Source: a phage. Taken from it: a stretch of DNA of 64,000 bases. The notes beneath the pieces are model-generated. The model had not been told where the DNA came from and did not search any database. It saw only the letters and a program-made list of their open reading frames with translations. The stretch lies in sequence record PV357172.2. One strand, written 5' to 3'. The translations under genes were made by a program, and so were the position numbers. Shown here piece by piece: positions 1 through 64,000 of the stretch; within the stretch, counting starts at the first letter, position 1, and each line of letters opens with the position of its first letter.

Positions 1-119
1 GTATGGCTGAACGTCAATCAGGTATCCAGAAAATCTTTGATCTGTTAAATCGTGCTAATCCTAAAATTGATAACAGTAAAGATACTGTTCTGCGTACCTT
101 ACTGGCAATGGGTCTGTAA
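1..119 (+). CDS. 3' end of an upstream gene (partial)
   Basis: Open frame entering the window and ending at TAA 117-119; function unknown. Confidence 0.3.
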   Translation, partial: MAERQSGIQKIFDLLNRANPKIDNSKDTVLRTLLAMGL

Positions 120-171
120 TAGACCAACTTTAAACAAATTCAAATCTTAAACTTCATATAAGGAAGAAACA

Positions 172-810
172 ATGACTACTCGTATTTCTAAAACTCGCGA
201 TCTGGCAACTATCAAATCTCTGGAAGCTAAAATCCGTAAAGCTACTGAACAACAGCTTCTGATCGCTGTTGGTGAAGGTAAGGATAAAAATAAGGTTGTA
301 GTTGGCGCTGCAATCGAAGTAGACGATCTGTCTGCTCGTATTAAGGCAGATTTCCAATCTCTCCTAGATATGATGTCCCAGCGTGATCGTATCAAAGCTG
401 CTCTGATTAAGAGCAATGCGGAAACAGTAGTTGAGATTGGTTCTCGTAAAATGACTGTTGCAGAAGCAATTGAAGCTAAGCGTTCTATGGAGCTTAAAGC
501 TCAGTTGCTGGCTAATATGCGTAAGCAGTTCCATGCCGCTACGGTTAAGTTTAATACGCAGAAAGCACAGTTTGATGCTAAATATGAGCGTTTGCAGGAT
601 AGCATGGCTACCCGCGATAAGAAAACTTCCGAAGATGAAGTTAAAATGCAGCTCAACCTGCTGGAACTCAAGAATACTCCATTCTTGATTGATCCGCTGG
701 AGCTGGAGAAGCTGATCAAGCAGCACGACGAAGAATATCAGGACTTTGCAACTAATGTTGACTTTGTTCTGTCTGAGTCTAATGCCTCTACTTTCATTGA
801 AGTAGAGTAA
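172..810 (+). CDS. hypothetical protein (212 aa, helical)
   Basis: Track ORF with GGAAG SD-like motif upstream; no recognisable domain. Confidence 0.55.
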   Translation: MTTRISKTRDLATIKSLEAKIRKATEQQLLIAVGEGKDKNKVVVGAAIEVDDLSARIKADFQSLLDMMSQRDRIKAALIKSNAETVVEIGSRKMTVAEAIEAKRSMELKAQLLANMRKQFHAATVKFNTQKAQFDAKYERLQDSMATRDKKTSEDEVKMQLNLLELKNTPFLIDPLELEKLIKQHDEEYQDFATNVDFVLSESNASTFIEVE

Positions 811-1193
811 TAATTTAAAAGCTAGTAAATCGGTAGACGAAAGCCCAAGCATCTTACCTCGCAGCAGCGGTTGAAATACGAGGTTAAATAAGACCGCTGA
901 CCATACTATAAAGTATAATCTATTGGAGATTATGTTTATTACATCAGACATTTAATCTGACACGTAAAAACAAAGAGTCGTTGATATTACCGACACAACT
1001 TCAAAGATCAACATTTAAGTATGAAAGCTGAAAAGTTTAAAGAACTCAAACTTCTAAACTTCTAAAGCTAAAAGATGCAAAGTATTCGTTGATGATTCAA
1101 ACCCTAGATCAAAGGTACATGGCTCATAAGATATGGCCTGTGGCGCCTCTAGGCTGTTTATCGGTTTACTAGTTTCACAATTTAAAAATGTAT

Positions 1194-1222
1194 TTGCTAA
1201 TCTACTAAATTATATGTATAAT
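1194..1222 (+). promoter_or_regulatory. sigma70-like early promoter (TTGCTA, 17-bp spacer, TATAAT)
   Basis: -35 TTGCTA 1194-1199 and -10 TATAAT 1217-1222, upstream A-tract; first member of a repeated promoter family. Confidence 0.6.
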
Positions 1223-1252
1223 ATATTTTTAAATTGATGAAACGAGGCTATT

Positions 1253-2074
1253 ATGGGTAAATTACAAAAACAAATACTACCACATATAGATTATATTCGA
1301 GAAATTATAGAGTATAATCCTTATACTGGTAAATTATTTTATAAGCCTAATAAATACAAGAATAAAACTTGGCACACCCTATATGCTGGGAGAGAAATAT
1401 GTAGTAAGAACTCTGATGGGTATATCAGAGTTAGTTTGCTCTTAGATAATAAACCCACAATTATTTATGGACACCGAATAGCGTGGTTGCTCCATTATGG
1501 TGAAGAGCCTCCTTATATGATCGACCATATAAATACCATACCGTGGGATAACAGAATTGTTAATCTAAGAGAGACAAATTTTAAGTTAAATAGGATTAAT
1601 ACTAATAAAACCGTAGGTGTAGAACTCCTCCCCGAGGGTTTTGTGTATAGCATTACATTAGGTGGAAAGTTTTTCGTATCTCCTGGCTTCACCACTTTCG
1701 AACAAGCTAAAGGGGAAAGAGAAAAACTAGTAAATGGTTTATGTAATGCAGAAATTGGGAAGCAGACCAATATTCTAATAGACGATGTTAGAGATCTACC
1801 TGAAATGTCCATTATTTGTCGTACAGTTATAGGTGCGCTGGAACTATCAGATATGTTTAGTTTTACTGGTTCCTACCTATTTATGGACTCAGATCTAGGA
1901 GACCCAGAAGTACAAGGAAAAGACTTATTAGATTATATACTCTTTTTAGGTCAAAGACCTTTGAAAGTAGTTCTAGTAACATCCAACCCTGTTGACGCAG
2001 AGTACATGAGAGGTACTCTTACGTCTTATGGTTATCGAGAAAATCCCAATAGGTTAGAATATGACCTATTTTAA
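1253..2074 (+). CDS. HNH homing endonuclease
   Basis: Motif GHRIAWLLHYGE...IDHIN...DNRIVNLRETN typical of the HNH family; sits beside the tRNA cluster. Confidence 0.8.
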   Translation: MGKLQKQILPHIDYIREIIEYNPYTGKLFYKPNKYKNKTWHTLYAGREICSKNSDGYIRVSLLLDNKPTIIYGHRIAWLLHYGEEPPYMIDHINTIPWDNRIVNLRETNFKLNRINTNKTVGVELLPEGFVYSITLGGKFFVSPGFTTFEQAKGEREKLVNGLCNAEIGKQTNILIDDVRDLPEMSIICRTVIGALELSDMFSFTGSYLFMDSDLGDPEVQGKDLLDYILFLGQRPLKVVLVTSNPVDAEYMRGTLTSYGYRENPNRLEYDLF

Positions 2075-2086
2075 GGAGTAAAAAGA

Positions 2087-2536
2087 ATGAAGGCAGCTTT
2101 GCTTTTAGTAGCTGCCCTTACCTTCAGCTTTAGTAGTCAGGCATCGCACGATGCAAAAGAAATAGATTGCATTGCTAAAAATATCTATTTTGAAAGTCGT
2201 GGTGAGGGCATAAATGGAATGATGGCGATTGCACATGTTACTAAAAACCGTGTAAACTCCGGTAAATTCCCAGATTCCTACTGTAAAGTAGTATATCAGT
2301 CTACCCAGTTCTCTTGGGTATCTAAGAGACCAAAAGTTGATAAAACGGATGAGGCTTGGCAAACCGCTAAGAATTTAGCTAGAGTGATATACTACGTTGA
2401 TTTACCACAAGATCCAACACATGGAGCACTATACTTCCATAGTGGTAAAGATAAACCTTACTGGACAAAGAAGTTTAAGAAAACAACGAAGATTCAAGGC
2501 CATACGTTCTACAAGCCTGCGGTCACTAAAACTTAA
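2087..2536 (+). CDS. SleB-like cell wall hydrolase with signal peptide
   Basis: N-terminal signal peptide; pattern NIYFESRGE...AIAHVTKNR...QFSW resembles the SleB / Hydrolase_2 family. Confidence 0.6.
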   Translation: MKAALLLVAALTFSFSSQASHDAKEIDCIAKNIYFESRGEGINGMMAIAHVTKNRVNSGKFPDSYCKVVYQSTQFSWVSKRPKVDKTDEAWQTAKNLARVIYYVDLPQDPTHGALYFHSGKDKPYWTKKFKKTTKIQGHTFYKPAVTKT

Positions 2537-2544
2537 AAATTTAT

Positions 2545-2573
2545 TTGCTTAAATACTTAAACTTCTGTATAAT
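2545..2573 (+). promoter_or_regulatory. sigma70-like early promoter
   Basis: TTGCTT 2545-2550, TATAAT 2568-2573, 17-bp spacer. Confidence 0.6.
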
Positions 2574-2604
2574 ACTTTCATAAATTAATGAGAGGAAGCG
2601 AAAT

Positions 2605-2775
2605 ATGAAGAACTTGATCGTCATTGGTGTTAACACTCGCGGTATTCGTACTACGAAAACTATTAAAACTTCTAACGTTGCTGAAATCACTACGAACCCT
2701 AAAAAGTTTGATTTCGCCAAAGTCTCAGCAGTTATGACGGAGCAATCTTTTAACCAAGCGTTAGGACTGAAATAA
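2605..2775 (+). CDS. small hypothetical protein (56 aa)
   Basis: ATG 2605 after promoter and GAGAGGAAG SD; stop overlaps next start (TAATG); below the track length cutoff. Confidence 0.4.
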   Translation: MKNLIVIGVNTRGIRTTKTIKTSNVAEITTNPKKFDFAKVSAVMTEQSFNQALGLK

Positions 2776-3218
2776 TGGAAGAGAATATTTTAGATGTTTT
2801 GCGTAGAGCTTTGCAGGATTCTAAGTTTAATGGTTCTGATAAAGAAGTCGCTAAAAGCTATCAGACCATAATCGGGGATCTTCAGCGTATTGATAAAGAT
2901 TTCATCACTTCTGAACAATTTGTGTCTTATCTCAAAGCTCAACTAAAAAGCATTAACCAGATGAAAGCTAAACTTCATGGTCAAGATCTTGATAGTTATA
3001 GCTTGCAGTCCGCTCAGTATGAATACATTCTAAATAAGTGGTTGCAGGAGTATCTGCCTCCTCAGTTATCTGATACTGAGATTCGTAAATACTTTGCAGA
3101 ATTAGTTAAGCTAAACCCTGGAATTACAAAAGGTATGCTGATGAAAGCGATTAAGGAAGAATTTCCTGGGCGTTATGATGGTGGTACTGCTGCTCAGATT
3201 GCTGGCGAATTTAATTAA
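2775..3218 (+). CDS. GatB/YqeY-domain protein
   Basis: C-terminal pattern EYLPPQLS...G...GMLMKAI......DGG matches YqeY/GatB-like domain proteins. Confidence 0.6.
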   Translation: MEENILDVLRRALQDSKFNGSDKEVAKSYQTIIGDLQRIDKDFITSEQFVSYLKAQLKSINQMKAKLHGQDLDSYSLQSAQYEYILNKWLQEYLPPQLSDTEIRKYFAELVKLNPGITKGMLMKAIKEEFPGRYDGGTAAQIAGEFN

Positions 3219-3226
3219 AAATTTAC

Positions 3227-3255
3227 TTGCTAAATGCTTATAAATTCTGTATAAT
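3227..3255 (+). promoter_or_regulatory. sigma70-like early promoter
   Basis: TTGCTA 3227-3232, TATAAT 3250-3255. Confidence 0.6.
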
Positions 3256-3262
3256 ATATTCA

Positions 3263-4050
3263 TAAATTAGGGAACAGCGAGCCGATTACGCTGAGTGCAG
3301 AATCCCAACCGGAGCGCATTGAATAGAGTCGGTGGGTTAGTTGTAAAACTAGTACACAGGGGGCGGCAATCCCGGTTAGTGGCTAGAACGTGTAAAATGA
3401 GGCGTCTGAAACCTCTCCCCTAAACTCTTCTCTAATTTATAAATAGTGGGGTGTGGAAATCACTTATGTAGTAACACTGCCGTCCTAGTATAATTGGTAT
3501 TATCAAGCCGTAACTGGTGGAAGATGTAGGTTCGAATCCTACGGTCGGTAAGAACTGGATAACTGATGCTTTTAACGTAAAAGCTTCCGAGGTTAGTTGC
3601 GCACTGCCTAAACCACGCGGTAGTTGGTTCCAGACTAACCAACCAGTCTGCTGAATAGTTTTATTACGATTTAACTATGCCCAGGCTAAAGAAGAACTTT
3701 AGAAGGTATTCTAGGATAGTGAAGTTCTTTCTCCATATCGGAGTAGTTTTTCAAGCTATCCACAAAGTGGGAAATGCTGACATGAGAGATGTCACTAATG
3801 GTGCACAATAGCACAGGTAATTCGCGATAACCCCTGTTGAGTAGCAGCAAAAGGCGGGAAGTCATGACCCCAAGCCTAACCGAGTCCTCAATATACCGCA
3901 GGACATAACCACTAAGTCCCCCTGACTTAAACTGGAAAATAATAGACGTTACTGTATTTTGTCTTGAAATACTTAATGAGTGAGACTTATGACTCTCCCG
4001 GTATCGTCTGTATTTTTAAGAGTTTTTACGAGAGTTCTTAAAAATACTTA
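3263..4050 (+). ncRNA. promoter-driven untranslated region upstream of tRNA-Arg; candidate structured RNA(s)
   Basis: About 790 nt between a consensus promoter and tRNA-Arg with no plausible ORF; contains one tRNA-like T-arm. Confidence 0.3.
3479..3550 (+). tRNA. tRNA-like element (T-arm and acceptor stem only)
   Basis: GTAGG-TTCGAAT-CCTAC T-arm with 6/7 acceptor pairing; D and anticodon arms weak. Confidence 0.25.
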
Positions 4051-4052
4051 AA

Positions 4053-4124
4053 CGGGGTGTAGTCTAAGGGAGAGGCAGGAGTCTTCTAAATTCCTTTATG
4101 CAGGTTCGAATCCTGTCACCTCGG
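4053..4124 (+). tRNA. tRNA-Arg (anticodon TCT)
   Basis: Acceptor CGGGGTG/CACCTCG, anticodon loop CTTCTAA, T-arm GCAGG-TTCGAAT-CCTGT, encoded CCA. Confidence 0.8.
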
Positions 4125-4161
4125 CCAATTTTATTAACTGTAGCTAAAACAAAGGAAATAT

Positions 4162-5109
4162 ATGTTTAATACTAAAAATATGAAAGAACTGACTTCTGAG
4201 CAGAAAGTAATTCGTACTATTAAACGTTGGGGTATTGGTGCTGTAGTTGGTTTAGCAGGTTTAATCCTAGCTTTTAATTCATATACTGTTGTTCAAGACG
4301 GTACTGTTAAAACCCAGACTTTCCTGGGTAAAGTTGACCCTAGCCCAGTATTACCCGGCTTTCATATTGTAAATCCTTTTGCTTCTTTCGATACTTTTAG
4401 TACTAAAGATATTGCCCTAAAATTAGATAAACTTCAGGTTCCTAGCCAGGATAAGTTTAAATCCACTGTTGACCTGACTGTTATGTTGCAGTTTGATGGT
4501 TCTAAGGCACCAATTAACCGTATTAACGCAGGTACTCAGGATCAGGCGTTAGACAAGTATGTAACTGAAAAATTACTGTCTACTATTCGTGAGTTTGGTA
4601 AGTCTGTACCTAAAGCACAAGATTTGTTTGATGCTAAAATTCAGGCTCAATTGCAAACTGCAATTCAACAGGAAGTTGAAGAGTATGCACGCCCATATGG
4701 TTACACAGTTAAGCAGGTATTCCTTCAGGATATTACTTTGCCACCGGTAATCATGGAACAGGTACAGAATACCAAAGTTCGTGAAGAGCAAGTTAATGCT
4801 GCGAAAGCTGAACTGGCCCGCGTTGAACAAGAAGCGCAGCAAAAGGTTAAACAAGCAGAAGCAGACCGTGAAGCTCGCAACAACCAAGCTATTGCTAATG
4901 AACGTGACGCAGATGCTAAACTGTACGCAGCTAAGAAAGAAGCTGAAGCTAACGCCGCATTGCAACGTACCATTACTCCTGAGATGATTCGCTGGAAGCA
5001 ACTGGAAGTTGAAATGCTTCGTGCTGAAAAATACCAAGGTGGTGTACCGCAAACAGTAGTGGGAACTGGTTACGATGGCCAGATGATCATGGATATGCGT
5101 AATAAGTAA
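4162..5109 (+). CDS. SPFH/band-7 (prohibitin-like) membrane protein
   Basis: N-terminal TM segment then long Ala/Glu/Gln-rich coiled coil; overall SPFH-like architecture. Confidence 0.55.
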   Translation: MFNTKNMKELTSEQKVIRTIKRWGIGAVVGLAGLILAFNSYTVVQDGTVKTQTFLGKVDPSPVLPGFHIVNPFASFDTFSTKDIALKLDKLQVPSQDKFKSTVDLTVMLQFDGSKAPINRINAGTQDQALDKYVTEKLLSTIREFGKSVPKAQDLFDAKIQAQLQTAIQQEVEEYARPYGYTVKQVFLQDITLPPVIMEQVQNTKVREEQVNAAKAELARVEQEAQQKVKQAEADREARNNQAIANERDADAKLYAAKKEAEANAALQRTITPEMIRWKQLEVEMLRAEKYQGGVPQTVVGTGYDGQMIMDMRNK

Positions 5110-5133
5110 TATCCGCATGTAATCTCTGAAGTA

Positions 5134-5168
5134 AGCCCTGTGTTCCCTGGAGAGCGCAGGGCTTTTCT
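5134..5168 (+). terminator. rho-independent terminator
   Basis: GCCCTG...CAGGGC hairpin followed by TTTT. Confidence 0.6.
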
Positions 5169-5314
5169 GTATTTAAGGCAAAAGAAAAAGCCCATAAGTT
5201 ATTCAACTAAGGTCTTTAGTATTTAATTCTTTAGAATCATATAATATTATTGCAGCAACAACGTGCTAACCTTAAGTGCCCTGCAATTTTCCTCTAAAAA
5301 GTTAAAAAATTCGA

Positions 5315-5343
5315 TTGCTTGAATGCTAAATTCTCTGTATAAT
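5315..5343 (+). promoter_or_regulatory. sigma70-like early promoter
   Basis: TTGCTT 5315-5320, TATAAT 5338-5343. Confidence 0.6.
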
Positions 5344-5373
5344 ATATTTATAAATTTGAGAGAGGAATCAAAT

Positions 5374-6429
5374 ATGATTAAGACTGGTCTAGTAATTGGT
5401 AAGTTCGCACCATTAACGCGTGGTCATATTAACCTAATAAACACAGCAGCAACTATGTGTGAACGAGTTATTGTTGTAGTTAGTCATGATAATCGTTGGC
5501 TGGATAAGCAGAACACACGTGATCAGGAAGTATTACAGTTAAAGAATCGACTTCGTTGGTTAGAACAAACTTACGCGGATATTGAGCACATTTCGGTAGA
5601 GTACATTATTGAAGATGATATTCCTGAATATCCGAATGGTTGGCCGGAATATGCTAGAATCCTTAATGAAAATTACGGACATTTGCCTGAGATCACCGTT
5701 TTCTCTAGCGAACTAGACTATGATGCAGAATATAAGAAATATCTGCCGAAGTTTGGTCATTATATTGTAGATTCTGATCGGACTCGTGTTCCAATCTCAG
5801 CTACAATGATTCGTAATGATCTTATGAAGTATTGGGAGTTTCTTCCTAGCTTAGTTCGTAAAGATTACGTGCGTAAGGTTGTAATCATTGGGACTGAAAG
5901 CTCGGGAAAGACTACTTTAACAAAATACCTTGCGAAGCTATACAACACTTCGTGGGTAGAAGAATATGGCCGAACGTATTGTGAAGTTGATCTAGTTGGT
6001 AACGAAAATCTACTTACCAGTGAAGATTACAGTAAAATTGCGTTCAGACACAAAGAGCTAGAGTTTGAAGCAGAACGTACTGCAAATAAGATCATGTTTG
6101 TGGATACAAATGCTTTTATTACTGAGTTCTACCACAGACTTTATGAACATAGTAAGAACCCTGTGGTTACAGCAATTGCAAAAGTAGAACATTACGATTT
6201 AGTAATTGTTCTAGCGCCTACTGTCAAGTGGGTAGATGATGATTTACGTATTAACTCCGATCGTTCAATTACTTCTGAACTGTTCGAGCAGATGAAGAAA
6301 GAATTTCCAAATCAGTTCCCTGAAGGGCGTACTGTTTACATCGACTCTCCGGACTACAAAGTTCGTATGGACGAAGCAGTAAACGCAGTAGACTGGCTGA
6401 TTCATCACTTTAACGTTGGAGAGTTTTAA
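5374..6429 (+). CDS. nadR: NadR-like NMN adenylyltransferase / ribosylnicotinamide kinase
   Basis: N-terminal nucleotidyltransferase motif (GKFAPLTRGHINLI) plus C-terminal Walker A (GTESSGKTT); ATG 5374 after SD AGAGGAA. Confidence 0.7.
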   Translation: MIKTGLVIGKFAPLTRGHINLINTAATMCERVIVVVSHDNRWLDKQNTRDQEVLQLKNRLRWLEQTYADIEHISVEYIIEDDIPEYPNGWPEYARILNENYGHLPEITVFSSELDYDAEYKKYLPKFGHYIVDSDRTRVPISATMIRNDLMKYWEFLPSLVRKDYVRKVVIIGTESSGKTTLTKYLAKLYNTSWVEEYGRTYCEVDLVGNENLLTSEDYSKIAFRHKELEFEAERTANKIMFVDTNAFITEFYHRLYEHSKNPVVTAIAKVEHYDLVIVLAPTVKWVDDDLRINSDRSITSELFEQMKKEFPNQFPEGRTVYIDSPDYKVRMDEAVNAVDWLIHHFNVGEF

Positions 6430-6430
6430 T

Positions 6431-7108
6431 ATGACTAACTATCTCGTAAATGACTTTAAAAACTGGAAACCTCTGGAATATCTGTGGCTGCTCATAGCGG
6501 TTGTCTTCATTAGTTTAGCAAACTATAATGGTACAGCTCTAGATTGGGCTACTGCAATAACCAATGTGGTTTGTGTTATTCTGGTTGCAAAAGGACGTGT
6601 TTCCAACTATATTTGGGGCTTAGTGGGTGTTCTTACATATGGTATTACAGCTTTAAACGCAGATCTTTATGGTAACGCTGCACTAAACCTGCTATACTAC
6701 GTTCCTATGCAGTTTTATGGAATGTACTTATGGCATAAAAATAAACCAAGTAATCTGCCAGACGTTCCAACTAAGGTTCTGACTAAAGCTCAGGCTTTAT
6801 TAACTCTTGGGATTCTAGCAGTAGCTACTCTAGGCTATGGCAGCTTCCTCGCTACCACAGCAGATCCGTTCCCAATGCTCGATGCATTTACTGCGGTTGG
6901 TAGTGTAATTGCTATGTGGCTTATGGTCAAGCAGTATGCTGAACAATGGCTAATCTGGATTGCCATTAATATTGGTACTGTATACATTTGGTTTGTAACT
7001 GCTCAGTCTACAGGTGCTTCTTATGCAATCCTAGCAATGTGGCTGGTATTCTTTGGTAACTCTGTACTTGGAGCCTATAAAGGGTACTTTGTACGCGTTA
7101 ACAAATAA
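6431..7108 (+). CDS. pnuC: PnuC-like nicotinamide riboside transporter
   Basis: About 225-aa polytopic membrane protein immediately after the NadR-like gene, Trp-rich helices as in PnuC. Confidence 0.6.
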   Translation: MTNYLVNDFKNWKPLEYLWLLIAVVFISLANYNGTALDWATAITNVVCVILVAKGRVSNYIWGLVGVLTYGITALNADLYGNAALNLLYYVPMQFYGMYLWHKNKPSNLPDVPTKVLTKAQALLTLGILAVATLGYGSFLATTADPFPMLDAFTAVGSVIAMWLMVKQYAEQWLIWIAINIGTVYIWFVTAQSTGASYAILAMWLVFFGNSVLGAYKGYFVRVNK

Positions 7109-7115
7109 AATAGTT

Positions 7116-7138
7116 ATAGCCCTCAAAGCGAGGGCTAT
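7116..7138 (+). terminator. terminator-like hairpin
   Basis: ATAGCCCTC-AAAGC-GAGGGCTAT hairpin after the PnuC-like gene. Confidence 0.45.
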
Positions 7139-7155
7139 TATCCAGAAAATTTCAC

Positions 7156-7184
7156 TTGCTAAATGCCGAGATTTTCTGTATAAT
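7156..7184 (+). promoter_or_regulatory. sigma70-like early promoter
   Basis: TTGCTA 7156-7161, TATAAT 7179-7184. Confidence 0.6.
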
Positions 7185-7198
7185 ATATTTATAAATTC

Positions 7199-7290
7199 GG
7201 AAGATTAACCCTAATTGGTAAGGGAGCATCTTGCTAAGTTGCCAGTAGCTGTGGAAACACGGTGTATCGGTTCAAGTCCGATATCTTCCT
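7199..7290 (+). tRNA. tRNA-Ser (GCT), long variable arm
   Basis: Perfect acceptor GGAAGAT/ATCTTCC, anticodon loop TTGCTAA, T-loop TTCAAGT, encoded CCA. Confidence 0.75.
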
Positions 7291-7298
7291 CCAAATTT

Positions 7299-7373
7299 GG
7301 TTCTCAAGCTCATTTGGTATGAGCCGTCGCCTCATAAGCGAAAGGTAGGTAGGTTCGAATCCTCCGGGAGCCA
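7299..7373 (+). tRNA. tRNA-Met/fMet/Ile2 (CAT)
   Basis: D-stem GCTC/GAGC, anticodon loop CTCATAA, T-loop TTCGAAT, encoded CCA. Confidence 0.7.
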
Positions 7374-7393
7374 CCAGATAACTAGGAGACTTT

Positions 7394-7582
7394 ATGTCAC
7401 GCTTTCACGAAATTAAGCAAGAACTGGAAGAACTCGCCTGTCCTGAATGCTTTGGGACAGGTGAATGGAATGATGCTGAACCCGGGGATACGCGGTTTAA
7501 CACTTACGTTTGCACTCACTGTGAAGGTACTGGTGTAAACCCTCTTTACACTATTTCTCTTTTTGTAGGGGTTGCTAAATAA
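7394..7582 (+). CDS. small zinc-ribbon protein (CPEC...CTHCEG)
   Basis: 62-aa ORF with two CxxC pairs and AGGAG SD. Confidence 0.5.
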   Translation: MSRFHEIKQELEELACPECFGTGEWNDAEPGDTRFNTYVCTHCEGTGVNPLYTISLFVGVAK

Positions 7583-7588
7583 TGCACT

Positions 7589-7936
7589 TTGAAGATGATG
7601 AAAAAAGAAGCGTTCTACACTGTCCCAGCAATTAATCTGCTCGGTACTGTACTATTTCAGATTAAGTTCTACCTGCGAGACGACTACACTGAAGTGGTAA
7701 ACGCTATTGTACCTGAGTTCTTCGTAAATAATTTCCAAAAGGACTTTAAGTTCTTTATTGATGATGTTTACGATGGTGTGGTTGATCCGGCAGTAGCTCC
7801 AGCTATATACAATGTATTTAATTCTCTGCCAGATCTAGATTTTGATCTAGGACTTATTGAGTCTGGTGAGATTATCTGGGCACTTAATGTTCCAGTGACT
7901 GGATTCCCTGGTTGGCTGCAAGGTTACGAACTCTAA
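7589..7936 (+). CDS. hypothetical protein (115 aa)
   Basis: Track ORF; alternative start codon; no domain recognised. Confidence 0.45.
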   Translation: MKMMKKEAFYTVPAINLLGTVLFQIKFYLRDDYTEVVNAIVPEFFVNNFQKDFKFFIDDVYDGVVDPAVAPAIYNVFNSLPDLDFDLGLIESGEIIWALNVPVTGFPGWLQGYEL

Positions 7937-7944
7937 CAAAATTT

Positions 7945-8027
7945 GGATCTGTGGTGGAATTGGCAATACACACCATGCTTAAAACGTGGCGCTTAAATGA
8001 TTGAGGGTTCGAGCCCCTCCAGATCCA
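7945..8027 (+). tRNA. tRNA-Leu (TAA), long variable arm
   Basis: Acceptor GGATCTG/CAGATCC, anticodon loop CTTAAAA, T-arm GAGGG-TTCGAGC-CCCTC, encoded CCA. Confidence 0.7.
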
Positions 8028-8182
8028 CCAAATTAAGGAAGTAAAAATGAAATCTATTAAGAAAGCACTGCGTAAATTTATGTATTGTCGTTTTCATAGC
8101 ATCAAGGCTTCAACTAATGGTACTACTTACGATCGCTATGATCCTAAGTTTGGCTTACATTCTAAATAACTGGAGAAAACAA

Positions 8183-8389
8183 ATGGCTAATCCTGAAATT
8201 ACGGCACAACGCTTTATGCTGAAAGGAATTATTGCTGAAGCAGGCATGACAGAAGAAGTTGCAGATTTTCAAAAGCAATTCCTCAATATTCTCACTCAAG
8301 CCAAAGAGCTAGGAGAGAAAGAACATGGCGCGGCTATTATGGCAATCACATTGGTTGGGCTTGATCTGGCTGAAGAATCAGGAGTTTAA
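8183..8389 (+). CDS. hypothetical protein
   Basis: ATG 8183 preceded by GGAG; in frame with track ORF 8117-8389. Confidence 0.45.
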   Translation: MANPEITAQRFMLKGIIAEAGMTEEVADFQKQFLNILTQAKELGEKEHGAAIMAITLVGLDLAEESGV

Positions 8390-8419
8390 CTCCTCCAAGC
8401 AGAAATTTTAAAAATGTAC

Positions 8420-8449
8420 TTGCTTTTTACTTAAGATTTCTGCTATAAT
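8420..8449 (+). promoter_or_regulatory. sigma70-like early promoter
   Basis: TTGCTT 8420-8425, TATAAT 8444-8449. Confidence 0.55.
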
Positions 8450-8478
8450 AGTTATATAAGTTGATGAGAGGAATCAGA

Positions 8479-8754
8479 ATGTTAAAACGTTTTGCAGCAA
8501 CTGGTATTGAAAGCTCAGTATGTAAATCCTGGGGTGGTTGGGAAGGTGAGATCGAGTGGCTTTATTTCTACAATGTAGAACTTCTTCCAGAGATCAAAGC
8601 TCAATGTATTGAGGCTGGTATGGCTCCTGATGCTACGGCTGATGTTGAAATCAGCATGAATAAGCTAGAGGGTCGAGTAGTCACTGTTACTGATGAAGGT
8701 GAAGAGGTATTCGAACTTCCATTCACTTTGAAAGTCACTCCTTCATTTGATTAA
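8479..8754 (+). CDS. hypothetical protein
   Basis: ATG 8479 after conserved GATGAGAGG leader; in frame with track ORF. Confidence 0.5.
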   Translation: MLKRFAATGIESSVCKSWGGWEGEIEWLYFYNVELLPEIKAQCIEAGMAPDATADVEISMNKLEGRVVTVTDEGEEVFELPFTLKVTPSFD

Positions 8755-8785
8755 CTGATACAGCACTGAGCAAGTTCTTTAAAAT

Positions 8786-8819
8786 TTGACTTGCTCAGTA
8801 CCTTAAAACTTGGTATAAT
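8786..8819 (+). promoter_or_regulatory. sigma70-like early promoter
   Basis: TTGACT/TTGCTC 8786-8796, TATAAT 8814-8819. Confidence 0.55.
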
Positions 8820-8889
8820 AGTTATCTAATTTGGAAACATATTTAAAAGTATTCAAATACTAGTTTAAACACTTTTAAATGTACATCGT

Positions 8890-8963
8890 TGGCAGAATGG
8901 CTATTGTAGCGGTCTGTAAATCCGTGCCCTTCGGGATTGGTGGTTCGAATCTTACACGGCCCG
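8890..8963 (+). tRNA. tRNA-like element with Tyr-type anticodon loop (CTGTAAA); possible pseudogene
   Basis: GGTTCGAATC T-loop and CCA end are present but acceptor and T-stems do not pair canonically. Confidence 0.2.
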
Positions 8964-9068
8964 CCAAATTCTGTGTAGAGTTAAGTAAACCGGTAGCCAA
9001 CCAGCTATCATTGCTGACATCGAATTCAGCCACAGATACCATTTTCATTAATAACTGAGGAAATAGAT

Positions 9069-9254
9069 ATGACAACTCGTGCAATTGCTCGACTAGAAGC
9101 TGATCGTGATAATCTGATTAATAATATTAAGGTTCGTGGTAATATTATTAAGGCTCTGAAAGCTGAACTTCTTGAAGAACTTCAAGGTCAAGTAGAGCGT
9201 CGTGAAGCTCTAAAAGAGGTTGAGGAAGCTATCGAAAAACTCAAAGCTGAGTAA
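9069..9254 (+). CDS. small coiled-coil protein (61 aa)
   Basis: Track ORF with GAGGAAATAG SD-like sequence. Confidence 0.45.
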   Translation: MTTRAIARLEADRDNLINNIKVRGNIIKALKAELLEELQGQVERREALKEVEEAIEKLKAE

Positions 9255-9257
9255 ATT

Positions 9258-9839
9258 ATGCACGGAATATCCTTACCAATTCCAGGGTTTGAGGAGTACT
9301 TAGTAAGTTTGGATGGGTTAGTATTTAGTATCAAATCAAACAAAATACTAACCCCAATAACCAGTAATTACGGATACTTATCTATACGTCTCCATAAAAA
9401 TGGTCAACAGAGAAATACCGGTGTACATAGGATTTTAGCATGTGCATTTAAGAAATTACCAAGTCTAGACTCTGAACTAGAAGTTGACCATATTAACACA
9501 GACATTACTTATTGGGGTCTTAATAACTTACAAGTGCTCACAAAAGAGCAGCATCTAGAAAAGACTTTAAAAGATAAAGGATTTAGTAAACTAAACCATG
9601 ATAATTGTTGTAAGGATTGTGGTAAAGCTATTTCTTTAAAAGCTGAAAAATGTCAGGAGTGCTCTTCACATAAACCAAAAGATATCTCTATAACTAAAGA
9701 AATAATCGAGGTTACAGTAAGAGAGCTAGGCTGGTCAGGTGCAGGGAGAAAGTTAAGTTATTCAGATAATGGGTTGCGTAAAAGATACACTTCTTTAGGA
9801 GGCAATCCTAAAGAACTTAAAAAGTTAAAGGTACTATAG
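9258..9839 (+). CDS. HNH homing endonuclease
   Basis: LEVDHINTD...NNLQVLTKEQH HNH motif plus C-terminal Cys-rich region; stop codon overlaps the start of tRNA-Asp. Confidence 0.8.
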   Translation: MHGISLPIPGFEEYLVSLDGLVFSIKSNKILTPITSNYGYLSIRLHKNGQQRNTGVHRILACAFKKLPSLDSELEVDHINTDITYWGLNNLQVLTKEQHLEKTLKDKGFSKLNHDNCCKDCGKAISLKAEKCQECSSHKPKDISITKEIIEVTVRELGWSGAGRKLSYSDNGLRKRYTSLGGNPKELKKLKVL

Positions 9840-9901
9840 TCTAACGGTTAGGATACTCCCCTGTCACGGGAGAGGTAGGGTTTCGATTACCCTTAGTACC
9901 G
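9830..9901 (+). tRNA. tRNA-Asp (GTC)
   Basis: Perfect acceptor GGTACTA/TAGTACC, anticodon stem CTCCC/GGGAG, loop CTGTCAC, T-arm AGGGT-TTCGATT-ACCCT, CCA. Confidence 0.85.
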
Positions 9902-9910
9902 CCAAATTAT

Positions 9911-9984
9911 ACATCCATAGCTCAATTGGTTAGAGCTACCGCCTCTTAAGCGGTAGGTTCTAGGTTCAAGTCCTAGTGGGTGTA
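9911..9984 (+). tRNA. tRNA-Lys (CTT)
   Basis: D-stem GCTC/GAGC, anticodon stem ACCGC/GCGGT, loop CTCTTAA, T-arm CTAGG-TTCAAGT-CCTAG, CCA. Confidence 0.85.
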
Positions 9985-10114
9985 CCAAACATCAGAGCAG
10001 CGTGATGTACTGCAAAGACCCAAAGTCCGGGGTGGACTTCTTGATTCAAAGGAGCAGGCACTAATTATCATTCTAGCGTGGTGGAGAGGGGACACCAGCT
10101 TGCCGAGGGTAGAA

Positions 10115-10191
10115 GCTCGTTCGATTCGAGTGAAAGAATGGTTCTCGTAAATCCGCACAAGTGATAGCAGGTTCAAGTCCTGCCTAGATTG
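10115..10191 (+). other. two tRNA-like T-arm elements without canonical acceptor stems
   Basis: GCTCG-TTCGATT-CGAGT and GCAGG-TTCAAGT-CCTGC; no complementary 5' acceptor found. Confidence 0.2.
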
Positions 10192-10200
10192 ACTTATTAT

Positions 10201-10271
10201 GCGTTCGTAGTTAAAAGGTATAATTTTTGGTTGCCAACCAGAAGTTGAGGGTTCGATTCCCTCCGACCGCA
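10201..10271 (+). tRNA. tRNA-Gly (GCC)
   Basis: Anticodon loop TTGCCAA, T-arm GAGGG-TTCGATT-CCCTC, acceptor 6/7 paired, CCA. Confidence 0.75.
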
Positions 10272-10527
10272 CCAAATTTAGGTTTCTGCTTCCTAGAGAA
10301 CGGACTCCTAGATAAACAAGGCGATGAGTTTCCGGCCGGTTCTAGTCGCTGAAAATCCTCCCGACCAGGTAGGTGTAAGTAAATGAAAGTTTACTTATTG
10401 AGTAGGTTCCGATAGACCGGCGGGTCTATTCTGGCATTTAAGAGAGGTCTCGCAAACTTCTTTGTCAGCCGTGGGGTTGGTAGCCTCCAGGTGGCCTACA
10501 CAATAAGTAAATTTATTAAAAATTCAT

Positions 10528-10556
10528 TTGCTATTCTGCTTAATTCTCTGTATAAT
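10528..10556 (+). promoter_or_regulatory. sigma70-like early promoter
   Basis: TTGCTA 10528-10533, TATAAT 10551-10556. Confidence 0.6.
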
Positions 10557-10587
10557 ATATTTTATAAAGTGAGTTAACAAAAATTAA

Positions 10588-10660
10588 CAGTGCGTAGCGC
10601 AGTTGGTAGCGTGGGAGCCTTGGGTGCTTCGGGTCGCAGGTTCGAGTCCTGCCGCACTGA
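10588..10660 (+). tRNA. tRNA-Pro (TGG)
   Basis: Perfect acceptor CAGTGCG/CGCACTG, anticodon loop CTTGGGT, T-arm GCAGG-TTCGAGT-CCTGC, CCA. Confidence 0.85.
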
Positions 10661-10669
10661 CCAAACAAT

Positions 10670-10744
10670 TGCGGGTTAGATCTCTGGTAGAGATCGCTAG
10701 TCTCATAAGCTAGAAAGAGGTAGGTTCGATTCCTGCACCCGCTT
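10670..10744 (+). tRNA. tRNA with CAT anticodon (Met/fMet/Ile2)
   Basis: Anticodon stem CTAGT/GCTAG, loop CTCATAA, T-loop TTCGATT, 1:72 U-U mismatch, CCA. Confidence 0.75.
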
Positions 10745-10921
10745 CCATTTTAATAGAGGATTTCGAAATGAAAGTATTTCGATTAGTAGTAAGTGACAAA
10801 CGGTTAGGTAAGAATACATCAAAATCCTTACTTGCTCATTATGGTAAAAATTGGGATGAAGTAATGGCAGAGTTTAATACTAATCACCCTTACTTGAAAG
10901 TTCACTCTATTAAGGAAGTTT

Positions 10922-11395
10922 ATGCTTATTAACAGGGTGCTTCAAGCTCTAGATCTTCCAGAGCTCTTTACTATTACCGACCCCTTAATACATCGGTATA
11001 TGGAAAAGTATAATGAAATCTCTGGTAAAAAAGGGAAACTAAAATCCTCAGAATTTAAGTTCTGTTATAGAATGGCAGCATTAAACCTCTTAAAGTACAA
11101 GAGGGAGCATAAAATCCCTATAACAGAAGGATTTGTCTATGTAATAGGTAGTCCAGCATGGCCTGGACTATATAAGATAGGTATGACAGTAGATGTGAAT
11201 GAAAGACTGTCTAGTTATCAAACATATTCGCCTTATCGTGATTACAAGTTATACCATTTCAGATTCTCCTCGGACAAGAGAAGAACTGAAAAAGCATTAC
11301 ATAACCTTCTGAAGGACTACAAAGTATCAGGAGAATGGTTTGAAGTACCTCTGTTAGACGCCTTCAAACTATTAGTAGAAAATTTGGATTGCTAA
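10922..11395 (+). CDS. GIY-YIG-like (T5orf172-domain) homing endonuclease
   Basis: GFVYVIGS...YKIGMT...ERLSSY...EWFEV matches the T5orf172 pattern; stop overlaps tRNA-Lys start. Confidence 0.65.
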   Translation: MLINRVLQALDLPELFTITDPLIHRYMEKYNEISGKKGKLKSSEFKFCYRMAALNLLKYKREHKIPITEGFVYVIGSPAWPGLYKIGMTVDVNERLSSYQTYSPYRDYKLYHFRFSSDKRRTEKALHNLLKDYKVSGEWFEVPLLDAFKLLVENLDC

Positions 11396-11460
11396 CTCAA
11401 CTGGATAAGAGTACCGGACCTTTAATCCGTCAGTTCTGGGTTCGAATCCCAGGCAATCCA
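11386..11460 (+). tRNA. tRNA-Lys (TTT)
   Basis: Perfect acceptor GGATTGC/GCAATCC, D-stem ACTC/GAGT, loop CCTTTAA (unusual C33), T-arm CTGGG-TTCGAAT-CCCAG, CCA. Confidence 0.75.
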
Positions 11461-11481
11461 CCAATTTCAAGAAAAACTCAG

Positions 11482-11511
11482 TTGCTTGATGCTTAATTTC
11501 TTGTTATAATA
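11482..11511 (+). promoter_or_regulatory. sigma70-like early promoter
   Basis: TTGCTT 11482-11487, TATAAT 11506-11511. Confidence 0.55.
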
Positions 11512-11748
11512 TTTATATAAATTGATGAGGAGAAATCCTCATCATAGTTCACTAAGGTATTAGCTCGACCTAGGACTGGCTGCCAAAAAGCACGATCCCT
11601 ACGATTTGGGAGAAGTTCTAGATTAGTCCACTAGATTCAGCGGCAACTGAATAGTGTATCGGTTTTGCGAGATGACGCGGTTCCTTCCGCTCGAAGCGAA
11701 GGTGCTGTAGTTACGCCGAGCTAATAGCCTTAGTAAACTAAGGAATTT

Positions 11749-11819
11749 GGGGATATAGTTTAATGGTAGAACATCTGCTTTGCACGCAGAAGACGAGGGT
11801 TCAACTCCCTCTTTCTCCA
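11749..11819 (+). tRNA. tRNA-Ala (TGC)
   Basis: Anticodon stem TCTGC/GCAGA, loop TTTGCAC, T-arm GAGGG-TTCAACT-CCCTC, CCA. Confidence 0.75.
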
Positions 11820-11827
11820 CCAAATTT

Positions 11828-11909
11828 GGGGCTATGCTGGAACTGGTAGACAATACGGCCTTAGATTCCGTAGCTTAAATGCGTGGGAGTTCGAGTCTCC
11901 CTAGCCCCA
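11828..11909 (+). tRNA. tRNA-Leu (TAG), long variable arm
   Basis: Perfect acceptor GGGGCTA/TAGCCCC, anticodon TAG in the loop, T-arm GGGAG-TTCGAGT-CTCCC, CCA. Confidence 0.65.
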
Positions 11910-11928
11910 CCAACTTATAGGGTAATGT

Positions 11929-12513
11929 ATGCAGTTTGTACCAATAAAAGATGCACCAGGGTATTTAGTAAATGAAACAGGGGATGTGTTATCTACATTT
12001 ACTAATAAAATCTTATCAAGATATATAGTTGATGGGTACCCTGCTGTAAAATTACAGATAAATGGTAAGCAAACTTCGGTACTTATACACCGAATTATTT
12101 CTCATGTATTTGGGGACTTATATAATCTATTTGACCCTGAATTAGAAGTAGATCACAAGGATAGAGATAGGCTGAATCTATCTAAAGATAATCTTCAAGT
12201 TTTATCAAAAATAGAACATCAGAAGAAAACTAATAAAGATAATGGATGGTCTGATAGTAGAGTACCTTGCCCCTTATGTGGAAATCTAATGCTTCAGAGA
12301 TCAGTAACATGTACAAATTGTAAGCCAAAACCTACAGGAAAGTTAATAAAACCAGAATTGTCCTTAGAAGACATAACTGAAAAGGTTTTATTAATGGGGT
12401 GGGTTAAGGCAGCTAAAGATCTAGAAGTATCAGAGTCCACTTTACGTAGACGATATACTAAACTAACCGGATTAAGCCCGAAAGTATTAACAGAACAACG
12501 GAAAAGCAAATAG
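11929..12513 (+). CDS. HNH homing endonuclease
   Basis: HRIISHVFG...LEVDHKDRDRLNLSKDNLQVL HNH motif plus CxxC pairs; 3' end overlaps tRNA-Ser. Confidence 0.8.
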   Translation: MQFVPIKDAPGYLVNETGDVLSTFTNKILSRYIVDGYPAVKLQINGKQTSVLIHRIISHVFGDLYNLFDPELEVDHKDRDRLNLSKDNLQVLSKIEHQKKTNKDNGWSDSRVPCPLCGNLMLQRSVTCTNCKPKPTGKLIKPELSLEDITEKVLLMGWVKAAKDLEVSESTLRRRYTKLTGLSPKVLTEQRKSK

Positions 12514-12590
12514 ACTGGTGACTAAACCCGATTGGAAATCGGTTGAGTGGTAGCAATACCGCCTTATGGGTTCAACTCCCATCTTTTCCG
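12500..12590 (+). tRNA. tRNA-Ser (GGA), long variable arm
   Basis: Perfect acceptor GGAAAAG/CTTTTCC, anticodon loop TTGGAAA, T-arm ATGGG-TTCAACT-CCCAT, CCA. Confidence 0.7.
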
Positions 12591-12605
12591 CCAAACAATT
12601 TATAT

Positions 12606-12697
12606 GGTAGGTCAATCCAATGGCTGGCGCTGGACTCCGACTTGAAATCGGTTGATCGTAGTGATACGGTGTAAGGGTTCGATCCCCTTACCTACCT
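12606..12697 (+). tRNA. tRNA-Ser (TGA), long variable arm
   Basis: Perfect acceptor GGTAGGT/ACCTACC, anticodon loop CTTGAAA, T-arm AAGGG-TTCGATC-CCCTT, CCA. Confidence 0.7.
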
Positions 12698-12712
12698 CCA
12701 AATCTTGAAGTA

Positions 12713-12837
12713 TGCCGGAATCGGTAGACGGGGCTGCCTAAAAGGTTTATAGGGAACATCCACTCCCTGCAACATACCTCATAAAGCGGCTGAGATAAAT
12801 GGTCTATCTCGTGAAGGTTCAAGTCCTTCTGCTTCTT
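12713..12837 (+). other. tRNA-like element (type-II D-arm and a T-arm, no canonical acceptor stem)
   Basis: GGAATCGGTAGACGG D-arm-like segment and GAAGG-TTCAAGT-CCTTC T-arm separated by about 80 nt. Confidence 0.2.
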
Positions 12838-13066
12838 GATACATCTATGGCTCAAAGTGTAACGGTGCTATTTGATGCTCTTGGTAAGACTTCCCCGACA
12901 TGCGTTCGGGAGTAAGCTGCTAAGACTAGAGTAGAAGAGTTTCTGAGAGCCGCCACAATTGAAAATTCGTACTCGTCTTGAGCTGCGTGCAATAGGAGAT
13001 AACTTGATTAGTATTCTAGAACATGCTAATTGAGGATGGTTTCGCTAACCCTGCGAGTTTTCAATT

Positions 13067-13140
13067 GTGGCTATATCATAATTGGTTAATGATCCTGATT
13101 GTGAATCAGGCCTATGTGGATTCGAATTCCACTAGCCACC
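13067..13140 (+). tRNA. tRNA-His (GTG)
   Basis: Perfect acceptor GTGGCTA/TAGCCAC, anticodon stem CCTGA/TCAGG, loop TTGTGAA, T-arm GTGGA-TTCGAAT-TCCAC, CCA. Confidence 0.8.
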
Positions 13141-13168
13141 CCAAATTAACTTAAATAGGAAATAAAAT

Positions 13169-13369
13169 ATGGCTGATTTCTGCAAGCAATGCTCCCTTGA
13201 TATGTGGGGCAGAGATACTGGTGACTTATCTGGTCTGATTACAGAAGCCGAAGTCAAAGAAGGTTATAGTGCAGTTGTGATTTGTGAAGGCTGCGGTGTT
13301 ATCCGTGTAGACCACACCGGTAAGCGTTTGGAAGAACCAGTTCCAATTGCGCAAGTTCCTGTAGAATAA
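13169..13369 (+). CDS. small zinc-ribbon protein (66 aa)
   Basis: CKQC ... CEGCG Cys pairs. Confidence 0.5.
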   Translation: MADFCKQCSLDMWGRDTGDLSGLITEAEVKEGYSAVVICEGCGVIRVDHTGKRLEEPVPIAQVPVE

Positions 13370-13377
13370 AAAATTAT

Positions 13378-13450
13378 TGGAGTGTAGCTCAACTGGCAGA
13401 GCGACGGTTTCTGACACCGTAGGTTTCTAGTTCGATCCTAGACATTCCAG
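13378..13450 (+). tRNA. tRNA-Gln (CTG)
   Basis: D-stem GCTC/GAGC, anticodon stem ACGGT/ACCGT, loop TTCTGAC, T-arm TCTAG-TTCGATC-CTAGA, CCA. Confidence 0.85.
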
Positions 13451-13459
13451 CCAAACAAT

Positions 13460-13534
13460 TGGGGATTAGCTTAGCTTGGCCTAAAGCTTCGGCCTTTGAA
13501 GTCGAGATCATTGGTTCAAATCCAATATCCCCTG
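13460..13534 (+). tRNA. tRNA-Gln (TTG)
   Basis: Anticodon stem TCGGC/GTCGA, loop CTTTGAA, T-arm ATTGG-TTCAAAT-CCAAT, 1:72 U-U, CCA. Confidence 0.75.
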
Positions 13535-13545
13535 CCAAACAATAA

Positions 13546-13618
13546 GCGATTAAGCACACGGGTTGTGCCGCAGGCCTTCCAAGCCCCGCTGAGTAGGGTT
13601 CGATTCCCTCTAGCCGCT
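13546..13618 (+). tRNA. tRNA, anticodon uncertain (possibly Trp CCA)
   Basis: Good T-arm (TTCGATT), acceptor with one mismatch and CCA end; anticodon stem pairs poorly. Confidence 0.5.
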
Positions 13619-13638
13619 CCAACTTTAAGGAAACATTT

Positions 13639-13860
13639 ATGCACGTTTTTGAGTTTCGTGATAAAAGTAACAATAAACGAGTTATTGTTATTGGAGAAAC
13701 ATACCTAGCATACGAACAAACTGATGGCTCTGTTATCTTGAATGATGAGAAAGCAAATTTTAGCTTTTATCCAGAAGAACCTTATGAAGAGTTTCGTACT
13801 AAGTTTCTTTTACCAGACTGGCTAGCAGTAGCCGAGCAACGAGAATCCGAAGATGGCTGA
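13639..13860 (+). CDS. hypothetical protein (73 aa)
   Basis: Track ORF with AAGGAAA SD-like sequence. Confidence 0.5.
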   Translation: MHVFEFRDKSNNKRVIVIGETYLAYEQTDGSVILNDEKANFSFYPEEPYEEFRTKFLLPDWLAVAEQRESEDG

Positions 13861-14025
13861 TAACCTAAAATTAAGGGTTGACAAACAAAAGAAATACGTT
13901 GAGGTTGAATTAGGCGAAGAACGCTTAAAGCTAACTTTCGAGTTTCTTCAGCAGTTGGCTATGACAGTCATGACTGATAAGTCTCCTGTTATTGAAAAAG
14001 AAATCCCGTTGAAATAGGAAGCAAC

Positions 14026-14418
14026 ATGGAGTTTACTTGTTTAAATTGCGGAATCACAAAACCTAAAAGTAGGGGTTCCGCAGGTAAGTATTGTGGTGCT
14101 GCTTGTCAGCAGGAGTACCAGACAAAGCAAAAAGTATTAAAGTGGCTGGCAGGTGAAGAACCTGGTTATACTGGTAAAGCTGCACAATTAAAACCTTTTG
14201 TTAGGAAGTGGCTGTGGGATACTCGTGGTACTGCTTGTGAAGTATGTGGTTGGGATGGGAAACATCCAATTGACGGAGCAGTTTTAACTGAGGTAGATCA
14301 TATAGATGGAGATGCAACTAACTGTTCTCCAGAAAATCTAAAGATTCTCTGCCCTAACTGTCACTCTATGACACCTACGCATAGGGCCAGAAATAGAGTT
14401 TCAACAAGACAACGATAG
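14026..14418 (+). CDS. HNH endonuclease (zinc-binding)
   Basis: VDHIDGD...NLKILCPNCH HNH motif plus N-terminal CxxC pairs; stop TAG supplies G1 of tRNA-Thr. Confidence 0.75.
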   Translation: MEFTCLNCGITKPKSRGSAGKYCGAACQQEYQTKQKVLKWLAGEEPGYTGKAAQLKPFVRKWLWDTRGTACEVCGWDGKHPIDGAVLTEVDHIDGDATNCSPENLKILCPNCHSMTPTHRARNRVSTRQR

Positions 14419-14489
14419 CTCTTAAAGCATTGCTGGCGATGCAACGGTCTTGTAAACCGTGGAACCGGGTTCGATTCCTGGTGGGAGCA
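14418..14489 (+). tRNA. tRNA-Thr (TGT)
   Basis: Acceptor GCTCTTA/TGGGAGC, anticodon stem ACGGT/ACCGT, loop CTTGTAA, T-arm CCGGG-TTCGATT-CCTGG, CCA. Confidence 0.8.
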
Positions 14490-14507
14490 CCAAAATTAAA
14501 AAATTCA

Positions 14508-14537
14508 TTTGCCTTCTCTCTTATTTCTTGTTATAAT
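14508..14537 (+). promoter_or_regulatory. sigma70-like early promoter
   Basis: TTTGCC -35-like 14508-14513, TATAAT 14532-14537. Confidence 0.5.
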
Positions 14538-14567
14538 ATTTATATAAATTAATGAGAGGGAAACCAA

Positions 14568-14861
14568 ATGAAACGTTATCTTTCTGTCGTGTTCCAAACT
14601 GGTGGTCAACGCTACACTTATGAATTTCCTGAGTCCTGGAAAATTAAAGAAGGTGATCAAGTTGTTGTATTAACACCTCGTGAAGGCTTCAAAGTAGTAA
14701 CGGTTAAACAAGTATTTCCAAAAGATCACGAACCATCTAAGGCTATTCAGTACAAGATGATTCATGGTCTGGTACGAAAAGTACCTAGAACAGAAGTCGA
14801 AGTAGATAAAACTGGGGAAGCTAAATACCAGTATACCTCTTACTTAGATGAAATGATGTAA
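14568..14861 (+). CDS. hypothetical protein (97 aa)
   Basis: Track ORF after promoter and GAGAGGGAAACC leader. Confidence 0.5.
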   Translation: MKRYLSVVFQTGGQRYTYEFPESWKIKEGDQVVVLTPREGFKVVTVKQVFPKDHEPSKAIQYKMIHGLVRKVPRTEVEVDKTGEAKYQYTSYLDEMM

Positions 14862-14862
14862 T

Positions 14863-14935
14863 GCTCTGATAGTTCAACAGGTTAGAACAGACGACCGATA
14901 ATCGTCAAATCTTGGTTCGATCCCAAGTCGGAGTA
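14863..14935 (+). tRNA. tRNA-Ile (GAT)
   Basis: Anticodon stem GACGA/TCGTC, loop CCGATAA, T-arm CTTGG-TTCGATC-CCAAG, CCA. Confidence 0.8.
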
Positions 14936-14944
14936 CCAAATTAT

Positions 14945-15017
14945 AGTTAGTTGGCAGAGTGGTTATGCACCTCCTTCATACGGAGCGACTACAGTGGTTC
15001 AAATCCACTACTAACTA
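14945..15017 (+). tRNA. tRNA with CAT anticodon (Met/fMet/Ile2)
   Basis: Perfect acceptor AGTTAGT/ACTAACT, loop TTCATAC, T-arm AGTGG-TTCAAAT-CCACT, CCA. Confidence 0.8.
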
Positions 15018-15023
15018 CCAAAC

Positions 15024-15062
15024 AGAGGATCTGGTCATTGTACCAGATCTCTGTGTTTATTA
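15024..15062 (+). terminator. rho-independent terminator closing the tRNA cluster
   Basis: AGAGGATCTGGT...ACCAGATCTCT hairpin followed by a T-rich run. Confidence 0.6.
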
Positions 15063-15203
15063 AACTGAATGGGACTATCAATCCACAAGCCGGACTACGA
15101 GCGATTATCGGGTATTCACTTAATAAACAGCCTGCCCCCCAGTTTTTATCTTGCTTCTGGGTTAACAAAAAGCTGAGCCAAATTCTAATATCAGGGAGAT
15201 CTA

Positions 15204-15572
15204 ATGAAAGCATATCAAAATCTTAAATCCGGCGTAATTAACCTTGTTCATGAAAATCAGATCATTCAGCTATACTCTAAAGACGGTGAACTTAAACAGA
15301 AAGTTCTAGTTGAAGATCTAGAAGGTATCACACCTCACTTTGACCCTGAAGCCTTTCGCATTGTAGATGTGGAAGTGGTTCCCCAAGTCGAGGGTGGTCA
15401 GCACCTAAATGTCAATGTGTTAAGCCGTGATCAGCTTTTAGATGCACAGAAACATCCTGAAAAATATCCTCAGTTGACCATCCGTGTCTCTGGCTATGCT
15501 GTTCGATTTAACGCATTGACGCGTGAACAACAGAACGACGTTATTAGTCGTACATTTACTCAGGCGATATAA
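15204..15572 (+). CDS. grcA: GrcA-like autonomous glycyl-radical cofactor
   Basis: C-terminal [12 protein letters not shown]...[20 protein letters not shown] matches the glycyl-radical motif of E. coli GrcA/YfiD and the pyruvate formate-lyase C-terminus. Confidence 0.8.
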
Positions 15573-15653
15573 TGGGGTTTGGATACGATTTCTCCCAGCT
15601 ACGCAAGGTAGTCGAGCAAACTCCGTTTATCTCCCAAGTTTTAGGAGAAATGT

Positions 15654-15968
15654 GTGGATCGAGCATTAAGACGCCATCACCGGCAACGTGTGAAGAACAA
15701 CCGCAAGAAGTATTGGACAGTCTTTCCACATGAAGAAAGCCCTAAGCGATTAGGTATTATCACTACTACTCCTTGCATCTGTTCTTGCTGGATGTGTGGG
15801 AACCCTCGCAAATATTATAAGAATAGTAAAGCAGGTATGAAAACCTCGGAGATCAGGAAAATGGGAGCAATGATTATGGGCATCTCAAATGATGAATTTG
15901 ATGGCTTTGTAGGATTCGGAGAAGGAACTAGCTCAGGCTGTTTCGAATATGAACTCCCCGATCTGTGA
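15654..15968 (+). CDS. hypothetical Cys-rich protein (104 aa)
   Basis: Track ORF with CICSCWMC cluster. Confidence 0.45.
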   Translation: MDRALRRHHRQRVKNNRKKYWTVFPHEESPKRLGIITTTPCICSCWMCGNPRKYYKNSKAGMKTSEIRKMGAMIMGISNDEFDGFVGFGEGTSSGCFEYELPDL

Positions 15969-15976
15969 TTAACAAC

Positions 15977-16014
15977 AAACCCCAGCTATGGAATAAGTAG
16001 TCTGGGGTTTTTCT
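15977..16014 (+). terminator. rho-independent terminator
   Basis: AACCCCAG...CTGGGGTT hairpin followed by TTTT. Confidence 0.6.
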
Positions 16015-16089
16015 ATATACAGGTAAATAATTTATGTATAATAAAATTCACCCACATTAGGTTAATTCAAAAGACTTAATGGAGGTAAT

Positions 16090-16437
16090 ATGAGCCGTAC
16101 TTATCGTAGACAAACTGGTGATCAGTGGTGGAAGTCTAAAGCTAATTACACCCAGGGGTATACTTTCCTCAAAGCAAGTGGCTACTGGATTCGTGTTATT
16201 TATGCTAAATCCTGGGATGATGTAGAACAGGAAATGAAGGAAGCAACTGTTCGTAATGAGAAAAAGGATGGTTATAACTGGAATTCTATTAGTAAGAATG
16301 TTAAGTGGCATTCTAATAAAATGGTTCGTCAAGGGAATCGTCAAGAACTCCACCGCGTGATGAAAGATCCAGAAAATTATGATTATAATCGCGATCATGA
16401 CATGCGTAAGCGTGGATTATGGTGGTGCTATGACTAA
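16090..16437 (+). CDS. hypothetical protein (115 aa)
   Basis: Track ORF with GGAGG SD. Confidence 0.5.
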   Translation: MSRTYRRQTGDQWWKSKANYTQGYTFLKASGYWIRVIYAKSWDDVEQEMKEATVRNEKKDGYNWNSISKNVKWHSNKMVRQGNRQELHRVMKDPENYDYNRDHDMRKRGLWWCYD

Positions 16438-16454
16438 ATTCTGAAATAATTCAT

Positions 16455-16483
16455 TTGCTAAACCTCTCTTTTCTTGCTATAAT
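16455..16483 (+). promoter_or_regulatory. sigma70-like early promoter
   Basis: TTGCTA 16455-16460, TATAAT 16478-16483. Confidence 0.6.
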
Positions 16484-16513
16484 ATATTTATAAATTGATG
16501 AGAGAGGTTTGAA

Positions 16514-16795
16514 ATGAAAACTCGTCTAGACTGTGCTGTTCATGTTCTTGAACATGATGTTGTGGGAACCTGTATGTCTTACCACGAAGCAGGTCGTTTA
16601 ATTAAAGAACGTGTGGCAGATGTGTGCGGATTGAAGATTACTGCTGAGGAAGCTGATGATCTTTTAGGTCAAGCACTAGAGAAAACCGAAATGTTTCTCT
16701 GCGATTCTTGTTCTTGGTGGTGTGAAGCTCACGAACGTTCTTTCAACGATTATGATGTATGTCGTGATTGTAGTGGGGAGGATGAAGATGAATAA
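16514..16795 (+). CDS. hypothetical Cys-rich protein (93 aa)
   Basis: Track ORF after conserved GATGAGAGAGG leader; several CxxC motifs. Confidence 0.5.
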   Translation: MKTRLDCAVHVLEHDVVGTCMSYHEAGRLIKERVADVCGLKITAEEADDLLGQALEKTEMFLCDSCSWWCEAHERSFNDYDVCRDCSGEDEDE

Positions 16796-17087
16796 GTTTA
16801 TTATTGCACTGATGATCTCCGCAGTTAGTTTCGGTTCTCTGGCATCTACCAAAGTTTCTATGAAAAATGGTAATGTTAAAGTCCAACAGAACGGCATTAT
16901 TACTGAGTATGGTAAAGTTCGTGATGTTAAGGAACGTAACGGCAGAGTAGAAATATATACTAATAAAAACTTCTCTACTCCGGCTGTTACTGTTAGCAAA
17001 CGTGGTGAGATAACTACTCAACGTACTAATAGCTCTAGTTCTTTTACTTGTCGTTATGATTGCGACTTTGAAGGTGAAGATGAATAA
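16788..17087 (+). CDS. small secreted protein (signal peptide)
   Basis: ATG 16788 overlaps the previous stop; N-terminal MNKFIIALMISAVSFGSLA signal-like sequence. Confidence 0.5.
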   Translation: MNKFIIALMISAVSFGSLASTKVSMKNGNVKVQQNGIITEYGKVRDVKERNGRVEIYTNKNFSTPAVTVSKRGEITTQRTNSSSSFTCRYDCDFEGEDE

Positions 17088-17475
17088 TTTAGATCCTAGA
17101 ATTAAATTTGCAATTACAGAAATCCAAGATCAAATTGATGAGGATTTCACTGTTTGGTCAAGGTCTGGTAATGGAGAATATTGCCAGCTTTATAGCATGA
17201 AAATGGGTATCTCAATTGAGCTTAATATCAACTCTGAAGGTAGAGTAGAAGCCCAACCCATGTTCAGTGTTCCAGGCTTCTCTGGGTTTGTTGCGGGTAT
17301 GAAATTATGCCTACCAAATAACCATCTTCATCGAGTTATTTGTCAGCTAGAGACTATTAAGCATTTCTTGCCAGAAGATAATATTAATGACTACTATCAT
17401 GAAGTTGTAGCAGCTCATATGATGAAAGAATGCAAACGTCGGAGAGAAGAGCGTGAAAAAGCTAAACATCAATAG
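17080..17475 (+). CDS. hypothetical protein
   Basis: ATG 17080 with AAGGTGAAG SD; overlaps the previous stop. Confidence 0.45.
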   Translation: MNNLDPRIKFAITEIQDQIDEDFTVWSRSGNGEYCQLYSMKMGISIELNINSEGRVEAQPMFSVPGFSGFVAGMKLCLPNNHLHRVICQLETIKHFLPEDNINDYYHEVVAAHMMKECKRRREEREKAKHQ

Positions 17476-17749
17476 CACAGTGCAGATTCCAGCAACTAAG
17501 GACATCTTAACATTCCTGCGTAGTGAGAATGCACAATTTTGGCATGATCATGTTACAAAGAATGGTAGCACTCCAGATGTAGTTGCCTTTGCTAAAAAAC
17601 GTATCGAGGAGTATAAAGATCCAGAGATTAAAGATGGCATGATTACTATGCAGTTGTGGGTAGCTATGCAAACTTTTGGCCCCACCATGTGTTTAGGAAA
17701 TACTCCATTATTTACAAATATTTTAATTAATGAAAAGGATCTGAAATGA
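17453..17749 (+). CDS. hypothetical protein (98 aa)
   Basis: Track ORF, translationally coupled to neighbours. Confidence 0.45.
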   Translation: MKKLNINSTVQIPATKDILTFLRSENAQFWHDHVTKNGSTPDVVAFAKKRIEEYKDPEIKDGMITMQLWVAMQTFGPTMCLGNTPLFTNILINEKDLK

Positions 17750-18030
17750 TTGTTTCTCCATTTGCTCTTTGGTTCGTCATTGGATCTGTGGTTGCTATTT
17801 ACAGTCTAATAGATGATTTATTCATCTCCAAGAATAAAGATGTAATATTATACGTTATACATAAAACTCGACCGTTAGATCTGCCACCTCTTGATGACAA
17901 AACATTACTCAGATGTGCTAGATCTGTGATATTTATTGTGGATATTCTTCTAGGCCCAACATCTGTGTTTTTCTTTTATAGAAAAACTCGTAATATGAAA
18001 AAATTTAAAGCTGAAATGCAGAATACTTAA
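17746..18030 (+). CDS. small membrane protein
   Basis: Two hydrophobic segments. Confidence 0.45.
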   Translation: MIVSPFALWFVIGSVVAIYSLIDDLFISKNKDVILYVIHKTRPLDLPPLDDKTLLRCARSVIFIVDILLGPTSVFFFYRKTRNMKKFKAEMQNT

Positions 18031-18140
18031 AGAACTCGCGTAGGACCGAGTTGCGTCACCTGCAACTGTTACGGATAAGGGAGTCGTGCCCCTTAGTGCG
18101 GTAAGTGGTGAGGTGGCTGCTAGCCCTAACTGGAGATAAT

Positions 18141-18485
18141 ATGACTATATTACTAATTCTTGTTACAACTTGGTTTTTAATCGGTGCTGGATATGCAATA
18201 GCTATTATTAGACATTTGGATGAACATTCTGCTGAATGGTTTGTTAAATATCTACGCATTGATGATCAAGAACAGAAGTTTAAAGATGAAAAGCAGAAAA
18301 AAGCAGTAAATAATATGACAGCCAAAGAATGCTTGTTCTACATGCGTATTGTAGGGTTCTTTGGACTATTAGTTGCTGGCCCAATTGGTTCTACCATTGC
18401 TCCATATAAAGAAACAGTTGCTGACATCAAGTTGTGGAGAAATGCAGGGGTACTACGCAAAGCTAGAGAAACTAATATTACATAA
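18141..18485 (+). CDS. small membrane protein
   Basis: ATG 18141 after GGAG; hydrophobic helices. Confidence 0.45.
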   Translation: MTILLILVTTWFLIGAGYAIAIIRHLDEHSAEWFVKYLRIDDQEQKFKDEKQKKAVNNMTAKECLFYMRIVGFFGLLVAGPIGSTIAPYKETVADIKLWRNAGVLRKARETNIT

Positions 18486-18579
18486 GATTGACACTAAGTC
18501 AGCTTACTAGCAAAAGCAAATAATGACAAAGCCCAGCCTGCACTTTTGCGACTGGGCTATTTTTATAATAAAATTTTAG

Positions 18580-18608
18580 TTGCTTAGATGCCCAAACTTT
18601 TGTATAAT
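18580..18608 (+). promoter_or_regulatory. sigma70-like early promoter
   Basis: TTGCTT 18580-18585, TATAAT 18603-18608, preceded by a terminator hairpin. Confidence 0.6.
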
Positions 18609-18639
18609 ATGTTTATAGATTGAGGCAAGAGGATTAAAT

Positions 18640-19338
18640 ATGAGGATTATTTCTAAGTTCGCCGATGTGTATGATTTGCAGAACAGTTTGTTCGACCCAG
18701 ATCGTGTGTGGGAACGTAAAACTGAGGAGTTGCTGGTTAAAGTAACCGATGATGCAGAAAAGAATATTGTGCATACTCGCCAGGTATTTCGTGATGGTTC
18801 GCTATCTTTCCGTGGTGATTTCGAATACTTCGTAAACCCCCTATTTGTTGCAGGTGAAGTTTACTGGTTACATGAGCTGTACTGCTGGCATCCAGCATTT
18901 AGCTTCAAAACGTTCGACCTCGACACTATGTTCGATAAAATGGAAGAGATGGGATTGCATGCTCGCTCTTACTTAATGGATAAGAGTCGTGGAGATGTTC
19001 GTGAAACAATGCGTGATCTGCTCGCTGAAGCAAAACCTAAAGCAGAACGTATCTTATCCGAACTGCGTGTACCGATTGCATATGTGAAAGGTATTAAAAA
19101 GAACGATAACGATGATGTTCGTAACTTCGTAATTCAGACTAACATTCGTTTCCATCAGTCCGGTATTCCGTGGCAGGAAATTGAAAGTAACTTATACCGT
19201 TTACACCAAGTTCTCGAACAGTATATCTTCGGTGTACTAGGAACTGGTGAGCCTGATATGATTAAAGTATCAGATAAAGACAGGTTAGCAGCGCATGGAT
19301 TTGATACAAAAACTTCTTTCAGGAATATGGCACGGTAA
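18640..19338 (+). CDS. hypothetical protein (232 aa)
   Basis: Track ORF with GAGG SD. Confidence 0.55.
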   Translation: MRIISKFADVYDLQNSLFDPDRVWERKTEELLVKVTDDAEKNIVHTRQVFRDGSLSFRGDFEYFVNPLFVAGEVYWLHELYCWHPAFSFKTFDLDTMFDKMEEMGLHARSYLMDKSRGDVRETMRDLLAEAKPKAERILSELRVPIAYVKGIKKNDNDDVRNFVIQTNIRFHQSGIPWQEIESNLYRLHQVLEQYIFGVLGTGEPDMIKVSDKDRLAAHGFDTKTSFRNMAR

Positions 19339-19744
19339 GTGGTATATCCTGGGAGCAGGTCTAGCGATAGGCATCGGGTTCGGTGCTTATCACTTAGTAG
19401 ATAAAGTGGAGACTTTAGCAGGAGATCTTGCGGTAGCTACTAAAAAGATTTCTTCTCTAGAGACTTCCCTCAATAAGGTGAAAGCTGAAAGCGAACTTCG
19501 TGAGACTAGAATGAATCAGTATTTCACAATGAATAATATTTTGCAAGCAGATCTAGACAAAAAGATTAAGCAGTTAGACAAAGCTCTTAGTCGCCAAGAT
19601 ATTATAGCTGCAAAGCCTGGATTGGTAACATTAATTGCTAAAAAGCAGAGTAAAGAGTTCGAGGAAAGATTAGCGTGTTTAACTGGAAACTTGGAATACT
19701 GCTCGCAGCCGCAATCACAATCACAGGCTGTGCAGAAGAAATAA
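19295..19744 (+). CDS. membrane-anchored coiled-coil protein; i-spanin candidate
   Basis: N-terminal TM helix (WYILGAGLAIGIGFGAY) followed by a long coiled coil. Confidence 0.4.
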   Translation: MDLIQKLLSGIWHGKWYILGAGLAIGIGFGAYHLVDKVETLAGDLAVATKKISSLETSLNKVKAESELRETRMNQYFTMNNILQADLDKKIKQLDKALSRQDIIAAKPGLVTLIAKKQSKEFEERLACLTGNLEYCSQPQSQSQAVQKK

Positions 19745-20028
19745 AACCAGAGCCATCTCATGAGTTAAAGCAAGCTCATGTAGACTGGCCTAAAGGACTT
19801 CAGCCTTGTAGCTTTGATTTCAAATTCGAAAAGAAATTAGCTACAAATGGCGAAGATGGCGTAGTAGTTGTTGTACCATATAAAGATTGGAATGCAAAAG
19901 CAAAATGTGAGGAAGCAGTTTACTCTTACATTTCACGACTGACTGGTATGGTCTGCTTCTATCGTCAAGATTTACAAGAAAAACGTTGCTTAGTTTACTA
20001 TCCACCCATTACAAATAGGAAAGATTAA
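19675..20028 (+). CDS. lipoprotein; o-spanin candidate
   Basis: Signal peptide with lipobox ITGC; gene overlaps the 3' end of the preceding gene in another frame. Confidence 0.4.
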   Translation: MFNWKLGILLAAAITITGCAEEIKPEPSHELKQAHVDWPKGLQPCSFDFKFEKKLATNGEDGVVVVVPYKDWNAKAKCEEAVYSYISRLTGMVCFYRQDLQEKRCLVYYPPITNRKD

Positions 20029-20699
20029 TGTCAGTATTAGTCGGTTTACATGGTGAAGCTGGTTCGGGAAAAGATACCGTTGCAAAATTAATTATCGATT
20101 GGTGTAATGACACGTATCCAACGTGTTTACCCCGTCGTTACAGTTTTGCTAAGCCCGTTTATGAACTTGCATCCGTAATCCTCGGTGTAACTCCAGAGTT
20201 TCTAGGAGAGCGCAGGGGAAAAGAGATTGATCAATGGTTTACGGTCACACAATCTCAATTGGAGCGAGCCAGAGATGTGTGGTTTAAGTACGGTATCGAT
20301 AAGTTTGAAGACTTCTCGTACGTTTGGCCTATTTTTGAGGAAAAATATCTTAATCCCCAACAACTTATCTCAGAGAGTAAAGAAGACGGACTTTATAGTT
20401 TATTTATTTCTCCGAGAAAAATGTTACAGCTCGTAGGAACAGAGCTAGGAAGGCAGCTGGTGCATGAACGCATTTGGCTCATAATTCTGGAGCAATCCAT
20501 CGCTAAAGACGACCCAGACGTCGCCGTAATAACAGATGTTAGATTCCCCAATGAAGGAAAGCTACTCAGAGAAACAAACCATTTAGATATGGATTCTTTG
20601 ATAGTAAATGTAGTACCGCTGAGCAGAAGTTTACTATTAAATCAGATCATCCATCTGAAAGTGGTATTCCTGCAAATATATTACTCACGAATTAGTTAA
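20028..20699 (+). CDS. P-loop kinase, dNMP kinase-like
   Basis: Walker A GLHGEAGSGKDT at the N-terminus. Confidence 0.5.
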   Translation: MSVLVGLHGEAGSGKDTVAKLIIDWCNDTYPTCLPRRYSFAKPVYELASVILGVTPEFLGERRGKEIDQWFTVTQSQLERARDVWFKYGIDKFEDFSYVWPIFEEKYLNPQQLISESKEDGLYSLFISPRKMLQLVGTELGRQLVHERIWLIILEQSIAKDDPDVAVITDVRFPNEGKLLRETNHLDMDSLIVNVVPLSRSLLLNQIIHLKVVFLQIYYSRIS

Positions 20700-20790
20700 T
20701 AAATTCGATGGTATCAATAACCTTAAACTAGAAGTTTATAACTTCTGTGACTTAGAGCTAGAACCACTAGTTGGATAATCAAGGATCGCT

Positions 20791-21390
20791 ATGACTAATA
20801 AAAAAGAAGAAAAGACTAACCTGTTTCACTCCATTCGCCAATCTAACGAGTATACCTTTTTCTTTGATGAAGAGTTAGGCCCGCCGGATGAATACCGTGA
20901 TTTATCAATGGTACTTATGCAGGCACATGAGGACGACGAAATTAATCTGATGATTAATGGCCCGGGTGGTTATGTTGATACTGCTGCACAGTTATCTAAC
21001 TTAATTGCTAATTGCCGTGGAACAGTTATAGGACACCTGATTGGTCCTAGTGCTTCTGCTTACTGCACAATTTTCCTATCCTGTCATGGATGGGTAGTAC
21101 ATCCACATGCTACGCTAATGGGACACACGTTCTCTGGCGGATTCTGTGAGAAGGGTCAAGAAATCAAGAAAGCCTATGAATCTTACAACAAGTTCGTAGA
21201 AGATATGATGCTAGATGTCTACTATCCGTTCTTCTCAATAGACGAAATCGACGAGATGGTAAAAGACAACAAAAATATCTATCTAGATAGCAAAGAAATC
21301 CATAAGCGTATTGAAATCTTGGCAAAATATCGATCTGAGCAATATAATAAAGCCCAGTTACCTCAATCAGAGGAGCATAACGAAGAGTAA
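20791..21390 (+). CDS. ClpP-like serine protease
   Basis: INGPGG...AAQ...GHLIGPSASAY resembles the ClpP active-site region. Confidence 0.5.
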   Translation: MTNKKEEKTNLFHSIRQSNEYTFFFDEELGPPDEYRDLSMVLMQAHEDDEINLMINGPGGYVDTAAQLSNLIANCRGTVIGHLIGPSASAYCTIFLSCHGWVVHPHATLMGHTFSGGFCEKGQEIKKAYESYNKFVEDMMLDVYYPFFSIDEIDEMVKDNKNIYLDSKEIHKRIEILAKYRSEQYNKAQLPQSEEHNEE

Positions 21391-21400
21391 GTAATTTTAA

Positions 21401-21431
21401 GCCAGGGTTTAACGACCCTGGCTTTTCTTTT
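21401..21431 (+). terminator. rho-independent terminator
   Basis: GCCAGGGTTTAACGACCCTGGC hairpin followed by a T-run. Confidence 0.65.
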
Positions 21432-21546
21432 ATCTAAAATTCTTCTTGACAACGACAAAATTTTATGCTCCAGAAGTGATCTTTAAAAACACATTGTAAT
21501 TTTCCTCCAAAATTAGTATAATGGTACTGGTTAGAGGAGGTTACAA

Positions 21547-22203
21547 TTGGAAAAGTTCTTACAATTATTAACGGTACTGCTCCAAGAAGCGAAAGATCCA
21601 GCATCGCTTCTTAAACGTCTGCTAACTATCTTAGTTGCTGTCATTATTTTCTTATTTGTTAGTAATACTAGCGAGGTGATGTCATTCTTAAAGACTTTCT
21701 CCACGTCTGCGGTTCTACAGGATGTTCAAACTCAAAGGATAGATAACTTTCCTAATGTAGCTAGAGAAAAGAGCATGGTACTTTTTTCTCAAACGGGTGC
21801 GGATGCTGTTTTTGTCGTCAAGTATAAACCAGATGCTATTAATGATTATTCTAACATTATTGCATGGGAAAGCAATGCGCAATTAGATAGGGCTGACTTG
21901 GCCGATAAAGCGGTAAATAAAACGTCTGAGCTATATAGACGTCACTTGGAGGGCTTTAACTACGCATCGGATTTAAGTGTAAAAGTAAATAAATACATGG
22001 GGTTAAATATACCTGCGTTTAAGAACGTTACTTTTAATTACATATACACTTGTCCGTATTTCAATCTAAACAATATCTATGCTGGATATATTGGTATTGC
22101 TTGGAAAGATAACCCTGTAGATGCAGCCGATTCTGAGAAATTTAAGGAATATTTAACAAAGCTCTGTTCACCACAACAGAGATCTTTAGGTAGATCAATA
22201 TGA
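21547..22203 (+). CDS. holin (218 aa)
   Basis: TTG start 7 nt after GGAGG; N-terminal TM helix; immediately upstream of and overlapping the endolysin gene. Confidence 0.55.
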   Translation: MEKFLQLLTVLLQEAKDPASLLKRLLTILVAVIIFLFVSNTSEVMSFLKTFSTSAVLQDVQTQRIDNFPNVAREKSMVLFSQTGADAVFVVKYKPDAINDYSNIIAWESNAQLDRADLADKAVNKTSELYRRHLEGFNYASDLSVKVNKYMGLNIPAFKNVTFNYIYTCPYFNLNNIYAGYIGIAWKDNPVDAADSEKFKEYLTKLCSPQQRSLGRSI

Positions 22204-22613
22204 GTTTTAAATTTGGTAAAAATAGCGAAAAACAATTAGCTACCGTTAAGCCAGAGCTACAAAAAGTAGCTCGTAGAGCTTTAGAATTATCTCCATATGA
22301 TTTCACGATCGTACAAGGTATTCGTACAGTAGCACAAAGTGCCCAGAATATTGCTAATGGTACTTCATTTTTAAAAGATCCTAGTAAAAGTAAGCATATT
22401 ACTGGGGATGCCCTTGATTTTGCTCCATACATTAATGGCAAAATTGATTGGAATGACTTAGAAGCATTTTGGGCAGTTAAAAAGGCTTTTGAACAGGCCG
22501 GTAAAGAACTAGGCGTTAAACTTCGTTTTGGTGCTGATTGGAATGCTTCGGGAGATTATCACGATGAAATAAAACGTGGTACCTATGATGGCGGTCATGT
22601 CGAACTAGTTTAA
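22200..22613 (+). CDS. lys: endolysin, L-alanyl-D-glutamate peptidase (M15-type)
   Basis: 137 aa; sequence (MSFKFGKNSEKQ...DGGHVELV) matches the T5 endolysin as I recall it. Confidence 0.85.
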   Translation: MSFKFGKNSEKQLATVKPELQKVARRALELSPYDFTIVQGIRTVAQSAQNIANGTSFLKDPSKSKHITGDALDFAPYINGKIDWNDLEAFWAVKKAFEQAGKELGVKLRFGADWNASGDYHDEIKRGTYDGGHVELV

Positions 22614-22624
22614 TTAATAACTGA

Positions 22625-22647
22625 GGCGGGAATACTCCCGCCTTTTT
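22625..22647 (+). terminator. rho-independent terminator
   Basis: GGCGGGAATACTCCCGCC hairpin followed by TTTTT. Confidence 0.65.
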
Positions 22648-22690
22648 AGGCAAAGGGGGCTTTAATAATTTTTAAAGATAGGAGAAAGCC

Positions 22691-23107
22691 ATGTTTGCAG
22701 AACTATTCACTATGATGCTGCTAGGTATCTGGAAAATAAGTCTAGTAGTATTCGTTTTAATGATAGTCTTTACTATCCTTGCATTAACTACCCGAAATAG
22801 CTTATTAATAAAGGTTATTCACGGACTAGAGTATATAATTATGGGTTCATTCGGCGTTTGTAAATGCAATTGCCATAGAGATACGAAATATTGTTGGTTA
22901 TGGATGGAACTAGAGAATCCTATATCCATAGCTTTGGCTGTTTCATTCGGTATGATTCTTATGGCCCTTACTCTAGCATTAATACCTTTGATGTTAGCTG
23001 GGGGAGTTACAGCGTATTTCACCCTTTTCTCCCCGATACTTATGTACTCAATTTACCCAATAACTATGTATCTAGTTAGGAAAAGATTTATACATGCAGT
23101 AGATTAA
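22691..23107 (+). CDS. polytopic membrane protein (138 aa)
   Basis: Four hydrophobic segments; downstream of the lysis genes. Confidence 0.5.
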   Translation: MFAELFTMMLLGIWKISLVVFVLMIVFTILALTTRNSLLIKVIHGLEYIIMGSFGVCKCNCHRDTKYCWLWMELENPISIALAVSFGMILMALTLALIPLMLAGGVTAYFTLFSPILMYSIYPITMYLVRKRFIHAVD

Positions 23108-23120
23108 GATAAAAAAGTAG

Positions 23121-23149
23121 TTGACTTTTAGCCCTAGTTATTATATAAT
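23121..23149 (+). promoter_or_regulatory. sigma70-like early promoter
   Basis: TTGACT 23121-23126, TATAAT 23144-23149, 17-bp spacer. Confidence 0.6.
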
Positions 23150-23182
23150 ATATACATAAATTAGTTAAGAGAGGTATATATT

Positions 23183-23614
23183 ATGTCTGATCGTTTCTAT
23201 ACTCAAATGGCGGAACATTTTCGTATACCACATTACGAGCTAAACATTGCACTCCGTGATCATGACTCTCCTGAGTACAAAAAGCTCGAAAAGAAAGCGG
23301 AAAAATCTATTGATACAAAGGTAGGTGCATCTATGTCTAAGGGCAAAAAGTTAACTCGTCTTGATCTTAATAAAATTTTAACTGAACTTTTGGGTACTGA
23401 TATTGAAGGTGCTAAATTACCGCTTCTTGTACTAGAGACTATGATTAAAAAGGTCAAAAATAAAGAGTATAAAAAGGTAGAAGTCCCAGAAGGCAGATTG
23501 AAAGCTCCTTATCAGGAGGCATTAACCGAGTGTTTGGGTGTAAATCTTGATCTAAGCACCGCAACCGTAAAAACTATGAGAAACTTCTTAGAGGCCATTA
23601 ATAACTATGAGTAA
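23183..23614 (+). CDS. hypothetical protein (143 aa)
   Basis: Track ORF with GAGAGG SD. Confidence 0.5.
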   Translation: MSDRFYTQMAEHFRIPHYELNIALRDHDSPEYKKLEKKAEKSIDTKVGASMSKGKKLTRLDLNKILTELLGTDIEGAKLPLLVLETMIKKVKNKEYKKVEVPEGRLKAPYQEALTECLGVNLDLSTATVKTMRNFLEAINNYE

Positions 23615-23897
23615 ATTAGTATATCTATTAAAAGGTTCCACCTGTAACCCGTGTAAACTTTTCGAGCCAGTATTTGATAAAGTAGTCAATGAATATAATT
23701 TGGAAGTCCATAAAGAGACTGATAATACAGAATTAATGCAGAAATTTGGCGTACGCCAAGTTCCTGTAGTAGTTCTGGCGGATCGCTTACCTAATGGTCG
23801 AGTAGAAGCTAATCATATTTTGATTGGACGTCAGCTTCGTAAAGAAACTATGCACGAAGCTATTAAAAATTTCCTGGATGATAATCCAGAGGATTAA
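23607..23897 (+). CDS. thioredoxin/glutaredoxin-like protein (CxxC)
   Basis: CNPC redox-type motif near the N-terminus; 96 aa. Confidence 0.5.
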   Translation: MSKLVYLLKGSTCNPCKLFEPVFDKVVNEYNLEVHKETDNTELMQKFGVRQVPVVVLADRLPNGRVEANHILIGRQLRKETMHEAIKNFLDDNPED

Positions 23898-23902
23898 TAA
23901 AC

Positions 23903-23936
23903 CAAGCCTGATCTTAGCGGATCAGGCTTTTATTTT
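23903..23936 (+). terminator. rho-independent terminator
   Basis: AAGCCTGATC...GATCAGGCTT hairpin followed by a T-run. Confidence 0.65.
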
Positions 23937-23938
23937 AC

Positions 23939-23967
23939 TTGCTTTCAGCTAAAAATTTTGGTATAAT
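23939..23967 (+). promoter_or_regulatory. sigma70-like early promoter
   Basis: TTGCTT 23939-23944, TATAAT 23962-23967. Confidence 0.55.
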
Positions 23968-23994
23968 ACTTATATAAATTGATAGGAGGATTAA

Positions 23995-24240
23995 ATGTTA
24001 GCGGAACAAGCAAAACGTTTAGCTAGGATAAATAGAGCCGCGTCCCTCAAGAGCCGAAAGAAAACGTATAGATGGGTTAAGCGGAGGATAGTATCTTCTG
24101 TCGAGATTGGAGGTTCTTTTGTACAGCTTAATCGTGACGAAATTAGTTATGAAGCTATAAAAGCCCTCAATAAAGAGGGTTATACTCTCAAACTATCAAA
24201 TAATTATGGTACAACTATTTTAAATGTTATTTGGGAATAA
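23995..24240 (+). CDS. hypothetical protein (81 aa)
   Basis: Track ORF with GGAGG SD. Confidence 0.45.
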   Translation: MLAEQAKRLARINRAASLKSRKKTYRWVKRRIVSSVEIGGSFVQLNRDEISYEAIKALNKEGYTLKLSNNYGTTILNVIWE

Positions 24241-24242
24241 TT

Positions 24243-25106
24243 ATGAAAAAAGAATTTAATGTGCATAAAACACTAGTAGTACCTGATGATGTTAACTTAT
24301 TCTTTGTTGGTGATATTCATGGATGCAACGATTTACTAGAAGATGCACTACAATTAGCTGGCTATAACGGCAAGAAAGATTGCGTTGTATGCGTGGGAGA
24401 TTTAATTGATCGAGGCACGCAGAACCTACAAGTTTTAGCCAAATTCCTGTATAATCCACGCTTTATCAGTGTACGTGGTAATCATGACCAATTTATGATT
24501 GTGGGAGATTGGGCTAACTGGATGTATAACGGTGGTATGTGGGCCATGAATGAACTAGATGCAGATACCATTAAAAATATTGCTGAAGACATGGCTGAAA
24601 AAATGCCAGTATTTCTGACTGTATTGCATCGTGGTAAAAAGTATGGTGTTGTTCATGGTGGTGTACCTTTTACGTACAAAGAATGCGGTAACGAAGTAGA
24701 AACCCCAGTATGGGATAGCCTTATTGCACAAGTAGAAGCAGCTAAGGAAGACCCACATGACCATCCTGGATACCATGTTGAGCCATACTTATGGGATCGA
24801 GATGTAATCCAAGAAATAGGTTTTCACTTAGCTAAAAATGGTGAAGAACACTCACATTTCCAGCGTTATGCAGGGTTTAAAGAGAAATACATGGTAGAAG
24901 TACCTCCGGTTAATGGAGTAGACTTTGTATTTCATGGGCATACCGGAGTACCTTACCCGATTTTATACCAGAACCGTGTTTACCTAGATACTGGCGGTGT
25001 TTTCAACGGGCAGTTGACGGTTGCGCAGGTTAACGATGAAACTGGCAAAATCACCACATTTACCACAGACAAAAATGATAGCTGCGGTGTACAGAGGATC
25101 CTTTAA
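24243..25106 (+). CDS. serine/threonine protein phosphatase (calcineurin-like)
   Basis: GDIHGC, GDLIDRG and GNHD metallophosphatase motifs in the canonical order. Confidence 0.7.
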   Translation: MKKEFNVHKTLVVPDDVNLFFVGDIHGCNDLLEDALQLAGYNGKKDCVVCVGDLIDRGTQNLQVLAKFLYNPRFISVRGNHDQFMIVGDWANWMYNGGMWAMNELDADTIKNIAEDMAEKMPVFLTVLHRGKKYGVVHGGVPFTYKECGNEVETPVWDSLIAQVEAAKEDPHDHPGYHVEPYLWDRDVIQEIGFHLAKNGEEHSHFQRYAGFKEKYMVEVPPVNGVDFVFHGHTGVPYPILYQNRVYLDTGGVFNGQLTVAQVNDETGKITTFTTDKNDSCGVQRIL

Positions 25107-25393
25107 TGAATGATAGAATGAAAGAAGTACAAGAAGAATTACGAGCAATGCGTATTGATGCCCTTCGTTGGAGGGCATTAGTTAATGCTTTCGTCAAAGG
25201 AGATACCGGAGTAATATATTCTGGAATAGCAGTCAATTTTTGTTTTAATTCTCCTGCTGAAATAGAGATAGAAACAAGGCTTACTACCTACCTTAATGAG
25301 GTAGACCTTAAGGAAGGAGAGACTCCCGAGGAGTTTAAAACTAGAGTATTAACTACCTGGGTTGATAATTTAATACAAAAAAGGAGTAAGTGA
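25106..25393 (+). CDS. hypothetical protein (95 aa)
   Basis: Track ORF, translationally coupled. Confidence 0.45.
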   Translation: MNDRMKEVQEELRAMRIDALRWRALVNAFVKGDTGVIYSGIAVNFCFNSPAEIEIETRLTTYLNEVDLKEGETPEEFKTRVLTTWVDNLIQKRSK

Positions 25394-25983
25394 TGAAGGT
25401 TAAATTCTGGTCAGACTTGCACTTAGACCACCCTGGAGCACTACGTTTCCGTCCGTGGTTTAAGAACATGAAAGAGCACGATGAGTATATTCTAGATACT
25501 TTGTCCAAGCATATTGGTAAACGAACAAAACTTATTTTGCTAGGAGATATTGCAGTAGGTCGTGAAGGTCTGGCCAAATTAAAGTCGGTTATCCACAATG
25601 TCCCTAATCAACTCATTATGGGTAATCATGATGCGGAGCGTCAAGGACTGAGTATTAGGGACTTAGCGGAAGTTTATGATGATATTCAGGCTCTAGGTAA
25701 ACAGACTGGAGGTGGCAAAAAGTTTTGGCTATCTCACTGCCCTTTGCATCCCAATGAACTTCGTGGCAAACTAAATATTCATGGACACGTACATACTACT
25801 TCTCTACGTGATCCACGTTATATCAATGTTTCATTTGAAATGAGTAAAACTCCAATTCCTCTAGAGGATATTGTGTCTGGTAAGTTTACTAGCTATGATA
25901 AAGTAGTTAATTGTACTACCGGCGAGGTATTACAAATAGGGGAAGACGTAGCTGCTGTATTACGTGGGGATATAAATGTCTGA
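25393..25983 (+). CDS. metallophosphoesterase
   Basis: GDIAVG, MGNHD and HGHVH motifs. Confidence 0.6.
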   Translation: MKVKFWSDLHLDHPGALRFRPWFKNMKEHDEYILDTLSKHIGKRTKLILLGDIAVGREGLAKLKSVIHNVPNQLIMGNHDAERQGLSIRDLAEVYDDIQALGKQTGGGKKFWLSHCPLHPNELRGKLNIHGHVHTTSLRDPRYINVSFEMSKTPIPLEDIVSGKFTSYDKVVNCTTGEVLQIGEDVAAVLRGDINV

Positions 25984-26091
25984 GTATATAGCTGAGGCTA
26001 TTATTAAACGAATCATACAAGCGATAGCAATACTTATAATCATTTGTATTGCTATTGGTACAGGATTAGGCATTTTAATTAAAAGTTTTAT

Positions 26092-26120
26092 TTGCTAAAA
26101 TGCTTAAGTTTCTGTATAAT
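26092..26120 (+). promoter_or_regulatory. sigma70-like early promoter
   Basis: TTGCTA 26092-26097, TATAAT 26115-26120. Confidence 0.6.
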
Positions 26121-26150
26121 TACTTTATAAATTGATGAGAAGGAATCAAA

Positions 26151-26582
26151 ATGAACAAAGTTGATAAAGCTCTAGTTTTCGCAGCAGCAGATAAGTTTGA
26201 ACAAGTTAAGGCAACTTTCCGAACCTTGTTCCAGTCTTACGTTCAGGATAAGTCTAATCCTATCTCTGAACGTTTGATGGTCTGGGAATGTCATGCTTGC
26301 AATGCCCTATTAATTGCGGATTATCGTAGCGATATAGATAAAGATCTGTGCGAAATTCTTATCGCTGAGGAGGCAGAACGTTATCAGTTAATCTCTTTCC
26401 AAGATTTGGCGGAGCATATCATTCCTGATGATCTTTGGGATAAATACTACGGTGATCCTGAGGACGAAGGATTGACTCCAGAAGCCTGTATTGAGCTAAT
26501 CTGCAAAGATCATCCTGAAATTGCAGAGAAATTTGAAAAAGTTTTTGCTTCTGAGTTCTCCGGCGTTGTTAACGATTGGTAA
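26151..26582 (+). CDS. hypothetical protein (143 aa)
   Basis: Track ORF after conserved GATGAGAAGG leader. Confidence 0.5.
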   Translation: MNKVDKALVFAAADKFEQVKATFRTLFQSYVQDKSNPISERLMVWECHACNALLIADYRSDIDKDLCEILIAEEAERYQLISFQDLAEHIIPDDLWDKYYGDPEDEGLTPEACIELICKDHPEIAEKFEKVFASEFSGVVNDW

Positions 26583-26599
26583 GTAATTAAAAAATTCAG

Positions 26600-26628
26600 T
26601 TGCTTTAAGCCTTAAAATTCTGTATAAT
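26600..26628 (+). promoter_or_regulatory. sigma70-like early promoter
   Basis: TTGCTT 26600-26605, TATAAT 26623-26628. Confidence 0.6.
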
Positions 26629-26660
26629 AAGTTCATAAATTAATGAGAGAGGAAATTCTA

Positions 26661-26939
26661 ATGGAAAACATGACTAAAGACTTCGACGCCTCTAACCTTA
26701 CCAAGACTGAAATGGCCAATGTATTAGCAATTCTCCTCGACATGCAAGGATTTGAGGGGCAACTGATGAAAATGTCTATTCCGGCGATGAAGAAGATGTA
26801 TGATTCTCTTAACAAGAACGCTATGGCCTTTAACTTAGCAAAACAAGAGGCACGCTTTGCTAAGGAGCATCAAGCAGTGGCAGAACGCCGAGCAGCTAGC
26901 TTTGAGCGTGAAGTCAAGCAATTAAAGAAAAAATGCTAA
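26661..26939 (+). CDS. hypothetical protein
   Basis: ATG 26661 after AATGAGAGAGG leader. Confidence 0.45.
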   Translation: MENMTKDFDASNLTKTEMANVLAILLDMQGFEGQLMKMSIPAMKKMYDSLNKNAMAFNLAKQEARFAKEHQAVAERRAASFEREVKQLKKKC

Positions 26940-27346
26940 CACAAGAAAGATTAAAAGAGTTATTTGAATACCGCCCGGAAACGGGCGAGTTTATAAGGAA
27001 AGTCAGTAGAGGACGAGGTAAAGCAGGTAGTATTGCTGGTAGTCCTGATAGGGATGGTTATATATTTATTGGGATAAATAGAAAAAGATATGCAGCCCAT
27101 AGGTTAGCCTTTTTGTACATGGAGGGGTATATTCCAAATCTAGTACACCACTTAAATAATATAAGAAAAGATAATAGATGGTGTAATTTAAAAGATTGTA
27201 CGTCCCAAGAAAATAATCGTAGCAAAATCGCTCAATCTAATTCGGGGTACTTAGGAGTTACCTGGAAAAAGATCGACAACAATGGAGAGTCCAGGCCAGA
27301 AGCGCCGAAAGCATTACAGTACACGGAGGCTATTTTAGGTATCTAG
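26933..27346 (+). CDS. HNH homing endonuclease
   Basis: YAAHRLAFLYMEG...HHLNNIRKDNRWCNL HNH motif. Confidence 0.75.
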   Translation: MLTQERLKELFEYRPETGEFIRKVSRGRGKAGSIAGSPDRDGYIFIGINRKRYAAHRLAFLYMEGYIPNLVHHLNNIRKDNRWCNLKDCTSQENNRSKIAQSNSGYLGVTWKKIDNNGESRPEAPKALQYTEAILGI

Positions 27347-27464
27347 ATTTAGAGTTGGCAGTTCAAAGAGCTAATGAACTACGTTTAGAACTACATGGGC
27401 CTAATGCTGTTATAGAAACTTTTGATCATACAAAACCCTTACCTACTTTAGAGGACTTAAATAA

Positions 27465-27746
27465 ATGATTACAGAAATTCTCATTGGATTGCTAGTTCTT
27501 ACTACACTAGTAGCGATTGGCGGAGTTATTGGGATTGTGAATGCACGAAAAAGCATGGAAAATATGCTTATTACTAATGATGGACTACACCACCGTTTGC
27601 TAGAGCAAGAGCAGGATATTGAATTAGCACAAAGACGCTCGGATATTCTTAAGGAAAAATTAAATAATATAGAAGCAATAGTTGGGAATAATAAATTACC
27701 TGCTAAAGTAATGCGTACCCAGATAATCACGGAGATTAAAAAATGA
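27465..27746 (+). CDS. membrane-anchored coiled-coil protein (93 aa)
   Basis: N-terminal TM helix. Confidence 0.45.
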   Translation: MITEILIGLLVLTTLVAIGGVIGIVNARKSMENMLITNDGLHHRLLEQEQDIELAQRRSDILKEKLNNIEAIVGNNKLPAKVMRTQIITEIKK

Positions 27747-27988
27747 TGATGTTTATTCTAGCACTTTACCTAATCGTGGTGGGAGTTCTAGTTACTAAGT
27801 ATCACACATGGACACCAAAGAATATAGCTAAGGTAGCATTATTTGTTATTCCAGTACCACTTATTATCTTTTCTATGTTACTGGTGATGTTAATTGGTAG
27901 AGTAACAAAGACCGATGTTAAGCGCATTGCTGACGAATTGCAACAGTCCTGTGATATGATTGAGGATATTATTAAAGATGAAACTTAA
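27743..27988 (+). CDS. small membrane protein (81 aa)
   Basis: Two TM helices; overlaps the neighbouring gene. Confidence 0.45.
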   Translation: MMMFILALYLIVVGVLVTKYHTWTPKNIAKVALFVIPVPLIIFSMLLVMLIGRVTKTDVKRIADELQQSCDMIEDIIKDET

Positions 27989-28304
27989 TTTCAATGAGTT
28001 AAATACTTTGCATGAGCTGTTACAGTTTGTAAATAATAATATTAGTATTCCAGATGATACACTAGAAGTTCTCATGTTAATCGAGAAAAAGGTAGGGGTT
28101 GAAATTGAGGATTCTTGGAAACCACTTTCTACATTAACACCTCTTAATATGAAAGTGATTGTTAAAAATATTCATACTGGTGAAGAGTATGAAATGACTC
28201 GTAAAGAATTAGCTAACAGCTATTCACCAGAGTCTGTAGTGATGCACCATAGTGATACCCCTACGGTTCTACAGACAGCTAATTACGTATGGCGTCTCCC
28301 ATGA
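27978..28304 (+). CDS. hypothetical protein
   Basis: Internal ATG of track ORF 27960-28304. Confidence 0.4.
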   Translation: MKLNFNELNTLHELLQFVNNNISIPDDTLEVLMLIEKKVGVEIEDSWKPLSTLTPLNMKVIVKNIHTGEEYEMTRKELANSYSPESVVMHHSDTPTVLQTANYVWRLP

Positions 28305-28403
28305 TTGATTTAGTACCAATTACTGCGGGGCTAATAGCACTATTAGTGCTCACAGTTTTCATTATTGTGGAGCAGGCCAAAGTAATAAGGAGACTTAAAA
28401 ACA

Positions 28404-28604
28404 ATGATAAAACGTCTTGTTTATCAGGCACCAAAGATTGTAACTGAGTATTTTGTATTACTGCCTCAGATTGTATTTCTAACAGCGTTATTTAACATAC
28501 TTTTTCGACATCTAGGAATAACGGAAAATATATTCTATACTTCTGGGTTACTTCCTTTTATGTATGAAGGCATTATCATGGCAATTAACGGGGTTCGTAA
28601 ATGA
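28404..28604 (+). CDS. small membrane protein (66 aa)
   Basis: Hydrophobic core; GGAG SD. Confidence 0.4.
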   Translation: MIKRLVYQAPKIVTEYFVLLPQIVFLTALFNILFRHLGITENIFYTSGLLPFMYEGIIMAINGVRK

Positions 28605-29062
28605 CAGCACTACAACAACTACAGAATTACTGGTTTGATAACCAATTTAACGATCTTTTCATCCAGTTGTTTGTCGAAACGAACGGACGCTTCAACTACC
28701 GATTCTTTAATAAGTTTCATGAAACAAAATTCTCACATACGGAAATTAACGCAGCGATCCAAGACCTAACTGGTTCTAAAGTAGTTCAATATCGCGAAGT
28801 AGACTTTACTCCAGATTGTTTTGGATTTGAATTGTTTAAGAAAGCATATAAATTTGGTAAGTTTGAAGATGCTCGTCAATGGGTTCACGATTTTTGGTAT
28901 AACACCGATATTGTTCCTAGTCGCGTGCTGATTCTTAACTGGATTGCTAAGCAACATCCACCTAAAACGCAATCATCCTTCTTACCGACTGACACAGGAA
29001 ACCTCTACCATGACAGAAAAGAAAAATCCATTATTGGAGCAGATGAAGGAGTGGGAGAGTAA
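28601..29062 (+). CDS. hypothetical protein (153 aa)
   Basis: Track ORF. Confidence 0.5.
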   Translation: MTALQQLQNYWFDNQFNDLFIQLFVETNGRFNYRFFNKFHETKFSHTEINAAIQDLTGSKVVQYREVDFTPDCFGFELFKKAYKFGKFEDARQWVHDFWYNTDIVPSRVLILNWIAKQHPPKTQSSFLPTDTGNLYHDRKEKSIIGADEGVGE

Positions 29063-29381
29063 TATTGAAACTGGTCTAATAGACGGTGAAGATATTGTCA
29101 ACTCCATGCTAGAAGTAACAGTAGATAATATTAATCCTATTTTGGCCGGAGAAACCTCAGATCTTATAGGACTCTCTAGCACATTTGATTCTTTGGCTAA
29201 ATTAGCTTTAGACGATGAAGAGATAACCAAAGAAGATCTCGCTACAGCTATGAATATGGCTATTAATGCTTACATCAGTAAACGTACTGATGAACTTGGT
29301 AAACAGATCAATAAGCGTGATGCTACGCTAGGTCTTATGGAAACGGCCACTATGTTAAGAAGTGGTAAACAACTTCATTAA
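29010..29381 (+). CDS. hypothetical acidic protein
   Basis: Internal ATG of track ORF 28944-29381; start uncertain. Confidence 0.4.
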   Translation: MTEKKNPLLEQMKEWESNIETGLIDGEDIVNSMLEVTVDNINPILAGETSDLIGLSSTFDSLAKLALDDEEITKEDLATAMNMAINAYISKRTDELGKQINKRDATLGLMETATMLRSGKQLH

Positions 29382-29437
29382 TTTTAGGAGGCCAGGACTT
29401 ATTTGTTCTGGCCTTTTATGTTTTCAAGGAACTTCAA

Positions 29438-29641
29438 ATGCAAGTATATGTCCTTACCAGAGATATAAATGAGTATAATCAGGATGGTGAGTATTTTGTA
29501 AAAGTATTCGCTGAAAAGCCAAGTAAACAACAGTTATTAGATGCTGGAGTACCGGAAGACCAAGCTAAGTGTTTACTACAAGATAAAGAGTTTACTGGAG
29601 ATGCTTACGAATGCTTCTACCTTAACTGTGAGACTATTTAA
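29438..29641 (+). CDS. hypothetical protein (67 aa)
   Basis: Track ORF after a terminator-like hairpin. Confidence 0.45.
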   Translation: MQVYVLTRDINEYNQDGEYFVKVFAEKPSKQQLLDAGVPEDQAKCLLQDKEFTGDAYECFYLNCETI

Positions 29642-29642
29642 T

Positions 29643-30089
29643 ATGAGAGAGAAAGTAAATGAATTATTAATCGAGGAAGCTAACAACTTTCCAATAAATA
29701 GGTTCATTAAATCGGATGGTTCTATTAATAGAACTAAGATTAAGCAGCTACATCCCGACTTTCAACAAGAAGCGCTAAACCTTATATTTATCAAGAAAGC
29801 TGTTGCAGCTCATGGGGCTTTCTTCGGGTATGAGCGTGTAAATTATAAGACAATGCAACAGCAAGTCGAGATCTATTGTCCAGACCATGATGGCTATTAC
29901 TGGCAAACTGCTAGATCTCATTTAGAAGGGCATGGTTGTCGACTGTGTGCACACAAGGTTGTGCAGCGTGTCACGGATTATGGAACTTATACCGTACCAG
30001 CATGTTACCATAAATTTGTAATTGACGATAATCACATAGTTTGGTATAATAAGTTTTCAAAGCTAAGAATGGAGATAAGTAGTGAGTAG
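29643..30089 (+). CDS. hypothetical protein with C-terminal Cys/His cluster
   Basis: ATG 29643 overlaps the previous stop; CPDHDG...HGCRLCAHK motif. Confidence 0.45.
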   Translation: MREKVNELLIEEANNFPINRFIKSDGSINRTKIKQLHPDFQQEALNLIFIKKAVAAHGAFFGYERVNYKTMQQQVEIYCPDHDGYYWQTARSHLEGHGCRLCAHKVVQRVTDYGTYTVPACYHKFVIDDNHIVWYNKFSKLRMEISSE

Positions 30090-30372
30090 CTATATTATAT
30101 GGTCAAATCCATTAGCAGCACTTAGTAACAAACTATTTAAAACAACGTGGGGGTATAATGAAATAGACTTAGGTAGTCGCCCAATACCAAACAAACACCC
30201 CTTAGTTCCAGAGCTGTATAGGGTAGTAATAAATGACACAGAGTATTTGGTTGATAAATTTGACAGAAAACGTTTACTAGAGGGTATCTACGATAATTCT
30301 ATATCGATAAATGAATTAGTAGAACATGCCCAAATATACGATAAGAGCTGGATGTTAATATGGAGATCATAG
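30082..30372 (+). CDS. hypothetical protein (96 aa)
   Basis: Track ORF. Confidence 0.45.
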   Translation: MSSYIIWSNPLAALSNKLFKTTWGYNEIDLGSRPIPNKHPLVPELYRVVINDTEYLVDKFDRKRLLEGIYDNSISINELVEHAQIYDKSWMLIWRS

Positions 30373-30593
30373 TAATTATTTTAGCAGTTATGTTATTTAT
30401 TGTAACATTAGTATCGTTTGCTATTATGCGCAGAGCTAAAGAACTAGCGGAAGATCTAACAAAATTACGCGGTGAGTTAGCTGCTCTTAAATTACAGCGT
30501 GAGGCTTTAAAGTTGTTTGTGGTTCAGGGTAGCGTAGAACATACAACGGAAGACTTCATCACGTATCTCAAACGTTACATGGGAATTAAATAA
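30360..30593 (+). CDS. membrane-anchored coiled-coil protein (77 aa)
   Basis: N-terminal TM helix. Confidence 0.45.
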   Translation: MEIIVIILAVMLFIVTLVSFAIMRRAKELAEDLTKLRGELAALKLQREALKLFVVQGSVEHTTEDFITYLKRYMGIK

Positions 30594-30778
30594 TGGAAAC
30601 TCTTTTTCTTTTAATGCTAGTAGGTTCCTTGCTAGTTATATTAGCACTTCTACTGATCTGCAATATTCTTAATAATAAGAATCTAGAGCTAAAGTGTGAA
30701 AACCAAATCCTTAATCGTGAACTTAAACAATATAACATAGCAGCGCACAAGCTACTAGACAAATTGGAGAATAAGTAA
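30593..30778 (+). CDS. membrane-anchored coiled-coil protein (61 aa)
   Basis: N-terminal TM helix; same architecture as the upstream ORF. Confidence 0.45.
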   Translation: METLFLLMLVGSLLVILALLLICNILNNKNLELKCENQILNRELKQYNIAAHKLLDKLENK

Positions 30779-31383
30779 TGACTTTATATGCACAACAACC
30801 TGTTCAAGTAGTACCAGACCATGAATTAAATACATGGGATTATGATTTTAAAGACTTAACTGCCACTGTACAGTTCAAATCTATGAAATTAACCTTTGCG
30901 CACACTGATATTAAAGCCTGTAAAGATCTTGAGCATAAATTAAAAGAAGCTCGTAAGATCTTTGGCAAGGCTCGGATTCCAGCTGATAACCTTATTAACG
31001 CATTAATAGATGCTGGTTATAAACTCGTAAAGACTGAGGTGAACCGCCCTAGTACTCCTGTGACTGTTGGAGGTTCCTGGACCAAAAGTGGTATCGCATT
31101 TAATCCTAAAATAACGTCGGATTTGCACAATGTTCCATGTGGTGGCGTTATAGAAAATAATTCCTCATATCGAGTTGGTGAAGATTACGGCCCTTCTGTA
31201 CAGTTGCAACATACTCAAGAAGCTTTTGAATCTGATATGCGAAGCGTAGCACCTGTGGATACTGAAGGTTTTAGAAGTCCCAGCTATGTTACTCACTTTA
31301 ATAATCTTAGGCCTGGGAGTATAAATGATACTATCCTTGAGGCGTTGGGAGCTGCTCTTAACGAAGATAAGAGAGGTAGTTAA
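30778..31383 (+). CDS. hypothetical protein (201 aa)
   Basis: Track ORF. Confidence 0.5.
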   Translation: MTLYAQQPVQVVPDHELNTWDYDFKDLTATVQFKSMKLTFAHTDIKACKDLEHKLKEARKIFGKARIPADNLINALIDAGYKLVKTEVNRPSTPVTVGGSWTKSGIAFNPKITSDLHNVPCGGVIENNSSYRVGEDYGPSVQLQHTQEAFESDMRSVAPVDTEGFRSPSYVTHFNNLRPGSINDTILEALGAALNEDKRGS

Positions 31384-31460
31384 TCCTCTAATACATGAGC
31401 CTCTACAGAGGCTCTAAAATAAAAAGAAGGTCGTCCAGACCTTAAAAACGGGAGATAATA

Positions 31461-32345
31461 ATGTATAACTTTAAAGATAAACTAAGACAAAATGCTGGTA
31501 AAACAAAACCTAAAGAGAACAATAATGTTCCTAATGCCAAAGTATTACCATTTCCAGAACTATCCCAAGAAGAAAAAGATAAGTTAGCATTTATGTTTGA
31601 TGCACTTATAGGGCTAAATGGACGTTTATATTCCTCTCTCAATATTAATGAGAAACGTTTAGTAGAGATGTTTTGTAAACGTTACCAAGTTACTTCAAAG
31701 GGCAATTCTTATAAAGAAGGTGAGAAAGCATTTACAGTCTTAAAGATTAGCGCATATGCACATCGTTTCTTAGTTTATGGGTTGCAAATGGAATACTTTA
31801 CTATCCCATCATTTAGCTCTTTCCATATCTTTGAAGATGAACGAATGAATATTGATGATCTCTACGGGGATACATACAAATACTCAGGAAGTCCATTCCA
31901 CGATGCATTAAGGAGTTACCCATCTAACTATTTACCCATTAGAGCATCTCAAGGTAAAGCTAGCATCTTTGCTGTATACTCAGGATCTAAAGCATCGGAT
32001 CTAGAAACTTATATATTTAAAGAGCGTAAATCTGTGCTTCCAGATGAAGCATTGTATAACAATCCATTGCTTCCAGAAAAAGAACCAGAAAAAATTGATG
32101 TAACCCCACCAATACCGTCTGACTCTCAGTATTTAATTTATGAGAAACAAGTTAAGTTATCCCTAGAAATTGGATTAGTTACACCGCTTGCTGCAGCATT
32201 CATAAATAGATATCTAGAAATTCCTGATGAGTTCCACACACGTTATAATACGAATATTCAGATAACGGATGAACTAATTGCGTTAGCAAAAGATACACCT
32301 ACAGATACTGAGGCGTATCAAAAAGCATACCAAGAGTTACTATAA
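31461..32345 (+). CDS. hypothetical protein (294 aa)
   Basis: Track ORF with GGGAG SD; followed by a hairpin at about 32355-32385. Confidence 0.55.
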   Translation: MYNFKDKLRQNAGKTKPKENNNVPNAKVLPFPELSQEEKDKLAFMFDALIGLNGRLYSSLNINEKRLVEMFCKRYQVTSKGNSYKEGEKAFTVLKISAYAHRFLVYGLQMEYFTIPSFSSFHIFEDERMNIDDLYGDTYKYSGSPFHDALRSYPSNYLPIRASQGKASIFAVYSGSKASDLETYIFKERKSVLPDEALYNNPLLPEKEPEKIDVTPPIPSDSQYLIYEKQVKLSLEIGLVTPLAAAFINRYLEIPDEFHTRYNTNIQITDELIALAKDTPTDTEAYQKAYQELL

Positions 32346-32792
32346 TACTCTGCATGTCTCGGTGCACAATACCTGTACCGAGACTCAAATACAAACTCTC
32401 GTTGACAGATAGCTAAATGTATGTTATCATAACTCTATGAGTTAATAGAATTAACCATTTAGAGTTGCCACACAGAAGGTGTGGTGGTTCAGTAATTTAA
32501 AATTACTAACTTGTAGCGGAGGATACGGAGCGACAGGACAAGTTAATAAGTAATTTAATATAAATTACTAGAAACATCACGAGACCTTCTGGCGGGGGGC
32601 AAAGCTCTATATGAGAACCCTGGGGGATCTTATATTTAAAATAAAAGTAAAACTTTTGACCACATAATTTACATTCAAGATGATACACCTGTTGCCGCTC
32701 ATCTGCTAGGATGGCACAACACTTTCTTCTAGACTCCTAAGTTTCTAGGAAATTGATAAGCACAAATTCTAGAGATCACACAAAAATATTCA

Positions 32793-33529
32793 TCGGATTT
32801 GCACATATTCTAGGGCAGTTTTCACTGTTCCTAGAAACTCCAGCAATAGGCGGTTAATACAGGGCGGTTATAGGGAGGGCGGTTATTTCTAGGAGACATT
32901 TTTTGAAAACACATTTCCAGAAATTACTGTCGGATTTGCACATTGTGTTTCTAGAAATTTATGGTCGGATTTGCACAAACGCCTAAGTTTTTAGGAACTC
33001 TTACTCTCCTGAAAATAGCAGCATTATTTCGGGCCGAAGGCCCATGATTGCCTGAGTTTTTAGAGCCACAAGAATTTTCACTTGTCAAGCTATTTTGCCC
33101 CATTTTGCTAATAAAATTTTACTTTTTCTGCACCTATCTCAAATTTCCCCAAATTATCTCAACTCTTCCCCAAAATCCCCGCAAATCAGGTGCTCCGCAC
33201 CAATCCTGCGCCTACTTCCTTCTAGTCCCAAAATTTCTCTCACTCTCTCATCCTCTCCTCAAACCTATACAATCACACACCCTCTCATCGAAGTCATAAA
33301 AATCTTGTCGGATTCGCACATCTCAACACATGTCGGATTTGCACATACTCTAGCTAATCCCACAGGATTCGAACGCAGTTCGTGATTGCTGGAGTTTTTG
33401 GGAAAATTCATTGTCGGATTTGCACACTATAAAAATTTTTCGGGTCGGATTTGCACACTACCAAAAATTGTCGGATTCGCACATACACGCCCACGCGTAA
33501 TCCATGGGGGCAAATGTCGGTTTTGCACA
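32793..33529. repeat. dispersed array of 10 copies of GTCGGATTTGCACA in non-coding DNA
   Basis: Copies near 32793, 32928, 32964, 33307, 33332, 33413, 33444, 33470, 33516 (two as GTCGGATTCGCACA, one GTCGGTTTTGCACA); irregular spacing. Confidence 0.8.
33100..33300 (+). repeat. about 200-nt pyrimidine-rich (C/T) tract with strand asymmetry
   Basis: Plus strand almost lacks G across this interval. Confidence 0.7.
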
Positions 33530-33559
33530 AAAGCGCAGGGCAATTGCCCTGCTCGCCTG

Positions 33560-33735
33560 AATGCGAATAAAAATAAGAATCATTCTCATTTAAAAAGTGG
33601 AATGCGAATGAGAATCATTATCATTTAGAAAACGGAATGAGAACTATTCAAGAAGTGAAATGATTCTCATTTAAAAAGTGGAGTGATTATCGATTAGCTA
33701 GTGAAATGCGAATGATAATGATTCGCATTTAAAAA
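33560..33735. repeat. tandem about 35-bp repeats with Fur-box-like palindromes
   Basis: Four to five units such as AATGCGAATGAGAATCATTATCATTTAGAAAACGG; GAGAATCATTATC matches 12 of 13 positions of the Fur consensus. Confidence 0.6.
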
Positions 33736-33762
33736 CGGAAGTGAGAAACACTGCTATTTAAG

Positions 33763-33872
33763 TTATCCACAGACTTATTAACAGCACGATTTGACTTGAC
33801 AGAATCCTAGCCATTTTGAGGCGTTATCCACAGACTTATCCCCAGGTTATTCTACTGTATAAATATACAGTA
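33763..33872. repeat. left arm of inverted repeat carrying DnaA boxes
   Basis: TTATCCACAGACTTAT twice (33763, 33824) followed by CTGTATAAATATACAG palindrome. Confidence 0.7.
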
Positions 33873-33987
33873 TTCCTATGCAGTGAATAATTCTAATATA
33901 GGCTTAAAACGTCCTGAGTGGTGGTACTAAAACAAAGGGGTATTTATCTGAAGGACTGAAAAACTGGGATCTGCTCCCCGCTTGTTA

Positions 33988-34182
33988 TCAGTCCGGTAAT
34001 TGATGCGTGATCTTCTCCTCCTCCCCGTAGGAATCCACCAAATGCTGATAATACCCATCGTTATCATAAATCACTTTATCATAATCGCCACGCTCGACCG
34101 CTTGCCGATTTTCCAGCGTATCAGGCACAAAGAAAGTATCAACGGTAACAGTAGTTTTAGTTACAACAATTTTATCACTCAT
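33988..34182 (-). CDS. hypothetical protein (64 aa)
   Basis: Minus-strand ORF in the IR-flanked cassette; Fur-like motif in its upstream region (34196-34216). Confidence 0.45.
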   Translation of the reverse strand: MSDKIVVTKTTVTVDTFFVPDTLENRQAVERGDYDKVIYDNDGYYQHLVDSYGEEEKITHQLPD

Positions 34183-34308
34183 AACGCCATCGCCCCTAGA
34201 ATGAGAATGATTATTATTACCATTACAAGCCCGTTACTAAATCGTAAACGCTGGGAATGTTTACCAGCGGTATTATTAGATTTATGGGATTGCGTTTTAC
34301 GCCACCAG

Positions 34309-34509
34309 CTATTCACGGTAGACACGCCAGCCGTCTAGCTTCCATTCTTCCCCCTTGCGAATATTGAAAAACCAATCATTAAAATTGTAACCATCTTCTG
34401 ACATGATCACGCCGTTTTCTTTCATGTACAAAAATTCATTGCTAGTAAAATATTGATTACTAACTTTAAAACCTTGTTTCATTTTTTCTAGTGCTTCATC
34501 TTTAGTCAT
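34309..34509 (-). CDS. small protein with DUF2829-like pattern (possible Tad2-like sponge)
   Basis: EALEKMKQGFKV...DW...EEW...GW pattern resembles DUF2829 proteins as I recall them; AGGTGG SD. Confidence 0.4.
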   Translation of the reverse strand: MTKDEALEKMKQGFKVSNQYFTSNEFLYMKENGVIMSEDGYNFNDWFFNIRKGEEWKLDGWRVYRE

Positions 34510-34850
34510 TGCGCCACCTTTCGAAACGCTGTTTCAATACTATCCGCAGTGGATTGAATATACGCGCCTTTCATTATCAGGCGCTCGGTACATACCTTGC
34601 GGAAAATATTAATAAAATCATCTTCGTTTTCTGCAATTAATGCTTCACCCATAACCTGAACGTCACAAGATGCAAAGGTCAAAAATTGAAACGCTAGTTC
34701 ACGGGCAACGACCGCATTAATTTTATAGTGCGCCTTGCCCTCATAAATATTAATAACGCCCTTATATTCAGGGGAAAGCTGATTTAAATAGTTTGCTAAT
34801 AATGCCGGACGGCAATTAGCAACAAAACGATTGCCCTCATAAATTACCAT
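34506..34850 (-). CDS. hypothetical protein (114 aa)
   Basis: ATG at 34850 with GGAG SD. Confidence 0.5.
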   Translation of the reverse strand: MVIYEGNRFVANCRPALLANYLNQLSPEYKGVINIYEGKAHYKINAVVARELAFQFLTFASCDVQVMGEALIAENEDDFINIFRKVCTERLIMKGAYIQSTADSIETAFRKVAQ

Positions 34851-34851
34851 T

Positions 34852-35064
34852 TTATAACACTCCACGAAAGGCCGCGTAAAAGGTGGCAAAATGTTTAACC
34901 GTCTCAGCGATCACGTTGCCCCGTTTATCGAATTTCTTTTCTGTAACACGAAAGGCGTTTTTGTTGCGTGCTACATATTCGATTTTACAATCTGGACGCT
35001 CGAACGTGTTAACGTCCACCAGCTTAAAGCCTTTCGAACGTGTAAGGGAAACGTTACGGATCAT
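34852..35064 (-). CDS. hypothetical basic protein (70 aa)
   Basis: AGGAG SD; translationally coupled. Confidence 0.5.
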   Translation of the reverse strand: MIRNVSLTRSKGFKLVDVNTFERPDCKIEYVARNKNAFRVTEKKFDKRGNVIAETVKHFATFYAAFRGVL

Positions 35065-35066
35065 TT

Positions 35067-35255
35067 TTATTCTCCTTTACTAGTCATGCAGCCCAGCAGA
35101 TAAGAAAAAACGGCGATACCCGCGCCAATAATAACCATTGGTTTTGTATTTACTAAACCACAATAGGAATCCTGAATACCATAAGCGGTGGCGAAAAGAG
35201 TCAGAATAGCGCCCAAGATACCTGCTAGAATAGCTCGAAAAATAACCATTTTCAT
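35067..35255 (-). CDS. small membrane protein (63 aa)
   Basis: ATG 35255 after TTTCTAGGAGAATGAAA; two hydrophobic helices. Confidence 0.45.
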   Translation of the reverse strand: MKMVIFRAILAGILGAILTLFATAYGIQDSYCGLVNTKPMVIIGAGIAVFSYLLGCMTSKGE

Positions 35256-35296
35256 TCTCCTAGAAATTAGAGGCGAAAGTAACGCCCAGTTATTGG

Positions 35297-35524
35297 TTAC
35301 ATTAAAACGATTTTGGCGGCTTGTTTTTTGGTGCAATGTTCCGCTTTCAATTCATCCAGCAAAAATCCAGCTGTTTGCTGATCAATCTTGTCATTATTGT
35401 AAAGCTCCTGAATGGTAACATAAGTTTTAGCAATCCCAAATTCAGAAACCATAACGCTTACAATAGCGGGAACGGATACCCATTCCATACCATTAAAAAT
35501 TGCAGAAGATGATGAATGTACCAT
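35297..35524 (-). CDS. hypothetical protein (75 aa)
   Basis: AGGAGG SD after TTTCTAGG motif; first gene of the minus-strand cassette. Confidence 0.5.
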   Translation of the reverse strand: MVHSSSSAIFNGMEWVSVPAIVSVMVSEFGIAKTYVTIQELYNNDKIDQQTAGFLLDELKAEHCTKKQAAKIVLM

Positions 35525-35646
35525 TTTAACGCCTCCTAGAAATCAGGGAAAATTTTCAATCCACCGTTTTGGTGTAAAGGCATTATAACAAAAAAGGCCA
35601 CCATAAAAGGCGACCTTTACAAAACTTTACATTAGGTTAATTATTA

Positions 35647-35760
35647 CTCGCTTTCGGTGCTAACGGTAAAAGTAGAAATATCAATACCTTTCACCATTTC
35701 CAGCATTGCCGCCACCTGGCCGCCGCGTTGGGTCTTTACTTTAATATTACCCCACAGCGT
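35647..35760 (-). pseudogene. 38-codon gene remnant (3' end only)
   Basis: Open frame between stops encoding ...TLWGNIKVKTQRGGQVAAMLEMVKGIDISTFTVSTESE with no start or RBS; a hairpin and T-run follow on the minus strand. Confidence 0.3.
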
Positions 35761-35825
35761 TTAGCTCGTTAGAAAGCGATTTAGGCCGCTTATTTTGGGC
35801 ATCATTATAGTATGCTTCCCATTTA

Positions 35826-35935
35826 CCCTGTATATTTATACAGTGGAATAACCTGTGGATAAGTCTGTGTAAAAGTGCTGTAAAGCCTTCCTATTGTGTC
35901 AATCAAATTTACAAAATGTATAAACCTGTGGATAA
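35826..35935. repeat. right arm of inverted repeat carrying DnaA boxes
   Basis: Reverse complement of the left arm: CTGTATATTTATACAG palindrome and TGTGGATAA twice (35854, 35927). Confidence 0.7.
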
Positions 35936-36126
35936 CTTAAATGATAGTGGTTCTCACTAACTAATTTATACAGTTATTATATAACAAAATATAGTTAGTT
36001 GGCTAATAGGATTTTAAAGTGATTATGAGTCTGCTAAGTAAACCTGAAAAACTCATTAGGTAGTCTGCTAATGATTTTGATATAATATAATAGAGATTAA
36101 ACTAATAACATAAGGAAACAATAACA

Positions 36127-36645
36127 ATGGGTCTATTTAAAGATATAGATTATTCGCTTGCTAATGATAACTTTTATTATGATGAAACATCCCCATCATT
36201 TCTAAGATGGAAAGTACAGAAAGGTAATAGTAAGGTGGGGGATATTGCAGGGCATTATAGTAACACAGGTTACTATCGAGTAAAGTTAGCAGGCGAACAA
36301 TACGCAGTGCATAGAATAATATGGGTATTATTTAATGGTGAGATTGATAGCAATCTAACAATCGATCATAATGATCGTAACCGTGCTAATAATAACATTA
36401 ATAATCTTCGCTTAGTAGATCATAAGCAGAATACGAATAACAAGAAAGATTATAAGCGTGCTAATAAGTTGCCTAAGCATATCTATTATAATGGTTCTAG
36501 AGTTGATAATAACGGAAGAAACTATTTGCGCGCTATAGTTAAAGATCCTACTAGTAACAAAAGTGTTAGTAAATCAGGTTATGATTTACAAGAGTTATTA
36601 TTATGGGTAGAAACTAAAAAAGCTGAATTTGGGATTGTCAATTAA
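36127..36645 (+). CDS. HNH homing endonuclease
   Basis: HRIIWVLFNGEIDSNLTIDHNDRN...NNLRLVDHKQN HNH motif. Confidence 0.8.
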   Translation: MGLFKDIDYSLANDNFYYDETSPSFLRWKVQKGNSKVGDIAGHYSNTGYYRVKLAGEQYAVHRIIWVLFNGEIDSNLTIDHNDRNRANNNINNLRLVDHKQNTNNKKDYKRANKLPKHIYYNGSRVDNNGRNYLRAIVKDPTSNKSVSKSGYDLQELLLWVETKKAEFGIVN

Positions 36646-37033
36646 TTTATTTTATAAATTAACGCAATGCCACTTGATTTTAAAAAGTCAATACCTTTTC
36701 CAACTATTTTTCAATTTTGCTTTTGTTAAATATTTGTTAAATCGAAAATGGGCCGCCTAAAACGCCCTAGAAAGCGGTAAAATTTTCAGGTATGCCATTG
36801 CATTGCCTACCCTCGTTTATCGCTACCACGAGCTTTCTAGATTTTGTCAATATCCCCAAAGCAAATATAAATGAAAAAATTACTTGCCTATCTGCTTGGT
36901 TTTATGGTATTCACGCGCCCGTTCCTTTTAATTTAGGTGAGCGCCGCACGCCGTCCGGTGAAACTGTATTAGCCATATTGCTAATAATTTTGGTATAATA
37001 TAATAACCAAATGAAACTAATAGGAGAATATTA

Positions 37034-37375
37034 ATGATTGAGCTAACAAAAGATATTGATTTAGAAACTGTGCTAGATAATCTTTACTATGATGAAACTA
37101 GTCCCAGTTGCCTACGGTGGAAAGTATCCCGCCCCGGTTGCGCCCTTCATGGGGTAGCAGGTACTAAAAGAAAGGATGGTTACTGGTCTGTACAGCTCAA
37201 TAAAGAGCGTTACCTAGCGCATCGTATCGTGTGGTTATTATTTAATTATAAAATAGATAGCAAACTAGTAATTGATCATATTGATCGTAACCCTAGTAAT
37301 AATTTTATTGATAACTTACGGTTAGTAACTCAAGCCGAAAACAACCAAAATAAGGGAGGCTATAGAAAGGCGTAA
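37034..37375 (+). CDS. HNH homing endonuclease (short paralog)
   Basis: HRIVWLLFNYKIDSKLVIDHIDRN...DNLRLVTQAEN; upstream leader similar to that of 36127. Confidence 0.75.
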   Translation: MIELTKDIDLETVLDNLYYDETSPSCLRWKVSRPGCALHGVAGTKRKDGYWSVQLNKERYLAHRIVWLLFNYKIDSKLVIDHIDRNPSNNFIDNLRLVTQAENNQNKGGYRKA

Positions 37376-37616
37376 AACTTACGTTTCTTTACAAAAATAA
37401 GGTTGCGCCCTTTTCGGGAATCTCCTATTATTTATCACGTAGGGCGGCAATGACGAACTACACGGCGGGAAGTTTACCGCCGCGCTCTTTAAAAATTGGG
37501 TACATCTTAAAGCCTATCGGCGGTAAACTTATTCATTATAAGGAATCGACGATATGAAACAAACTTTATTGATCACTGGCAAGCCTAGCAAGGCACTAGA
37601 TAGCAAAACAAAAAAT

Positions 37617-37650
37617 TTGTTGACAGTAGCGCAAAATTCTGTAAAATGGC
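37617..37650 (+). promoter_or_regulatory. near-consensus sigma70 promoter (TTGACA, about 17 bp, TAAAAT)
   Basis: Lies inside track ORF 37554-37757, which I regard as non-coding; a second TTGACA-type promoter sits at about 37745-37775. Confidence 0.5.
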
Positions 37651-37986
37651 GATTCAAGCAATATTTGCAAGGTCGCCAGCAAGGTTTAGAAATGATCTGG
37701 CGAAACATTATGATTGACCTGAAGGAAAATCATAAAAAATCTCAAAAAATTGTTTGACAGCCTAGCCGATAGGTTTTAAGATGTACCCAGTTCGAAAAGA
37801 GCGATAACTTGATAAAATTTGACGGTCGGCACTTACCATAATGTGCCCCGCCCCCTAACGGGATATAGCGGCCTACGTGGAGTTCTTTAAATTGATTATA
37901 TTGGCGAGCGGATTGTTACTTATTACCTGCTGTTACTTTCTAGCAGGTAATGCGGAACAATCCCCAAATAACTAGGAGTTTATATT

Positions 37987-38238
37987 ATGAAAAACGTTAT
38001 TACCGCGCCTAAAATTGGTCAATCCGTTTTCATCCCTTTCGTTACTAAAACGGATGAATTAACCGGAAAAGCCGAGCGCATCAAAGGCGCAGCGCTTATG
38101 CCATTTGATACAATCGACGCGGTATACGCTGAAACGGAACGAAGTAACAACGGAAAAACTATTTACAGCGTTCGGGTTAAATCCGGCGACGTTGTAAAGG
38201 TTGTTCAACGCAACGAAAAATGGGAAGCTGTATTGTAA
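37987..38238 (+). CDS. hypothetical pre-early-region protein (83 aa)
   Basis: AGGAG SD; followed by hairpin ATCCCCC...GGGGGAT. Confidence 0.5.
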   Translation: MKNVITAPKIGQSVFIPFVTKTDELTGKAERIKGAALMPFDTIDAVYAETERSNNGKTIYSVRVKSGDVVKVVQRNEKWEAVL

Positions 38239-38336
38239 TTTAGTGTTAACTTTATATCCCCCAGTAGTTCGGGGGATATAACGATTAACATTATGTTAAT
38301 CTAATCCCTTAAATTAAACTAATAGGAGTTTTTACC

Positions 38337-38744
38337 ATGACTAACGCAAAAACCGCAAAATTCGCATGGAATGAAGAAAACACTCAGAAAGCTGTTACCA
38401 TGTACCAGCAGTTAATCAACGAAAACGGTTTAGATTTTGCAAATAGCGACGGCCTGAAAGAGATTGCAAAAGCAGTAGGCGCGGCTTCTCCTGTGTCTGT
38501 TCGCTCAAAATTGACCAGTGCAAAAGCCTATCAAAAAAGCGATAAGCCGCGTAAAGTTGGCGGCGGTAGTTCAATCCGTAAAGCGCATTATGTGCGAGTA
38601 ATTGCAAAACACGCTATCGATTCCGGCATTATCAAAGACGCCGATGATCTGGCAAGCCTTGAAAGTGCTAAACTGGAAACGCTGGACGCAGTAGCGCAAC
38701 TGTTAGGCGTTGCCGATGAAGTAAAACAGGCCGCAGGTGAATAA
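38337..38744 (+). CDS. hypothetical pre-early-region protein (135 aa)
   Basis: AGGAG SD; followed by hairpin GCCCCCT...AGGGGGC. Confidence 0.5.
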   Translation: MTNAKTAKFAWNEENTQKAVTMYQQLINENGLDFANSDGLKEIAKAVGAASPVSVRSKLTSAKAYQKSDKPRKVGGGSSIRKAHYVRVIAKHAIDSGIIKDADDLASLESAKLETLDAVAQLLGVADEVKQAAGE

Positions 38745-38832
38745 TTATATACCTTGCCCCCTTTAGTGAGGGGGCAATAATATAACTGTTTAGCGATAGT
38801 TGTTATCTTCCCTTAAATCAGGAGTTTTAAAA

Positions 38833-39030
38833 ATGATTTTCTTTCCTACTGAGTCATTAATTTTAGGCTTGTTTATTATGGCGGCCTCGTTATTGTTCGC
38901 TTATTTTCAAAATGATTTAGATTCATATTATTTTAAACGTAAATCTAAATTAGCAAAACGTTTAGGTCTGCTTTGTTTTATCGCTGCCGTTGCTTGTGGT
39001 GTTAGTTCTAGCCTAGTGCCTTTAAATTAA
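38833..39030 (+). CDS. small membrane protein
   Basis: ATG 38833 after AGGAG; hydrophobic. Confidence 0.45.
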   Translation: MIFFPTESLILGLFIMAASLLFAYFQNDLDSYYFKRKSKLAKRLGLLCFIAAVACGVSSSLVPLN

Positions 39031-39120
39031 TGTTGCAAATTATAACGCCTATTGTTCGAGGCGTTATATTTGGCAATATTGCCGTTATTAACCTAATCCC
39101 TTTAATGGAGCTTTATTACT

Positions 39121-40791
39121 ATGATTATTTCCGCAGAAAAACAAACCGTTATCCTGAAAATGGCCGCTGACTTTAATTTCTATGGTAAACGTCTGCGCGC
39201 TACTAAACTGGAGGTCTGCGACGATATATCAAAAGCAGTCTACGATACAACGAAACATTCCACCGCCATTTGTGATTGGCTGGAAGCAAACAAACCAGCG
39301 AAACCAAAAGCGGCAAAAGTAGCAAAAGCCATTAAAAACGATGAGCGCCCCGAAGCGGCGGGGATTGTTTCTAGCACGGTTGAACAGTGGGAAGTAAAAC
39401 AGGGTAAACGCTTTATTATTACGTCGATTCAGAATAATACTTTCCCGCATAAAAACTTTTTAGCCTCGCTTGAACAATTTGCTAAATATATCGGCGCTGA
39501 TTTGCTTGTTTCTAAGTATATTTATAATAAAAACGGTTTTCAAAATGGCGAGGGCGCGGATGGAATAAAGTATGATTCCGCGTTCGATAAATATATTTGC
39601 AGCAAAAACGTGTTTTTACATAACCGCCGTTTTGCTTTCATGGCTGAAATTAATGTTTTGCCAACCGCAGATTATCCGCTTTCTGGATTCGCAGAAACTG
39701 CTACCGCGCTCAATATTGAAGGGCTGGCAATTGGTCACGCTAAAATTACCGCCGAAAGCGTGCCAGCTTTAAAAGGTGAAGTAGTGCGCCGTATGTATTC
39801 AACCGGAACGGCAACGCTCAAAAACTACATTCAGCAGAAAGCAGGACAAAAGGCCGAGGCGCTGCATAACTTCGGTGCGCTTATTGTTGAGTTCGATGAT
39901 GATGGGGAATTTTTTGTTCGCCAGCTTGAAACAATGGACGAAAGCGGGGTGTTTTATGATCTGAATGTTTGCGCTACTCCTGCCGGATGCTATGAAACAT
40001 CGGGGCATGTTTTAGGCTTGCAGTATGGCGATATTCACGCCGAAAAATTAGATGAGGAGTGCGCCGCCGCATCTTGGGGGCATGGTGATACCTATGGGCT
40101 AGTAGATATTCTTAAACCAAAATATCAGTTTGTGCATGACGTGCATGATTTTACATCGCGCAATCATCATAACCGCGCATCCGGTGTATTCCTAGCGAAA
40201 CAGTATGCCGCCGGACGTGATAAAGTTCTGGATGATCTTATCGATACCGGTCGCGTGCTGGAATCAATGGAACGTGATTTTAGTCAAACAATCATTGTTG
40301 AATCGAATCACGATTTGGCGCTATCCCGTTGGCTTGATGATCGTAATGCTAACATTAAGGACGATCCCGCCAACGCCGAACTATATCACCGCCTGAATGC
40401 TGCGATTTACGGAGCTATTGCAGAAAAAGACGACACCTTCAACGTGCTAGATTATGCGCTGCGCAAGGTTGCAGGTTGTGAATTTAACGCCATTTTCCTA
40501 ACGACTGACCAATCTTTCAAGATTGCAGGTATTGAATGCGGCGTACACGGTCACAATGGCATTAACGGGAGCCGTGGCAATCCGAAACAATTTAAGAAAT
40601 TGGGCAAATTAAACACCGGACACACTCATACCGCCAGCATTTACGGCGGCGTTTATACCGCTGGCGTGGCTGGTAGTCTGGATATGGGTTACAACGTTGG
40701 CGCGTCAAGCTGGACACAAACGCATTTAATTACCTATGCAAACGGTCAACGCACTTTGATTGACTTTAAAAACGGTAAATTCTTTGCGTAA
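39121..40791 (+). CDS. A1: A1-like pre-early protein, Mre11/SbcD-type metallophosphatase nuclease (556 aa)
   Basis: Metallophosphatase motifs GDIHA, ESNHD, GHNG and GHTHT; length equals T5 A1 as I recall it. Confidence 0.65.
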   Translation: MIISAEKQTVILKMAADFNFYGKRLRATKLEVCDDISKAVYDTTKHSTAICDWLEANKPAKPKAAKVAKAIKNDERPEAAGIVSSTVEQWEVKQGKRFIITSIQNNTFPHKNFLASLEQFAKYIGADLLVSKYIYNKNGFQNGEGADGIKYDSAFDKYICSKNVFLHNRRFAFMAEINVLPTADYPLSGFAETATALNIEGLAIGHAKITAESVPALKGEVVRRMYSTGTATLKNYIQQKAGQKAEALHNFGALIVEFDDDGEFFVRQLETMDESGVFYDLNVCATPAGCYETSGHVLGLQYGDIHAEKLDEECAAASWGHGDTYGLVDILKPKYQFVHDVHDFTSRNHHNRASGVFLAKQYAAGRDKVLDDLIDTGRVLESMERDFSQTIIVESNHDLALSRWLDDRNANIKDDPANAELYHRLNAAIYGAIAEKDDTFNVLDYALRKVAGCEFNAIFLTTDQSFKIAGIECGVHGHNGINGSRGNPKQFKKLGKLNTGHTHTASIYGGVYTAGVAGSLDMGYNVGASSWTQTHLITYANGQRTLIDFKNGKFFA

Positions 40792-40847
40792 TTAAATTAT
40801 TCCCCTAGCGGCTTGAAATATAGCCGCTATTATAGGAGCTAAATTAA

Positions 40848-41105
40848 ATGAAAGTTACATTACCCAAAACATTGGACGAAAAAGTATTTATTTCACCGGA
40901 TGAAATGGAATCTGATAAAGTTTACAGCTTCGGGCCTATCCTAGCCGCCAAAACTAATACGGATGGTATTATTTCCGTCGATTCCCGTGATAACGATATT
41001 GTTCCTTTTGATGATGATGGCGCTTTTTATGAGTGGCTAAGCGATAATAATTTACCCGTAAACGGTGAATTAACGCCATACCAGATGCAGATTATTATCA
41101 AATAA
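40848..41105 (+). CDS. hypothetical protein (85 aa)
   Basis: Track ORF with AGGAG SD. Confidence 0.5.
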   Translation: MKVTLPKTLDEKVFISPDEMESDKVYSFGPILAAKTNTDGIISVDSRDNDIVPFDDDGAFYEWLSDNNLPVNGELTPYQMQIIIK

Positions 41106-41143
41106 ATTAAATCCATTATTAAACTAATTGGAGTTTTATAAAT

Positions 41144-41536
41144 ATGAAAAAGCAAAATATTCCCTTCGATCGCGCTCAGTCCTCAATTGTTCTGGTTTAT
41201 TCCAACGGCGAACGTTACCACGTCGAGGCTGGACACGTTATTGATGACCTATTAGATTTCAATGACGCTTTGCAGGTTACTACCTTTGCATATACGCAGG
41301 GCAAACTAACCAGCCATATTAAAGCAAAAGGCGTTTATGTTGACACGGTGAAACAAGAAACGATTATCATCGACGCCGTAAAATCCGGCCTAGCCTTTGC
41401 AGTTGTCGCGCCTTGCCTCGCTTGCCTTGATGATCAATTGATTAGTGCAAAGGTCTACACATGTGCGGGGATTCGTTCTAGCGTATCCGGTGAGGATGTT
41501 AGTTTTATCGCTGATGCGTTGGCTTATGGTCTTTAA
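41144..41536 (+). CDS. A2 candidate (130 aa)
   Basis: Size and position next to the A1-like gene only. Confidence 0.35.
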   Translation: MKKQNIPFDRAQSSIVLVYSNGERYHVEAGHVIDDLLDFNDALQVTTFAYTQGKLTSHIKAKGVYVDTVKQETIIIDAVKSGLAFAVVAPCLACLDDQLISAKVYTCAGIRSSVSGEDVSFIADALAYGL

Positions 41537-41616
41537 TAGTTGATTTATTATTGCCCGCTTATAAATAGCGGGTAATGCTGAATTAATCTAATCCCTTAAA
41601 TGGAGAACGTAACAAA

Positions 41617-42351
41617 ATGAATCAAGTTAAAACGAATATTACCCGTAATTTCCCGCATATTTCCCGCGTCATGATTTGGGATCTTGATGGCACTATCGTT
41701 AATTCATTCCATCGTGTCGCGCCTTGCTTTGATAGCGACGGGAATTTAAATTTAAATAAGTATAAAAATGAGGCTTGCAAACATGATTTAATAATGCAAG
41801 ATACTTTATTGCCTTTGGTGGAATATATGCGCCAATGCATGAATGACGCAAATACTTTAAACATTATTTGCACCGCTCGACTGATGAGCAAATCAGACTA
41901 TTATTATTTGCGTAAACAAGGATTGCGCGGGCGTGGTGATAGTAATATCCGTGTATTTTCCCGCGATACACTGCATAAATATTTTGAGGCTGATAAGGTT
42001 AGCGAAATATACCACAGCAAAGACGCAGTTTATAAATCGTATTATTTTGAGCTATTCAAACAACTATATCCGAACGCTGATTTTACAATGATTGATGATC
42101 ATAAAGGTGTATTATCAGCGGCAGCGTCATACGGATTTAAAACGCTGGACGCGCAAGCCGTTAATGATATTCTATCAATCGGCGTGGCATTGATAGGCGG
42201 AACCTTTATTGATGAATCTCTCGATGATGATAATGATTATCAGTTCCTAGCGGACCGATTGAAATTATGTTGGGAAAGTATGACCGAGGAAGAACGCGCA
42301 GAATATAGTTGCAGCCCGCAACAATATATTGAGAAATTAAAAGTTGCGTAA
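41617..42351 (+). CDS. dmp: HAD-superfamily phosphatase, Dmp-like 5'-deoxyribonucleotidase (244 aa)
   Basis: HAD motif I DLDGT and motif IV IDDH; same length as T5 Dmp as I recall it. Confidence 0.6.
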   Translation: MNQVKTNITRNFPHISRVMIWDLDGTIVNSFHRVAPCFDSDGNLNLNKYKNEACKHDLIMQDTLLPLVEYMRQCMNDANTLNIICTARLMSKSDYYYLRKQGLRGRGDSNIRVFSRDTLHKYFEADKVSEIYHSKDAVYKSYYFELFKQLYPNADFTMIDDHKGVLSAAASYGFKTLDAQAVNDILSIGVALIGGTFIDESLDDDNDYQFLADRLKLCWESMTEEERAEYSCSPQQYIEKLKVA

Positions 42352-42513
42352 TAATTAAAGTTGAAATAGTCACGGTGTGTAATGATAACATGCCGTGACT
42401 ATTAGCTTGCTAAGTACCGGGCGGTAATGAGACTCATTCTCATCTGGGGGGCCACTGCACCCACCCACGCGTACGTAATCCAAAGAATTTGGCAAAAGTC
42501 ATTTTAGTGCTAA

Positions 42514-43053
42514 TTAACTGTTTAATTGGGCAACGTCTGGTATACTTCCTTTGAACATCTCCTGTATTGCAAAGTCACCATGAAATGTCCTTCTTAGTAA
42601 ATTTGCATAATTTACGGCATCTTCTAATCCGCTATAGGGAAAGTACTTAGTAGTACCCCTTATCAGCCCCTGTTTATCATGTAATCTTACCATCCACTTC
42701 TGAAGTTCTTTATGCCATGTAACATTTAGATAGCCTGATGATGCTCTTGAGATTCTGCCATTATGATTATTCTCTGTAATTGAAGCCTCTCTTAAATTTG
42801 ACCATCTATTATTTAGTTTATTCCTATCTATGTGGTCTACACATTCCTCTGGCCATCTATTCTCCATAATAACAAAAGCTACTTGATGTGCATAAGCTTT
42901 AAACCCTCGATACTTAAGCTGCCTATATCCCCTATTTAAAGTACCTGCTTCTTTACCCTTACGATTGCCTCTTTTCCAGGTAAAAACTCCGGTTTCGGGA
43001 TCATAAGCAAATACTTCTTGTATTTCCTGTATGTTTAAATTATTCTTCATCAC
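42514..43053 (-). CDS. HNH homing endonuclease
   Basis: HQVAFVIMENRWPEECVDHIDRNKLNNRWSNLRE HNH motif. Confidence 0.75.
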   Translation of the reverse strand: MMKNNLNIQEIQEVFAYDPETGVFTWKRGNRKGKEAGTLNRGYRQLKYRGFKAYAHQVAFVIMENRWPEECVDHIDRNKLNNRWSNLREASITENNHNGRISRASSGYLNVTWHKELQKWMVRLHDKQGLIRGTTKYFPYSGLEDAVNYANLLRRTFHGDFAIQEMFKGSIPDVAQLNS

Positions 43054-43285
43054 TCACCTTTGCCCGAAATCTCTTCCGCGACGCCCGAGATCCATCCGAC
43101 CACTCCCGCTCAAACTCCGCACGTTTCTCGTCAAACTTCCGCTCCCTTTCCGCAATCTTCCGCTCCCTTTCCGCAATCTCCCGCGATACTTCCGCAGTAT
43201 ACTTACGATGCTTGTTAATAGCCGCAGTCATTCCGAAAACTCCCGCAAGTACCCCGATAATAAAAGCAATTATAATACTAAACAT
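43040..43285 (-). CDS. small membrane protein with charged repeat tail (81 aa)
   Basis: N-terminal TM helix then IAERERK repeated, encoded by a 21-bp tandem DNA repeat (about 43140-43185). Confidence 0.5.
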   Translation of the reverse strand: MFSIIIAFIIGVLAGVFGMTAAINKHRKYTAEVSREIAERERKIAERERKFDEKRAEFEREWSDGSRASRKRFRAKVSDEE

Positions 43286-43472
43286 CTAATTCCCTCTCAA
43301 TTTGCAGAATACGGGTACTATCACAACGTTGGAGTTCTACTAATTTTTCTAGAGCAAATTGTTGTTGTTTTACCTGAGCTTCTAGAGTTTTTAGGCGAAC
43401 ATACGCGTTATAAGAAACAATGAAAGTTGCCCAGACTAGTATTACTATTAGTGTAGCTACTACTTCCATCAT
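43278..43472 (-). CDS. TM plus coiled-coil small protein (64 aa), paralog family
   Basis: ATGATG start overlaps the upstream stop. Confidence 0.5.
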   Translation of the reverse strand: MMEVVATLIVILVWATFIVSYNAYVRLKTLEAQVKQQQFALEKLVELQRCDSTRILQIERELDV

Positions 43473-43576
43473 TTACGTTTCTCCGTTAGTAAAGTTTCAA
43501 TTCTAGCTAAGTGATTATCTAAAATACATTGCCCAATAATCATAATTCCCAGTAATGAAATAATTACCCATTCCAT
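43469..43576 (-). CDS. TM plus coiled-coil mini-protein (35 aa), paralog
   Basis: MEWVII...ARIETLLTEKRK, same N- and C-terminal signatures as the 61-aa neighbour; below track cutoff. Confidence 0.4.
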   Translation of the reverse strand: MEWVIISLLGIMIIGQCILDNHLARIETLLTEKRK

Positions 43577-43761
43577 TATTTACGCTCCTCTAATAAAGTT
43601 TCAATTCTAGATAACCTATTACTCAACTGCATTAATTTAACCTCTACTTGGGTTACAGAGGTATCTATTACACGTAAGCCTACAAAGAGAAGTATCAGTA
43701 GGATGAATATGCCAATAATTACCCATTCCATTAAATCCACCCCGCCATAGCTGCTAACCAA
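43576..43761 (-). CDS. TM plus coiled-coil small protein (61 aa), paralog
   Basis: ...MEWVIIGIFILLILL...RIETLLEERK. Confidence 0.5.
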   Translation of the reverse strand: MVSSYGGVDLMEWVIIGIFILLILLFVGLRVIDTSVTQVEVKLMQLSNRLSRIETLLEERK

Positions 43762-43922
43762 AAACCTACGAAGATTAGGAATAATACAAAACCAAATCCG
43801 TAAATATTAATCCACGCTTCGTACACTTCTCCGCGTCTGTTCTTTCTTTTGTTTGACATATCTTTCCTGCTCCTATAAATATAGTATTTGGAATATTTTA
43901 TAATTTGCGCATAGCCAACCAT
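43731..43922 (-). CDS. small protein with C-terminal TM helix (63 aa)
   Basis: Basic N-terminus, hydrophobic C-terminus; first gene of the minus-strand array. Confidence 0.45.
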   Translation of the reverse strand: MVGYAQIIKYSKYYIYRSRKDMSNKRKNRRGEVYEAWINIYGFGFVLFLIFVGFWLAAMAGWI

Positions 43923-44035
43923 GCTCGTGATTTCCTAGAAGGGCTTTTCACTTTCTTGCATAGTGTTTTCTGCTAGTACACCATCCAAGAAATAAAAAAT
44001 TTAGTTTACTTGGATGTCTTTTTGCTTTATACTAA

Positions 44036-44302
44036 TTACAAGTAATTAGATTGCTCTAGTTTAAATTTACAATCACCATATTTAAGGTCAAACTGACTGA
44101 GATCCCACCATCCAAACTTAGTACGGAGCTGTACTACTGGAAAGCGATCTCCCTTAATACGAACTTTTTGAACCTTGAGACCGTAATGTTCTTCTCCCTC
44201 ACCACCAAAAGATTTTACAAATCCAGTACAAAATGGTTTGGGAGCAGGTGCACAACCAGATAACATAACTGCGGCAACTAGTGTAATCACAAACTTTTTC
44301 AT
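44036..44302 (-). CDS. llp: Llp-like lipoprotein (receptor-blocking candidate)
   Basis: Signal peptide with lipobox LSGC; divergent from the RBP gene as llp is from oad in T5. Confidence 0.6.
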   Translation of the reverse strand: MKKFVITLVAAVMLSGCAPAPKPFCTGFVKSFGGEGEEHYGLKVQKVRIKGDRFPVVQLRTKFGWWDLSQFDLKYGDCKFKLEQSNYL

Positions 44303-44387
44303 ATTTATCTCTCCATTTCTAATTTATGAATATATTATAGCAAAATAGAGAGATGAAAGCAAATACATTTTTATAATAGGAGATTAT

Positions 44388-46145
44388 ATGGGTTTTTTCG
44401 CTGGAAAATATAGCGATGGTAAGACCGTACTATCTTTAAATACTGAATCTGGTGGTGACATTAATCGTCACTATAGTCCAAATACCAATAGTATTTTTCA
44501 TAGTGATATGCCATTTGTCCTAGTTGATGGTACTTATGAGTCTGGGTTAGGTGATGCCGGTAATGGGTTTTTTGTATGTCAGATGCCCTCTGACATAATA
44601 AATATTAAATCCAATGACCCCGGTAGAGTTATATTAACTGCTATTGAGATTAATGGTACTCACAGAGCTTTTCTTAATGGTACTCAGAGTAAGGTGGGTC
44701 AAACTATAGTTGCCACTCAAGCAGATCCTTTTAGATCTTTTGCTAGTGTTTCCCAGACTAGTGGATTTGCATTTGGTAATAGCCTGGCATCTGGTACATA
44801 TAACTATAATCCATCTATAGGGCATGAAGAATCTATTTCTAGGAATGGTACAGGGGGTACTACCTTACATAGTACGTATCATGGTATAGTTAGGCCGGGT
44901 GCAGGAGCTCCAGTAGGTATTACTGTTGCAGAAGCTTTTGCACAGTTAGGATTCCCTACTAATAGTAGTACAGTACCTATAGATGGTAATAACCAATATT
45001 ACTGGGACCCAGGATGGATGTCTCCTTTAGGATCAGCACACAGAGGGCACGATTGGTTTTATGTTTGTAACTCTAACATACGTGGGTATGGTGGGGTAAG
45101 ACAAGGTCTTCCTGGTAATGTAAATACTATGTATCATGATGGAGGTAACAGATTTGTTTGTAGGGGGTCTACAACTAATTTAGCTAACCAATCTGGTAAC
45201 GCTACAATATTACAGGATTGGTATAACATAACCCCTACTAAAGTTATTTGGTATGTTCTGAATTTAAGATACTCAAATGGTGGTATGAGTATCTCTGGTA
45301 ATCCTTTTACTGGTTCAGATATTCTTATATCTCCTTCTAATTTCATAATTAAAGGGGTTAGTCTTCCCAATACTGGATACAAGTTTATTAACCAGAACGC
45401 TTTTGGTAACTTAGGTTATAGACCAGATATGGAGTATATAGGAAATAACGCAGCGTATACCGGGGTTTTTGGGGATACCACGGCAAGGTGTGAACTTGTA
45501 GGATCTAGTAATGGGGGTTTGTGGTCTCCTGTAGATTATGGAGGGGCTAAATCTCAAATTAGTATTTATAAATTCGGAGCTGGTAAGCAATGGTATGTAA
45601 ACTCTAGGGATAATACTATCGGTAATGAACACGGGGTTGTTTGGGGACCATCAGCAGTTCCATTACGACTTTTTGGTGGAAATGTAGGTAGCTCTTACAT
45701 GGGGGATGATATTACTCCCAGCTACCCGGGAACAGGGGATAGATACGTTGGTTTATCAACTATTGGGCTAGGTATACCGGGTGGCAATGCTACAGTAATT
45801 CTTACCACTGAAGTTATATCAGGTAACCTTAACTGTGCAGGTGTTCCTGCTAATACATGGAATAACGGTGTGTTTCAAGTGCAAGGAAGAAGAGCATATA
45901 GCTATAGTAATGGAGATGCAATATTCCACCAGATTTTAACATTACCAGTAGGGTATTTAGTACCTTTTCATACTACATCTGCTTTTAGATACACACCTAA
46001 CAATGCCCTAAGTAGAAATAGTTTTATATACACTGCTAAAAATCTGGGGAATGGAAATGTAGAGTTAGGGGTAGTTATGCACGTAAGTTTAGGTAGTGCA
46101 GTTTTCCTACCGAGATTAAGAGTAACAGTTCAACGCCTTACCTAA
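44388..46145 (+). CDS. receptor-binding protein, pb5-like (585 aa)
   Basis: N-terminus [17 protein letters not shown]...SGGDINRH...IFHSDM resembles T5 pb5 as I recall it; position upstream of terminase. Confidence 0.6.
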
Positions 46146-46155
46146 AGGAGGAAAT

Positions 46156-46638
46156 ATGGCAAATGATGTATTAGTACCAGATCTTATGTCCCCTGAAGGG
46201 ATGGATGTAATTGAAGCATATTTACAGTGTGGGAGTGATGTGCCTTCTGCCGCACGTAGTCTTGGAATGTCCGAAATTGCTTTTAGAGATATTATGAATC
46301 GTAGTGAAGTTAAGAACTACTTAAATGATATTTTTATGGAGAGTGGTTTCCGTAACAGAGATCGTTTATTTGGTGTTCTGGATGAAGTTATCAAGCGTAA
46401 ACTAGAGGAACTAGAAGAAACTGGCATGGGTTCTGACCAAGATATTATGGATATTCTCTGGAAAGCACATAAAATGAAAATGGAAGAAATGAAAATGATG
46501 GTAGAACTGGAGAAAGTTAAGGCAGCAGCCCGTACTCCAGCTAACCAGACCAACATCCAGAATAATATTATTGCTGGAGCTGGGGATCAAAACTACATGG
46601 ACTTAATTACTTCCCTAGCTACTGGAGGTAAGAAGTAA
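46156..46638 (+). CDS. terminase small subunit (160 aa)
   Basis: Directly upstream of and overlapping the large terminase gene. Confidence 0.55.
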
Positions 46639-47954
46639 TGGAAGTATCAAGACCTTACGTTAATACAGTAGATGTTATTGATTTCGGAATAGATAAACGT
46701 TTCTTTCGTCTACCTGTTTCGGGAATACTAGCACAAGAAGGTATTACACCTAATGGTCCTCAAATAGCGATTATTAATGCTCTAGAGGATCCTAGACATC
46801 GTTTTGTAACGGCGTGTGTATCACGCCGTGTAGGTAAATCCTTCATCGCATATACTCTTGGGTTCCTAAAATTGCTGGAACCTAATGTGAAGGTGTTAGT
46901 AGTTGCTCCTAACTATTCACTGGCCAACATCGGATGGTCTCAGATTCGTGGTCTTATTAAAAAATATGGCCTACAAACTGAACGTGAGAACGCTAAAGAT
47001 AAGGAAATTGAGTTAGCTAATGGTTCTCTGTTTAAACTAGCTTCCGCTGCTCAGGCTGACTCCGCAGTTGGACGTTCATATGATTTTATCATCTTTGACG
47101 AGGCGGCAATTTCCGATGTGGGTGGTGATGCCTTCAGGGTTCAGCTGCGTCCTACCCTAGATAAACCTAATTCTAAGGCTCTATTTATTTCCACCCCTCG
47201 TGGAGGTAACTGGTTTAAAGAGTTTTACGCCTACGGATTTGATGATACGTTGCCTAACTGGGTATCTATTCATGGTACATATCGTGATAACCCTCGTGCT
47301 GACCTGAATGATATAGAAGAAGCACGTCGTACGGTTAGTAAAAACTACTTCCGCCAGGAATATGAAGCTGACTTCTCTGTATTTGAAGGTCAGATTTTTG
47401 ATACTTTCAATGCTATTGACCATGTTAAAGACCTTAAGGGTATGCGTCATTTCTTTAAAGATGATGAAGCATTCGAAACGTTGCTTGGTATCGACGTTGG
47501 TTATCGTGATCCTACAGCAGTTCTTACTATTAAGTATCATTACGATACGGATACTTACTATGTATTAGAAGAGTACCAGCAGGCGGAGAAAACTACAGCT
47601 CAGCATGCTGCTTACATTCAGCACTGTATAGATCGTTATAAAGTTGATCGTATTTTTGTTGACTCCGCGGCAGCTCAGTTCCGTCAAGACTTAGCTTATG
47701 AGCATGAAATTGCATCAGCTCCAGCTAAAAAATCTGTCCTAGATGGCCTAGCATGCCTGCAAGCACTGTTCCAACAGGGTAAGATTATTGTAGATGCCTC
47801 ATGCTCCTCCTTAATTCATGCACTGCAGAACTATAAGTGGGATTTCCAAGAAGGTGAAGAAAAATTATCCCGTGAAAAACCACGTCATGATGCTAACTCT
47901 CACCTTTGTGATGCGCTGCGCTACGGAATTTACTCTATTTCCCGTGGTAAATAA
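46638..47954 (+). CDS. terminase large subunit (438 aa)
   Basis: Walker A-like VSRRVGKS and Walker B FIIFDEAA, with a C-terminal nuclease-type domain. Confidence 0.8.
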   Translation: MEVSRPYVNTVDVIDFGIDKRFFRLPVSGILAQEGITPNGPQIAIINALEDPRHRFVTACVSRRVGKSFIAYTLGFLKLLEPNVKVLVVAPNYSLANIGWSQIRGLIKKYGLQTERENAKDKEIELANGSLFKLASAAQADSAVGRSYDFIIFDEAAISDVGGDAFRVQLRPTLDKPNSKALFISTPRGGNWFKEFYAYGFDDTLPNWVSIHGTYRDNPRADLNDIEEARRTVSKNYFRQEYEADFSVFEGQIFDTFNAIDHVKDLKGMRHFFKDDEAFETLLGIDVGYRDPTAVLTIKYHYDTDTYYVLEEYQQAEKTTAQHAAYIQHCIDRYKVDRIFVDSAAAQFRQDLAYEHEIASAPAKKSVLDGLACLQALFQQGKIIVDASCSSLIHALQNYKWDFQEGEEKLSREKPRHDANSHLCDALRYGIYSISRGK

Positions 47955-48125
47955 ATAAGTATAGGATGGGATACTACTCAGTTGGTATCCCATTCCTGCA
48001 TTTTAAAATCCCCTTTACAAATTCGATATGATTATGTATACTATATTCATTGATCGGGAGAACTTCTCCCATAATAGAACGTAAACAAGAAAAATTAATG
48101 CTCTACATGAGGTGTAGGAGATTCT

Positions 48126-48764
48126 ATGGGTCGACAAAAGCTAACAATAAAAGATATAAATACTAGATTAGCTGATCGTGGAATCCAAATTGTCGGTGAA
48201 TATGTAAACCAGCGTACAAAAACAGTATTTAGATGCCAGAGAGCACACGTTTGGGAAGCAACACCACATTCTGTACTTCATATGAGGAGAGGTTGTCCAC
48301 ACTGCTCCAATAATACAATATCGTTAGATGAAGTTAGTAACAGAATATCTAATATAGGGTATACTCTGTTAAGCAGCTATACTAATGCTAAAACAAAACT
48401 ACATCTACGTTGCAATAATGGGCATGACTGTTTCATTACCCTAGATGGATTGACTCAAGGTAAAAGATGTCCTTATTGTTCTCTTAAATGGGAAAATGGC
48501 GGATTCCTCTATATCATGTCCTCCTGCAGAGGTACTAAAGTAGGCATAAGCTTATACCCTGAGAAGCGGCTGAACGAGGTTAAAAGAGAATCTGGATTTT
48601 CTGACATATACTTGTTCACCGTGTATTATCTGCCGGATAGAGAGACTGCTTTAGATTTAGAGAAGGAAGTTCACAGAAAATATTATAATAAAAACTGTGG
48701 GTTTTCTAATTTTACAGGAAGTACGGAATTTTTTAATGTTGCTCCTGAAGATGCTTTCAAATAG
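48126..48764 (+). CDS. T5orf172/GIY-YIG-like homing endonuclease with zinc-ribbon N-terminus
   Basis: CPHC and CPYC pairs then GGFLYIMSS...KVGIS...KRLNEV...TEFFNV. Confidence 0.6.
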   Translation: MGRQKLTIKDINTRLADRGIQIVGEYVNQRTKTVFRCQRAHVWEATPHSVLHMRRGCPHCSNNTISLDEVSNRISNIGYTLLSSYTNAKTKLHLRCNNGHDCFITLDGLTQGKRCPYCSLKWENGGFLYIMSSCRGTKVGISLYPEKRLNEVKRESGFSDIYLFTVYYLPDRETALDLEKEVHRKYYNKNCGFSNFTGSTEFFNVAPEDAFK

Positions 48765-48990
48765 GGAAGCATTCTACAAGAAATATGAGCATGAGTTAGT
48801 TAGGGACGTGGTAACATTGTGCCAGCACCATCACCAATTATTACATAAGGTTTACACAAAAGAACCTCCTTTATTTTCTGCTAATAAGCAAAAAGTGTGG
48901 GTTCAAAAGCAGAAAGACAAATTACAGAATCCTCAAGAAAAGACACAAGTCAAGACTGAAACAAAATCAGGATTCGCAAGGTTCTTATAA
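48697..48990 (+). CDS. hypothetical small ORF; possible frame-shifted C-terminal remnant of the endonuclease
   Basis: Overlaps the endonuclease 3' end in another frame; contains LCQHHHQLLH. Confidence 0.3.
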   Translation: MGFLILQEVRNFLMLLLKMLSNREAFYKKYEHELVRDVVTLCQHHHQLLHKVYTKEPPLFSANKQKVWVQKQKDKLQNPQEKTQVKTETKSGFARFL

Positions 48991-50090
48991 TGGGTTTTAA
49001 AAGCTGGATTACTGAAAAGCTAAATCCGGGTCAACGTATTATAAGAGACATGGAACCAGTTAGTCATCGCACTAACCGTAAGCCTTTTACCACTGGACAA
49101 GCCTACAGTAAAATTGAGATTCTCAATAGAACTGCTAATATGGTTATAGATAGTGCGGCGGAGTGTTCTTATACTACTCTCTTAAATGTACGACCTAATC
49201 CATTCATGGATATAAGCACATTCCGTAGACTTGTAGTCACTGACCTACTTTTTGAAGGTTGTGCATACATCTATTGGGATGGCACATCGCTTTACCATGT
49301 CCCTGCTGCACTGATGCAAGTAGAGGCAGATGCCAATAAGTTTATCAAAAAATTTATATTTAATAACCAGATAGACTATCGCGTAGATGAGATTATCTTT
49401 ATAAAAGATAACAGTTACGTGTGTGGCACAAATTCTCAAATTTCTGGACAATCTCGCGTTGCTACTGTTATTGACTCTCTTGAGAAGCGTTCTAAGATGC
49501 TTAACTTTAAAGAGAAATTCCTCGATAACGGAACTGTGATTGGTCTTATTCTTGAGACGGATGAAATCCTGAACAAGAAATTGCGTGAGCGTAAACAAGA
49601 AGAATTACAACTAGATTATAATCCTAGTACTGGTCAGTCCTCTGTCCTGATAGACTTTAAGGAAGACATCGAAGGATTTAATAAATCCATCTGTCTAGCC
49701 TTTGGTGTTCCGCAAGTGCTACTTGATGGCGGTAATAATGCGAACATTCGACCAAACATCGAATTGTTCTACTATATGACTATCATTCCTATGCTGAACA
49801 AGCTGACTAGTTCTCTTACTTTCTTTTTTGGTTATAAGATTACTCCTAATACTAAGGAAGTAGCTGCATTAACACCAGATAAAGAAGCTGAGGCTAAACA
49901 TTTAACCTCATTGGTTAATAATGGTATTATGACTGGTAACGAGGCTCGTTTAGAGCTGAACCTTGAACCTTTAGATGATGAGCAGATGAATAAGATTCGT
50001 ATTCCTGCTAACGTTGCTGGTTCTGCAACAGGTGTATCTGGTCAAGAAGGTGGTAGACCTCAAGGTTCCACCGAGGGAGATAAAGAATGA
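48990..50090 (+). CDS. portal protein (366 aa)
   Basis: Position between terminase and prohead protease. Confidence 0.65.
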   Translation: MGFKSWITEKLNPGQRIIRDMEPVSHRTNRKPFTTGQAYSKIEILNRTANMVIDSAAECSYTTLLNVRPNPFMDISTFRRLVVTDLLFEGCAYIYWDGTSLYHVPAALMQVEADANKFIKKFIFNNQIDYRVDEIIFIKDNSYVCGTNSQISGQSRVATVIDSLEKRSKMLNFKEKFLDNGTVIGLILETDEILNKKLRERKQEELQLDYNPSTGQSSVLIDFKEDIEGFNKSICLAFGVPQVLLDGGNNANIRPNIELFYYMTIIPMLNKLTSSLTFFFGYKITPNTKEVAALTPDKEAEAKHLTSLVNNGIMTGNEARLELNLEPLDDEQMNKIRIPANVAGSATGVSGQEGGRPQGSTEGDKE

Positions 50091-50581
50091 TTGATTATAA
50101 TGGTCTAAAGACCATTTTTGGTGAAAAACTGCCAGAATCTCATATCTTCTTTGCTACGGTTGCTGCGCATAAATATGTTCCTAGCTATGCTTTTCTGCGT
50201 AGAGAACTAGGGCTTTCATCTGCGCATACTAACCGTAAAGTATGGAAGAAATTTGTAGAGGCTTATGGTGAAGCAGTTCCTCCGGCCCCACCGGCCCCAC
50301 CATTAACTCTTTCTAAAGATTTAACTGCTAGCATGTCAGTTGAAGAGGGAGCAGCATTAACACTTTCTGTTACTGCAACTGGTGGTACTGGTCCATATAC
50401 TTATGCATGGACTAAAGATGGTTCTCCTATTCCGGATGCTTCAGGAGCTACCTATACTAAACCTACAGCAGCAGCTGAGGATGCCGGCTCTTATAAAGTA
50501 ACTGTAACAGATAGTAAGCAAGTAAGTAAGGATTCTACTGCATGTGCTGTGACAGTTAATCCTACTGTTCCTGGAGGCTAA
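50087..50581 (+). CDS. capsid decoration protein with C-terminal Ig-like domain (164 aa)
   Basis: PPAPPAPP linker then Ig-like beta-rich domain; same length as T5 pb10 as I recall it. Confidence 0.55.
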   Translation: MIDYNGLKTIFGEKLPESHIFFATVAAHKYVPSYAFLRRELGLSSAHTNRKVWKKFVEAYGEAVPPAPPAPPLTLSKDLTASMSVEEGAALTLSVTATGGTGPYTYAWTKDGSPIPDASGATYTKPTAAAEDAGSYKVTVTDSKQVSKDSTACAVTVNPTVPGG

Positions 50582-50584
50582 TAA

Positions 50585-51217
50585 ATGACACAAGCTGCTA
50601 TTGACTATAACAAGTTAAAATCAGCACCCGTTCATTTAGATGCTTATATTAAATCTATTGATAGCGAATCCAAAGAGGGCGTTGTAAAAATCCGTGGATT
50701 CGCTAATACAATTAGTAAAGATCGCGCTGGTGATGTAATTCCTGCTTCTGCGTGGAAAACATCTAATGCACTTGCTAACTATATGAAAAACCCGATTATT
50801 CTTTTCGGACACGATCATCGTCGTCCAATCGGCAAGTGTATTGATCTTAACCCTACTGAAATGGGTCTCGAAATCGAATGCGAGATCTATGAAAGTTCTG
50901 ACCCGGCTATCTTTTCTCTAATTAAAAACGGTGTACTGAAAACTTTTAGTATCGGATTCCGCTGCCTAGATGCAGAGTGGGATGAAGCTACTGATATATT
51001 TATTATTAAAGATTTAGAACTATACGAAGTTTCGGTAGTTTCTGTACCTTGTAATCAGGACTCAACGTTCAATCTCGCTAAGAGTATGAATGGTCATGAT
51101 TATACTGAATGGCGTAAATCTTTTACTGCAATAAGTTCTAAAGCTGTCCCAGCTCAAGAACGTAATCTTTCTGAACTAGAAAAACTTGCGATAGCTTTAG
51201 GCTACGTTAAAGAATAA
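50585..51217 (+). CDS. prohead protease (210 aa)
   Basis: Immediately upstream of the capsid gene; length matches T5 pb11 as I recall it. Confidence 0.6.
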   Translation: MTQAAIDYNKLKSAPVHLDAYIKSIDSESKEGVVKIRGFANTISKDRAGDVIPASAWKTSNALANYMKNPIILFGHDHRRPIGKCIDLNPTEMGLEIECEIYESSDPAIFSLIKNGVLKTFSIGFRCLDAEWDEATDIFIIKDLELYEVSVVSVPCNQDSTFNLAKSMNGHDYTEWRKSFTAISSKAVPAQERNLSELEKLAIALGYVKE

Positions 51218-51234
51218 CGGAGAATTATTTAAAA

Positions 51235-52468
51235 ATGACTATTGATATTAATAAGCTGAAAGAAGAACTTGGTCTGGGTGATCTGGCTAAATCTCTGGAA
51301 GGTCTGACCGCTGCTCAGAAAGCTCAGGAAGCTGAACGTATGCGTAAAGAGCAGGAAGAAAAAGAACTGGCTCGTATGAATGACTTGGTTTCTAAAGCAG
51401 TTGGCGAAGATCGTCAGAAACTGGAACAAGCTCTGGAACTGGTTAAGTCCCTGGATGAAAAATCTAAGAAGAGCGCAGAACTGTTTGCACAGACTGTAGA
51501 AAAGCAGCAGGAAACTATTGTTGGTCTCCAGGACGAAATCAAATCTCTGCTGGCAGCTCGTGAAGGGCGTTCCTTCGTCGGTGATAGTGTGGCTAAAGCA
51601 CTGTACGGTACTCAAGAAAACTTTGAAGACGAAGTGGAGAAACTGGTTCTTCTGTCCTACGTGATGGAAAAAGGTGTATTTGATACCGAACATGGTCAGA
51701 GACACTTGAAAGCTGTAAACCAGTCTTCTTCTGTAGAAGTTTCTAGTGAAAGCTATGAAACTATTTTCTCCCAGCGTATCATCCGTGACTGAGGTTAAAG
51801 GTGCTCTGACTGAAATCCACTTCAGTACTTACAAACTGGCTGCTAAGTCCTTCATTACTGATGAAACTGAAGAAGATGCAATCTTCTCCCTGCTGCCGCT
51901 GCTGCGTAAACGTCTGATTGAAGCACACGCTGTTTCTATCGAAGAAGCGTTTATGACTGGTGATGGTACTGGTAAACCTAAAGGTCTATTGACTCTTGCT
52001 AGCGAAGATGGTGCTAAAGTTACTACTGAAGCTAAAGCTGATGGTTCTGTTCTGGTAACTGCTAAGACTATCTCTAAACTGCGTCGTAAACTGGGCCGTC
52101 ATGGTTTGAAACTGTCCAAACTGGTACTGATTGTATCTATGGATGCTTACTACGATCTGCTGGAAGATGAAGAATGGCAGGATGTTGCTCAAGTTGGTAA
52201 TGATGCTGTTAAACTGCAGGGTCAGGTTGGTCGTATTTATGGTCTGCCGGTTGTAGTTTCTGAATACTTCCCAGCTAAAGCGGTTGATAAAGAGTTCGCA
52301 GTTATTGTTTATAAAGATAACTTCGTAATGCCACGTCAGCGTGCTGTTACTGTTGAACGTGAGCGTCAAGCTGGTAAACAGCGTGATGCATACTACGTTA
52401 CTCAGCGTGTTAACCTGCAACGTTACTTTAGTAATGGCGTTGTATCTGGTGCTTACGCTGCATCTTAA
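51235..52468 (+). CDS. major capsid protein precursor, reading frame interrupted by an apparent +1 frameshift
   Basis: Frame 1 (51235-51792) encodes a coiled-coil scaffold-like domain; frame 2 (from 51737) encodes the HK97-fold body with GDGTGKPKGLL; the frames overlap only at 51737-51789. Confidence 0.7.
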
Positions 52469-52489
52469 TACAGGCTTTTCAGCCGATAA

Positions 52490-52512
52490 GGAGAGCTTCG
52501 GCTCTCCTTTTT
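52490..52512 (+). terminator. rho-independent terminator
   Basis: GGAGAGCTTCGGCTCTCC hairpin followed by TTTTTT. Confidence 0.7.
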
Positions 52513-52527
52513 TATTGGGAAAAATAA

Positions 52528-53040
52528 ATGCAAATAATCACAGCTGAAGACTATAGATTATATGGCGGGTTAAAACGACCTGAACTAGAATCTGGAGTAG
52601 AGATGATGATTACTGCTGCCAATGCGCTGATTACTAGCCTTTTAGGTATGGATGATGCTGATGCGGTAGACCAGTTAATCAATACAAAACCTACTCGTAA
52701 AAAATACTTTTTAAGTTCTCCCTCGGCTACTTCAGTAACCAAAATGACTATTAACGACAAGGAGATAGATCCTGAACAGTATAAGTTGTATTCTGATGGG
52801 GTTATACTTCTTAAATTTAACCCTCCAGAAGGTTATATGGACGTAGAATATACACAAGGTGGATTTAATCCAATTCCTGAAGATCTCAAACTTGCAGCAT
52901 GTATGTTAGTAGATCATTGGCACAAACAGGATTATCGCCAAGCTAAAACAATTGGCGGAGAAACAGTTACTTTTAATAATACTAAGTCTGGTATTCCAGA
53001 GCATATTCGTACTATTATTGAAGTTTACAGGAGAGTATAA
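52528..53040 (+). CDS. head completion / head-tail adaptor candidate (170 aa)
   Basis: Position after the capsid gene. Confidence 0.45.
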   Translation: MQIITAEDYRLYGGLKRPELESGVEMMITAANALITSLLGMDDADAVDQLINTKPTRKKYFLSSPSATSVTKMTINDKEIDPEQYKLYSDGVILLKFNPPEGYMDVEYTQGGFNPIPEDLKLAACMLVDHWHKQDYRQAKTIGGETVTFNNTKSGIPEHIRTIIEVYRRV

Positions 53041-53807
53041 TGTCTCTTTCTGATTTAGCTACACAAATTATTAAGGAGCAGCTAGATAATGTTGGGCGTT
53101 CCGAGAACAATAAGAATACTGTTGTATATTCTGTTGAAACAGGACTGAAAGATCCTACTAGAGATGGTACTGTTGCTCAGGTATCTTTTAAATTCTCAAA
53201 ACCTGTATCCCAAGACCTCCTTAATGTTAGGACCGCTTCTATTCTAAAAGCAGTTTCTTCTAGCTTAGATCTAACAGGAGACTTAGGTGCTTTAGAAAGT
53301 CTTATTCAAGCAACCGCCGGTAAAAAATCCTCTGTAGGTAAAAAACGTTCTACTGGTAGAGTTCAAGTAAACTTTGGGGATCCTAGAGATGTAGAAGATG
53401 GATATTCTGGTGCAGTAACAGGTGCTTCTGGTCGTTTTGTATCTAATAGCAATATGAAGGTTATTCTGGAGTTGGTTGCTAAAGAATACTTAATAAAGGA
53501 TATGAAAAAAGCAGGAGCTCCACTTAAATTTAGAACAGGTCGTTTTGCAAATTCTCTGAAAATTAAGGATGTTATGCTTAGAGATGCAGAGACTAGTAAA
53601 GGTGCTCCTGAACTAAACGTGACATATAAGTATATGGTACGTCCATATTCTGTATTTAATCCAGCAGTATCTACATATCGAAGATTATCTCTACGACCTT
53701 ACCCAGGCGCTAGAAACCCCCAAAAACTTATTGGTGAGGCTATAGCAAAAGCTGCAAGAGACCTGATTCACTCTAGATATAAAATCAAGGTTAATCAAGG
53801 AACCTAA
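53040..53807 (+). CDS. head-tail connector / structural protein candidate (255 aa)
   Basis: Position; translationally coupled. Confidence 0.45.
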   Translation: MSLSDLATQIIKEQLDNVGRSENNKNTVVYSVETGLKDPTRDGTVAQVSFKFSKPVSQDLLNVRTASILKAVSSSLDLTGDLGALESLIQATAGKKSSVGKKRSTGRVQVNFGDPRDVEDGYSGAVTGASGRFVSNSNMKVILELVAKEYLIKDMKKAGAPLKFRTGRFANSLKIKDVMLRDAETSKGAPELNVTYKYMVRPYSVFNPAVSTYRRLSLRPYPGARNPQKLIGEAIAKAARDLIHSRYKIKVNQGT

Positions 53808-53810
53808 TAA

Positions 53811-54296
53811 ATGGATCATAGAACAAGTATTGCACAAGCTCTGGTTGACCGTATATCTAAACAGTTGGACGGTTCTCAACCCGACGAATATTTTAATAAC
53901 CTATATGGAAACGTTTCTCGTCAAACTTATAAATTTGAGGAAATACGAGAGTTTCCTTATGTGGCAGTTCATATCGGAACTGAAACTGGGCAGTATCTTC
54001 CTTCGGGCCAACAGTGGATGTTTTTAGAACTTCCAATCCTGGTGTACGATAAAGAGAAAACAGACATTCAAGAGCAACTTGAAAAACTCGTAGCGGATAT
54101 AAAAACCGTTATTGACACAGGTGGAAATTTAGAATATACTGTTAGTAAACCTAATGGATCGACCTTCCCATGTGAGGCAACTGATATGATCATTACATCA
54201 GTTAGTACAGATGAGGGTCTACTGGCCCCATATGGTTTAGCAGAAATAAATGTAACAGTGAGGTATCAGCCTCCACGTAGGTCACTTCGCAGATAA
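53811..54296 (+). CDS. tail completion / tail terminator candidate (161 aa)
   Basis: Immediately upstream of the tail tube gene. Confidence 0.45.
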   Translation: MDHRTSIAQALVDRISKQLDGSQPDEYFNNLYGNVSRQTYKFEEIREFPYVAVHIGTETGQYLPSGQQWMFLELPILVYDKEKTDIQEQLEKLVADIKTVIDTGGNLEYTVSKPNGSTFPCEATDMIITSVSTDEGLLAPYGLAEINVTVRYQPPRRSLRR

Positions 54297-54322
54297 GTTA
54301 CAGATTAGGAGAAAATAATTAA

Positions 54323-55720
54323 ATGTCTTTACAACTATTACGTAATACTCGAATCTTCGTGTCTACGGTTAAGACTGGTCATAATAAGACCAACACGCAA
54401 GAGATTCTAGTTCAGGATGATATTTCTTGGGGTCAGGACAGTAACTCAACAGATATTACTGTTAATGAAGCTGGTCCGCGTCCAACTCGTGGTTCTAAAC
54501 GTTTTAACGACTCTTTAAACGCGGCTGAGTGGAGTTTCTCTACTTATATCCTGCCATATAAAGATAAAACTACTAACAAACAGATTGTCCCTGACTATAT
54601 GTTATGGCATGCTCTTTCTAGTGGTAAAGCTCTTAACCTAGAAGGTGCTACAGGAGCACATAATAACGAAACCAATTTTATGGTTAACTTTAAAGATAAC
54701 GCGTACCACGAACTGGCAATGCTGCATATCTACATCCTGACTGACAAAGCATGGAGTTACATCGACTCTTGCCAGATCAACCAGGCAGAAGTTAACGTTG
54801 ATATTGAGGATATTGGTCGTGTAACTTGGTCAGGTAATGGTAACCAGCTTATTCCTTTGGATGAGCAACCATTTGACCCTGATACTGTAGGTATTGATGA
54901 TGAAACTTATATGACTATTCAGAGTTCTTATATCAAGAACAAGTTGACTATCCTGAAAATTAAGGATATGGATTCTGATAAGGCATATGATATCCCTATT
55001 ACTGGGGGTACTTTCACCATTAATAACAATATTACGTACCTAACCCCGAATATTATGTCTCGTGTTAATATTCCAATTGGTTCTTTTACTGGTGCTTTTG
55101 AATTAACGGGTTCATTAACTGCTTATCTGAATGATAAATCTCTTGGTTCTATGGAGCTGTACAAAGATCTTATCAAGACTCTGAAGGTAGTTAACCGCTT
55201 CGAAATTGCTCTAGTACTTGGTGGTGAATACGATGAAGAACGTCCTGCTGCTATTCTGGTAGCTAAACAAGCACACGTTAATATTCCTACTATTGAAACT
55301 GATGATGTACTTGGTACTTCAGTAGAGTTTAAAGCTATTCCATCTGATCTGGATGCTGGTGATGAAGGTTACTTAGGCTTCTCTAGTAAATATACCAAAA
55401 CAACTATTAATAACTTGATTGTTAATGGTGATGGTGCTACTAATGCTGTAACCGCAATTACTGTTAAATCTGCTGGTGATGCTACTACAGTAAACAACTC
55501 GGCTACTCTTCAAATGAGTGTTGAAGTTACTCCTCCTTCCGCAAAGAATAAGGAAGTTACTTGGGCTATCACCGCCGGTGATGCAGCCACAATTGATCCA
55601 GAATCTGGCCTATTAACTGCGGACACCACTAAAACTGGTGAAGTAACTGTAGAAGCTACTGCTAAAGATGGTTCTGGAGTTAAAGGTACTAAACAGATTA
55701 CTGTAGCAGCAGGTGGCTAA
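54323..55720 (+). CDS. tail tube protein pb6-like with C-terminal Ig-like (Big_2-type) domain (465 aa)
   Basis: Length close to T5 pb6 as I recall it; C-terminal 110 aa show an Ig-like pattern (TVKSAGDATTV...TWAITAGDAATID). Confidence 0.7.
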   Translation: MSLQLLRNTRIFVSTVKTGHNKTNTQEILVQDDISWGQDSNSTDITVNEAGPRPTRGSKRFNDSLNAAEWSFSTYILPYKDKTTNKQIVPDYMLWHALSSGKALNLEGATGAHNNETNFMVNFKDNAYHELAMLHIYILTDKAWSYIDSCQINQAEVNVDIEDIGRVTWSGNGNQLIPLDEQPFDPDTVGIDDETYMTIQSSYIKNKLTILKIKDMDSDKAYDIPITGGTFTINNNITYLTPNIMSRVNIPIGSFTGAFELTGSLTAYLNDKSLGSMELYKDLIKTLKVVNRFEIALVLGGEYDEERPAAILVAKQAHVNIPTIETDDVLGTSVEFKAIPSDLDAGDEGYLGFSSKYTKTTINNLIVNGDGATNAVTAITVKSAGDATTVNNSATLQMSVEVTPPSAKNKEVTWAITAGDAATIDPESGLLTADTTKTGEVTVEATAKDGSGVKGTKQITVAAGG

Positions 55721-55724
55721 TTAA

Positions 55725-56624
55725 ATGTACTACTCTCTAATGAGAGAGTCAAAAGTTATAGTTGAGTATGATGGTAGGGCATTTCATTTTGATGCCCTAT
55801 CAAACTATGATATACAGACTTCCTACGAGGAATTCAAGACTCTTCGTAGGACTGTTCATCGTAGAACTAACTATGCAGACTCTATTATAAATGCTCAAAC
55901 CCCCTCTTCTATCTCTCTAGCAGTAAATTTCAGTAATACTCTTACTGAGGCTAACTTCTTTGAATGGTTAGGTTTTGATAGAAAAGGTAATACTTTCTTA
56001 CTCCCGCTATATAGTAGTAATATTGAACCTATTATGTTCAATATCTATATAGTAAATAAAGATAATAACTGTGTATATTTTGAAAACTGTTATGTATCTA
56101 CAGTAGATTTTTCTTTAGATAAGAACATACCAATTCTTAATGTTGGTATTGAGTCTGGGAAATTCTCAGAAGTATCTACGTATAGAGAAGCAGCTTCTAT
56201 TATACAGGGTGAAGTAATGTCTTACAGCCCAGTAATAGCTTCTACTAATGGCAGCATCTTACCCGGTCTTATTTCTGCCTCTTTATCTTTCCAGCAGCAG
56301 TGCTCCTGGAGAGAGGATAAGAGTGTTTTTGATATAAATAAAATTTATAATAATAAAAGAGCCTATGTAACTGAAATGAATGCTTCGGCAACCATTTCTC
56401 TGTACTACTTAAAACGTTTTGCAGGAGATATGGTTTATAATATAGAACCGGAGACAGATGTACCTTTAATGATAAGAAATAATAATATTTCTATAGATTT
56501 TCCTTCAGCACGTATTACAAAACGCCTAGAGTTCTCAGATGTGTATAGAGTTGAGTGGGATATTATACCTATTGCTTCTTCAGACCCAGTGAGAATAGAT
56601 TTCTTTGGAGAAATTAAAAAATGA
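55725..56624 (+). CDS. tail structural protein (collar p140-like candidate, 299 aa)
   Basis: Position between the tube gene and the chaperones. Confidence 0.4.
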   Translation: MYYSLMRESKVIVEYDGRAFHFDALSNYDIQTSYEEFKTLRRTVHRRTNYADSIINAQTPSSISLAVNFSNTLTEANFFEWLGFDRKGNTFLLPLYSSNIEPIMFNIYIVNKDNNCVYFENCYVSTVDFSLDKNIPILNVGIESGKFSEVSTYREAASIIQGEVMSYSPVIASTNGSILPGLISASLSFQQQCSWREDKSVFDINKIYNNKRAYVTEMNASATISLYYLKRFAGDMVYNIEPETDVPLMIRNNNISIDFPSARITKRLEFSDVYRVEWDIIPIASSDPVRIDFFGEIKK

Positions 56625-57025
56625 TTAATTTAAAAGATATTACTCTTGATACTCGTACTATTACTCTTTCCTACCCAGGTATGCCGAACTTTAAACTAGA
56701 ACTTAACTATATGTCTCGTGCTACCTCTAAACGTGTTATTTCTTCTGCTAAACGCGATGAATGGGTTAATGGTACTTTGGTTCAGGTACAGGATGATGAT
56801 AAGTTCATTGAAGCCTTTGTTGACGCAGCTATTAAAGGTTGGACTGGTTTGACTGTAGGTGACGTTGAAAAACTGATGCTGATTGAAACAGACGCTGATC
56901 CTGCTACTGAAGTTCCATTTAGTCGTGATAATGCTGTAATGCTTATGCAGAACTCTGCTGCGTTTGATTCTTGGATCAACCAGACAGTGTTCCATTTAGA
57001 CACTTTTCGTAGCTCAAAAGCGTAA
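56621..57025 (+). CDS. tail assembly chaperone candidate (134 aa)
   Basis: Position upstream of the tape measure gene. Confidence 0.5.
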   Translation: MINLKDITLDTRTITLSYPGMPNFKLELNYMSRATSKRVISSAKRDEWVNGTLVQVQDDDKFIEAFVDAAIKGWTGLTVGDVEKLMLIETDADPATEVPFSRDNAVMLMQNSAAFDSWINQTVFHLDTFRSSKA

Positions 57026-57035
57026 AGAATTACTA

Positions 57036-57455
57036 GATGCTGTTGCTGACTTTGCTGATAAATGTATTAAAAGCTCAGCATCTAAAATGACTAAACAACA
57101 ATATTTAATACTTTGTGAATCAATGGGTATAGAACCTGATCCTAAGGCTATGCCTGTTGAACTTGAAGACTTTCCACCTATTGTAGCTATTAGTATGAAT
57201 ATTTATAATAGTCTAGTTGACTGTTTCATACCTGGCGACTTTCCTATATTTATAGGTAAAGACAAGGCTGCTTTAGGTGTTTTATTCGATATTTATGGGA
57301 TTACTGATCCCATAGAAAAAGAATTTGTTCTACACATTATCAATATATTTGATTCTAAAGCTGTAGACGCTGCACGTAAACGTGCTGAGAAGCATAAGCC
57401 GCAAAACGGTAGAATACCTAACGTTAAGCCACATGCTAAATCTCGAGCACGGTAA
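57036..57455 (+). CDS. second tail assembly chaperone candidate
   Basis: Frame is open from ATG 57036 (track start 57087); directly upstream of the tape measure gene. Confidence 0.45.
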   Translation, partial: DAVADFADKCIKSSASKMTKQQYLILCESMGIEPDPKAMPVELEDFPPIVAISMNIYNSLVDCFIPGDFPIFIGKDKAALGVLFDIYGITDPIEKEFVLHIINIFDSKAVDAARKRAEKHKPQNGRIPNVKPHAKSRAR

Positions 57456-57490
57456 AAGTTTCCTCCAATGGGCGTTCCACGATGAGGCTT

Positions 57491-57521
57491 GGCTCTGGGT
57501 GATTTGCCCAGAGCCTTTTTT
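57491..57521 (+). terminator. rho-independent terminator
   Basis: GGCTCTGGG...CCCAGAGCC hairpin followed by TTTTTT. Confidence 0.7.
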
Positions 57522-57538
57522 ATTGGGAAAAATAAAAT

Positions 57539-60500
57539 ATGACTGATAAGCTAATACGAGAATTACTAATAGACGTTAAACAGAAGGGGGCAACCCGTAC
57601 TGCAAAGTCTATTGAAAACGTATCTGATGCATTAGAGAACGCTGCTGCTGCTTCTGAACTAACAAATGAACAGTTAGGTAAAATGCCCAAAACTCTATAC
57701 TCCATTGAGAGGGCAGCAGATAGAGCAGCGAAAAGTCTTACTAAAATGCAAGCTAGCAGAGGTATGCTTAGTATTACTAAATCTATTAATGATATAGGAG
57801 CTAAGTTAGATGATCTCGCTATTACAATGATTGAAGTAGCAGATAAATTAGAAATCGGATTTGATGGAGTTTCTAGATCTGTTAAAACAATGGGCAATGA
57901 TGTTGCAGCTGCAACAGAGAAAGTTCAAGATAGGCTGTATGATACTAATAGAGCCTTAGGTGGTACAGCTAGAGGTTTTAATGATACTACTGGTGCCGCT
58001 GGTAGAGCTTCTAGAGCTATCGGTAATACCTCTGGCTCAGCACGCGGTGCAACTCGTGATTTCGCGGCAATGGCTAAGATAGGGGGTGGTTTACCTATCC
58101 TGTATGCTGCAATTGCATCTAATATATTTGTTCTTCAGTCCGCTTTTGAGGGCCTAAAAGTAGGTGATCAATTAAACAGACTGGAACATTTTGGCACTAT
58201 CGTTGGGACTATAACGGGTACACCAGTACAGACGTTAGCTCTGGCACTACAAAACGCTACTAACGGTGCTGTATCCTTTGAAGAAGCTATGAGACAAGCG
58301 TCTTCTGCTTCAGCTTATGGATTTGATAGTAAACAATTAGAACAGTTCGGACTAGTAGCCCGTCGTGCTGCTGCTGTTCTTGGTGTTGACATGACCGACG
58401 CACTTAACCGTGTAATTAAAGGCGTATCTAAGCAAGAAATAGAACTTCTAGACGAACTTGGTGTTACTATTCGCCTTAACGATGCGTATGCAAATTATGT
58501 TAAACAGCTAAATGCTACCAGTACAGGCATTAAATATACTGTAGATAGCCTGACTACCTACCAGAGACAACAAGCATATGCAAATGAAGTTATAGCAGAA
58601 TCTACTAGACGTTTCGGATACCTAGATGATGCTCTTAAGTCAACTTCTTGGGAGCTATTTGCTGCTAATGCTAACTCTGCCCTAAGAAGCCTACAACAAA
58701 GCGCAGCAACATACTTAACCCCTGTTGTAGACACCATCAATGCTTTCTTATATCAAACTAAATCTTCTCAGATGAGGATTTCCGCAATGGCACGCAGTGC
58801 CTCTGCTAAAACCACTCCTACTGAAAATGTTACGGCTCTCATAGAAAACGCTGTAGGTGCACAAGAAGATCTAGATACTTACCTTAAAGAAAGTGATGCT
58901 CGTGTTAAGAAAGCTCAAGAGATTAAACAGCAGTTAGATGATCTCAAGGCAAAACAAGCTGTTACTGCTCCAGTAGCTAACGCACTTACTGCTGTGGGCA
59001 TTGGAGGCGATGAAAGTAATAAATTAGTAGTACAACTTACTAATGAACTGGCTCGTCAAAACCAAGAAATAGCAGAACGCGCTAAAACCGAAAAAGTTCT
59101 CAAACAAGCAGTGGAAGATACTGGGCAAGCCTTACTGCGTAATAGTAATCTAGCTAAGCAATTAGGAGCCAATATGCAGTATGCTGCCACTGCTATTCCT
59201 GGAGAGACCGGGGTATTTAAGATTGATCCTAATAATCTTAAAGCGGCTGCAGAGGTACAGAAGAACTATGACCAGCTAAAGAAAAGCTCTAGTGATACTG
59301 CAAATAATATAAAAATGGCAGCTACTAACATTACCACTGCCAAAAAAGCATCAGGTGACTTAGTTAGCATTATAAAAGCAGTAGGAGATACTGCTAAGGT
59401 AACAGGGCAAAATACAGATACTCTAGTTAAAAATCTGAATCTAGGCTTTGAAAATCTAGATCAAATGAAGGCTGCGCAGAAAGGTCTATCAGAATATGTA
59501 ACTGCTATGGATAAGAATGAGCAGAATGCACTGGAAGTAGCTAAACGTAAAGACGAGGTTTATAACCAGACTAAAGACAAAGCTAAAGCGGAGGCAGCAG
59601 CTAGAGAGGTGCTACTACGTCAGCAACAGGAACAGCTCACAGCAGCAAAAGCACTACTGGCTGTTAATCCAAACGATCCAGAGGCTCTAAAGCAGGTAGC
59701 TAAGATAGAAACAGAGATTCTTAATACTAAAGCTCAGGGATTTGAGAACGCTAAGAAAACTAAAGATCTGACAGATAAAATTCTTGGTGTAGATCGTGAG
59801 ATAGCTCTCCTGAATGACCGCACTATGACGAGTACTCAGTATCGTCTAGCACAATTAAGGCTAGAGCTACAATTAGAGCAGGAAAAAACGGAATTATATT
59901 CTAAACAAGCGGATGGCCAAGCTAAAGCAGAACAGTCTAGACGTGCCCAAGCACAAATAAGTAGAGAACTGTGGGAAGCAGAGAAACAAGCTACTGCCTC
60001 GCATGTGTCAGCTCTCATGGATGCCTTAGAAGTTAACCAAACTCAGAGAAATGTCACTGGTCAATCCCAGATTCTTACTGAAAGGTTATCCATTCTGCAA
60101 CAACAGCTGGAGTTGTCTAAAGGTAATACTGAAGAAGAAATTAAATATCGTAATGAGATTTATAAAACTTCAGCAGCCTTAGAACAGCTTAAAAAGCAAA
60201 GAGAGAGTCAGATGCAGCAACAGGTAGGATCTTCATTAGGTGCTGTGTACACTCCTACAACTGGTCTATCTGGGGCAGATAAAGATTTTGCTGATATGCA
60301 GAATAAGATGGCTTCTTATGACCAGGCTATTTCTAAGCTGTCTGAGTTAAATTCCGAAGCAACAGCTGTAGGTCAAAGCCTTGGTAATTTAACTAATGCT
60401 ATGATTCATTTCTCACGGGGATCTCTAGATACTACGTCTATGATTGCGGCAGGTATGCAAGCTGTATCTTCCGTAATTCAGTATAGTACTAGCCAGCAGG

Positions 60501-61198
60501 TAAGTGCTATTGATGCAGCTATTGCAGCAGAGCAAAAACGTGATGGTAAATCCGAGGAGTCTAAAGCTAAACTCAAGAAACTGGAAGCGGAAAAGGTTAA
60601 GATCCAGCAGGATGCAGCTAAGAAGCAAATCATTATTCAGACGGCAGTAGCAGTAATGCAAGCGGCAACAGCTGTACCATACCCGTTCTCTATTCCTTTG
60701 ATGGTGGCGGCAGGTTTGGCAGGTGCGTTGTCTCTTGCTCAAGCATCTTCTGCATCGAGTATGTCAAGTATTGCTGATTCTGGAGCGGATACAACAAGTT
60801 ATTTAACCTTAGGAGAGCGTCAAAAGAATATAGATGTGTCCATGTCTGCTAATGCAGGTGAACTATCTTATATCCGAGGCGATAAAGGAATAGGCGGTGC
60901 TAACTCTTTCGTTCCTCGTGCTGAGGGTGGTAATATGTACCCAGGGGTTAGTTACCAAATGGGTGAACATGGTACAGAAGTAGTTACCCCTATGGTTCCT
61001 ATGAAAGCTACACCTAATGATGAGCTAAAAACCTCATCTAACTCAACTTCAGGAAGACCTATCATCTTGAATATTAGTGCTATGGATGCTGCAAGTTTCA
61101 GAGAGTTTGCTTCTAGTAATAGTAGTGCTCTAAGAGACGCAGTAGAATTAGCTCTGAATGAGAACGGTGCTAGTCTGAAAACATTAGGAAATTCTTAA
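57539..61198 (+). CDS. tail tape measure protein pb2-like (1219 aa)
   Basis: Very long helical ORF with a hydrophobic segment and C-terminal metallopeptidase-like region; length equals T5 pb2 as I recall it. Confidence 0.8.
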   Translation: MTDKLIRELLIDVKQKGATRTAKSIENVSDALENAAAASELTNEQLGKMPKTLYSIERAADRAAKSLTKMQASRGMLSITKSINDIGAKLDDLAITMIEVADKLEIGFDGVSRSVKTMGNDVAAATEKVQDRLYDTNRALGGTARGFNDTTGAAGRASRAIGNTSGSARGATRDFAAMAKIGGGLPILYAAIASNIFVLQSAFEGLKVGDQLNRLEHFGTIVGTITGTPVQTLALALQNATNGAVSFEEAMRQASSASAYGFDSKQLEQFGLVARRAAAVLGVDMTDALNRVIKGVSKQEIELLDELGVTIRLNDAYANYVKQLNATSTGIKYTVDSLTTYQRQQAYANEVIAESTRRFGYLDDALKSTSWELFAANANSALRSLQQSAATYLTPVVDTINAFLYQTKSSQMRISAMARSASAKTTPTENVTALIENAVGAQEDLDTYLKESDARVKKAQEIKQQLDDLKAKQAVTAPVANALTAVGIGGDESNKLVVQLTNELARQNQEIAERAKTEKVLKQAVEDTGQALLRNSNLAKQLGANMQYAATAIPGETGVFKIDPNNLKAAAEVQKNYDQLKKSSSDTANNIKMAATNITTAKKASGDLVSIIKAVGDTAKVTGQNTDTLVKNLNLGFENLDQMKAAQKGLSEYVTAMDKNEQNALEVAKRKDEVYNQTKDKAKAEAAAREVLLRQQQEQLTAAKALLAVNPNDPEALKQVAKIETEILNTKAQGFENAKKTKDLTDKILGVDREIALLNDRTMTSTQYRLAQLRLELQLEQEKTELYSKQADGQAKAEQSRRAQAQISRELWEAEKQATASHVSALMDALEVNQTQRNVTGQSQILTERLSILQQQLELSKGNTEEEIKYRNEIYKTSAALEQLKKQRESQMQQQVGSSLGAVYTPTTGLSGADKDFADMQNKMASYDQAISKLSELNSEATAVGQSLGNLTNAMIHFSRGSLDTTSMIAAGMQAVSSVIQYSTSQQVSAIDAAIAAEQKRDGKSEESKAKLKKLEAEKVKIQQDAAKKQIIIQTAVAVMQAATAVPYPFSIPLMVAAGLAGALSLAQASSASSMSSIADSGADTTSYLTLGERQKNIDVSMSANAGELSYIRGDKGIGGANSFVPRAEGGNMYPGVSYQMGEHGTEVVTPMVPMKATPNDELKTSSNSTSGRPIILNISAMDAASFREFASSNSSALRDAVELALNENGASLKTLGNS

Positions 61199-61205
61199 AA
61201 CTGGA

Positions 61206-61232
61206 GGAGGACTTTGAGTCCTCCTTTTCTTT
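61206..61232 (+). terminator. rho-independent terminator
   Basis: GGAGGAC-TTTGA-GTCCTCC hairpin followed by a T-run. Confidence 0.7.
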
Positions 61233-61307
61233 ATGGAAAAATAAAAATTTCTTGATAAAATTTTCTAATACTATTATAATATTGTTATTAAAGAGGAGAA
61301 ATTAACT

Positions 61308-61922
61308 ATGAGATTACCAGACCCATACACGAATCCAGAACTTTCAGGCTTAGGATTCGAAAGTGTTAACCTGATTGATAATGACCCAGTAATTCGTGAT
61401 GAGTTACCAAATGGTAAAGTTAACGAAGTTAAGGTATCTGCTCAATACTGGGGTATAAATATTTCTTATCCAGAATTATTTCCAGATGAATATAGTGTTC
61501 TAGATGCTTTTATTCTAGAATACAAAAGGACTGGTGGTTATATAGATGTTATATTACCCCAATACGAAGCTTTTAGAGTTAGAGGTAATACTAGTCTAGT
61601 AAATATACCTGCTGGACAGAAGGGTTCTAATATAACTATGGATACAAAAGGGCTTCTTACAGGTACTCCAAAACCGGGGGATCTATTTAAGCTGTCTAGC
61701 CACCCAAAAGTATATAAAATAACATCATTTAACAAATCAGGTAATACATGGTCTATAAACTTATACCCTGATTTATTTATAACTACTACTGGAGCGGAGA
61801 AGCCAGTATTCAATGGAATACTATTTAGAACAAAACTCATGAATGGTGATGCTTTTGGATCTACACTAAATAATAACGGAACATACTCCAACATCTCATT
61901 AAATTTACGGGAAAGTCTATGA
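61308..61922 (+). CDS. distal tail protein pb9-like (204 aa)
   Basis: Position after the tape measure gene; same length as T5 pb9 as I recall it. Confidence 0.65.
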   Translation: MRLPDPYTNPELSGLGFESVNLIDNDPVIRDELPNGKVNEVKVSAQYWGINISYPELFPDEYSVLDAFILEYKRTGGYIDVILPQYEAFRVRGNTSLVNIPAGQKGSNITMDTKGLLTGTPKPGDLFKLSSHPKVYKITSFNKSGNTWSINLYPDLFITTTGAEKPVFNGILFRTKLMNGDAFGSTLNNNGTYSNISLNLRESL

Positions 61923-64000
61923 AAAAAATATTAGATAGTGCTAGAAACTACTTAAAAAATAATAGCAGAATAAAAACTGCTAGTCTAATTTCTCTAGAAT
62001 TACCCGGCTCTACTGGTACTAGTACTGCTTTTATTTACTTAACTGACTATTTTAGAGATGTACTATATAATGGTATTTTGTACCAGGCCGGTAAAGTTAA
62101 GTCTATTAGCACACATAAACAAAATAGAGATTTATCTATTGGCAGCCTATCTTTTACTATTACAGGTACAGCGCAGGATGAAGTACTGAAATTAGTGCAG
62201 AATGGTGTGTCTTTTTTAGATAGATTAGTATCAATTCACCAAGCAATTATTACAGAAGATGGTTCTATTTTACCTGTAGACCCAGACACAAATGGGCCTT
62301 TATTATACTTTAGAGGTAGAATTACTGGTGGAGGTATTAAGGATAATATTAGCACTTCGGGAGTTGGAACCTCCACAATTACTTGGAATTGTTCTAACCA
62401 ATTCTATGATTTTGATAGGGTTAATGGTAGATTTACTGATGATGCTTCTCATAGAGGGCTTGAAGTTGTAGCAGGGCAATTAGTTCCATCTAACGGGGCT
62501 AAAAGACTTGAGTATCAAGAAGATTATGGGTTCTTTCATGCCAATAAAAGTATCTCTATTCTAGCAAAATATCAGGTACAGGAAGAAAGATACAAGCTAA
62601 AGTCTAAGAAAAAGCTATTTGGCCTATCTAGAAGTTATAGTCTTAAAAAGTATTATGAGACTGTTACTAAAGAAGTAGATATAGATTTTAACCTTGCTGC
62701 TAAGTATCTACCAGTAGTTTATGGTGTACAGAAAATACCGGGAATACCTATTTTTGCGGATACGGAATTACACAATCCTAATATAGTTTACGTAGTATAT
62801 GCTTTTGCTGAAGGAGAGATAGACGGTTTTCTTGACTTTTCCTTTGGGGATAACCCTATGATTTGTATGGACTCTAATGATAGCTCTGCTAGAACCTGTT
62901 TCGGTGTTAAAAAAGTAGCCGGAGACACCATGCAAAGAATAGCATCAGGAACACCTTCTAGTAGTCCTTCCGTGCATGGGCAGGAGTATAAGTATAATGA
63001 TGGGAATGGTGACATAAGAATTTGGACGTATCATGGAAAACCTGACCAAACGGCTTCTGAAGTACTAGTAGATATAGCTAAAGAACGTGGGTTCTACCTT
63101 CAGAATATGAATGGCAATGGACCGGAGTACTGGGATGCTAGGTATAAACTACTAGATACTGCATACGCAGTGGTGCGCTTCACTATTAATGAAAATAGGA
63201 CTGAGATTCCTGAAGTTAGTGCTGAAATTCAAGGTAAAAAAGTAAAAGTCTATCATTCTGATGGTAGAGTAACTGCTAATAGTACTAGTTTAAATGGTAT
63301 TTGGCAAACACTTGATTACTTAACCTCTGATAGATATGGCGCTAATATTACCATTGATCAGTTCCCCCTTCAGCAATTAATACAGGAAGCAGATATTTTA
63401 GATATTATAGATGAATCCTATCAGGTATCTTGGCAGCCATATTGGAGATACGTTGGGTGGACTGATCCACTAGCAGAAAATAGACAAATAGTACAAATGA
63501 ATACTATTCTGGATACATCTGAATCAGTATTTAAAAATGTGCAAGGTTTGTTAGAGTCCTATGGTGGGGCTATTAACAATTTATCTGGCCAGTATAGGGT
63601 TACTGTAGAAAAATACTCTAATACTCCATTAGAGATTAATTTTCTAGACACTTACGGTGATTTGGAGCTATCTGATACTACCGGTAGAAATAAATTCAAC
63701 TCAGTTCAAGCATCTATTGTGGATCCCGCCCTTAGCTGGAAAACTAATTCCATTACCTTCTATAATTCCAAGTATAAGGAACAGGACAAAAACCTGGATA
63801 AAAAACTACAATTATCTTTTGCAAATATAACTAACTACTATACTGCTAGAAGTTTTGCAGACAGAGAACTTAAGAAATCTAGGTATTCTAGAACCCTCTC
63901 ATTCTCTTTACCATATCAATTCATTGGTATTGAGCCTAACGATGCTATTGCATTTACATACGACCGTTACGGATGGGATAAGAAGTACTTTTTAGTAGAT
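61919..64000 (+). CDS. baseplate hub protein pb3-like (5' part, runs off the window)
   Basis: ATG 61919 overlaps the upstream stop; frame appears open to the window end on manual reading. Confidence 0.6.
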   Translation, partial: MKKILDSARNYLKNNSRIKTASLISLELPGSTGTSTAFIYLTDYFRDVLYNGILYQAGKVKSISTHKQNRDLSIGSLSFTITGTAQDEVLKLVQNGVSFLDRLVSIHQAIITEDGSILPVDPDTNGPLLYFRGRITGGGIKDNISTSGVGTSTITWNCSNQFYDFDRVNGRFTDDASHRGLEVVAGQLVPSNGAKRLEYQEDYGFFHANKSISILAKYQVQEERYKLKSKKKLFGLSRSYSLKKYYETVTKEVDIDFNLAAKYLPVVYGVQKIPGIPIFADTELHNPNIVYVVYAFAEGEIDGFLDFSFGDNPMICMDSNDSSARTCFGVKKVAGDTMQRIASGTPSSSPSVHGQEYKYNDGNGDIRIWTYHGKPDQTASEVLVDIAKERGFYLQNMNGNGPEYWDARYKLLDTAYAVVRFTINENRTEIPEVSAEIQGKKVKVYHSDGRVTANSTSLNGIWQTLDYLTSDRYGANITIDQFPLQQLIQEADILDIIDESYQVSWQPYWRYVGWTDPLAENRQIVQMNTILDTSESVFKNVQGLLESYGGAINNLSGQYRVTVEKYSNTPLEINFLDTYGDLELSDTTGRNKFNSVQASIVDPALSWKTNSITFYNSKYKEQDKNLDKKLQLSFANITNYYTARSFADRELKKSRYSRTLSFSLPYQFIGIEPNDAIAFTYDRYGWDKKYFLVD

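What the first reader, a model, noticed from the sequence alone, without database searches (positions are those of the whole stretch)
1194..26640. Family of at least 16 near-identical early promoters with a conserved leader
The element AAAAATTCATTTGCTAAATGCTTAAATTCTCTGTATAATATATTTATAAATTGATGAGAGG (with TTGCT[A/T], 17-bp spacer, TATAAT and an upstream A-tract) recurs with small variations before genes and tRNA operons at about 1194, 2545, 3227, 5315, 7156, 8420, 8786, 10528, 11482, 14508, 16455, 18580, 23121, 23939, 26092 and 26600. The leader ATAAATTGATGAGAGG supplies the Shine-Dalgarno sequence. The regularity suggests copy-paste spread of a promoter-leader cassette, possibly together with the mobile endonuclease genes.
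Basis: seen in the sequence. Interest (0 to 1): 0.4.

Follow-up and report, generated by a model that had tools for sequence, protein, structure and literature searches.

The report
Known T5-type early promoter family
The repeated element is the strong early promoter and short leader that phage T5 and its relatives use to recruit the host RNA polymerase; it is long known and annotated in T5, but a few copies have recombined with each other and deleted the genes between them.

Summary
All 16 elements exist on the + strand between 1.17 and 26.65 kb. TTGCTW-N16-18-TATAAT occurs 14 times against 0.3 expected. A 17th copy lies on the minus strand at 44310-44385.

The window is a T5-like phage (Markadamsvirinae), collinear with T5 positions 44314 to 105. 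Each of the 16 elements has a positional counterpart among the promoters annotated in the T5 GenBank record (P11, P13a/b, P14a, P15a-c, P16-17, P-D/E33, P-F30 and others). Mean identity is 92% between counterparts but only 60% between copies within the window. The same consensus has been published for T5-like phages. So this is the known T5-type sigma-70 early promoter with its leader.

"Near-identical" is overstated, because the quoted 61-mer occurs nowhere verbatim. Spread together with homing endonucleases is not supported: three polymorphic endonuclease insertions carry no promoter.

One new point emerged. The tRNA-Ser promoter at 7156 is a chimera of three promoters that are separate in phage SE24. 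A second promoter-by-promoter deletion exists in other relatives. However, homology breakpoints are no denser in promoters than in other intergenic DNA. Interest is low.

The parts
1171..1246 (+). Early promoter and leader; counterpart of the T5 promoter at 43067-43141; drives the HNH/cREC_REC ORF 1253-2074
   Evidence: 93% identical to the T5 counterpart; Pfam
2522..2597 (+). Early promoter and leader; counterpart of T5 P-D/E33; ATG at 2605
   Evidence: 100% identical over 71 nt
3204..3279 (+). Early promoter; counterpart of T5 P16-17; drives a non-coding RNA region, a tRNA-like gene at 3479-3550 and tRNA-Arg at 4053
5292..5367 (+). Early promoter and leader; counterpart of T5 P15a; here it drives nadR-pnuC (ATG at 5374)
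   Evidence: 99% identical. P15a is named as an early promoter seen by primer extension in PMC7472727
7116..7138 (+). Stem-loop after pnuC that abuts the chimeric promoter; it marks the upstream parent (P1 of SE24, CitS1 and Stitch)
7133..7208 (+). Early promoter for tRNA-Ser(GCU) and tRNA-Met (tRNA starts 8 nt after the predicted start site). It is a chimera: upstream flank from P1, spacer from P2 and leader from P3 of SE24
8398..8473 (+). Early promoter and leader with an 18-bp spacer; counterpart of T5 P15c; ATG at 8479
8768..8843 (+). Early promoter; counterpart of T5 P14a; -35 box TTGCTC at 8790; no Shine-Dalgarno sequence in the leader
   Evidence: 97% identical
10505..10580 (+). Early promoter; counterpart of T5 P13a; drives tRNA-Pro and tRNA-Met
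11459..11534 (+). Early promoter; counterpart of T5 P13b; the leader forms the hairpin GATGAGGAGAAATCCTCATC; drives an RNA2H-like region, tRNA-Ala and tRNA-Leu
14486..14561 (+). Early promoter and leader; counterpart of T5 P11; -35 box TTGCCT; ATG at 14568
16432..16507 (+). Early promoter and leader; counterpart of the T5 promoter at 26722-26796; ATG at 16514
18557..18632 (+). Early promoter and leader with a stem-loop directly upstream; counterpart of the T5 promoter at 24443-24517; ATG at 18640
23098..23173 (+). Early promoter and leader; -35 box TTGACT; counterpart of the T5 promoter at 19368-19442; ATG at 23183
   Evidence: 100% identical
23916..23991 (+). Early promoter and leader. The T-tail of the terminator hairpin 23904-23929 takes the place of the A-tract. 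Counterpart of the T5 promoter at 18550-18624; ATG at 23995
26069..26144 (+). Early promoter and leader; counterpart of T5 P-F30; ATG at 26151
   Evidence: 100% identical
26577..26652 (+). Early promoter and leader; counterpart of the T5 promoter at 16245-16319; ATG at 26661
   Evidence: 100% identical
44310..44385 (-). It drives the 88-aa lipoprotein ORF 44036-44302(-), which lies divergent from the receptor-binding protein gene 44388-46145
   Evidence: (48.4 bits)

Best explanation
These are the T5-type early promoters of a T5-like phage (Markadamsvirinae), read by the host sigma-70 RNA polymerase. Each unit has six parts: an A-tract near -43 (like an UP element), a -35 box TTGCTW, a 17-bp (once 18-bp) spacer with a T-rich 3' half, a perfect -10 box TATAAT, an A/T-rich discriminator, and a start at the A of ATAAATT. 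For protein genes the transcript continues into a purine-rich Shine-Dalgarno sequence (GAGAGG type), with ATG at +22 to +28. For tRNA and stable-RNA units only the +1 to +8 part is kept. About one such promoter every 1.7 kb re-initiates transcription along the co-directional array of early genes and tRNAs. Shown here: the motif, its statistics, its orientation and distance to genes, and its positional correspondence to annotated T5 promoters. Inferred from T5 literature and established knowledge: use by host sigma-70 polymerase early in infection, the start site, and the contribution of the A/T-rich initial transcribed region to promoter strength.
For: Motif frequency is far above chance. All 17 copies point the same way as the gene or tRNA that follows. 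The predicted start lies 21-27 nt before the start codon in 11 cases and 8 nt before tRNA-Ser in one. Window 1-42370 is collinear with T5 positions 44314 to 105. The T5 record AY543070 annotates 75-bp promoter features at each corresponding position, many with names dating from mapping work (P11, P13a/b, P14a, P15a-c, P16-17, P-D/E33, P-F30). Mean identity between counterparts is 92%, with five at 99-100%. Niu et al. 2012 report 32 promoters in the T5-like phage AKFV33 with consensus TTGCTw, a 17-18 bp spacer, TATAATA, AAAAATT near -43 and TAAATT at +1 (PMC3326045). Klimuk et al. 2020 place -12 to +2 of T5 N25 at TATAATAGATTCAT, which fixes +1 at the A of ATAAATT. They also describe primer-extension evidence for the early promoter P15a and an A/T-rich discriminator consensus in early promoters (PMC7472727). 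The minus-strand copy sits before a lipoprotein ORF beside the receptor-binding gene. In related records the genes under the match include a receptor-blocking protein. The reference list cites work on a T5 receptor-blocking lipoprotein expressed early. No family member was found in the part of the window that lies beyond the T5 left end, apart from this copy.
Against: There are no transcript data for this phage, so timing and start sites are carried over from T5. Three members (8786, 10528, 23121) score lower (22.8-25.2 bits leave-one-out). A generic sigma-70 consensus scan is not enriched at all (53 found against 52.5 expected), so only the family-specific signature is informative. The primary T5 promoter papers (Gentz and Bujard 1985; Wang et al. 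2005) were not available in the held library. Their content is cited from my own knowledge or through secondary sources.
Confidence: 0.93

Rival explanations
1. A mobile promoter-leader cassette that spread recently by copy-paste, possibly carried with homing endonuclease genes.
For: Many copies share one consensus. One HNH gene (1253-2074) sits directly behind a copy. Pairwise identities vary more than independent columns would give (P=0.0005), which suggests subfamilies.
Against: All 16 copies are positionally conserved in T5 at 92% identity, while copies within the window are only 60% identical, 77% at most. There is no adjacency effect (Mantel test not significant). The three endonuclease insertions that vary among relatives (9255-9914, 10922-11463, 14016-14415) contain no promoter. 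The promoter in front of the HNH gene at 1253 is continuous with T5 homology up to the start codon, so the endonuclease arrived behind an existing promoter.
Confidence: 0.05
2. Besides being promoters, the copies act as dispersed homology for recombination. They would mediate deletion, gain and exchange of early-gene modules, as the promoter-early stem-loop cassettes (PeSLs) do in T4-type phages.
For: There is an allelic series at the tRNA-Ser promoter. SE24 has P1-orfA-P2-orfB-P3-tRNA. Stitch and L009 have P1-orfA-(P2 upstream and spacer + P3 leader). The window and phiR2-01 have a single promoter with the P1 flank, the P2 spacer and the P3 leader. A second case: L021 carries the P13b upstream flank with the P11 spacer and leader, while L019 has P13b and P11 1793 bp apart. 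Across 28 genomes, 33 upstream-flank clusters combine with 49 downstream-flank clusters in 66 ways around promoters. PeSL papers: PMC2839356 and PMC4122927.
Against: Against the proper null, unique homology breakpoints are no denser in promoters (14.3 per kb) than in other non-genic DNA (14.8 per kb, P=0.60). The enrichment seen against a uniform null is an intergenic effect. Only 2 deletions bounded by promoters on both sides were found in the 28-genome set, plus the Stitch hybrid. The T5st0 laboratory deletion is annotated at a 10-bp repeat inside ORFs, not at promoters. Only 3-4 of 16 copies have an adjacent stem-loop. Conserved promoters flanked by variable cargo could also reflect selection keeping the promoters intact.
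Confidence: 0.35
3. The conservation beyond the sigma-70 hexamers (spacer TTCTG, A/T-rich discriminator, ATAAATT) exists mainly because a phage-encoded factor reads it to switch the early class off. RNA polymerase kinetics would be the lesser reason.
For: Klimuk et al. report that T5 early and late promoters differ mainly in the discriminator. They also report that gpT5.026 binds RNA polymerase and weakens its contact with the -5/+2 region. The +1 to +8 part is kept in full in 3 of the 5 promoters that drive RNAs and need no Shine-Dalgarno sequence, and as variants in the other two.
Against: Only 6-7 of the 16 copies carry the exact ATATT discriminator. The reported effect of gpT5.026 in vitro is small. 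An effect of the transcribed region of T5 N25 on promoter strength with host polymerase alone is established knowledge (Kammerer et al. 1986, cited from memory). That effect needs no phage factor.
Confidence: 0.25
4. A chance pattern in A/T-rich intergenic DNA.
For: The genome is about 39% G+C, and a loose sigma-70 scan finds as many sites as in shuffled sequence.
Against: 14 exact matches against 0.3 expected. Weight-matrix scores are more than 20 bits above any shuffle. Strand and distance to genes are consistent, and positions are conserved across genera.
Confidence: 0.01

Closest known systems
Bacteriophage T5 early promoters (P-N25, P-N26, P-K28a, P-D/E33, P-H207, P11-P16 series; Bujard laboratory, and the promoter features of GenBank AY543070)
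   Same: Same architecture and same genomic positions: A-tract, TTGCTW, 17-bp spacer, TATAAT, A/T-rich discriminator, ATAAATT start, GAGAGG Shine-Dalgarno sequence. Counterparts are 69-100% identical, mean 92%.
   Different: The host genome differs: it is an Epseptimavirus-like mosaic, about 87-91% identical to its best-covered relatives. The cargo behind some promoters differs: P15a drives nadR-pnuC here but T5.076 in T5. P14b is absent. The counterpart of P15b is a chimera, only 69% identical.
Promoter set described for T5-like phage AKFV33 (Niu et al. 2012, PMC3326045)
   Same: The published consensus is identical: TTGCTw, 17-18 bp spacer, TATAATA, AAAAATT near -43 and TAAATT at +1. That paper counts 32 promoters per genome.
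   Different: None of substance. That paper does not discuss recombination between copies.
PeSL (promoter-early stem-loop) cassettes of T4-type phages (Arbiol et al. 2010; Comeau et al. 2014)
   Same: Both are dispersed strong sigma-70-type early promoters among small non-essential genes. Recombination between neighbouring copies deletes the DNA between them, and three such events are documented here.
   Different: The phage family is unrelated (Demerecviridae). Most copies lack the adjoining stem-loop. No mini-circles have been shown. Breakpoints are not enriched relative to other intergenic DNA.

Membership tests
T5-type early sigma-70 promoters | -35 box TTGCTW, spacer of 17-18 bp, -10 box TATAAT(A) | tested here: met
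   13 of 16 match exactly and 3 differ by one base in the -35 box. TATAAT is present in 16 of 16. The spacer is 17 bp in 15 and 18 bp in 1.
T5-type early sigma-70 promoters | A/T-rich block near -43 (AAAAATT) and A/T-rich start region (TAAATT) | tested here: met
   The consensus and information profile show both blocks. One exception is 23939, where a terminator T-tail replaces the A-tract.
T5-type early sigma-70 promoters | Positional correspondence to promoters mapped or annotated in T5 | tested here: met
   16 of 16 map onto promoter features of AY543070 within collinear homology, with mean identity 92%.
T5-type early sigma-70 promoters | Transcription by host sigma-70 holoenzyme in the early phase, starting at the A of ATAAATT | not testable with these tools
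   Carried over from T5: the N25 numbering and P15a primer extension in PMC7472727.
PeSL-type recombination cassettes | Strong early promoter joined to a stem-loop terminator | tested here: not met
   Only 7156, 18580 and 23939 (and an A/T-rich hairpin at 26092) have an adjacent stem-loop.
PeSL-type recombination cassettes | Indels between relatives whose junctions lie in two promoter copies | tested here: met
   Three events: P2 x P3 (Stitch, L009), P1 x P2/3 (window, phiR2-01) and P13b x P11 (L021 against L019).
PeSL-type recombination cassettes | Breakpoints concentrated at the cassettes rather than in intergenic DNA generally | tested here: not met
   14.3 against 14.8 unique breakpoints per kb, P=0.60.
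PeSL-type recombination cassettes | Excised mini-circles packaged in virions | not testable with these tools
   Needs PCR or sequencing of lysates.
Homing-endonuclease-associated mobile cassette | Promoter copy gained or lost together with an endonuclease gene | tested here: not met
   Three polymorphic endonuclease insertions carry no promoter. The promoter at 1194 predates the HNH gene behind it.

The most novel reading that the evidence does not exclude
In Markadamsvirinae the dispersed T5-type early promoters act as portable homology that repeatedly mediates loss, gain and exchange of early-gene modules. This would be the counterpart in a second, unrelated phage family of the PeSL mechanism of T4-type phages. 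The three-parent chimeric tRNA-Ser promoter at 7156 would be a direct footprint of it.
Probability: 0.35. Interest if true: 0.4.

Novelty: already known. Interest (0 to 1): 0.18.

Why it matters
The promoter family itself adds nothing new. It is the classic T5 promoter type, the source of the N25 promoter used in expression vectors, and it is routinely annotated in T5-like genomes. Its practical use here is for annotation: it defines 17 early transcription units, including tRNA operons and the lipoprotein gene next to the receptor-binding gene. The modest added value is evidence that copies of a strong promoter can recombine with each other and remove whole genes. This is one concrete route for the turnover of small accessory genes and tRNAs in the T5 early region. 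It is relevant to phage engineering because repeated T5 promoters are potential instability points.

Tried and rejected
1. A generic sigma-70 scan was uninformative (53 sites against 52.5 expected).
2. Breakpoint enrichment at promoters looked significant against a uniform null (P=0.001-0.07). It vanished against other non-genic DNA (P=0.60), so I do not claim a promoter-specific hotspot.
3. A test for local duplication or gene conversion found no relation between copy similarity and genomic order (Mantel test not significant). Adjacent and non-adjacent means differ by only 0.02-0.03 in four relatives.
4. The PeSL-like composite was rejected as a general feature, because stem-loops abut only 3-4 of 16 copies.
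5. The T5st0 laboratory deletion was checked as a possible promoter-mediated event. It is annotated at a 10-bp repeat inside ORFs.
6. The BF23 tRNA-region record showed the same arrangement as T5 and no informative indel.
7. An exact-pattern scan of IMG/VR for the tRNA-Ser leader returned only 3 loci.
8. Gentz and Bujard 1985 could not be read. Two literature searches failed on term format. A further search found no paper on promoter-mediated shuffling in Demerecviridae. This shows only that none is in the held library.
9. An Rfam scan of 1-30000 found only tRNAs.
Full report
**Observation**

The pattern TTGCTW-N16-18-TATAAT matches 14 times in the 64-kb window. Shuffles give 0.30 on average and 3 at most.

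The three listed sites that miss the exact pattern are one-base variants of the -35 box: TTGCTC at 8790, TTGCCT at 14509 and TTGACT at 23121.

The leader motif AAATTGATGAGAGG, with up to 2 mismatches, occurs 9 times on the + strand in the region. The expectation for both strands is 0.84.

A two-block weight matrix, anchored separately on the -35 and -10 boxes, recovers exactly the 16 listed sites on the + strand. Leave-one-out scores are 22.8-63.6 bits, against at most 0.4 in shuffled sequence. The matrix adds one strong minus-strand member (-10 box at 44339, 48.4 bits) and two weak sites at 35981(-) and 30045(+).

Two details are overstated:
- The quoted 61-mer is not present anywhere. The best copy has 11 mismatches.
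- Copies are 41-77% identical over 71 nt, mean 60%. They share a strong consensus but are not near-identical.

**What the window is**

The region is 87-91% identical, with 75-82% coverage, to Epseptimavirus phages such as SE24 and CitS1. Window 1-42370 is collinear with the minus strand of phage T5 (AY543070) from 44314 to 105. It carries 19 tRNA genes interleaved with small ORFs. This is the early region and the terminal-repeat (pre-early) region of a T5-like phage.

**What the elements are**

The T5 GenBank record annotates about 40 promoter features of 75 bp. Many carry names from the original mapping work. Their sequences belong to the same family.

Each of the 16 window elements maps onto one of them within collinear homology:

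| Window position | T5 promoter |
|---|---|
| 1194 | promoter at 43067 |
| 2545 | P-D/E33 |
| 3227 | P16-17 |
| 5315 | P15a |
| 7156 | P15b |
| 8420 | P15c |
| 8786 | P14a |
| 10528 | P13a |
| 11482 | P13b |
| 14508 | P11 |
| 16455 | promoter at 26722 |
| 18580 | promoter at 24443 |
| 23121 | promoter at 19368 |
| 23939 | promoter at 18550 |
| 26092 | P-F30 |
| 26600 | promoter at 16245 |

Mean identity between counterparts is 92%, and five are 99-100% identical.

The consensus has been published for T5-like phages. Niu et al. 2012 give TTGCTw, a 17-18 bp spacer, TATAATA, AAAAATT near -43 and TAAATT at +1, with 32 promoters in AKFV33 (PMC3326045).

Klimuk et al. 2020 give TATAATAGATTCAT as positions -12 to +2 of T5 N25. 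This places +1 at the A of ATAAATT. They report primer-extension evidence for the early promoter P15a. They also note an A/T-rich discriminator in early promoters, and a phage protein (gpT5.026) that binds RNA polymerase and weakens its contact with that region (PMC7472727).

From my own knowledge, not checked here:
- Gentz and Bujard 1985 and Wang et al. 2005 described the family and its conserved blocks.
- Kammerer et al. 1986 showed that the transcribed region of N25 contributes to promoter strength.

**Anatomy and mechanism**

All 17 copies point the same way as what follows them.

For 11 copies the predicted start lies 21-27 nt before a start codon. A Shine-Dalgarno-like purine run lies at about +8 to +19 (ORFs).

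Five copies drive RNAs:
- 3227 drives a non-coding region, a tRNA-like gene and tRNA-Arg.
- 7156 drives tRNA-Ser, which begins 8 nt after the start.
- 8786 has a leader without a Shine-Dalgarno sequence.
- 10528 drives tRNA-Pro.
- 11482 drives an RNA2H-like region and tRNA-Ala.

ATAAATT at +1 to +7 is kept in full in three of these five and as variants in the other two. All five lack the GAGAGG run, although 11482 has a GAGGAG within its hairpin. So the leader has two parts.

The minus-strand copy drives an 88-aa lipoprotein ORF (44036-44302). This ORF lies divergent from the receptor-binding protein gene. In related records the genes under the match include a receptor-blocking protein. A T5 receptor-blocking lipoprotein expressed early is cited in the reference list.

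Apart from this copy, no family member lies in the part of the window beyond the T5 left end. Nine distant Demerecviridae loci have none.

**Test of the copy-paste and endonuclease idea**

Copies within the window are far less alike (60%) than counterparts across genera (92%). Similarity does not fall with distance along the genome. Four relatives show the same picture. The family is therefore old and held in place, and it is not spreading now.

Five endonuclease-type genes lie in 1-27 kb (Pfam):
- 1253-2074 (HNH_3 plus cREC_REC)
- 9258-9839 (NUMOD4 plus HNH_3)
- 10922-11395 (T5orf172/MUG113)
- 11929-12513 (HNH_3)
- 14026-14418 (HNH)

Three of them are insertion polymorphisms relative to T5, CitS1 or SE24, and those insertions contain no promoter. 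The gene at 1253 sits behind a promoter whose homology with T5 runs uninterrupted up to the start codon. Co-mobility is therefore not supported.

**Recombination between promoter copies**

SE24 has, after pnuC and its stem-loop, three promoters in a row:
- P1, then orfA.
- P2, then orfB (the homologue of T5.076).
- P3, then tRNA-Ser.

Stitch and IMG/VR locus L009 keep P1 and orfA. Their next promoter has the P2 upstream flank and spacer joined to the P3 leader, and orfB is gone.

The window and phiR2-01 have a single promoter. It has the P1 upstream flank (the stem-loop at 7116-7138), the P2-type spacer (TTGCTAAATGCCGAGATTTTCTG) and the P3 leader (CGGAAGATTAACCC). Both ORFs are gone.

A second locus shows the same thing. 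L019 has P13b and P11 1793 bp apart. L021 has one promoter with the P13b upstream flank and the P11 spacer and leader.

These are direct footprints of recombination between promoter copies. The closest precedent is the PeSL cassettes of T4-type phages (PMC2839356 and PMC4122927).

**Limits of that reading**

- In 28 genomes, 373 promoter instances combine 33 upstream-flank clusters with 49 downstream-flank clusters in 66 ways. Only two deletions are bounded by promoters on both sides.
- Breakpoints looked enriched at promoters against a uniform null. Against other non-genic DNA they are not: 14.3 against 14.8 per kb, P=0.60, with genic DNA at 5.1 per kb.
- The T5st0 laboratory deletion is annotated at a 10-bp repeat inside ORFs.
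- Only 3-4 of 16 copies have an adjoining stem-loop.

Promoter-by-promoter recombination is therefore shown to happen. It is not shown to be a dominant or special mechanism.

**Verdict**

The promoter-plus-leader reading is correct, but it is already known and already annotated in T5. The mobile-cassette and endonuclease reading is not supported. Interest is low. The one addition is the chimeric promoter at 7156 and the small allelic series around it.

Noticed in passing
window 3479-3550 (+): Rfam finds a tRNA-like gene (35.5 bits) that ARAGORN did not report. It lies downstream of promoter 3227, in the region T5 annotates as stable 'RNAX'. CitS1 annotates a tRNA-Sec(tca) about 500 bp downstream of the corresponding promoter. 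It may be a suppressor-type or degenerate tRNA.
   Followed up: no
window 1253-2074 (+): This 273-aa ORF combines an HNH_3 endonuclease domain with a C-terminal cREC_REC domain. It replaces most of the T5.084 homologue directly behind promoter 1194. Homology with T5 stops at the start codon and resumes about 40 bp before the stop.
   Followed up: partly
window 14026-14418 (+) and 9258-9839 (+): The HNH gene at 14026-14418 is absent from T5, CitS1 and SE24, and it ends exactly where tRNA-Thr begins (14418). The NUMOD4/HNH gene at 9258-9839 overlaps tRNA-Asp (9830) by 10 nt. Both are endonuclease genes wedged against tRNA genes.
   Followed up: partly
window 8842-8934: T5 has about 1.5 kb here, between the points matching window 8842 and 8934. 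It carries tRNA-Tyr, Glu, Trp, Phe, Cys and Asn, promoter P14b and small ORFs. The window has 92 bp. As a result the counterpart of P14a (8786) no longer precedes its tRNA cluster. The window has 19 tRNAs in all and also lacks tRNA-Val upstream of 11482.
   Followed up: partly
window 11523-11544: A perfect hairpin, GATGAGGA-GAAA-TCCTCATC, starts about 7 nt after the predicted start of promoter 11482. It is conserved in T5 P13b, CitS1 and SE24 and lies at the 5' end of the RNA2H-like stable RNA.
   Followed up: no
window 23962-24240; L003 36538-37035; L004 34616-34653: The slot directly behind promoter 23939 has three states. CitS1 has an extra 378-bp ORF. The window and T5 have an 81-aa ORF. 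In SE24 the promoter runs straight into the phosphatase gene. The first gene after a promoter seems to turn over often.
   Followed up: partly
L037, L039-L046 (IMG/VR loci): In distant Demerecviridae, whose lipoprotein homologue is 75-77% identical, the same neighbourhood has no TTGCTW/ATAAATT promoters. In the four loci inspected (L037, L039, L041, L044) a few canonical TTGACA-type sites appear instead. The family signature seems confined to the T5/Epseptimavirus clade.
   Followed up: partly
window 5200-7300: Short GenBank records labelled 'Listeria phage LM 4-11-1' (OR847496.1, 98.6% identical) and 'Salmonella phage S.Hadar 4-5-1' (99.2% identical) match this nadR-pnuC region. A Listeria host label for a T5-like enterobacterial phage fragment looks like a labelling or contamination problem.
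   Followed up: no
leaders of the promoters at 2545, 8420, 11482, 14508, 16455, 26092 and 26600, among others: The common leader variant TT(G/A)ATGAGAGG contains an ATG at about +9 to +11, upstream of the Shine-Dalgarno sequence. In one case checked (2545) it is out of frame with the gene, and at 26600 it is in frame. Its significance is unknown.
   Followed up: no

What the first reader, a model, noticed from the sequence alone, without database searches (positions are those of the whole stretch)
3263..4050. About 790-nt promoter-driven non-coding stretch before tRNA-Arg
A consensus early promoter is followed by almost 800 nt with no credible ORF or RBS, containing one tRNA-like T-arm and ending at tRNA-Arg. 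This is unusually long non-coding DNA for a genome this dense, so it probably encodes one or more stable structured RNAs.
Basis: seen in the sequence. Interest (0 to 1): 0.5.

Follow-up and report, generated by a model that had tools for sequence, protein, structure and literature searches.

The report
Phage T5 "RNAX" large structured RNA
The stretch is this phage's copy of T5 "RNAX", an approximately 790-base, promoter-driven, non-coding RNA that T5 records already list as a stable RNA of unknown function; comparison with relatives shows it is a conserved, many-helix folded RNA, not spacer DNA.

Summary
A T5-type early promoter (3227-3255, +1 near 3262) is followed by about 790 nt with no coding signal. 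The stretch contains a tRNA-like element (3479-3550) and ends 5 nt before tRNA-Arg(UCU) (4053-4127).

It is not new as a locus. GenBank AY543070 (T5) and NC_047749 (DT571/2) annotate the orthologous stretch as misc_RNA rnaX, "stable RNA with unknown functions". No Rfam family matches it except tRNA, for the tRNA-like element.

What I add:
- It is one multi-domain structured RNA, conserved across Demerecviridae: Tequintavirus, Epseptimavirus, Sugarlandvirus, Hongcheonvirus, and partly Novosibvirus and Priunavirus.
- Invariant sequence islands are separated by helices that keep pairing through compensatory changes. In two tested blocks, 44 of 84 pairs change on both sides, and 0 of 500 shuffles reach the observed values.
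- G.U pairs place the RNA on the + strand.
- The tRNA-like element has no conserved anticodon loop. It caps a 14-position covarying helix.
- The ends are closed by a 13-bp helix starting at +1 and by a 17-bp 3' hairpin.

Function is unknown. The locus is absent from the viable T5 st0 deletion mutant. The closest analogues in kind are GOLLD and ROOL, but it is not a member of either.

The parts
3227..3267 (+). T5-type early promoter (-35 TTGCTA, 17-nt spacer, -10 TATAAT 3250-3255, conserved initial transcribed ATAAAT). Predicted +1 is at about 3262.
   Evidence: One search gives 10 of 12 hexamer matches. One search finds a perfect match to the extended motif, with 13 copies in the window against 0 expected. 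The orthologous site is annotated 'promoter P 16-17' in AY543070. The +1 position is inferred from the spacing and from my memory of T5 PN25; it is not measured.
3262..4052 (+). RNAX ortholog: the whole non-coding transcript from +1 to the RNase P site at the 5' end of tRNA-Arg.
   Evidence: Synteny and 91-99% identity to the annotated rnaX of T5 and DT571/2. No coding signal.
3262..3440 (+). 5' domain. It is closed by a 13-bp helix, 3262-3274 with 3428-3440, that starts at +1. It contains hairpin 3275-3293 (CAGCG/CGCUG) and the conserved strands AGAGU (about 3325) and ACUCU (about 3424).
   Evidence: The closing duplex is present in 12 of 12 lineages, at -10 to -17 kcal/mol against about -4 to -5 for shuffles. 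Length variants match on both sides: GAGAA with UUCUC, GAGAGAA with UUCUCUC. T5 and DT571/2 lack the interior (query 56-204) and keep only the helix as a hairpin. Proteus has CAGCA/UGCUG, a compensatory change.
3443..3478 (+). 'Island A', AUAGUGGGGUGUGGAAAUCACUUAUGUAGUAACACU. This is the most widely conserved sequence of the RNA.
   Evidence: It is nearly invariant in 32 sequences, including Proteus and Providencia phages. As a search pattern it finds only T5-like DNA in IMG/VR and in metagenomes.
3459..3567 (+). Helix P1: 3459-3472 pairs with 3554-3567. It has 14 positions, with conserved C.C (3463/3563) and G.G (3468/3558) mismatches, and it encloses the tRNA-like element.
   Evidence: helix 2: 12 pairs, 99.4% of cells paired, 7 pairs with changes on both sides. 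Many U.G pairs are present. The Proteus and Providencia phages keep the helix with different sequence.
3479..3550 (+). tRNA-like element. It has an acceptor stem, a D arm and a perfect T arm (GGUUCGAAUCC). The 'anticodon arm' is a short variable stem with a 4-6-nt loop. No CCA is encoded.
   Evidence: Rfam tRNA scores 35.5 bits with the anticodon arm unaligned. ARAGORN assigns act, tca, tag or nothing in different relatives. Klebsiella phages and L118 carry a hairpin inserted in the anticodon arm. SH9 and L027 have a plain hairpin in place of the element. AY587007 annotates it as a pseudo-tRNA.
3568..3584 (+). Hairpin hp1, GCUUUU-AACGU-AAAAGC.
   Evidence: helix 6. Variants are GCUUAU/AUAAGC, GGUUC/GAACC and GCGUA/UACGC.
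3591..3765 (+). Central domain. It contains hairpins 3591-3608, 3623-3643 (GUUGGUU/AACCAAC), 3700-3713 (UAGAA-GGUA-UUCUA) and 3731-3743 (CUCC/GGAG). It also holds the complementary strands AAGAACUU (3692-3699) and AAGUUCUU (3722-3729), and the conserved motif UAAACCACG (about 3609).
   Evidence: Compensatory variants are seen directly: GUUGAUU/AAUCAAC; GACAG/CUGUC against GGCAG/CUGCC; UAGUC/GACUA and UAGGC/GCCUA. This domain is replaced by a different sequence in several Epseptimavirus phages.
3766..3943 (+). 3' core domain. Helices are 3778-3783/3789-3794, 3813-3817/3833-3837, 3852-3855/3874-3877 plus 3856-3858/3869-3871, 3884-3888/3900-3904, and 3915-3919/3923-3927. Invariant motifs are GUGGGA (3767), AUAACCAC (about 3905) and AAACUGGAA.
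   Evidence: Helices 1-6 are 77-91% paired, and almost every pair changes on both sides. Helix 7 is invariant.
3858..3869 (+). Invariant loop G(G/A)AGUCAUGACC. It presents the self-complementary octamer GUCAUGAC (3861-3868) on a covarying stem.
   Evidence: The loop columns are invariant in 30 sequences. The stem changes on both sides in 4 of 4 pairs (helix 4). There is a single copy in the window. The loop is also complementary to AGUCA..UGACU at 3915-3927.
3944..4008 (+). Variable three-way junction closed by AGACG/CGUCU.
   Evidence: Epseptimavirus and Klebsiella phages have a different sequence here with its own closing helix, CUGACGG/CCGUCGG. This part was not tested formally.
4010..4047 (+). 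Terminal 17-bp hairpin with a UACG loop. It lies 5 nt upstream of tRNA-Arg and has no U-tract.
   Evidence: helix 8: 97.6% paired, 5 pairs with changes on both sides, and G.U/U.G at three positions. Enterobacter phage KKP_3711 carries compensatory changes. The hairpin is nearly invariant in about 500 phage records. The terminator scan does not call it.
4053..4127 (+). tRNA-Arg(UCU). Its 5' processing would define the 3' end of RNAX.
   Evidence: ARAGORN and Rfam at 49.3 bits. RNase P cleavage at tRNA 5' ends is established knowledge; it was not shown here.

Best explanation
This is the ortholog of bacteriophage T5 rnaX. Host RNA polymerase transcribes it early in infection from a strong T5-type promoter, as the 5' part of a transcript that continues into tRNA-Arg.

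The first ~790 nt do not code for protein. They fold into a multi-domain RNA with these parts:
- a 5' domain closed by a 13-bp helix that begins at +1;
- a conserved junction (Island A with helix P1) capped by a tRNA-like element that has no working anticodon loop;
- a central domain;
- a 3' core that displays invariant loops on covarying stems;
- a 17-bp terminal hairpin.

RNase P cleavage at the 5' end of tRNA-Arg would release the RNA. Its 5' end would then be buried in a helix and its 3' end would be a hairpin with a 5-nt tail. That would explain why it accumulates as a 'stable RNA'.

I think it acts in trans as a folded RNA particle, not as a leader. The invariant loops (GUCAUGAC, AGUCA..UGACU, GUGGG, AACCAC) would be the sites of tertiary, intermolecular or protein contacts. 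I take it to be an accessory function linked to the phage tRNA island, since T5 grows without it in the laboratory.

Shown: the promoter motif, the absence of coding signal, conservation, the helices and the strand.
Inferred: the processing steps, the basis of stability, trans action and any partner.
For: - Identity: T5 AY543070 annotates 40848-41566 as rnaX, 'stable RNA with unknown functions', between 'promoter P 16-17' and tRNA-Arg. DT571/2 does the same. The window is 91-99% identical to T5 over query 205-909.
- Conservation: there are 563 phage records with matches. A syntenic non-coding gap of 750-1000 nt lies before tRNA-Arg in Pectobacterium, Enterobacter, Proteus and Providencia Demerecviridae. 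Their endolysin is only 34-64% identical in protein sequence, yet Island A, the GUCAUGAC loop and the terminal hairpin are almost invariant in DNA.
- Structure, block 3440-3593: 39 pairs, 90.8% paired against 81.2% in shuffles (0 of 500 shuffles reach it). Slid registers give 35-46%. 18 pairs change on both sides.
- Structure, block 3750-4050: 45 pairs, 91.5% paired against 85.0% (0 of 500). Slid registers give 30-49%. 26 pairs change on both sides.
- Structure, elsewhere: further compensatory hairpins in the centre and the 5' closing helix.
- Strand: frequent G.U/U.G pairs, which would be A.C mismatches on the other strand.
- Modularity: whole domains are lost or swapped exactly at helix boundaries. 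T5 keeps only the closing helix of the 5' domain.
- Coding: no coding signal, and no remnants of the ORFs that relatives carry at this locus.
Against: - No expression data were available. 'Stable RNA' rests on a GenBank note, and I could not find the primary paper.
- The thermodynamic z-score of the whole stretch is unremarkable (-1.45).
- The shuffle control ignores phylogeny, and effective diversity is modest (about 15 lineages). Many of the most conserved elements never vary, so they cannot be tested by covariation.
- The locus is dispensable. The viable T5 st0 deletion mutant lacks it, and natural variants lose whole domains. That fits an accessory role but also weak constraint.
- In some relatives ORFs sit inside the same transcript: an HNH endonuclease after the promoter and a 169-aa ORF before tRNA-Arg. 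The RNA can therefore also be part of an mRNA.
Confidence: 0.8

Rival explanations
1. The stretch is only a cis-acting leader and processing cassette. It would exist to deliver and process tRNA-Arg and the downstream mRNA. The tRNA-like element and the long hairpin would serve as RNase P and RNase III or RNase E entry sites, with no function of its own after cleavage.
For: It is co-oriented and contiguous with tRNA-Arg. The tRNA-like element always keeps the acceptor and T arms; from established knowledge, not tested here, these are the part of a tRNA that RNase P needs. The 17-bp hairpin sits exactly at the border. In some relatives ORFs lie within the same unit.
Against: Other tRNAs of the same island need no such leader. 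Several follow one another within 5-10 nt. About 600 nt of invariant islands and covarying helices across genera is far more than a processing signal requires. The tRNA-like element itself is replaceable by a plain hairpin. In Klebsiella and Providencia phages the RNA is separated from tRNA-Arg by ORFs.
Confidence: 0.1
2. The stretch is a graveyard of decayed tRNA genes and homing-endonuclease debris in the recombination-prone tRNA region, kept only by recent common ancestry.
For: A pseudo-tRNA is present. The locus is mosaic, with an HNH endonuclease gene inserted in relatives. Domains are lost in T5, and the locus is dispensable.
Against: Compensatory changes maintain the helices. Sequence islands are invariant between genera whose proteins have diverged to 34-64% identity. 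tblastn finds no remnant of the inserted ORFs. Only one tRNA-like hit occurs in 790 nt.
Confidence: 0.04
3. The conserved palindromes and the long inverted repeat act at the DNA level, as a protein-binding, replication, nicking or endonuclease-target site, and not in RNA.
For: GTCATGAC is a perfect DNA palindrome. The 38-nt inverted repeat is almost invariant. T5 DNA has site-specific nicks, and homing endonucleases act in this region (annotations).
Against: The helices contain many G.U pairs, which are not complementary in DNA or on the other strand. Covarying stems of 4-7 bp with variable loops are RNA-like. A strong promoter reads through the whole unit.
Confidence: 0.04

Closest known systems
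rnaX (RNAX) of bacteriophage T5 (GenBank AY543070, misc_RNA 40848-41566) and of DT571/2 (NC_047749)
   Same: The position is the same: after the T5.081 YqeY-like gene, behind promoter P 16-17 and abutting tRNA-Arg(UCU). The sequence is 91-99% identical over about 700 nt.
   Different: The window's copy carries a ~150-nt 5' domain interior (3274-3422) that T5 and DT571/2 lack. It lacks the ~88-nt insertion flanked by a 23-nt direct repeat that T5 has. The database entry gives no structure or function.
GOLLD (RF01998) and ROOL (RF03087), the large ornate phage and prophage RNAs
   Same: All are phage-encoded, very large and multi-helix, with no known protein partner or function, and they lie next to tRNA islands. 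GOLLD has a conserved 3' region, a less conserved 5' region, and sometimes a tRNA inside a variable region (PMC12286853). RNAX likewise has a conserved 3' core, variable 5' and central domains, and an embedded tRNA-like element.
   Different: No covariance-model match appears even at E up to 10 in the window, or up to 1 in six divergent relatives. The sequence and helices are different, and the host range is enterobacterial virulent siphoviruses. Oligomerisation is untested.
Bacterial Y RNAs (YrlA), recalled from memory as a lead only
   Same: Both have a long helix with conserved non-canonical positions, capped by a tRNA-like module that lacks a decoding anticodon. This is the architecture of P1 plus the tRNA-like element.
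   Different: There is no Rfam match. Here the module is one part of a ~790-nt RNA. No rsr (Ro) gene was seen next to it.
Stable RNAs of unknown function in phage tRNA clusters: T4 species 1 and 2 (rnaC, rnaD), from memory; T5 RNAI, RNAIII, RNA1, RNA2 and others
   Same: They are non-tRNA stable RNAs co-transcribed with phage tRNAs and released by tRNA processing. The T5 set is annotated in AY692264.
   Different: Those are 70-170 nt. RNAX is about 5-10 times larger and multi-domain.

Membership tests
T5 rnaX locus (GenBank annotation) | Lies between the early promoter after the T5.081 homologue and tRNA-Arg(UCU), on the same strand. | tested here: met
   The YqeY-like ORF is at 2775-3218 (Pfam YqeY at 25.4 bits, below the cut-off of 27). 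The promoter is at 3227-3255 and tRNA-Arg at 4053-4127.
T5 rnaX locus (GenBank annotation) | Nucleotide homology to the annotated T5 and DT571/2 RNAX. | tested here: met
   T5 matches at 91% over query 205-719 and 98.6% over query 697-909. DT571/2 matches at 96% over query 205-909.
T5 rnaX locus (GenBank annotation) | Accumulates as a stable transcript in infected cells. | not testable with these tools
   Only the depositors' note 'stable RNA with unknown functions' is available. No paper was found.
tRNA (RF00005), for 3479-3550 | Cloverleaf covariance-model score above the gathering threshold. | tested here: met
   35.5 bits against 29.
tRNA (RF00005), for 3479-3550 | Anticodon stem with a 7-nt loop and an anticodon conserved among orthologues. 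| tested here: not met
   The anticodon arm is unaligned. The loop is 4-6 nt, or carries a 15-nt inserted hairpin. ARAGORN calls act, tca, tag or none. SH9 and L027 have a plain hairpin in place of the element.
tRNA (RF00005), for 3479-3550 | Free 3' end with CCA, encoded as in the neighbouring phage tRNA-Arg. | tested here: not met
   The sequence after the acceptor stem is A-AGA and runs straight into the 3' strand of helix P1. tRNA-Arg does encode CCA.
GOLLD / ROOL | Match to the Rfam covariance model. | tested here: not met
   No hit in the window at E up to 10, nor in six divergent homologues at E up to 1.
GOLLD / ROOL | Phage-encoded, next to a tRNA island, more than 500 nt, with many covarying helices. 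| tested here: met
   These features are as described for GOLLD and ROOL in PMC12286853.
GOLLD / ROOL | RNA-only homo-oligomer (nanocage). | not testable with these tools
   The only hint is an invariant self-complementary loop, GUCAUGAC.
Bacterial Y RNA (YrlA) | Match to the Rfam model and adjacency to rsr. | tested here: not met
   No Rfam hit. The neighbours are a YqeY-like gene and an SPFH/Band 7 gene.
Intrinsic terminator, for hairpin 4010-4047 | G+C-rich stem followed by a U-tract. | tested here: not met
   The stem is A+U-rich and is followed by UUAAAC. The terminator scan does not report it.

The most novel reading that the evidence does not exclude
RNAX would be the founding member of a third, unrelated class of giant ornate phage RNAs associated with tRNA islands. 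It is about 0.8 kb here and about 1.1-1.3 kb in Klebsiella and some Salmonella phages. Like GOLLD and ROOL, it would work as an RNA-only assembly, self-associating through its invariant self-complementary loop GUCAUGAC. It would then provide a genetically tractable E. coli/T5 model for the unsolved function of such RNAs.
Probability: 0.15. Interest if true: 0.85.

Novelty: already known. Interest (0 to 1): 0.5.

Why it matters
T5 is a classic model phage, and its records have listed this locus as a stable RNA of unknown function since 2004. It is still absent from Rfam, and the searched literature gives it no structure or function.

This analysis shows it is a conserved, covariation-supported RNA of at least 15 helices, found across a whole phage family. 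Some relatives carry versions longer than 1 kb. That puts it in the small group of very large bacterial and phage RNAs whose roles are unknown.

T5 and E. coli are easy to manipulate, and a natural deletion mutant (st0) is viable. The function is therefore directly testable. Candidates include a link to tRNA supply, to defences that target tRNAs, or to RNA self-assembly.

Tried and rejected
- Rfam scans: permissive scans of the window and of six divergent homologues found only tRNA and tRNA-like hits, plus chance-level snoRNA and miRNA matches.
- Thermodynamic folding: whole-stretch folding gave z = -1.45 on the + strand and -1.27 on the - strand, which is uninformative.
- Pseudogene hypothesis: tblastn of the ORFs that relatives carry at this locus (160-aa HNH_3 endonuclease, 169-aa ORF and others) against the window, T5, bastian, TrudiGerster and DU_PP_V regions gave nothing significant. 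The only matches came from spurious 'ORFs' that overlap conserved RNA sequence.
- Search for the RNA outside Demerecviridae:
  - The Island A pattern in IMG/VR found 32 loci, all T5-like genomes.
  - In metagenomes it found 15 loci: 12 T5-like and 3 chance hits in unrelated sequence.
  - The pattern GGAGTCATGACC..ATAACCAC in 185,579 species genomes found 7 hits, none with any other motif of the RNA, so all are chance.
- Column-pair covariation: a naive all-against-all screen was swamped by phylogenetic signal, so I abandoned it for a stacked-helix search.
- Global RNAalifold: on the gappy full alignment it was unreliable in the swapped domains, so I tested blocks instead.
- Helix GUGC/GCAC (3801-3814): dropped, because T5 lacks it and it overlaps a better-supported helix.
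- Pseudoknot-type helix GGUGU/ACACU (3450-3454 with 3474-3478): it is 96% paired but never covaries (helix 1), so it stays undecided.
- Literature: searches for RNAX, T5 stable RNAs or T5 transcriptomes found no primary source.

Full report
**What the window is.** The window comes from a T5-like phage. The stretch 3219-4052 is 99.5% identical to Escherichia phage OSYSP, and 393 phage records match by megablast. By blastn, 563 records match, mostly Salmonella, Escherichia and Klebsiella Demerecviridae. The finding lies at the start of the phage tRNA island, which has 19 tRNA genes on the + strand between 4053 and 15020.

**Checking the observation.**
- The stretch lies between a YqeY-like ORF (2775-3218) and tRNA-Arg(UCU) (4053-4127).
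- There is no + strand ORF of 60 aa or more. The three longest (42-45 aa) show no third-position excess of substitutions in close relatives.
- The promoter TTGCTA-17-TATAAT at 3227-3255 belongs to a 41-nt extended motif. That motif occurs 13 times in the window and never in shuffles. TTGCTw is the published -35 consensus of T5-like promoters (PMC3326045).
- Rfam finds a tRNA-like element at 3479-3550 (35.5 bits). Its anticodon arm does not fit the model.
- The observation therefore holds. One caveat: other ORF-poor stretches of 500-640 nt exist in the window.

**The locus is already annotated.**
- T5 record AY543070 annotates the orthologous 719 nt as misc_RNA rnaX, 'RNAX, stable RNA with unknown functions'. 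It is preceded by 'promoter P 16-17' and directly followed by tRNA-Arg. DT571/2 carries the same annotation.
- Another T5 record marks only a pseudo-tRNA there. Most other records annotate nothing, or spurious small ORFs.
- The viable T5 st0 deletion mutant lacks the locus. The annotated deletion runs from next to tRNA-Asp into the T5.081 homologue, and only promoter-like repeats of my query match that record.
- I found no paper describing RNAX.

**Comparative anatomy.** I collected the locus from about 50 distinct sequences. They came from IMG/VR, metagenomes and GenBank.
- The locus is mosaic, but around a common core.
- Island A (3443-3478) is nearly invariant in all of them, including Proteus and Providencia phages.
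- The loop GGAGUCAUGACC, the motif AUAACCAC..AGUCACCYUGACUUAAACUGGAA and the terminal hairpin are invariant, or nearly so, in Tequintavirus, Epseptimavirus, Sugarlandvirus, Enterobacter phage KKP_3711 and Pectobacterium phage DU_PP_V. The endolysin two to three genes upstream has diverged to 44-64% protein identity in the first groups, and to 34% in Proteus.
- Between the islands lie helices of different sequence but the same position.

**Formal covariation tests.**
- Block 3440-3593 (32 sequences): 39 proposed pairs are 90.8% paired against 81.2% in shuffles (0 of 500). Slid registers give 35-46%. 18 pairs change on both sides.
- The best helix is P1, 3459-3472 with 3554-3567. It is 99.4% paired, and 7 of its 12 pairs are compensatory. 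Two conserved mismatches (C.C and G.G) are retained even in Proteus and Providencia.
- Block 3750-4050 (30 sequences): 45 pairs are 91.5% paired against 85.0% (0 of 500). Slid registers give 30-49%. 26 pairs change on both sides.
- The central domain shows further compensatory hairpins by direct inspection.
- The 5' domain is closed by a 13-14-bp helix that starts at +1. It is present in 12 of 12 lineages, and its length variants match on both strands.
- Abundant G.U pairs show that the + strand is the folded strand.
- Limits: the shuffle control does not model phylogeny, effective diversity is about 15 lineages, and the invariant motifs cannot be tested this way.

**The tRNA-like element.**
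- It sits on top of helix P1. It keeps the acceptor and T arms, which themselves covary.
- Its 'anticodon arm' is a short stem with a 4-6-nt loop. In Klebsiella phages and in L118 this arm carries an extra hairpin, and that hairpin also covaries.
- In SH9 and L027 a plain hairpin sits where the element would be, and Proteus and Providencia phages also have a plain hairpin at that position.
- No CCA is encoded.
- It is therefore a structural or processing module, not a decoding tRNA.

**Modularity.**
- T5 and DT571/2 lack the interior of the 5' domain (window 3274-3422) and keep its closing helix as a hairpin.
- H8, SE24 and CitS1 carry a 160-aa HNH_3 homing endonuclease gene in place of that domain.
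- Many Epseptimavirus phages carry a 169-aa ORF with no Pfam match between the terminal hairpin and tRNA-Arg.
- Several relatives have an extra ~190-nt domain before Island A. Their full-length versions reach about 1.1-1.3 kb.
- The window's version is about 790 nt.

**Mechanism.**
- Shown: a strong early promoter, a non-coding multi-domain fold on the + strand, and defined ends in secondary structure.
- Inferred: RNase P cleavage at tRNA-Arg releases the RNA. Its 5' end would be in a helix, and its 3' end would be a 17-bp hairpin plus 5 nt. That would account for stability. The hairpin is not a terminator, because it has no U-tract. It could also be an RNase III site.
- The invariant loops on covarying stems point to tertiary, intermolecular or protein contacts.
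- The octamer GUCAUGAC (3861-3868) is self-complementary. It is also complementary to AGUCA..UGACU (3915-3927). I cannot distinguish an intramolecular contact from dimerisation.
- Function remains unknown. The locus is dispensable in the laboratory, so an accessory role is most likely, for example one related to host range, anti-defence or tRNAs.

**Comparison with known classes.**
- GOLLD and ROOL are the nearest in kind. They are phage RNAs near tRNA islands, very large and of unknown function. GOLLD has a conserved 3' region and sometimes embedded tRNAs (PMC12286853). RNAX matches neither covariance model, so it is not a member of either.
- P1 plus the tRNA-like cap recalls bacterial Y RNAs. 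This comes from my memory, and there is no model match.
- Searches of IMG/VR, metagenomes and 185,579 species genomes with the RNA's most conserved motifs found it only in T5-like phages.

**Verdict.** As a locus it is already known (T5 rnaX). The new part is the evidence that it is a large, conserved, covariation-supported structured RNA family with no Rfam entry. I rate interest as moderate. It would be high if the RNA proves to be a GOLLD/ROOL-like assembly in a tractable model phage.

Noticed in passing
L030 (phage H8), L069 (SE24) and L075 (CitS1): the first ~480 nt after the orthologous promoter: A 160-aa HNH_3 homing-endonuclease ORF (Pfam E = 2.6e-12) sits where the 5' domain of the RNA would be. 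Its ATG lies at the predicted +1 of the same promoter, which suggests a leaderless mRNA or a different start site. KKP 3953 carries a truncated copy.
   Followed up: partly
L069 2614-3123, L070 2424-2933, L074 2187-2696, L075 1816-2325, L026 and L027: A conserved 169-aa ORF with no Pfam match and its own Shine-Dalgarno sequence is inserted between the terminal hairpin of the RNA and tRNA-Arg in many Epseptimavirus phages. It is absent from the window.
   Followed up: partly
T5 (L005/L019) and metagenome contig L117; corresponds to window ~3915-3937: An ~88-nt insertion containing its own inverted repeat is flanked by a 23-nt direct duplication of AGTCACCTTGACTTAAACTGGAA. This looks like a small mobile or duplicative insertion inside the RNA.
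   Followed up: no
L112 6695-7455 (Proteus phage PL1) and L113 6107-6852 (Providencia phage PSTCR5): These phages keep Island A, helix P1 and hairpin hp1. Their T-arm-like element lies upstream of Island A, as does a GGG-AUAAGUCAUGACA-CCC hairpin in Proteus. No T5-type 3' domain follows. This may be a domain permutation, or independent gain and loss of domains.
   Followed up: partly
window 12606-12696 and 13545-13618: These are sub-threshold tRNA-like matches (tRNA-Sec model at 37.6 and 23.3 bits against a gathering score of 47) inside the tRNA island. ARAGORN does not call them. They may correspond to the small stable RNAs (RNAI, RNAIII and others) annotated in T5 record AY692264.
   Followed up: no
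window 1194, 2545, 3227, 5315, 7156, 11482, 16455, 18580, 23121, 23939, 26092, 26600 (+ strand) and 44362 (- strand): There are thirteen copies of a 41-nt extended early-promoter motif (TTGCTW-N17-TATAATANATTCATAAAT, up to 3 mismatches), against none expected by chance.
   Followed up: partly
window 63016-63656, 35525-36126 and 10276-10767: These are other long stretches without any ORF of 50 aa or more on either strand. 10276-10767 holds tRNA genes. The other two were not examined.
   Followed up: no
L123 (metagenome contig Ga0157373_10257919, 1234 nt): This variant's tRNA-like element has a regular 5-bp anticodon stem and a 7-nt loop (CUGUGGU, possible anticodon GUG). That hints the embedded element may descend from a real tRNA.
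   Followed up: no
phage collection records OR848805.1 and OR848534.1 ('Listeria phage LM 4-14-1'), and Campylobacter-labelled records: Short records labelled as Listeria or Campylobacter phages are 97-98% identical to this T5-like locus. They are probably mislabelled or contaminant contigs.
   Followed up: no

What the first reader, a model, noticed from the sequence alone, without database searches (positions are those of the whole stretch)
4053..15017. Large tRNA set with encoded CCA, three CAT-anticodon tRNAs and several 1:72 mismatches
At least 21 tRNAs are present, all with a genomically encoded CCA. Three carry CAT anticodons (7299, 10670, 14945), consistent with elongator Met, initiator and lysidine-modified Ile2. 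tRNA-CAT at 10670 and tRNA-Gln at 13460 have U-U at positions 1:72, and some anticodon loops have C33.
Basis: seen in the sequence. Interest (0 to 1): 0.4.

Follow-up and report, generated by a model that had tools for sequence, protein, structure and literature searches.

The report
T5-type phage tRNA gene cluster
This stretch is the well-known tRNA gene cluster of a T5-like phage of enterobacteria: 21 tRNA genes that top up or replace host tRNAs during infection, so it is real but ordinary.

Summary
Window 4053-15020 (+ strand) carries 21 tRNA genes. ARAGORN finds 19 at its default threshold. Ser(UGA) 12606-12700 and Gly(UCC) 13546-13621 appear at a relaxed threshold, and both are conserved in relatives. 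All 21 have an encoded N73-CCA.

- **CAT anticodons:** three genes, at 7299, 10670 and 14945.
- **U1xU72 mismatch:** exactly two genes, the CAT tRNA at 10670 and Gln(UUG) at 13460. Ile(GAU) has a G1.U72 wobble.
- **C33:** two genes, Lys(UUU) at 11386 and Ile(GAU) at 14863.

The window is a T5-like phage (Demerecviridae), about 91% identical to Salmonella phage SE24 and Escherichia phage IrmaTschudi. The cluster is syntenic with the annotated T5 tRNA region.

The T5 record labels the three CAT orthologues as follows:

| T5 label | Window gene | Identity to the T5 copy |
|---|---|---|
| tRNA-Met | 14945 | 100% |
| initiator tRNA-fMet | 10670 | 100% |
| tRNA-Ile2 | 7299 | 86% |

My own tests support the initiator reading, although only one of the three anticodon-stem G:C pairs is present. 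The Ile2 reading is plausible but unproven.

The cluster is already known. Minor curiosities:
- The initiator-like family seems restricted to phages.
- C33 recurs in phage Ile(GAU) tRNAs.
- tRNA-His has no templated G-1.
- A decayed tRNA marks the place where six tRNA genes were lost.

The parts
4053..4127 (+). tRNA-Arg(UCU), reads AGA; encoded CCA
   Evidence: ARAGORN; Rfam 49.3 bits; 100% identical to T5 tRNA-Arg
7199..7293 (+). tRNA-Ser(GCU), long variable arm; CCA
   Evidence: (36.1 bits); slot of T5 tRNA-Ser3
7299..7376 (+). tRNA(CAU), probable tRNA-Ile2 (would read AUA after lysidine modification); G1-C72, U4:A69, C5:G68, A73, CCA
   Evidence: (40 bits); 86% identical to T5 tRNAI2(CAU); 100% identical in IrmaTschudi
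7945..8030 (+). tRNA-Leu(UAA); CCA
   Evidence: 50.7 bits; 100% identical in many T5-like phages; absent from T5
9830..9904 (+). tRNA-Asp(GUC); CCA
   Evidence: (63.1 bits)
9911..9987 (+). tRNA-Lys(CUU); A1-U72; CCA
   Evidence: (69.6 bits)
10201..10274 (+). tRNA-Gly(GCC); U4xC69 internal mismatch; CCA
   Evidence: (61.1 bits)
10588..10663 (+). tRNA-Pro(UGG); CCA
   Evidence: (60.8 bits)
10670..10747 (+). tRNA(CAU), initiator-type (T5 'tRNA-fMet'): U1xU72, G2:C71, C3:G70, A11:U24, U73, anticodon stem A29-U41/G30-C40/U31.G39; CCA
   Evidence: (43.6 bits); 100% identical to T5 tRNAfM; at least 99% identical in 204 phage records; family analysis
11386..11463 (+). tRNA-Lys(UUU) with C32-C33 loop (CCUUUAA); U36-C41 = UAAUCC; CCA
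   Evidence: (57.5 bits)
11749..11822 (+). tRNA-Ala(UGC), G3.U70 present; CCA
   Evidence: (72.3 bits)
11828..11912 (+). tRNA-Leu(UAG), reads CUA/CUG; CCA
   Evidence: 39.7 bits; 100% identical to T5
12500..12593 (+). tRNA-Ser(GGA); CCA
   Evidence: ARAGORN; Rfam Sec model 43.9 bits; 95% identical to T5 tRNAS2
12606..12700 (+). tRNA-Ser(UGA), found only at relaxed threshold; perfect acceptor and T arms; CCA
   Evidence: (37.6 bits to Sec model); 100% identical in 5 related loci; slot of T5 tRNAS1
13067..13143 (+). tRNA-His(GUG), C73, CCA; nucleotide -1 (13066) is T, so G-1 is not templated
   Evidence: (59.9 bits); 100% identical to T5
13378..13453 (+). tRNA-Gln(CUG), U1-A72, G73, CCA
   Evidence: (60 bits)
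13460..13537 (+). tRNA-Gln(UUG), U1xU72, G2:C71, G3:C70, G73, CCA
   Evidence: (54.5 bits); 100% identical to T5 tRNAQ1, noted in the T5 record as an effective amber suppressor after anticodon change
13546..13621 (+). tRNA-Gly(UCC), found only at relaxed threshold; 3-bp D stem, A4xC69; CCA
   Evidence: 96% identical to T5 tRNAG1; at least 95% identical in 10 loci
14418..14492 (+). tRNA-Thr(UGU); U36-C41 = UAAACC; CCA
   Evidence: (49.5 bits)
14863..14938 (+). tRNA-Ile(GAU) with C32-C33 loop (CCGAUAA), G1.U72 wobble; CCA
   Evidence: (59.7 bits)
14945..15020 (+). tRNA(CAU), elongator tRNA-Met type: A1-U72, U4:A69, A5:U68, A73, CCA
   Evidence: (51.5 bits); 100% identical to T5 tRNAM
8883..8966 (+). 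decayed tRNA remnant (homologue of the long-arm tRNA-Asn of IrmaTschudi): 5' acceptor strand lost, 31:39 pair broken, anticodon now GTA, CCA kept. It marks the loss of the Tyr-Glu-(Trp)-Phe-Cys-Asn block
3478..3551 (+). tRNA-like element without CCA, inside the homologue of T5 stable RNA 'RNAX' (window about 3423-4052)
   Evidence: Rfam tRNA 35.5 bits; ARAGORN relaxed; 96% identical to T5; mapping
10066..10193 (+). homologue (89%) of T5 'RNA2', a tRNA-like stable RNA of unknown function. The relaxed ARAGORN 'Ala' call at 10067-10139 lies here and is not a tRNA gene
7156..7184 (+). T5-type early promoter (TTGCTA-17-TATAAT) just upstream of Ser(GCU). Sister copies at 3227-3255, 10528-10556 and 14509-14537
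   Evidence: these coincide with homologues of T5 promoters P15b, P16-17, P13a and P11

Best explanation
This is the early-region tRNA gene cluster of a T5-like phage (Demerecviridae, close to Epseptimavirus phages). It holds 21 functional tRNA genes covering 13 amino acids plus an initiator. Small ORFs, homing-endonuclease genes and T5-type stable RNAs lie between them.

**Expression (inferred from T5).** The genes are transcribed from strong T5-type early promoters as multi-gene precursors. Many genes sit 5-12 nt apart. Host RNase P and 3' nucleases cut the precursors. Because CCA is templated, no CCA addition is needed.

**Role 1: supply for rare codons (shown here by codon counts).** The tRNAs read codons that this AT-rich phage uses heavily and E. 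coli reads poorly: AGA, AUA, CUA, ACA, UUA and GGA.

**Role 2: replacing cleaved host tRNAs (shown experimentally for T5 by others, inferred here).** The tRNAs stand in for host tRNAs that anti-phage anticodon nucleases destroy. Their anticodon stem-loops differ from the host's at the nuclease sites.

**The three CAU tRNAs.** They divide the AUG/AUA work as initiator (10670), elongator Met (14945) and probable lysidine-dependent Ile2 (7299).

**The odd features.** The U1xU72 ends and the C33 loops are conserved, isoacceptor-specific features, not decay.
For: **Identity of the locus.**
- Megablast of 4000-15100 hits 629 phage records, nearly all T5-like, with the best at about 91% identity.
- Gene order matches IrmaTschudi and T5, including flanking SPFH, nadR, pnuC and glycyl-radical genes.
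- Nine window tRNAs are 95-100% identical to T5 tRNAs, and most of the rest are 97-100% identical to IrmaTschudi.

**Genes are real.**
- Rfam E-values range from 7e-14 to 7e-4.
- All 21 carry CCA.
- The T5 record notes in vivo suppressor activity for several identical orthologues.

**Codon supply** (phage versus E. coli sample, per 1000 codons):

| Codon | Phage | E. coli |
|---|---|---|
| AGA | 12.8 | 0.9 |
| AUA | 15.0 | 2.9 |
| CUA | 19.0 | 3.9 |
| ACA | 14.4 | 4.5 |
| UUA | 26.9 | 10.5 |
| GGA | 14.5 | 7.2 |

Each of these has a cognate phage tRNA.

**Counter-defence.**
- T5 tRNA-Lys(UUU), Thr(UGU) and Asn(GUU) rescue infection from the PARIS nuclease AriB. AriB cuts host tRNAs at U36AAUC|A41 (PMC11464382, PMC12409363).
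- The window's Thr(UGU) reads UAAACC and its Lys(UUU) reads UAAUCC at that site, against UAAUCA in E. coli lysT.

**The oddities look selected.**
- In an IMG/VR family picked only by anticodon-arm and T-arm sequence, 1:72 is always mismatched (UxU, CxU, UxC, CxA, AxA). Pairs 2:71 to 7:66 stay paired through compensatory changes.
- Among 472 distinct phage tRNAs, only 7 have C33. Five of these are Ile(GAU), on three different backbones.

**Promoters.** TTGCTA-17-TATAAT sites at 3227, 7156 and 10528 coincide with homologues of annotated T5 promoters.
Against: - Nothing here measures expression, processing, aminoacylation or modification.
- Across all codons, the enrichment of codons that match a phage tRNA is only a trend (Mann-Whitney p = 0.07). 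The E. coli reference is a sample of 22 genes.
- The window's Lys(UUU) keeps U39 and C40 of the AriB site, and the phage has no intact tRNA-Asn, so PARIS evasion by this particular phage is uncertain.
- Ser(UGA) and Gly(UCC) fall below the default thresholds of the predictors.
- The overall count of promoter-like sites is not above shuffled sequence.
Confidence: 0.88

Rival explanations
1. The CAT tRNA at 10670 is not an initiator. It would be an elongator or decaying tRNA-Met whose end pair has simply been lost.
For: - It lacks two of the three G:C pairs (29-31:39-41) that define bacterial initiators.
- It has U12:A23 instead of G12:C23, and U73 instead of A73.
- Most deposited records call it plain tRNA-Met.
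Against: - It is at least 99% identical in 204 phage records.
- The 1:72 position stays mismatched in every divergent relative while the rest of the stem co-varies.
- G2:C71, C3:G70 and A11:U24 are kept. These are formylation and initiator marks per PMC1635315.
- From established knowledge, an unpaired 1:72 is unfavourable for EF-Tu, which argues against elongator use.
- The phage also has a separate, normally paired tRNA-Met (14945).
Confidence: 0.12
2. The CAT tRNA at 7299 is a second methionine tRNA, not a lysidine-modified tRNA-Ile2.
For: - It has U4:A69 rather than the C4:G69 that E. coli TilS needs together with C5:G68 (PMC1635315).
- ARAGORN and most records label it Met.
- Canonical Ile2-like tRNAs with C4:G69 and C5:G68 do exist in other phages (Proteus phage 1, a Vibrio phage), so the T5-type one is atypical.
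Against: - The T5 authors annotate the orthologue as Ile2.
- It carries A73, U12:A23, C29:G41, A37 and A38 (IleRS elements, recalled from Nureki et al. 1994). The tRNA at 14945 has only A73 and A37 of these.
- AUA makes up 23% of Ile codons in this phage (15 per 1000 codons, 5 times the E. coli sample). No other AUA reader is encoded.
- The phage already has both an initiator-type and an elongator-type Met tRNA.
Confidence: 0.25
3. The tRNA set exists only to match codon usage. The odd loops and ends are neutral drift with no link to host defence.
For: The largest phage/host codon ratios (AGA, AUA, CUA, ACA, UUA, GGA) all have a cognate phage tRNA.
Against: - Several encoded tRNAs read codons that are less used in the phage than in the host: GGC, CAG, AUC, AGC and GAC.
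- Published T5 experiments show rescue from PARIS and retron nucleases by specific phage tRNAs.
- C33 and 1:72 mismatches are confined to particular isoacceptors and recur on unrelated backbones.
Confidence: 0.15

Closest known systems
tRNA gene region of bacteriophage T5 (AY543070, about 28.0-41.6 kb)
   Same: - The order of shared genes is the same: Arg ... Ser(GCU)-Ile2 ... Asp ... Pro-fMet ... Lys ... Ala-Leu(UAG) ... Ser(GGA)-Ser(UGA) ... His ... Gln-Gln-Gly(UCC) ... Thr ... Ile-Met.
- The promoters, stable RNAs (RNAX, RNA2, RNAIV, RNA2H, RNA1, RNAI, RNAIII) and HNH endonuclease slots are the same.
- Arg, fMet, Leu(UAG), His, Gln(UUG) and Met are 100% identical.
   Different: - The window lacks Tyr, Glu, Trp, Phe, Cys, Asn and Val.
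- It has Leu(UAA), Lys(CUU), Gly(GCC) and an intact Gln(CUG), which T5 lacks or has as a pseudogene.
- Pro, Asp, Ala, Lys(UUU), Ile(GAU), Ser(GCU) and Ser(UGA) sit in the same slots but are only 64-74% identical to the best-matching T5 tRNA.
- T5's Lys(UUU) and Ile(GAU) have U33.
Epseptimavirus-type phages, e.g. Escherichia phage IrmaTschudi (Bas28, MZ501076) and Salmonella phage SE24
   Same: - About 91% nucleotide identity across the region.
- Most tRNAs are 97-100% identical, including the C33 Lys(UUU) and Ile(GAU), the U1xU72 fMet-type tRNA and Gln(UUG).
   Different: - IrmaTschudi has about 28 annotated tRNAs.
- The window lacks its Tyr-Glu-Phe-Cys-Asn block, where only a decayed remnant is left at 8883-8966. 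It also lacks Val, a second Ala and Arg(ACG).
- The window carries different Leu(UAA), Leu(UAG), Pro and Ser alleles.
E. coli initiator tRNAfMet (metZ/W/V)
   Same: Unpaired 1:72, G2:C71, C3:G70, G4:C69, G5:C68, G6:C67, A11:U24, CAU anticodon, loop CUCAUAA.
   Different: - UxU instead of CxA, and U73 instead of A73.
- U12:A23 instead of G12:C23.
- Anticodon stem A29-U41/G30-C40/U31.G39 instead of three G:C pairs. Position 39 is G, so the A38|C39 site cut by enteric VapC (PMC4105405) is changed.
E. coli tRNAIle2 (ileX), substrate of lysidine synthetase TilS
   Same: CAU anticodon, loop CUCAUAA, A73, C5:G68, C29:G41, U12:A23.
   Different: U4:A69 instead of C4:G69, U3.G70 and U6.G67 wobbles, A8 instead of U8, and a 6-nt variable loop. 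Overall similarity is low.

Membership tests
T5-like (Demerecviridae) early-region tRNA gene cluster | Nucleotide similarity and gene order shared with the T5 or Epseptimavirus tRNA region and its flanking genes | tested here: met
   629 phage records hit, the best at 91% identity over 83% of the query. Collinear blocks with T5 and IrmaTschudi. Flanking SPFH, NadR-like, PnuC and glycyl-radical ORFs.
T5-like (Demerecviridae) early-region tRNA gene cluster | tRNA genes orthologous to annotated T5 tRNAs | tested here: met
   Six genes are 100% identical and three more are 95-96% identical to T5 tRNAs. The others occupy the same slots.
T5-like (Demerecviridae) early-region tRNA gene cluster | Homing-endonuclease ORFs and T5 stable RNAs interspersed among the tRNAs | tested here: met
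   HNH_3, HNH, NUMOD4 and T5orf172 domains in ORFs 9258-9839, 10922-11395, 11929-12513 and 14026-14418. Homologues of RNAX, RNA2, RNAIV, RNA2H, RNA1, RNAI and RNAIII.
Bacterial initiator tRNA (tRNAfMet), for 10670-10747 | No Watson-Crick pair at 1:72 | tested here: met
   U1xU72. A mismatch is kept in every family member (UxU, CxU, UxC, CxA, AxA). The canonical bases would be C1xA72.
Bacterial initiator tRNA (tRNAfMet), for 10670-10747 | G2:C71 and C3:G70 in the acceptor stem | tested here: met
   Acceptor strands UGCGGGU/ACCCGCU. Criteria from PMC1635315.
Bacterial initiator tRNA (tRNAfMet), for 10670-10747 | A11:U24 and G12:C23 in the D stem | tested here: inconclusive
   The D stem GAUC/GAUC gives A11:U24 (met) but U12:A23 (not met). 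Divergent relatives such as the Vibrio phage copy have both.
Bacterial initiator tRNA (tRNAfMet), for 10670-10747 | Three consecutive G:C pairs 29-31:39-41 (R29 G30 G31 / Y39 C40 Y41) | tested here: not met
   The stem is A29-U41, G30-C40, U31.G39. PMC1635315 reports that 15% of bacterial initiators deviate, but they keep G31 and Y39.
Bacterial initiator tRNA (tRNAfMet), for 10670-10747 | Formylation of Met-tRNA and use at start codons | not testable with these tools
   This needs biochemical or in vivo assays.
Lysidine-dependent tRNAIle2, for 7299-7376 | CAU anticodon in a tRNA distinct from the initiator and elongator Met tRNAs of the same genome | tested here: met
   It is the third CAT tRNA and is not similar to the other two.
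Lysidine-dependent tRNAIle2, for 7299-7376 | C4:G69 and C5:G68 (positive determinants for E. coli TilS) | tested here: not met
   U4:A69 and C5:G68, so only one of the two pairs is present. Criterion from PMC1635315.
Lysidine-dependent tRNAIle2, for 7299-7376 | IleRS identity elements outside the anticodon (A73, U12:A23, C29:G41, A37, A38) | tested here: met
   All five are present, read from the structure. The list of elements is from my memory of Nureki et al. 1994 and was not checked in a paper here.
Lysidine-dependent tRNAIle2, for 7299-7376 | Lysidine at position 34 and charging with isoleucine | not testable with these tools
   This needs mass spectrometry or an aminoacylation assay.
Elongator tRNAMet, for 14945-15020 | CAU anticodon, paired 1:72, A73, and an acceptor stem of the Met type (U4:A69, A5:U68 in E. 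coli) | tested here: met
   A1-U72, U4:A69, A5:U68 and A73. It is 100% identical to T5 tRNA-Met. It deviates at 3:70, with U:A instead of the usual C:G.

The most novel reading that the evidence does not exclude
The U1xU72 CAT tRNA at 10670 may belong to a phage-restricted class of initiator tRNAs. This class keeps the acceptor-end marks needed for formylation: an unpaired 1:72, G2:C71, C3:G70 and A11:U24. It has given up the three-G:C anticodon-stem signature and has changed the A38|C39 bond that enteric VapC toxins cut. It would therefore be a nuclease-proof spare initiator.

The arm signature occurs in 59 IMG/VR contigs from at least two unrelated phage families (Demerecviridae and T4-like Schizotequatrovirus). 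It occurs in only 4 contigs among 185,579 species genomes, and at least one of those looks like phage DNA.

Related and equally untested ideas:
- C33 in phage Ile(GAU) and Lys(UUU) may block a loop-cutting nuclease.
- T5-type tRNA-His may work without a templated G-1.
Probability: 0.3. Interest if true: 0.55.

Novelty: already known. Interest (0 to 1): 0.22.

Why it matters
The cluster itself adds nothing new. T5 tRNA genes were sequenced decades ago, and every tRNA here is identical or nearly identical to copies already deposited and annotated in T5-like phages.

Its value is as context. Phage tRNA clusters are now known to counter tRNA-cleaving immune systems such as PARIS, retron Eco7 and PrrC. 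This phage is a natural variant that differs in three ways:
- It lacks Tyr, Asn and five other tRNAs.
- It carries a different Lys(UUU) allele, with C33 and only one of the two PARIS-escape substitutions of T5.
- It keeps the unusual initiator-type tRNA.

Such natural variation could help map which tRNA features defeat which nuclease.

Tried and rejected
- **Isotype labels in relatives.** I looked for labels that would separate the three CAT tRNAs. IrmaTschudi and SpoonbillGilly call all three 'tRNA-Met'. Only the T5 record and T5_ev219 say fMet.
- **van den Berg et al. 2023 (eLife).** The paper has nothing on T5, C33 or tRNA-Lys.
- **Literature searches.** Searches for C33 in phage tRNAs and for T5 tRNA-His lacking G-1 found nothing specific. 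The CdiA-CT(EC536) paper shows only that a toxin cutting C32|U33 of tRNA-Ile(GAU) exists. That is a lead, not evidence.
- **Alignment of the initiator-like family.** The MAFFT alignment (A1) shifted two sequences at the 5' end, so I did not use it for pair counting. I used ARAGORN-defined registers instead.
- **Relaxed ARAGORN candidates.** The candidate 'Ala(UGC)' at 10067-10139 is rejected as a tRNA gene. It has no CCA, AxA at 1:72 and poor stems, and it is the homologue of T5 stable RNA 'RNA2'. At an even lower threshold ARAGORN gives 36 calls, including ones inside ORFs and on the minus strand. I treated these as noise.
- **Global codon test.** It gave only a trend (p = 0.07).
- **Promoter scan.** The total count is not above shuffled sequence. 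Only the top sites that coincide with T5 promoter homologues are used.
- **PMC3088637 (Winther and Gerdes 2011).** The paper is not held. I took the VapC cleavage site from PMC4105405 instead.

Full report
**1. What is there**

ARAGORN at default settings reports 19 tRNA genes in the 64-kb window. All are on the + strand between 4053 and 15020. Rfam's tRNA model passes its gathering threshold for 18 of these and for one further element at 3479-3550. Ser(GGA) at 12500 is seen by ARAGORN and, below threshold, by the related Sec model.

Both end in CCA and both are conserved in related phages. Ser(UGA) is 100% identical in five fetched loci. Gly(UCC) is at least 95% identical in ten loci and 96% identical to T5 tRNA-Gly1.

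A feature table built from the ARAGORN structures shows:
- All 21 genes have N73-CCA in the DNA.
- The CAT anticodons are at 7299, 10670 and 14945.
- U1xU72 occurs only in the CAT tRNA at 10670 and in Gln(UUG) at 13460.
- Ile(GAU) at 14863 has a G1.U72 wobble.
- C33 (with C32) occurs only in Lys(UUU) at 11386 and Ile(GAU) at 14863.

'Several' 1:72 mismatches means two.

**2. Where it comes from**

The region matches 629 phage records, almost all T5-like phages of Salmonella, Escherichia and Klebsiella. The best hits are Salmonella phage SE24, E. coli phage Shin27 and Escherichia phage IrmaTschudi, at about 91% identity. The rest of the window also matches T5-like phages at about 92%.

The annotated region of IrmaTschudi and of T5 itself (AY543070) is collinear with the window. 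The shared features are:
- the flanking SPFH, NadR-like, PnuC and glycyl-radical genes;
- homing-endonuclease ORFs that run into the 5' ends of tRNA genes;
- T5-type early promoters, with TTGCTA-17-TATAAT at 3227, 7156 and 10528 and TTGCCT-17-TATAAT at 14509;
- homologues of the T5 stable RNAs RNAX, RNA2, RNAIV, RNA2H, RNA1, RNAI and RNAIII.

Six tRNAs are 100% identical to T5's: Arg, the fMet type, Leu(UAG), His, Gln(UUG) and Met. Others in the same slots are only 64-74% identical to T5 but 97-100% identical to IrmaTschudi.

**3. The three CAT tRNAs**

The T5 record labels the orthologues tRNA-Met (window 14945), 'initiator tRNA fMet' (window 10670) and tRNA-Ile2(CAU) (window 7299). The PARIS paper also calls the T5 gene between Pro and Lys tRNAfMet (PMC11464382). 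I tested these labels against E. coli metT, metZ and ileX, fetched from MG1655, and against the criteria of Silva et al. 2006 (PMC1635315).

*10670 (initiator type).*
- It has an unpaired 1:72, G2:C71, C3:G70 and A11:U24. Its acceptor pairs 2-6 are identical to E. coli tRNAfMet.
- It has U12:A23 and U73, and only G30:C40 of the three anticodon-stem G:C pairs.

*14945 (elongator Met type).*
- It has a paired A1-U72 and A73.
- It has U4:A69 and A5:U68, as in E. coli elongator tRNAMet.

*7299 (probable Ile2).*
- It has A73, U12:A23, C29:G41, A37 and A38, which are IleRS elements (from memory). It has C5:G68 but U4:A69.
- AUA is 15 per 1000 codons in the window's ORFs, against 2.9 in an E. coli sample. 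No other AUA reader is encoded.
- Ile2 is therefore the best reading but is not proven.

**4. Are the odd features noise?**

No, on three lines of evidence.

*Conservation of the 10670 tRNA.* It is at least 99% identical in 204 phage records. Recognisable copies also exist in Proteus phage 1 (Novosibvirus) and in a T4-like Vibrio phage.

*Behaviour of 1:72 in a wider family.* I scanned IMG/VR with a pattern taken only from the anticodon arm and the T arm. This gave 59 contigs. Among their distinct CCA-bearing tRNAs, 1:72 is UxU, CxU, UxC, CxA or AxA and is never a pair. Pairs 2:71 to 7:66 stay paired through double changes, for example G5:C68 to A5:U68. The same pattern hits only four contigs among 185,579 species genomes. 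One of those is a 4.9-kb contig with 23 tRNAs, which looks like phage DNA.

*Distribution across isoacceptors.* Among 472 distinct tRNAs from all fetched phage loci:
- C33 occurs 7 times. Five are Ile(GAU) on three different backbones, one is Lys(UUU) and one is Asn(GUU).
- True 1:72 mismatches are almost confined to CAT tRNAs and Gln(UUG) (5 of 15).
- The loci were chosen for having the initiator-like tRNA, so the CAT enrichment is by construction. The Gln and Ile results are not.

For Gln, a weak or absent 1:72 pair with G73, G2:C71 and G3:C70 fits what GlnRS is known to want (established knowledge). The T5 record notes that the identical T5 tRNA becomes an effective amber suppressor after an anticodon change.

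**5. How it most likely works**

*Shown here.* These are real, conserved tRNA genes with templated CCA. They sit behind T5-type promoters. The codons most over-used relative to E. coli (AGA 12-fold, AUA 5-fold, CUA 4.7-fold, ACA 3-fold, UUA 2.5-fold, GGA 2-fold) each have a cognate phage tRNA.

*Shown by others for T5.* Phage tRNA-Lys(UUU), Thr(UGU) and Asn(GUU) resist the PARIS nuclease AriB and restore infection. AriB cuts host tRNAs at U36AAUC|A41 (PMC11464382, PMC12409363). T5 tRNA-Tyr counters a retron toxin (cited).

*Inferred here.*
- The window's Thr(UGU) reads UAAACC and its Lys(UUU) reads UAAUCC at that site, so both differ from the host sequence UAAUCA.
- The Lys allele keeps U39, and the phage has lost Asn and Tyr. 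Its resistance profile may therefore differ from T5's.
- The initiator-type tRNA has G39 where enteric VapC cuts host tRNAfMet at A38|C39 (PMC4105405). It may be a nuclease-resistant spare initiator. This is a hypothesis only.

**6. Comparison and novelty**

The cluster is a member of the T5-type tRNA region by every test I could run. Relative to T5, it differs as follows:
- It lacks Tyr, Glu, Trp, Phe, Cys, Asn and Val.
- It has Leu(UAA), Lys(CUU), Gly(GCC) and an intact Gln(CUG).
- It carries divergent alleles in several slots.

All of its tRNAs are already present, mostly annotated, in deposited genomes. I rate it already known and of low interest. The initiator-like family, the C33 loops and tRNA-His are worth a note but are not new sequence.

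Noticed in passing
window 13066-13143: The tRNA-His(GUG) gene has T, not G, at position -1 while keeping C73, so the G-1 that bacterial HisRS normally relies on is not templated. The same ATT|GTGGCTA junction occurs in all 20 copies in the fetched T5-like loci, whereas several other phage His tRNAs do have G at -1.
   Followed up: partly
window 8883-8966: This is a decayed tRNA. It is the homologue of the 86-nt, long-variable-arm tRNA-Asn(GUU) of IrmaTschudi. Its 5' acceptor strand is destroyed, the 31:39 pair is broken and the anticodon has changed to GTA, but the T arm, 3' strand and CCA are intact. It sits exactly where T5 and IrmaTschudi carry the Tyr-Glu-(Trp)-Phe-Cys-Asn block, which is missing here (about 1.3-1.5 kb).
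   Followed up: yes
window 3423-4052 (tRNA-like part 3478-3551): This is the homologue of the 719-nt T5 stable RNA 'RNAX' of unknown function. It contains a tRNA-like element that passes Rfam's tRNA threshold (35.5 bits) but has no CCA, has A at position 33 and has a mismatched acceptor stem. It is 96% identical to T5.
   Followed up: partly
window 10066-10193, about 10400-10502, about 11555-11730, 12704-13064: These are homologues of the other T5 stable RNAs of unknown function, at 89-94% identity: RNA2 (tRNA-like), RNAIV, RNA2H, and RNA1/RNAI/RNAIII. They lie between the tRNA genes. Relaxed ARAGORN picks up tRNA-like folds inside RNA2 and RNA1.
   Followed up: partly
window 4053-15026 (3' trailers of all 21 tRNAs): In 19 of 21 genes the base after CCA is A, and 14 of 21 read CCAAA. 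Eight gene pairs are separated by only 5-12 nt. This suggests a common 3' processing signal in dimeric precursors.
   Followed up: no
window 9258-9839, 10922-11395, 11929-12513, 14026-14418: Homing-endonuclease-type ORFs (NUMOD4; T5orf172/MUG113; HNH_3; HNH) each end within or exactly at the first bases of the next tRNA gene: Asp 9830, Lys 11386, Ser 12500 and Thr 14418.
   Followed up: partly
window 7199-14938 versus L002 (T5): Evolution here looks cassette-like. Pro, Asp, Ala, Lys(UUU), Ile(GAU), Ser(GCU) and Ser(UGA) occupy the same slots as in T5 but are only 64-74% identical to the best-matching T5 tRNA. Neighbouring genes (fMet, Leu(UAG), His, Gln(UUG), Met, Arg) are 100% identical.
   Followed up: partly
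L001 10123-10208 (IrmaTschudi); several IMG/VR loci: Some T5-like phages carry a tRNA-Asn(GUU) with a long, type-II-like variable arm (83-88 nt). That shape is normally limited to Leu, Ser and Tyr tRNAs in bacteria.
   Followed up: no
L070 (MAG contig JBOFFJ010000068.1, 4926 bases): This contig is binned as Phocaeicola but carries 23 tRNA genes in 4.9 kb, including a CUA-anticodon (amber-reading) tRNA and a CxA initiator-like tRNA of the phage family. It is probably phage DNA in a bacterial bin.
   Followed up: no
window 2775-3218 and 1253-2074: Just upstream of the cluster is a weak YqeY-like ORF (25.4 bits, below the Pfam cut-off; labelled 'tRNA amidotransferase' in one relative). There is also an HNH_3 endonuclease fused to a cREC_REC (cyclic-phosphate processing receiver) domain.
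   Followed up: no
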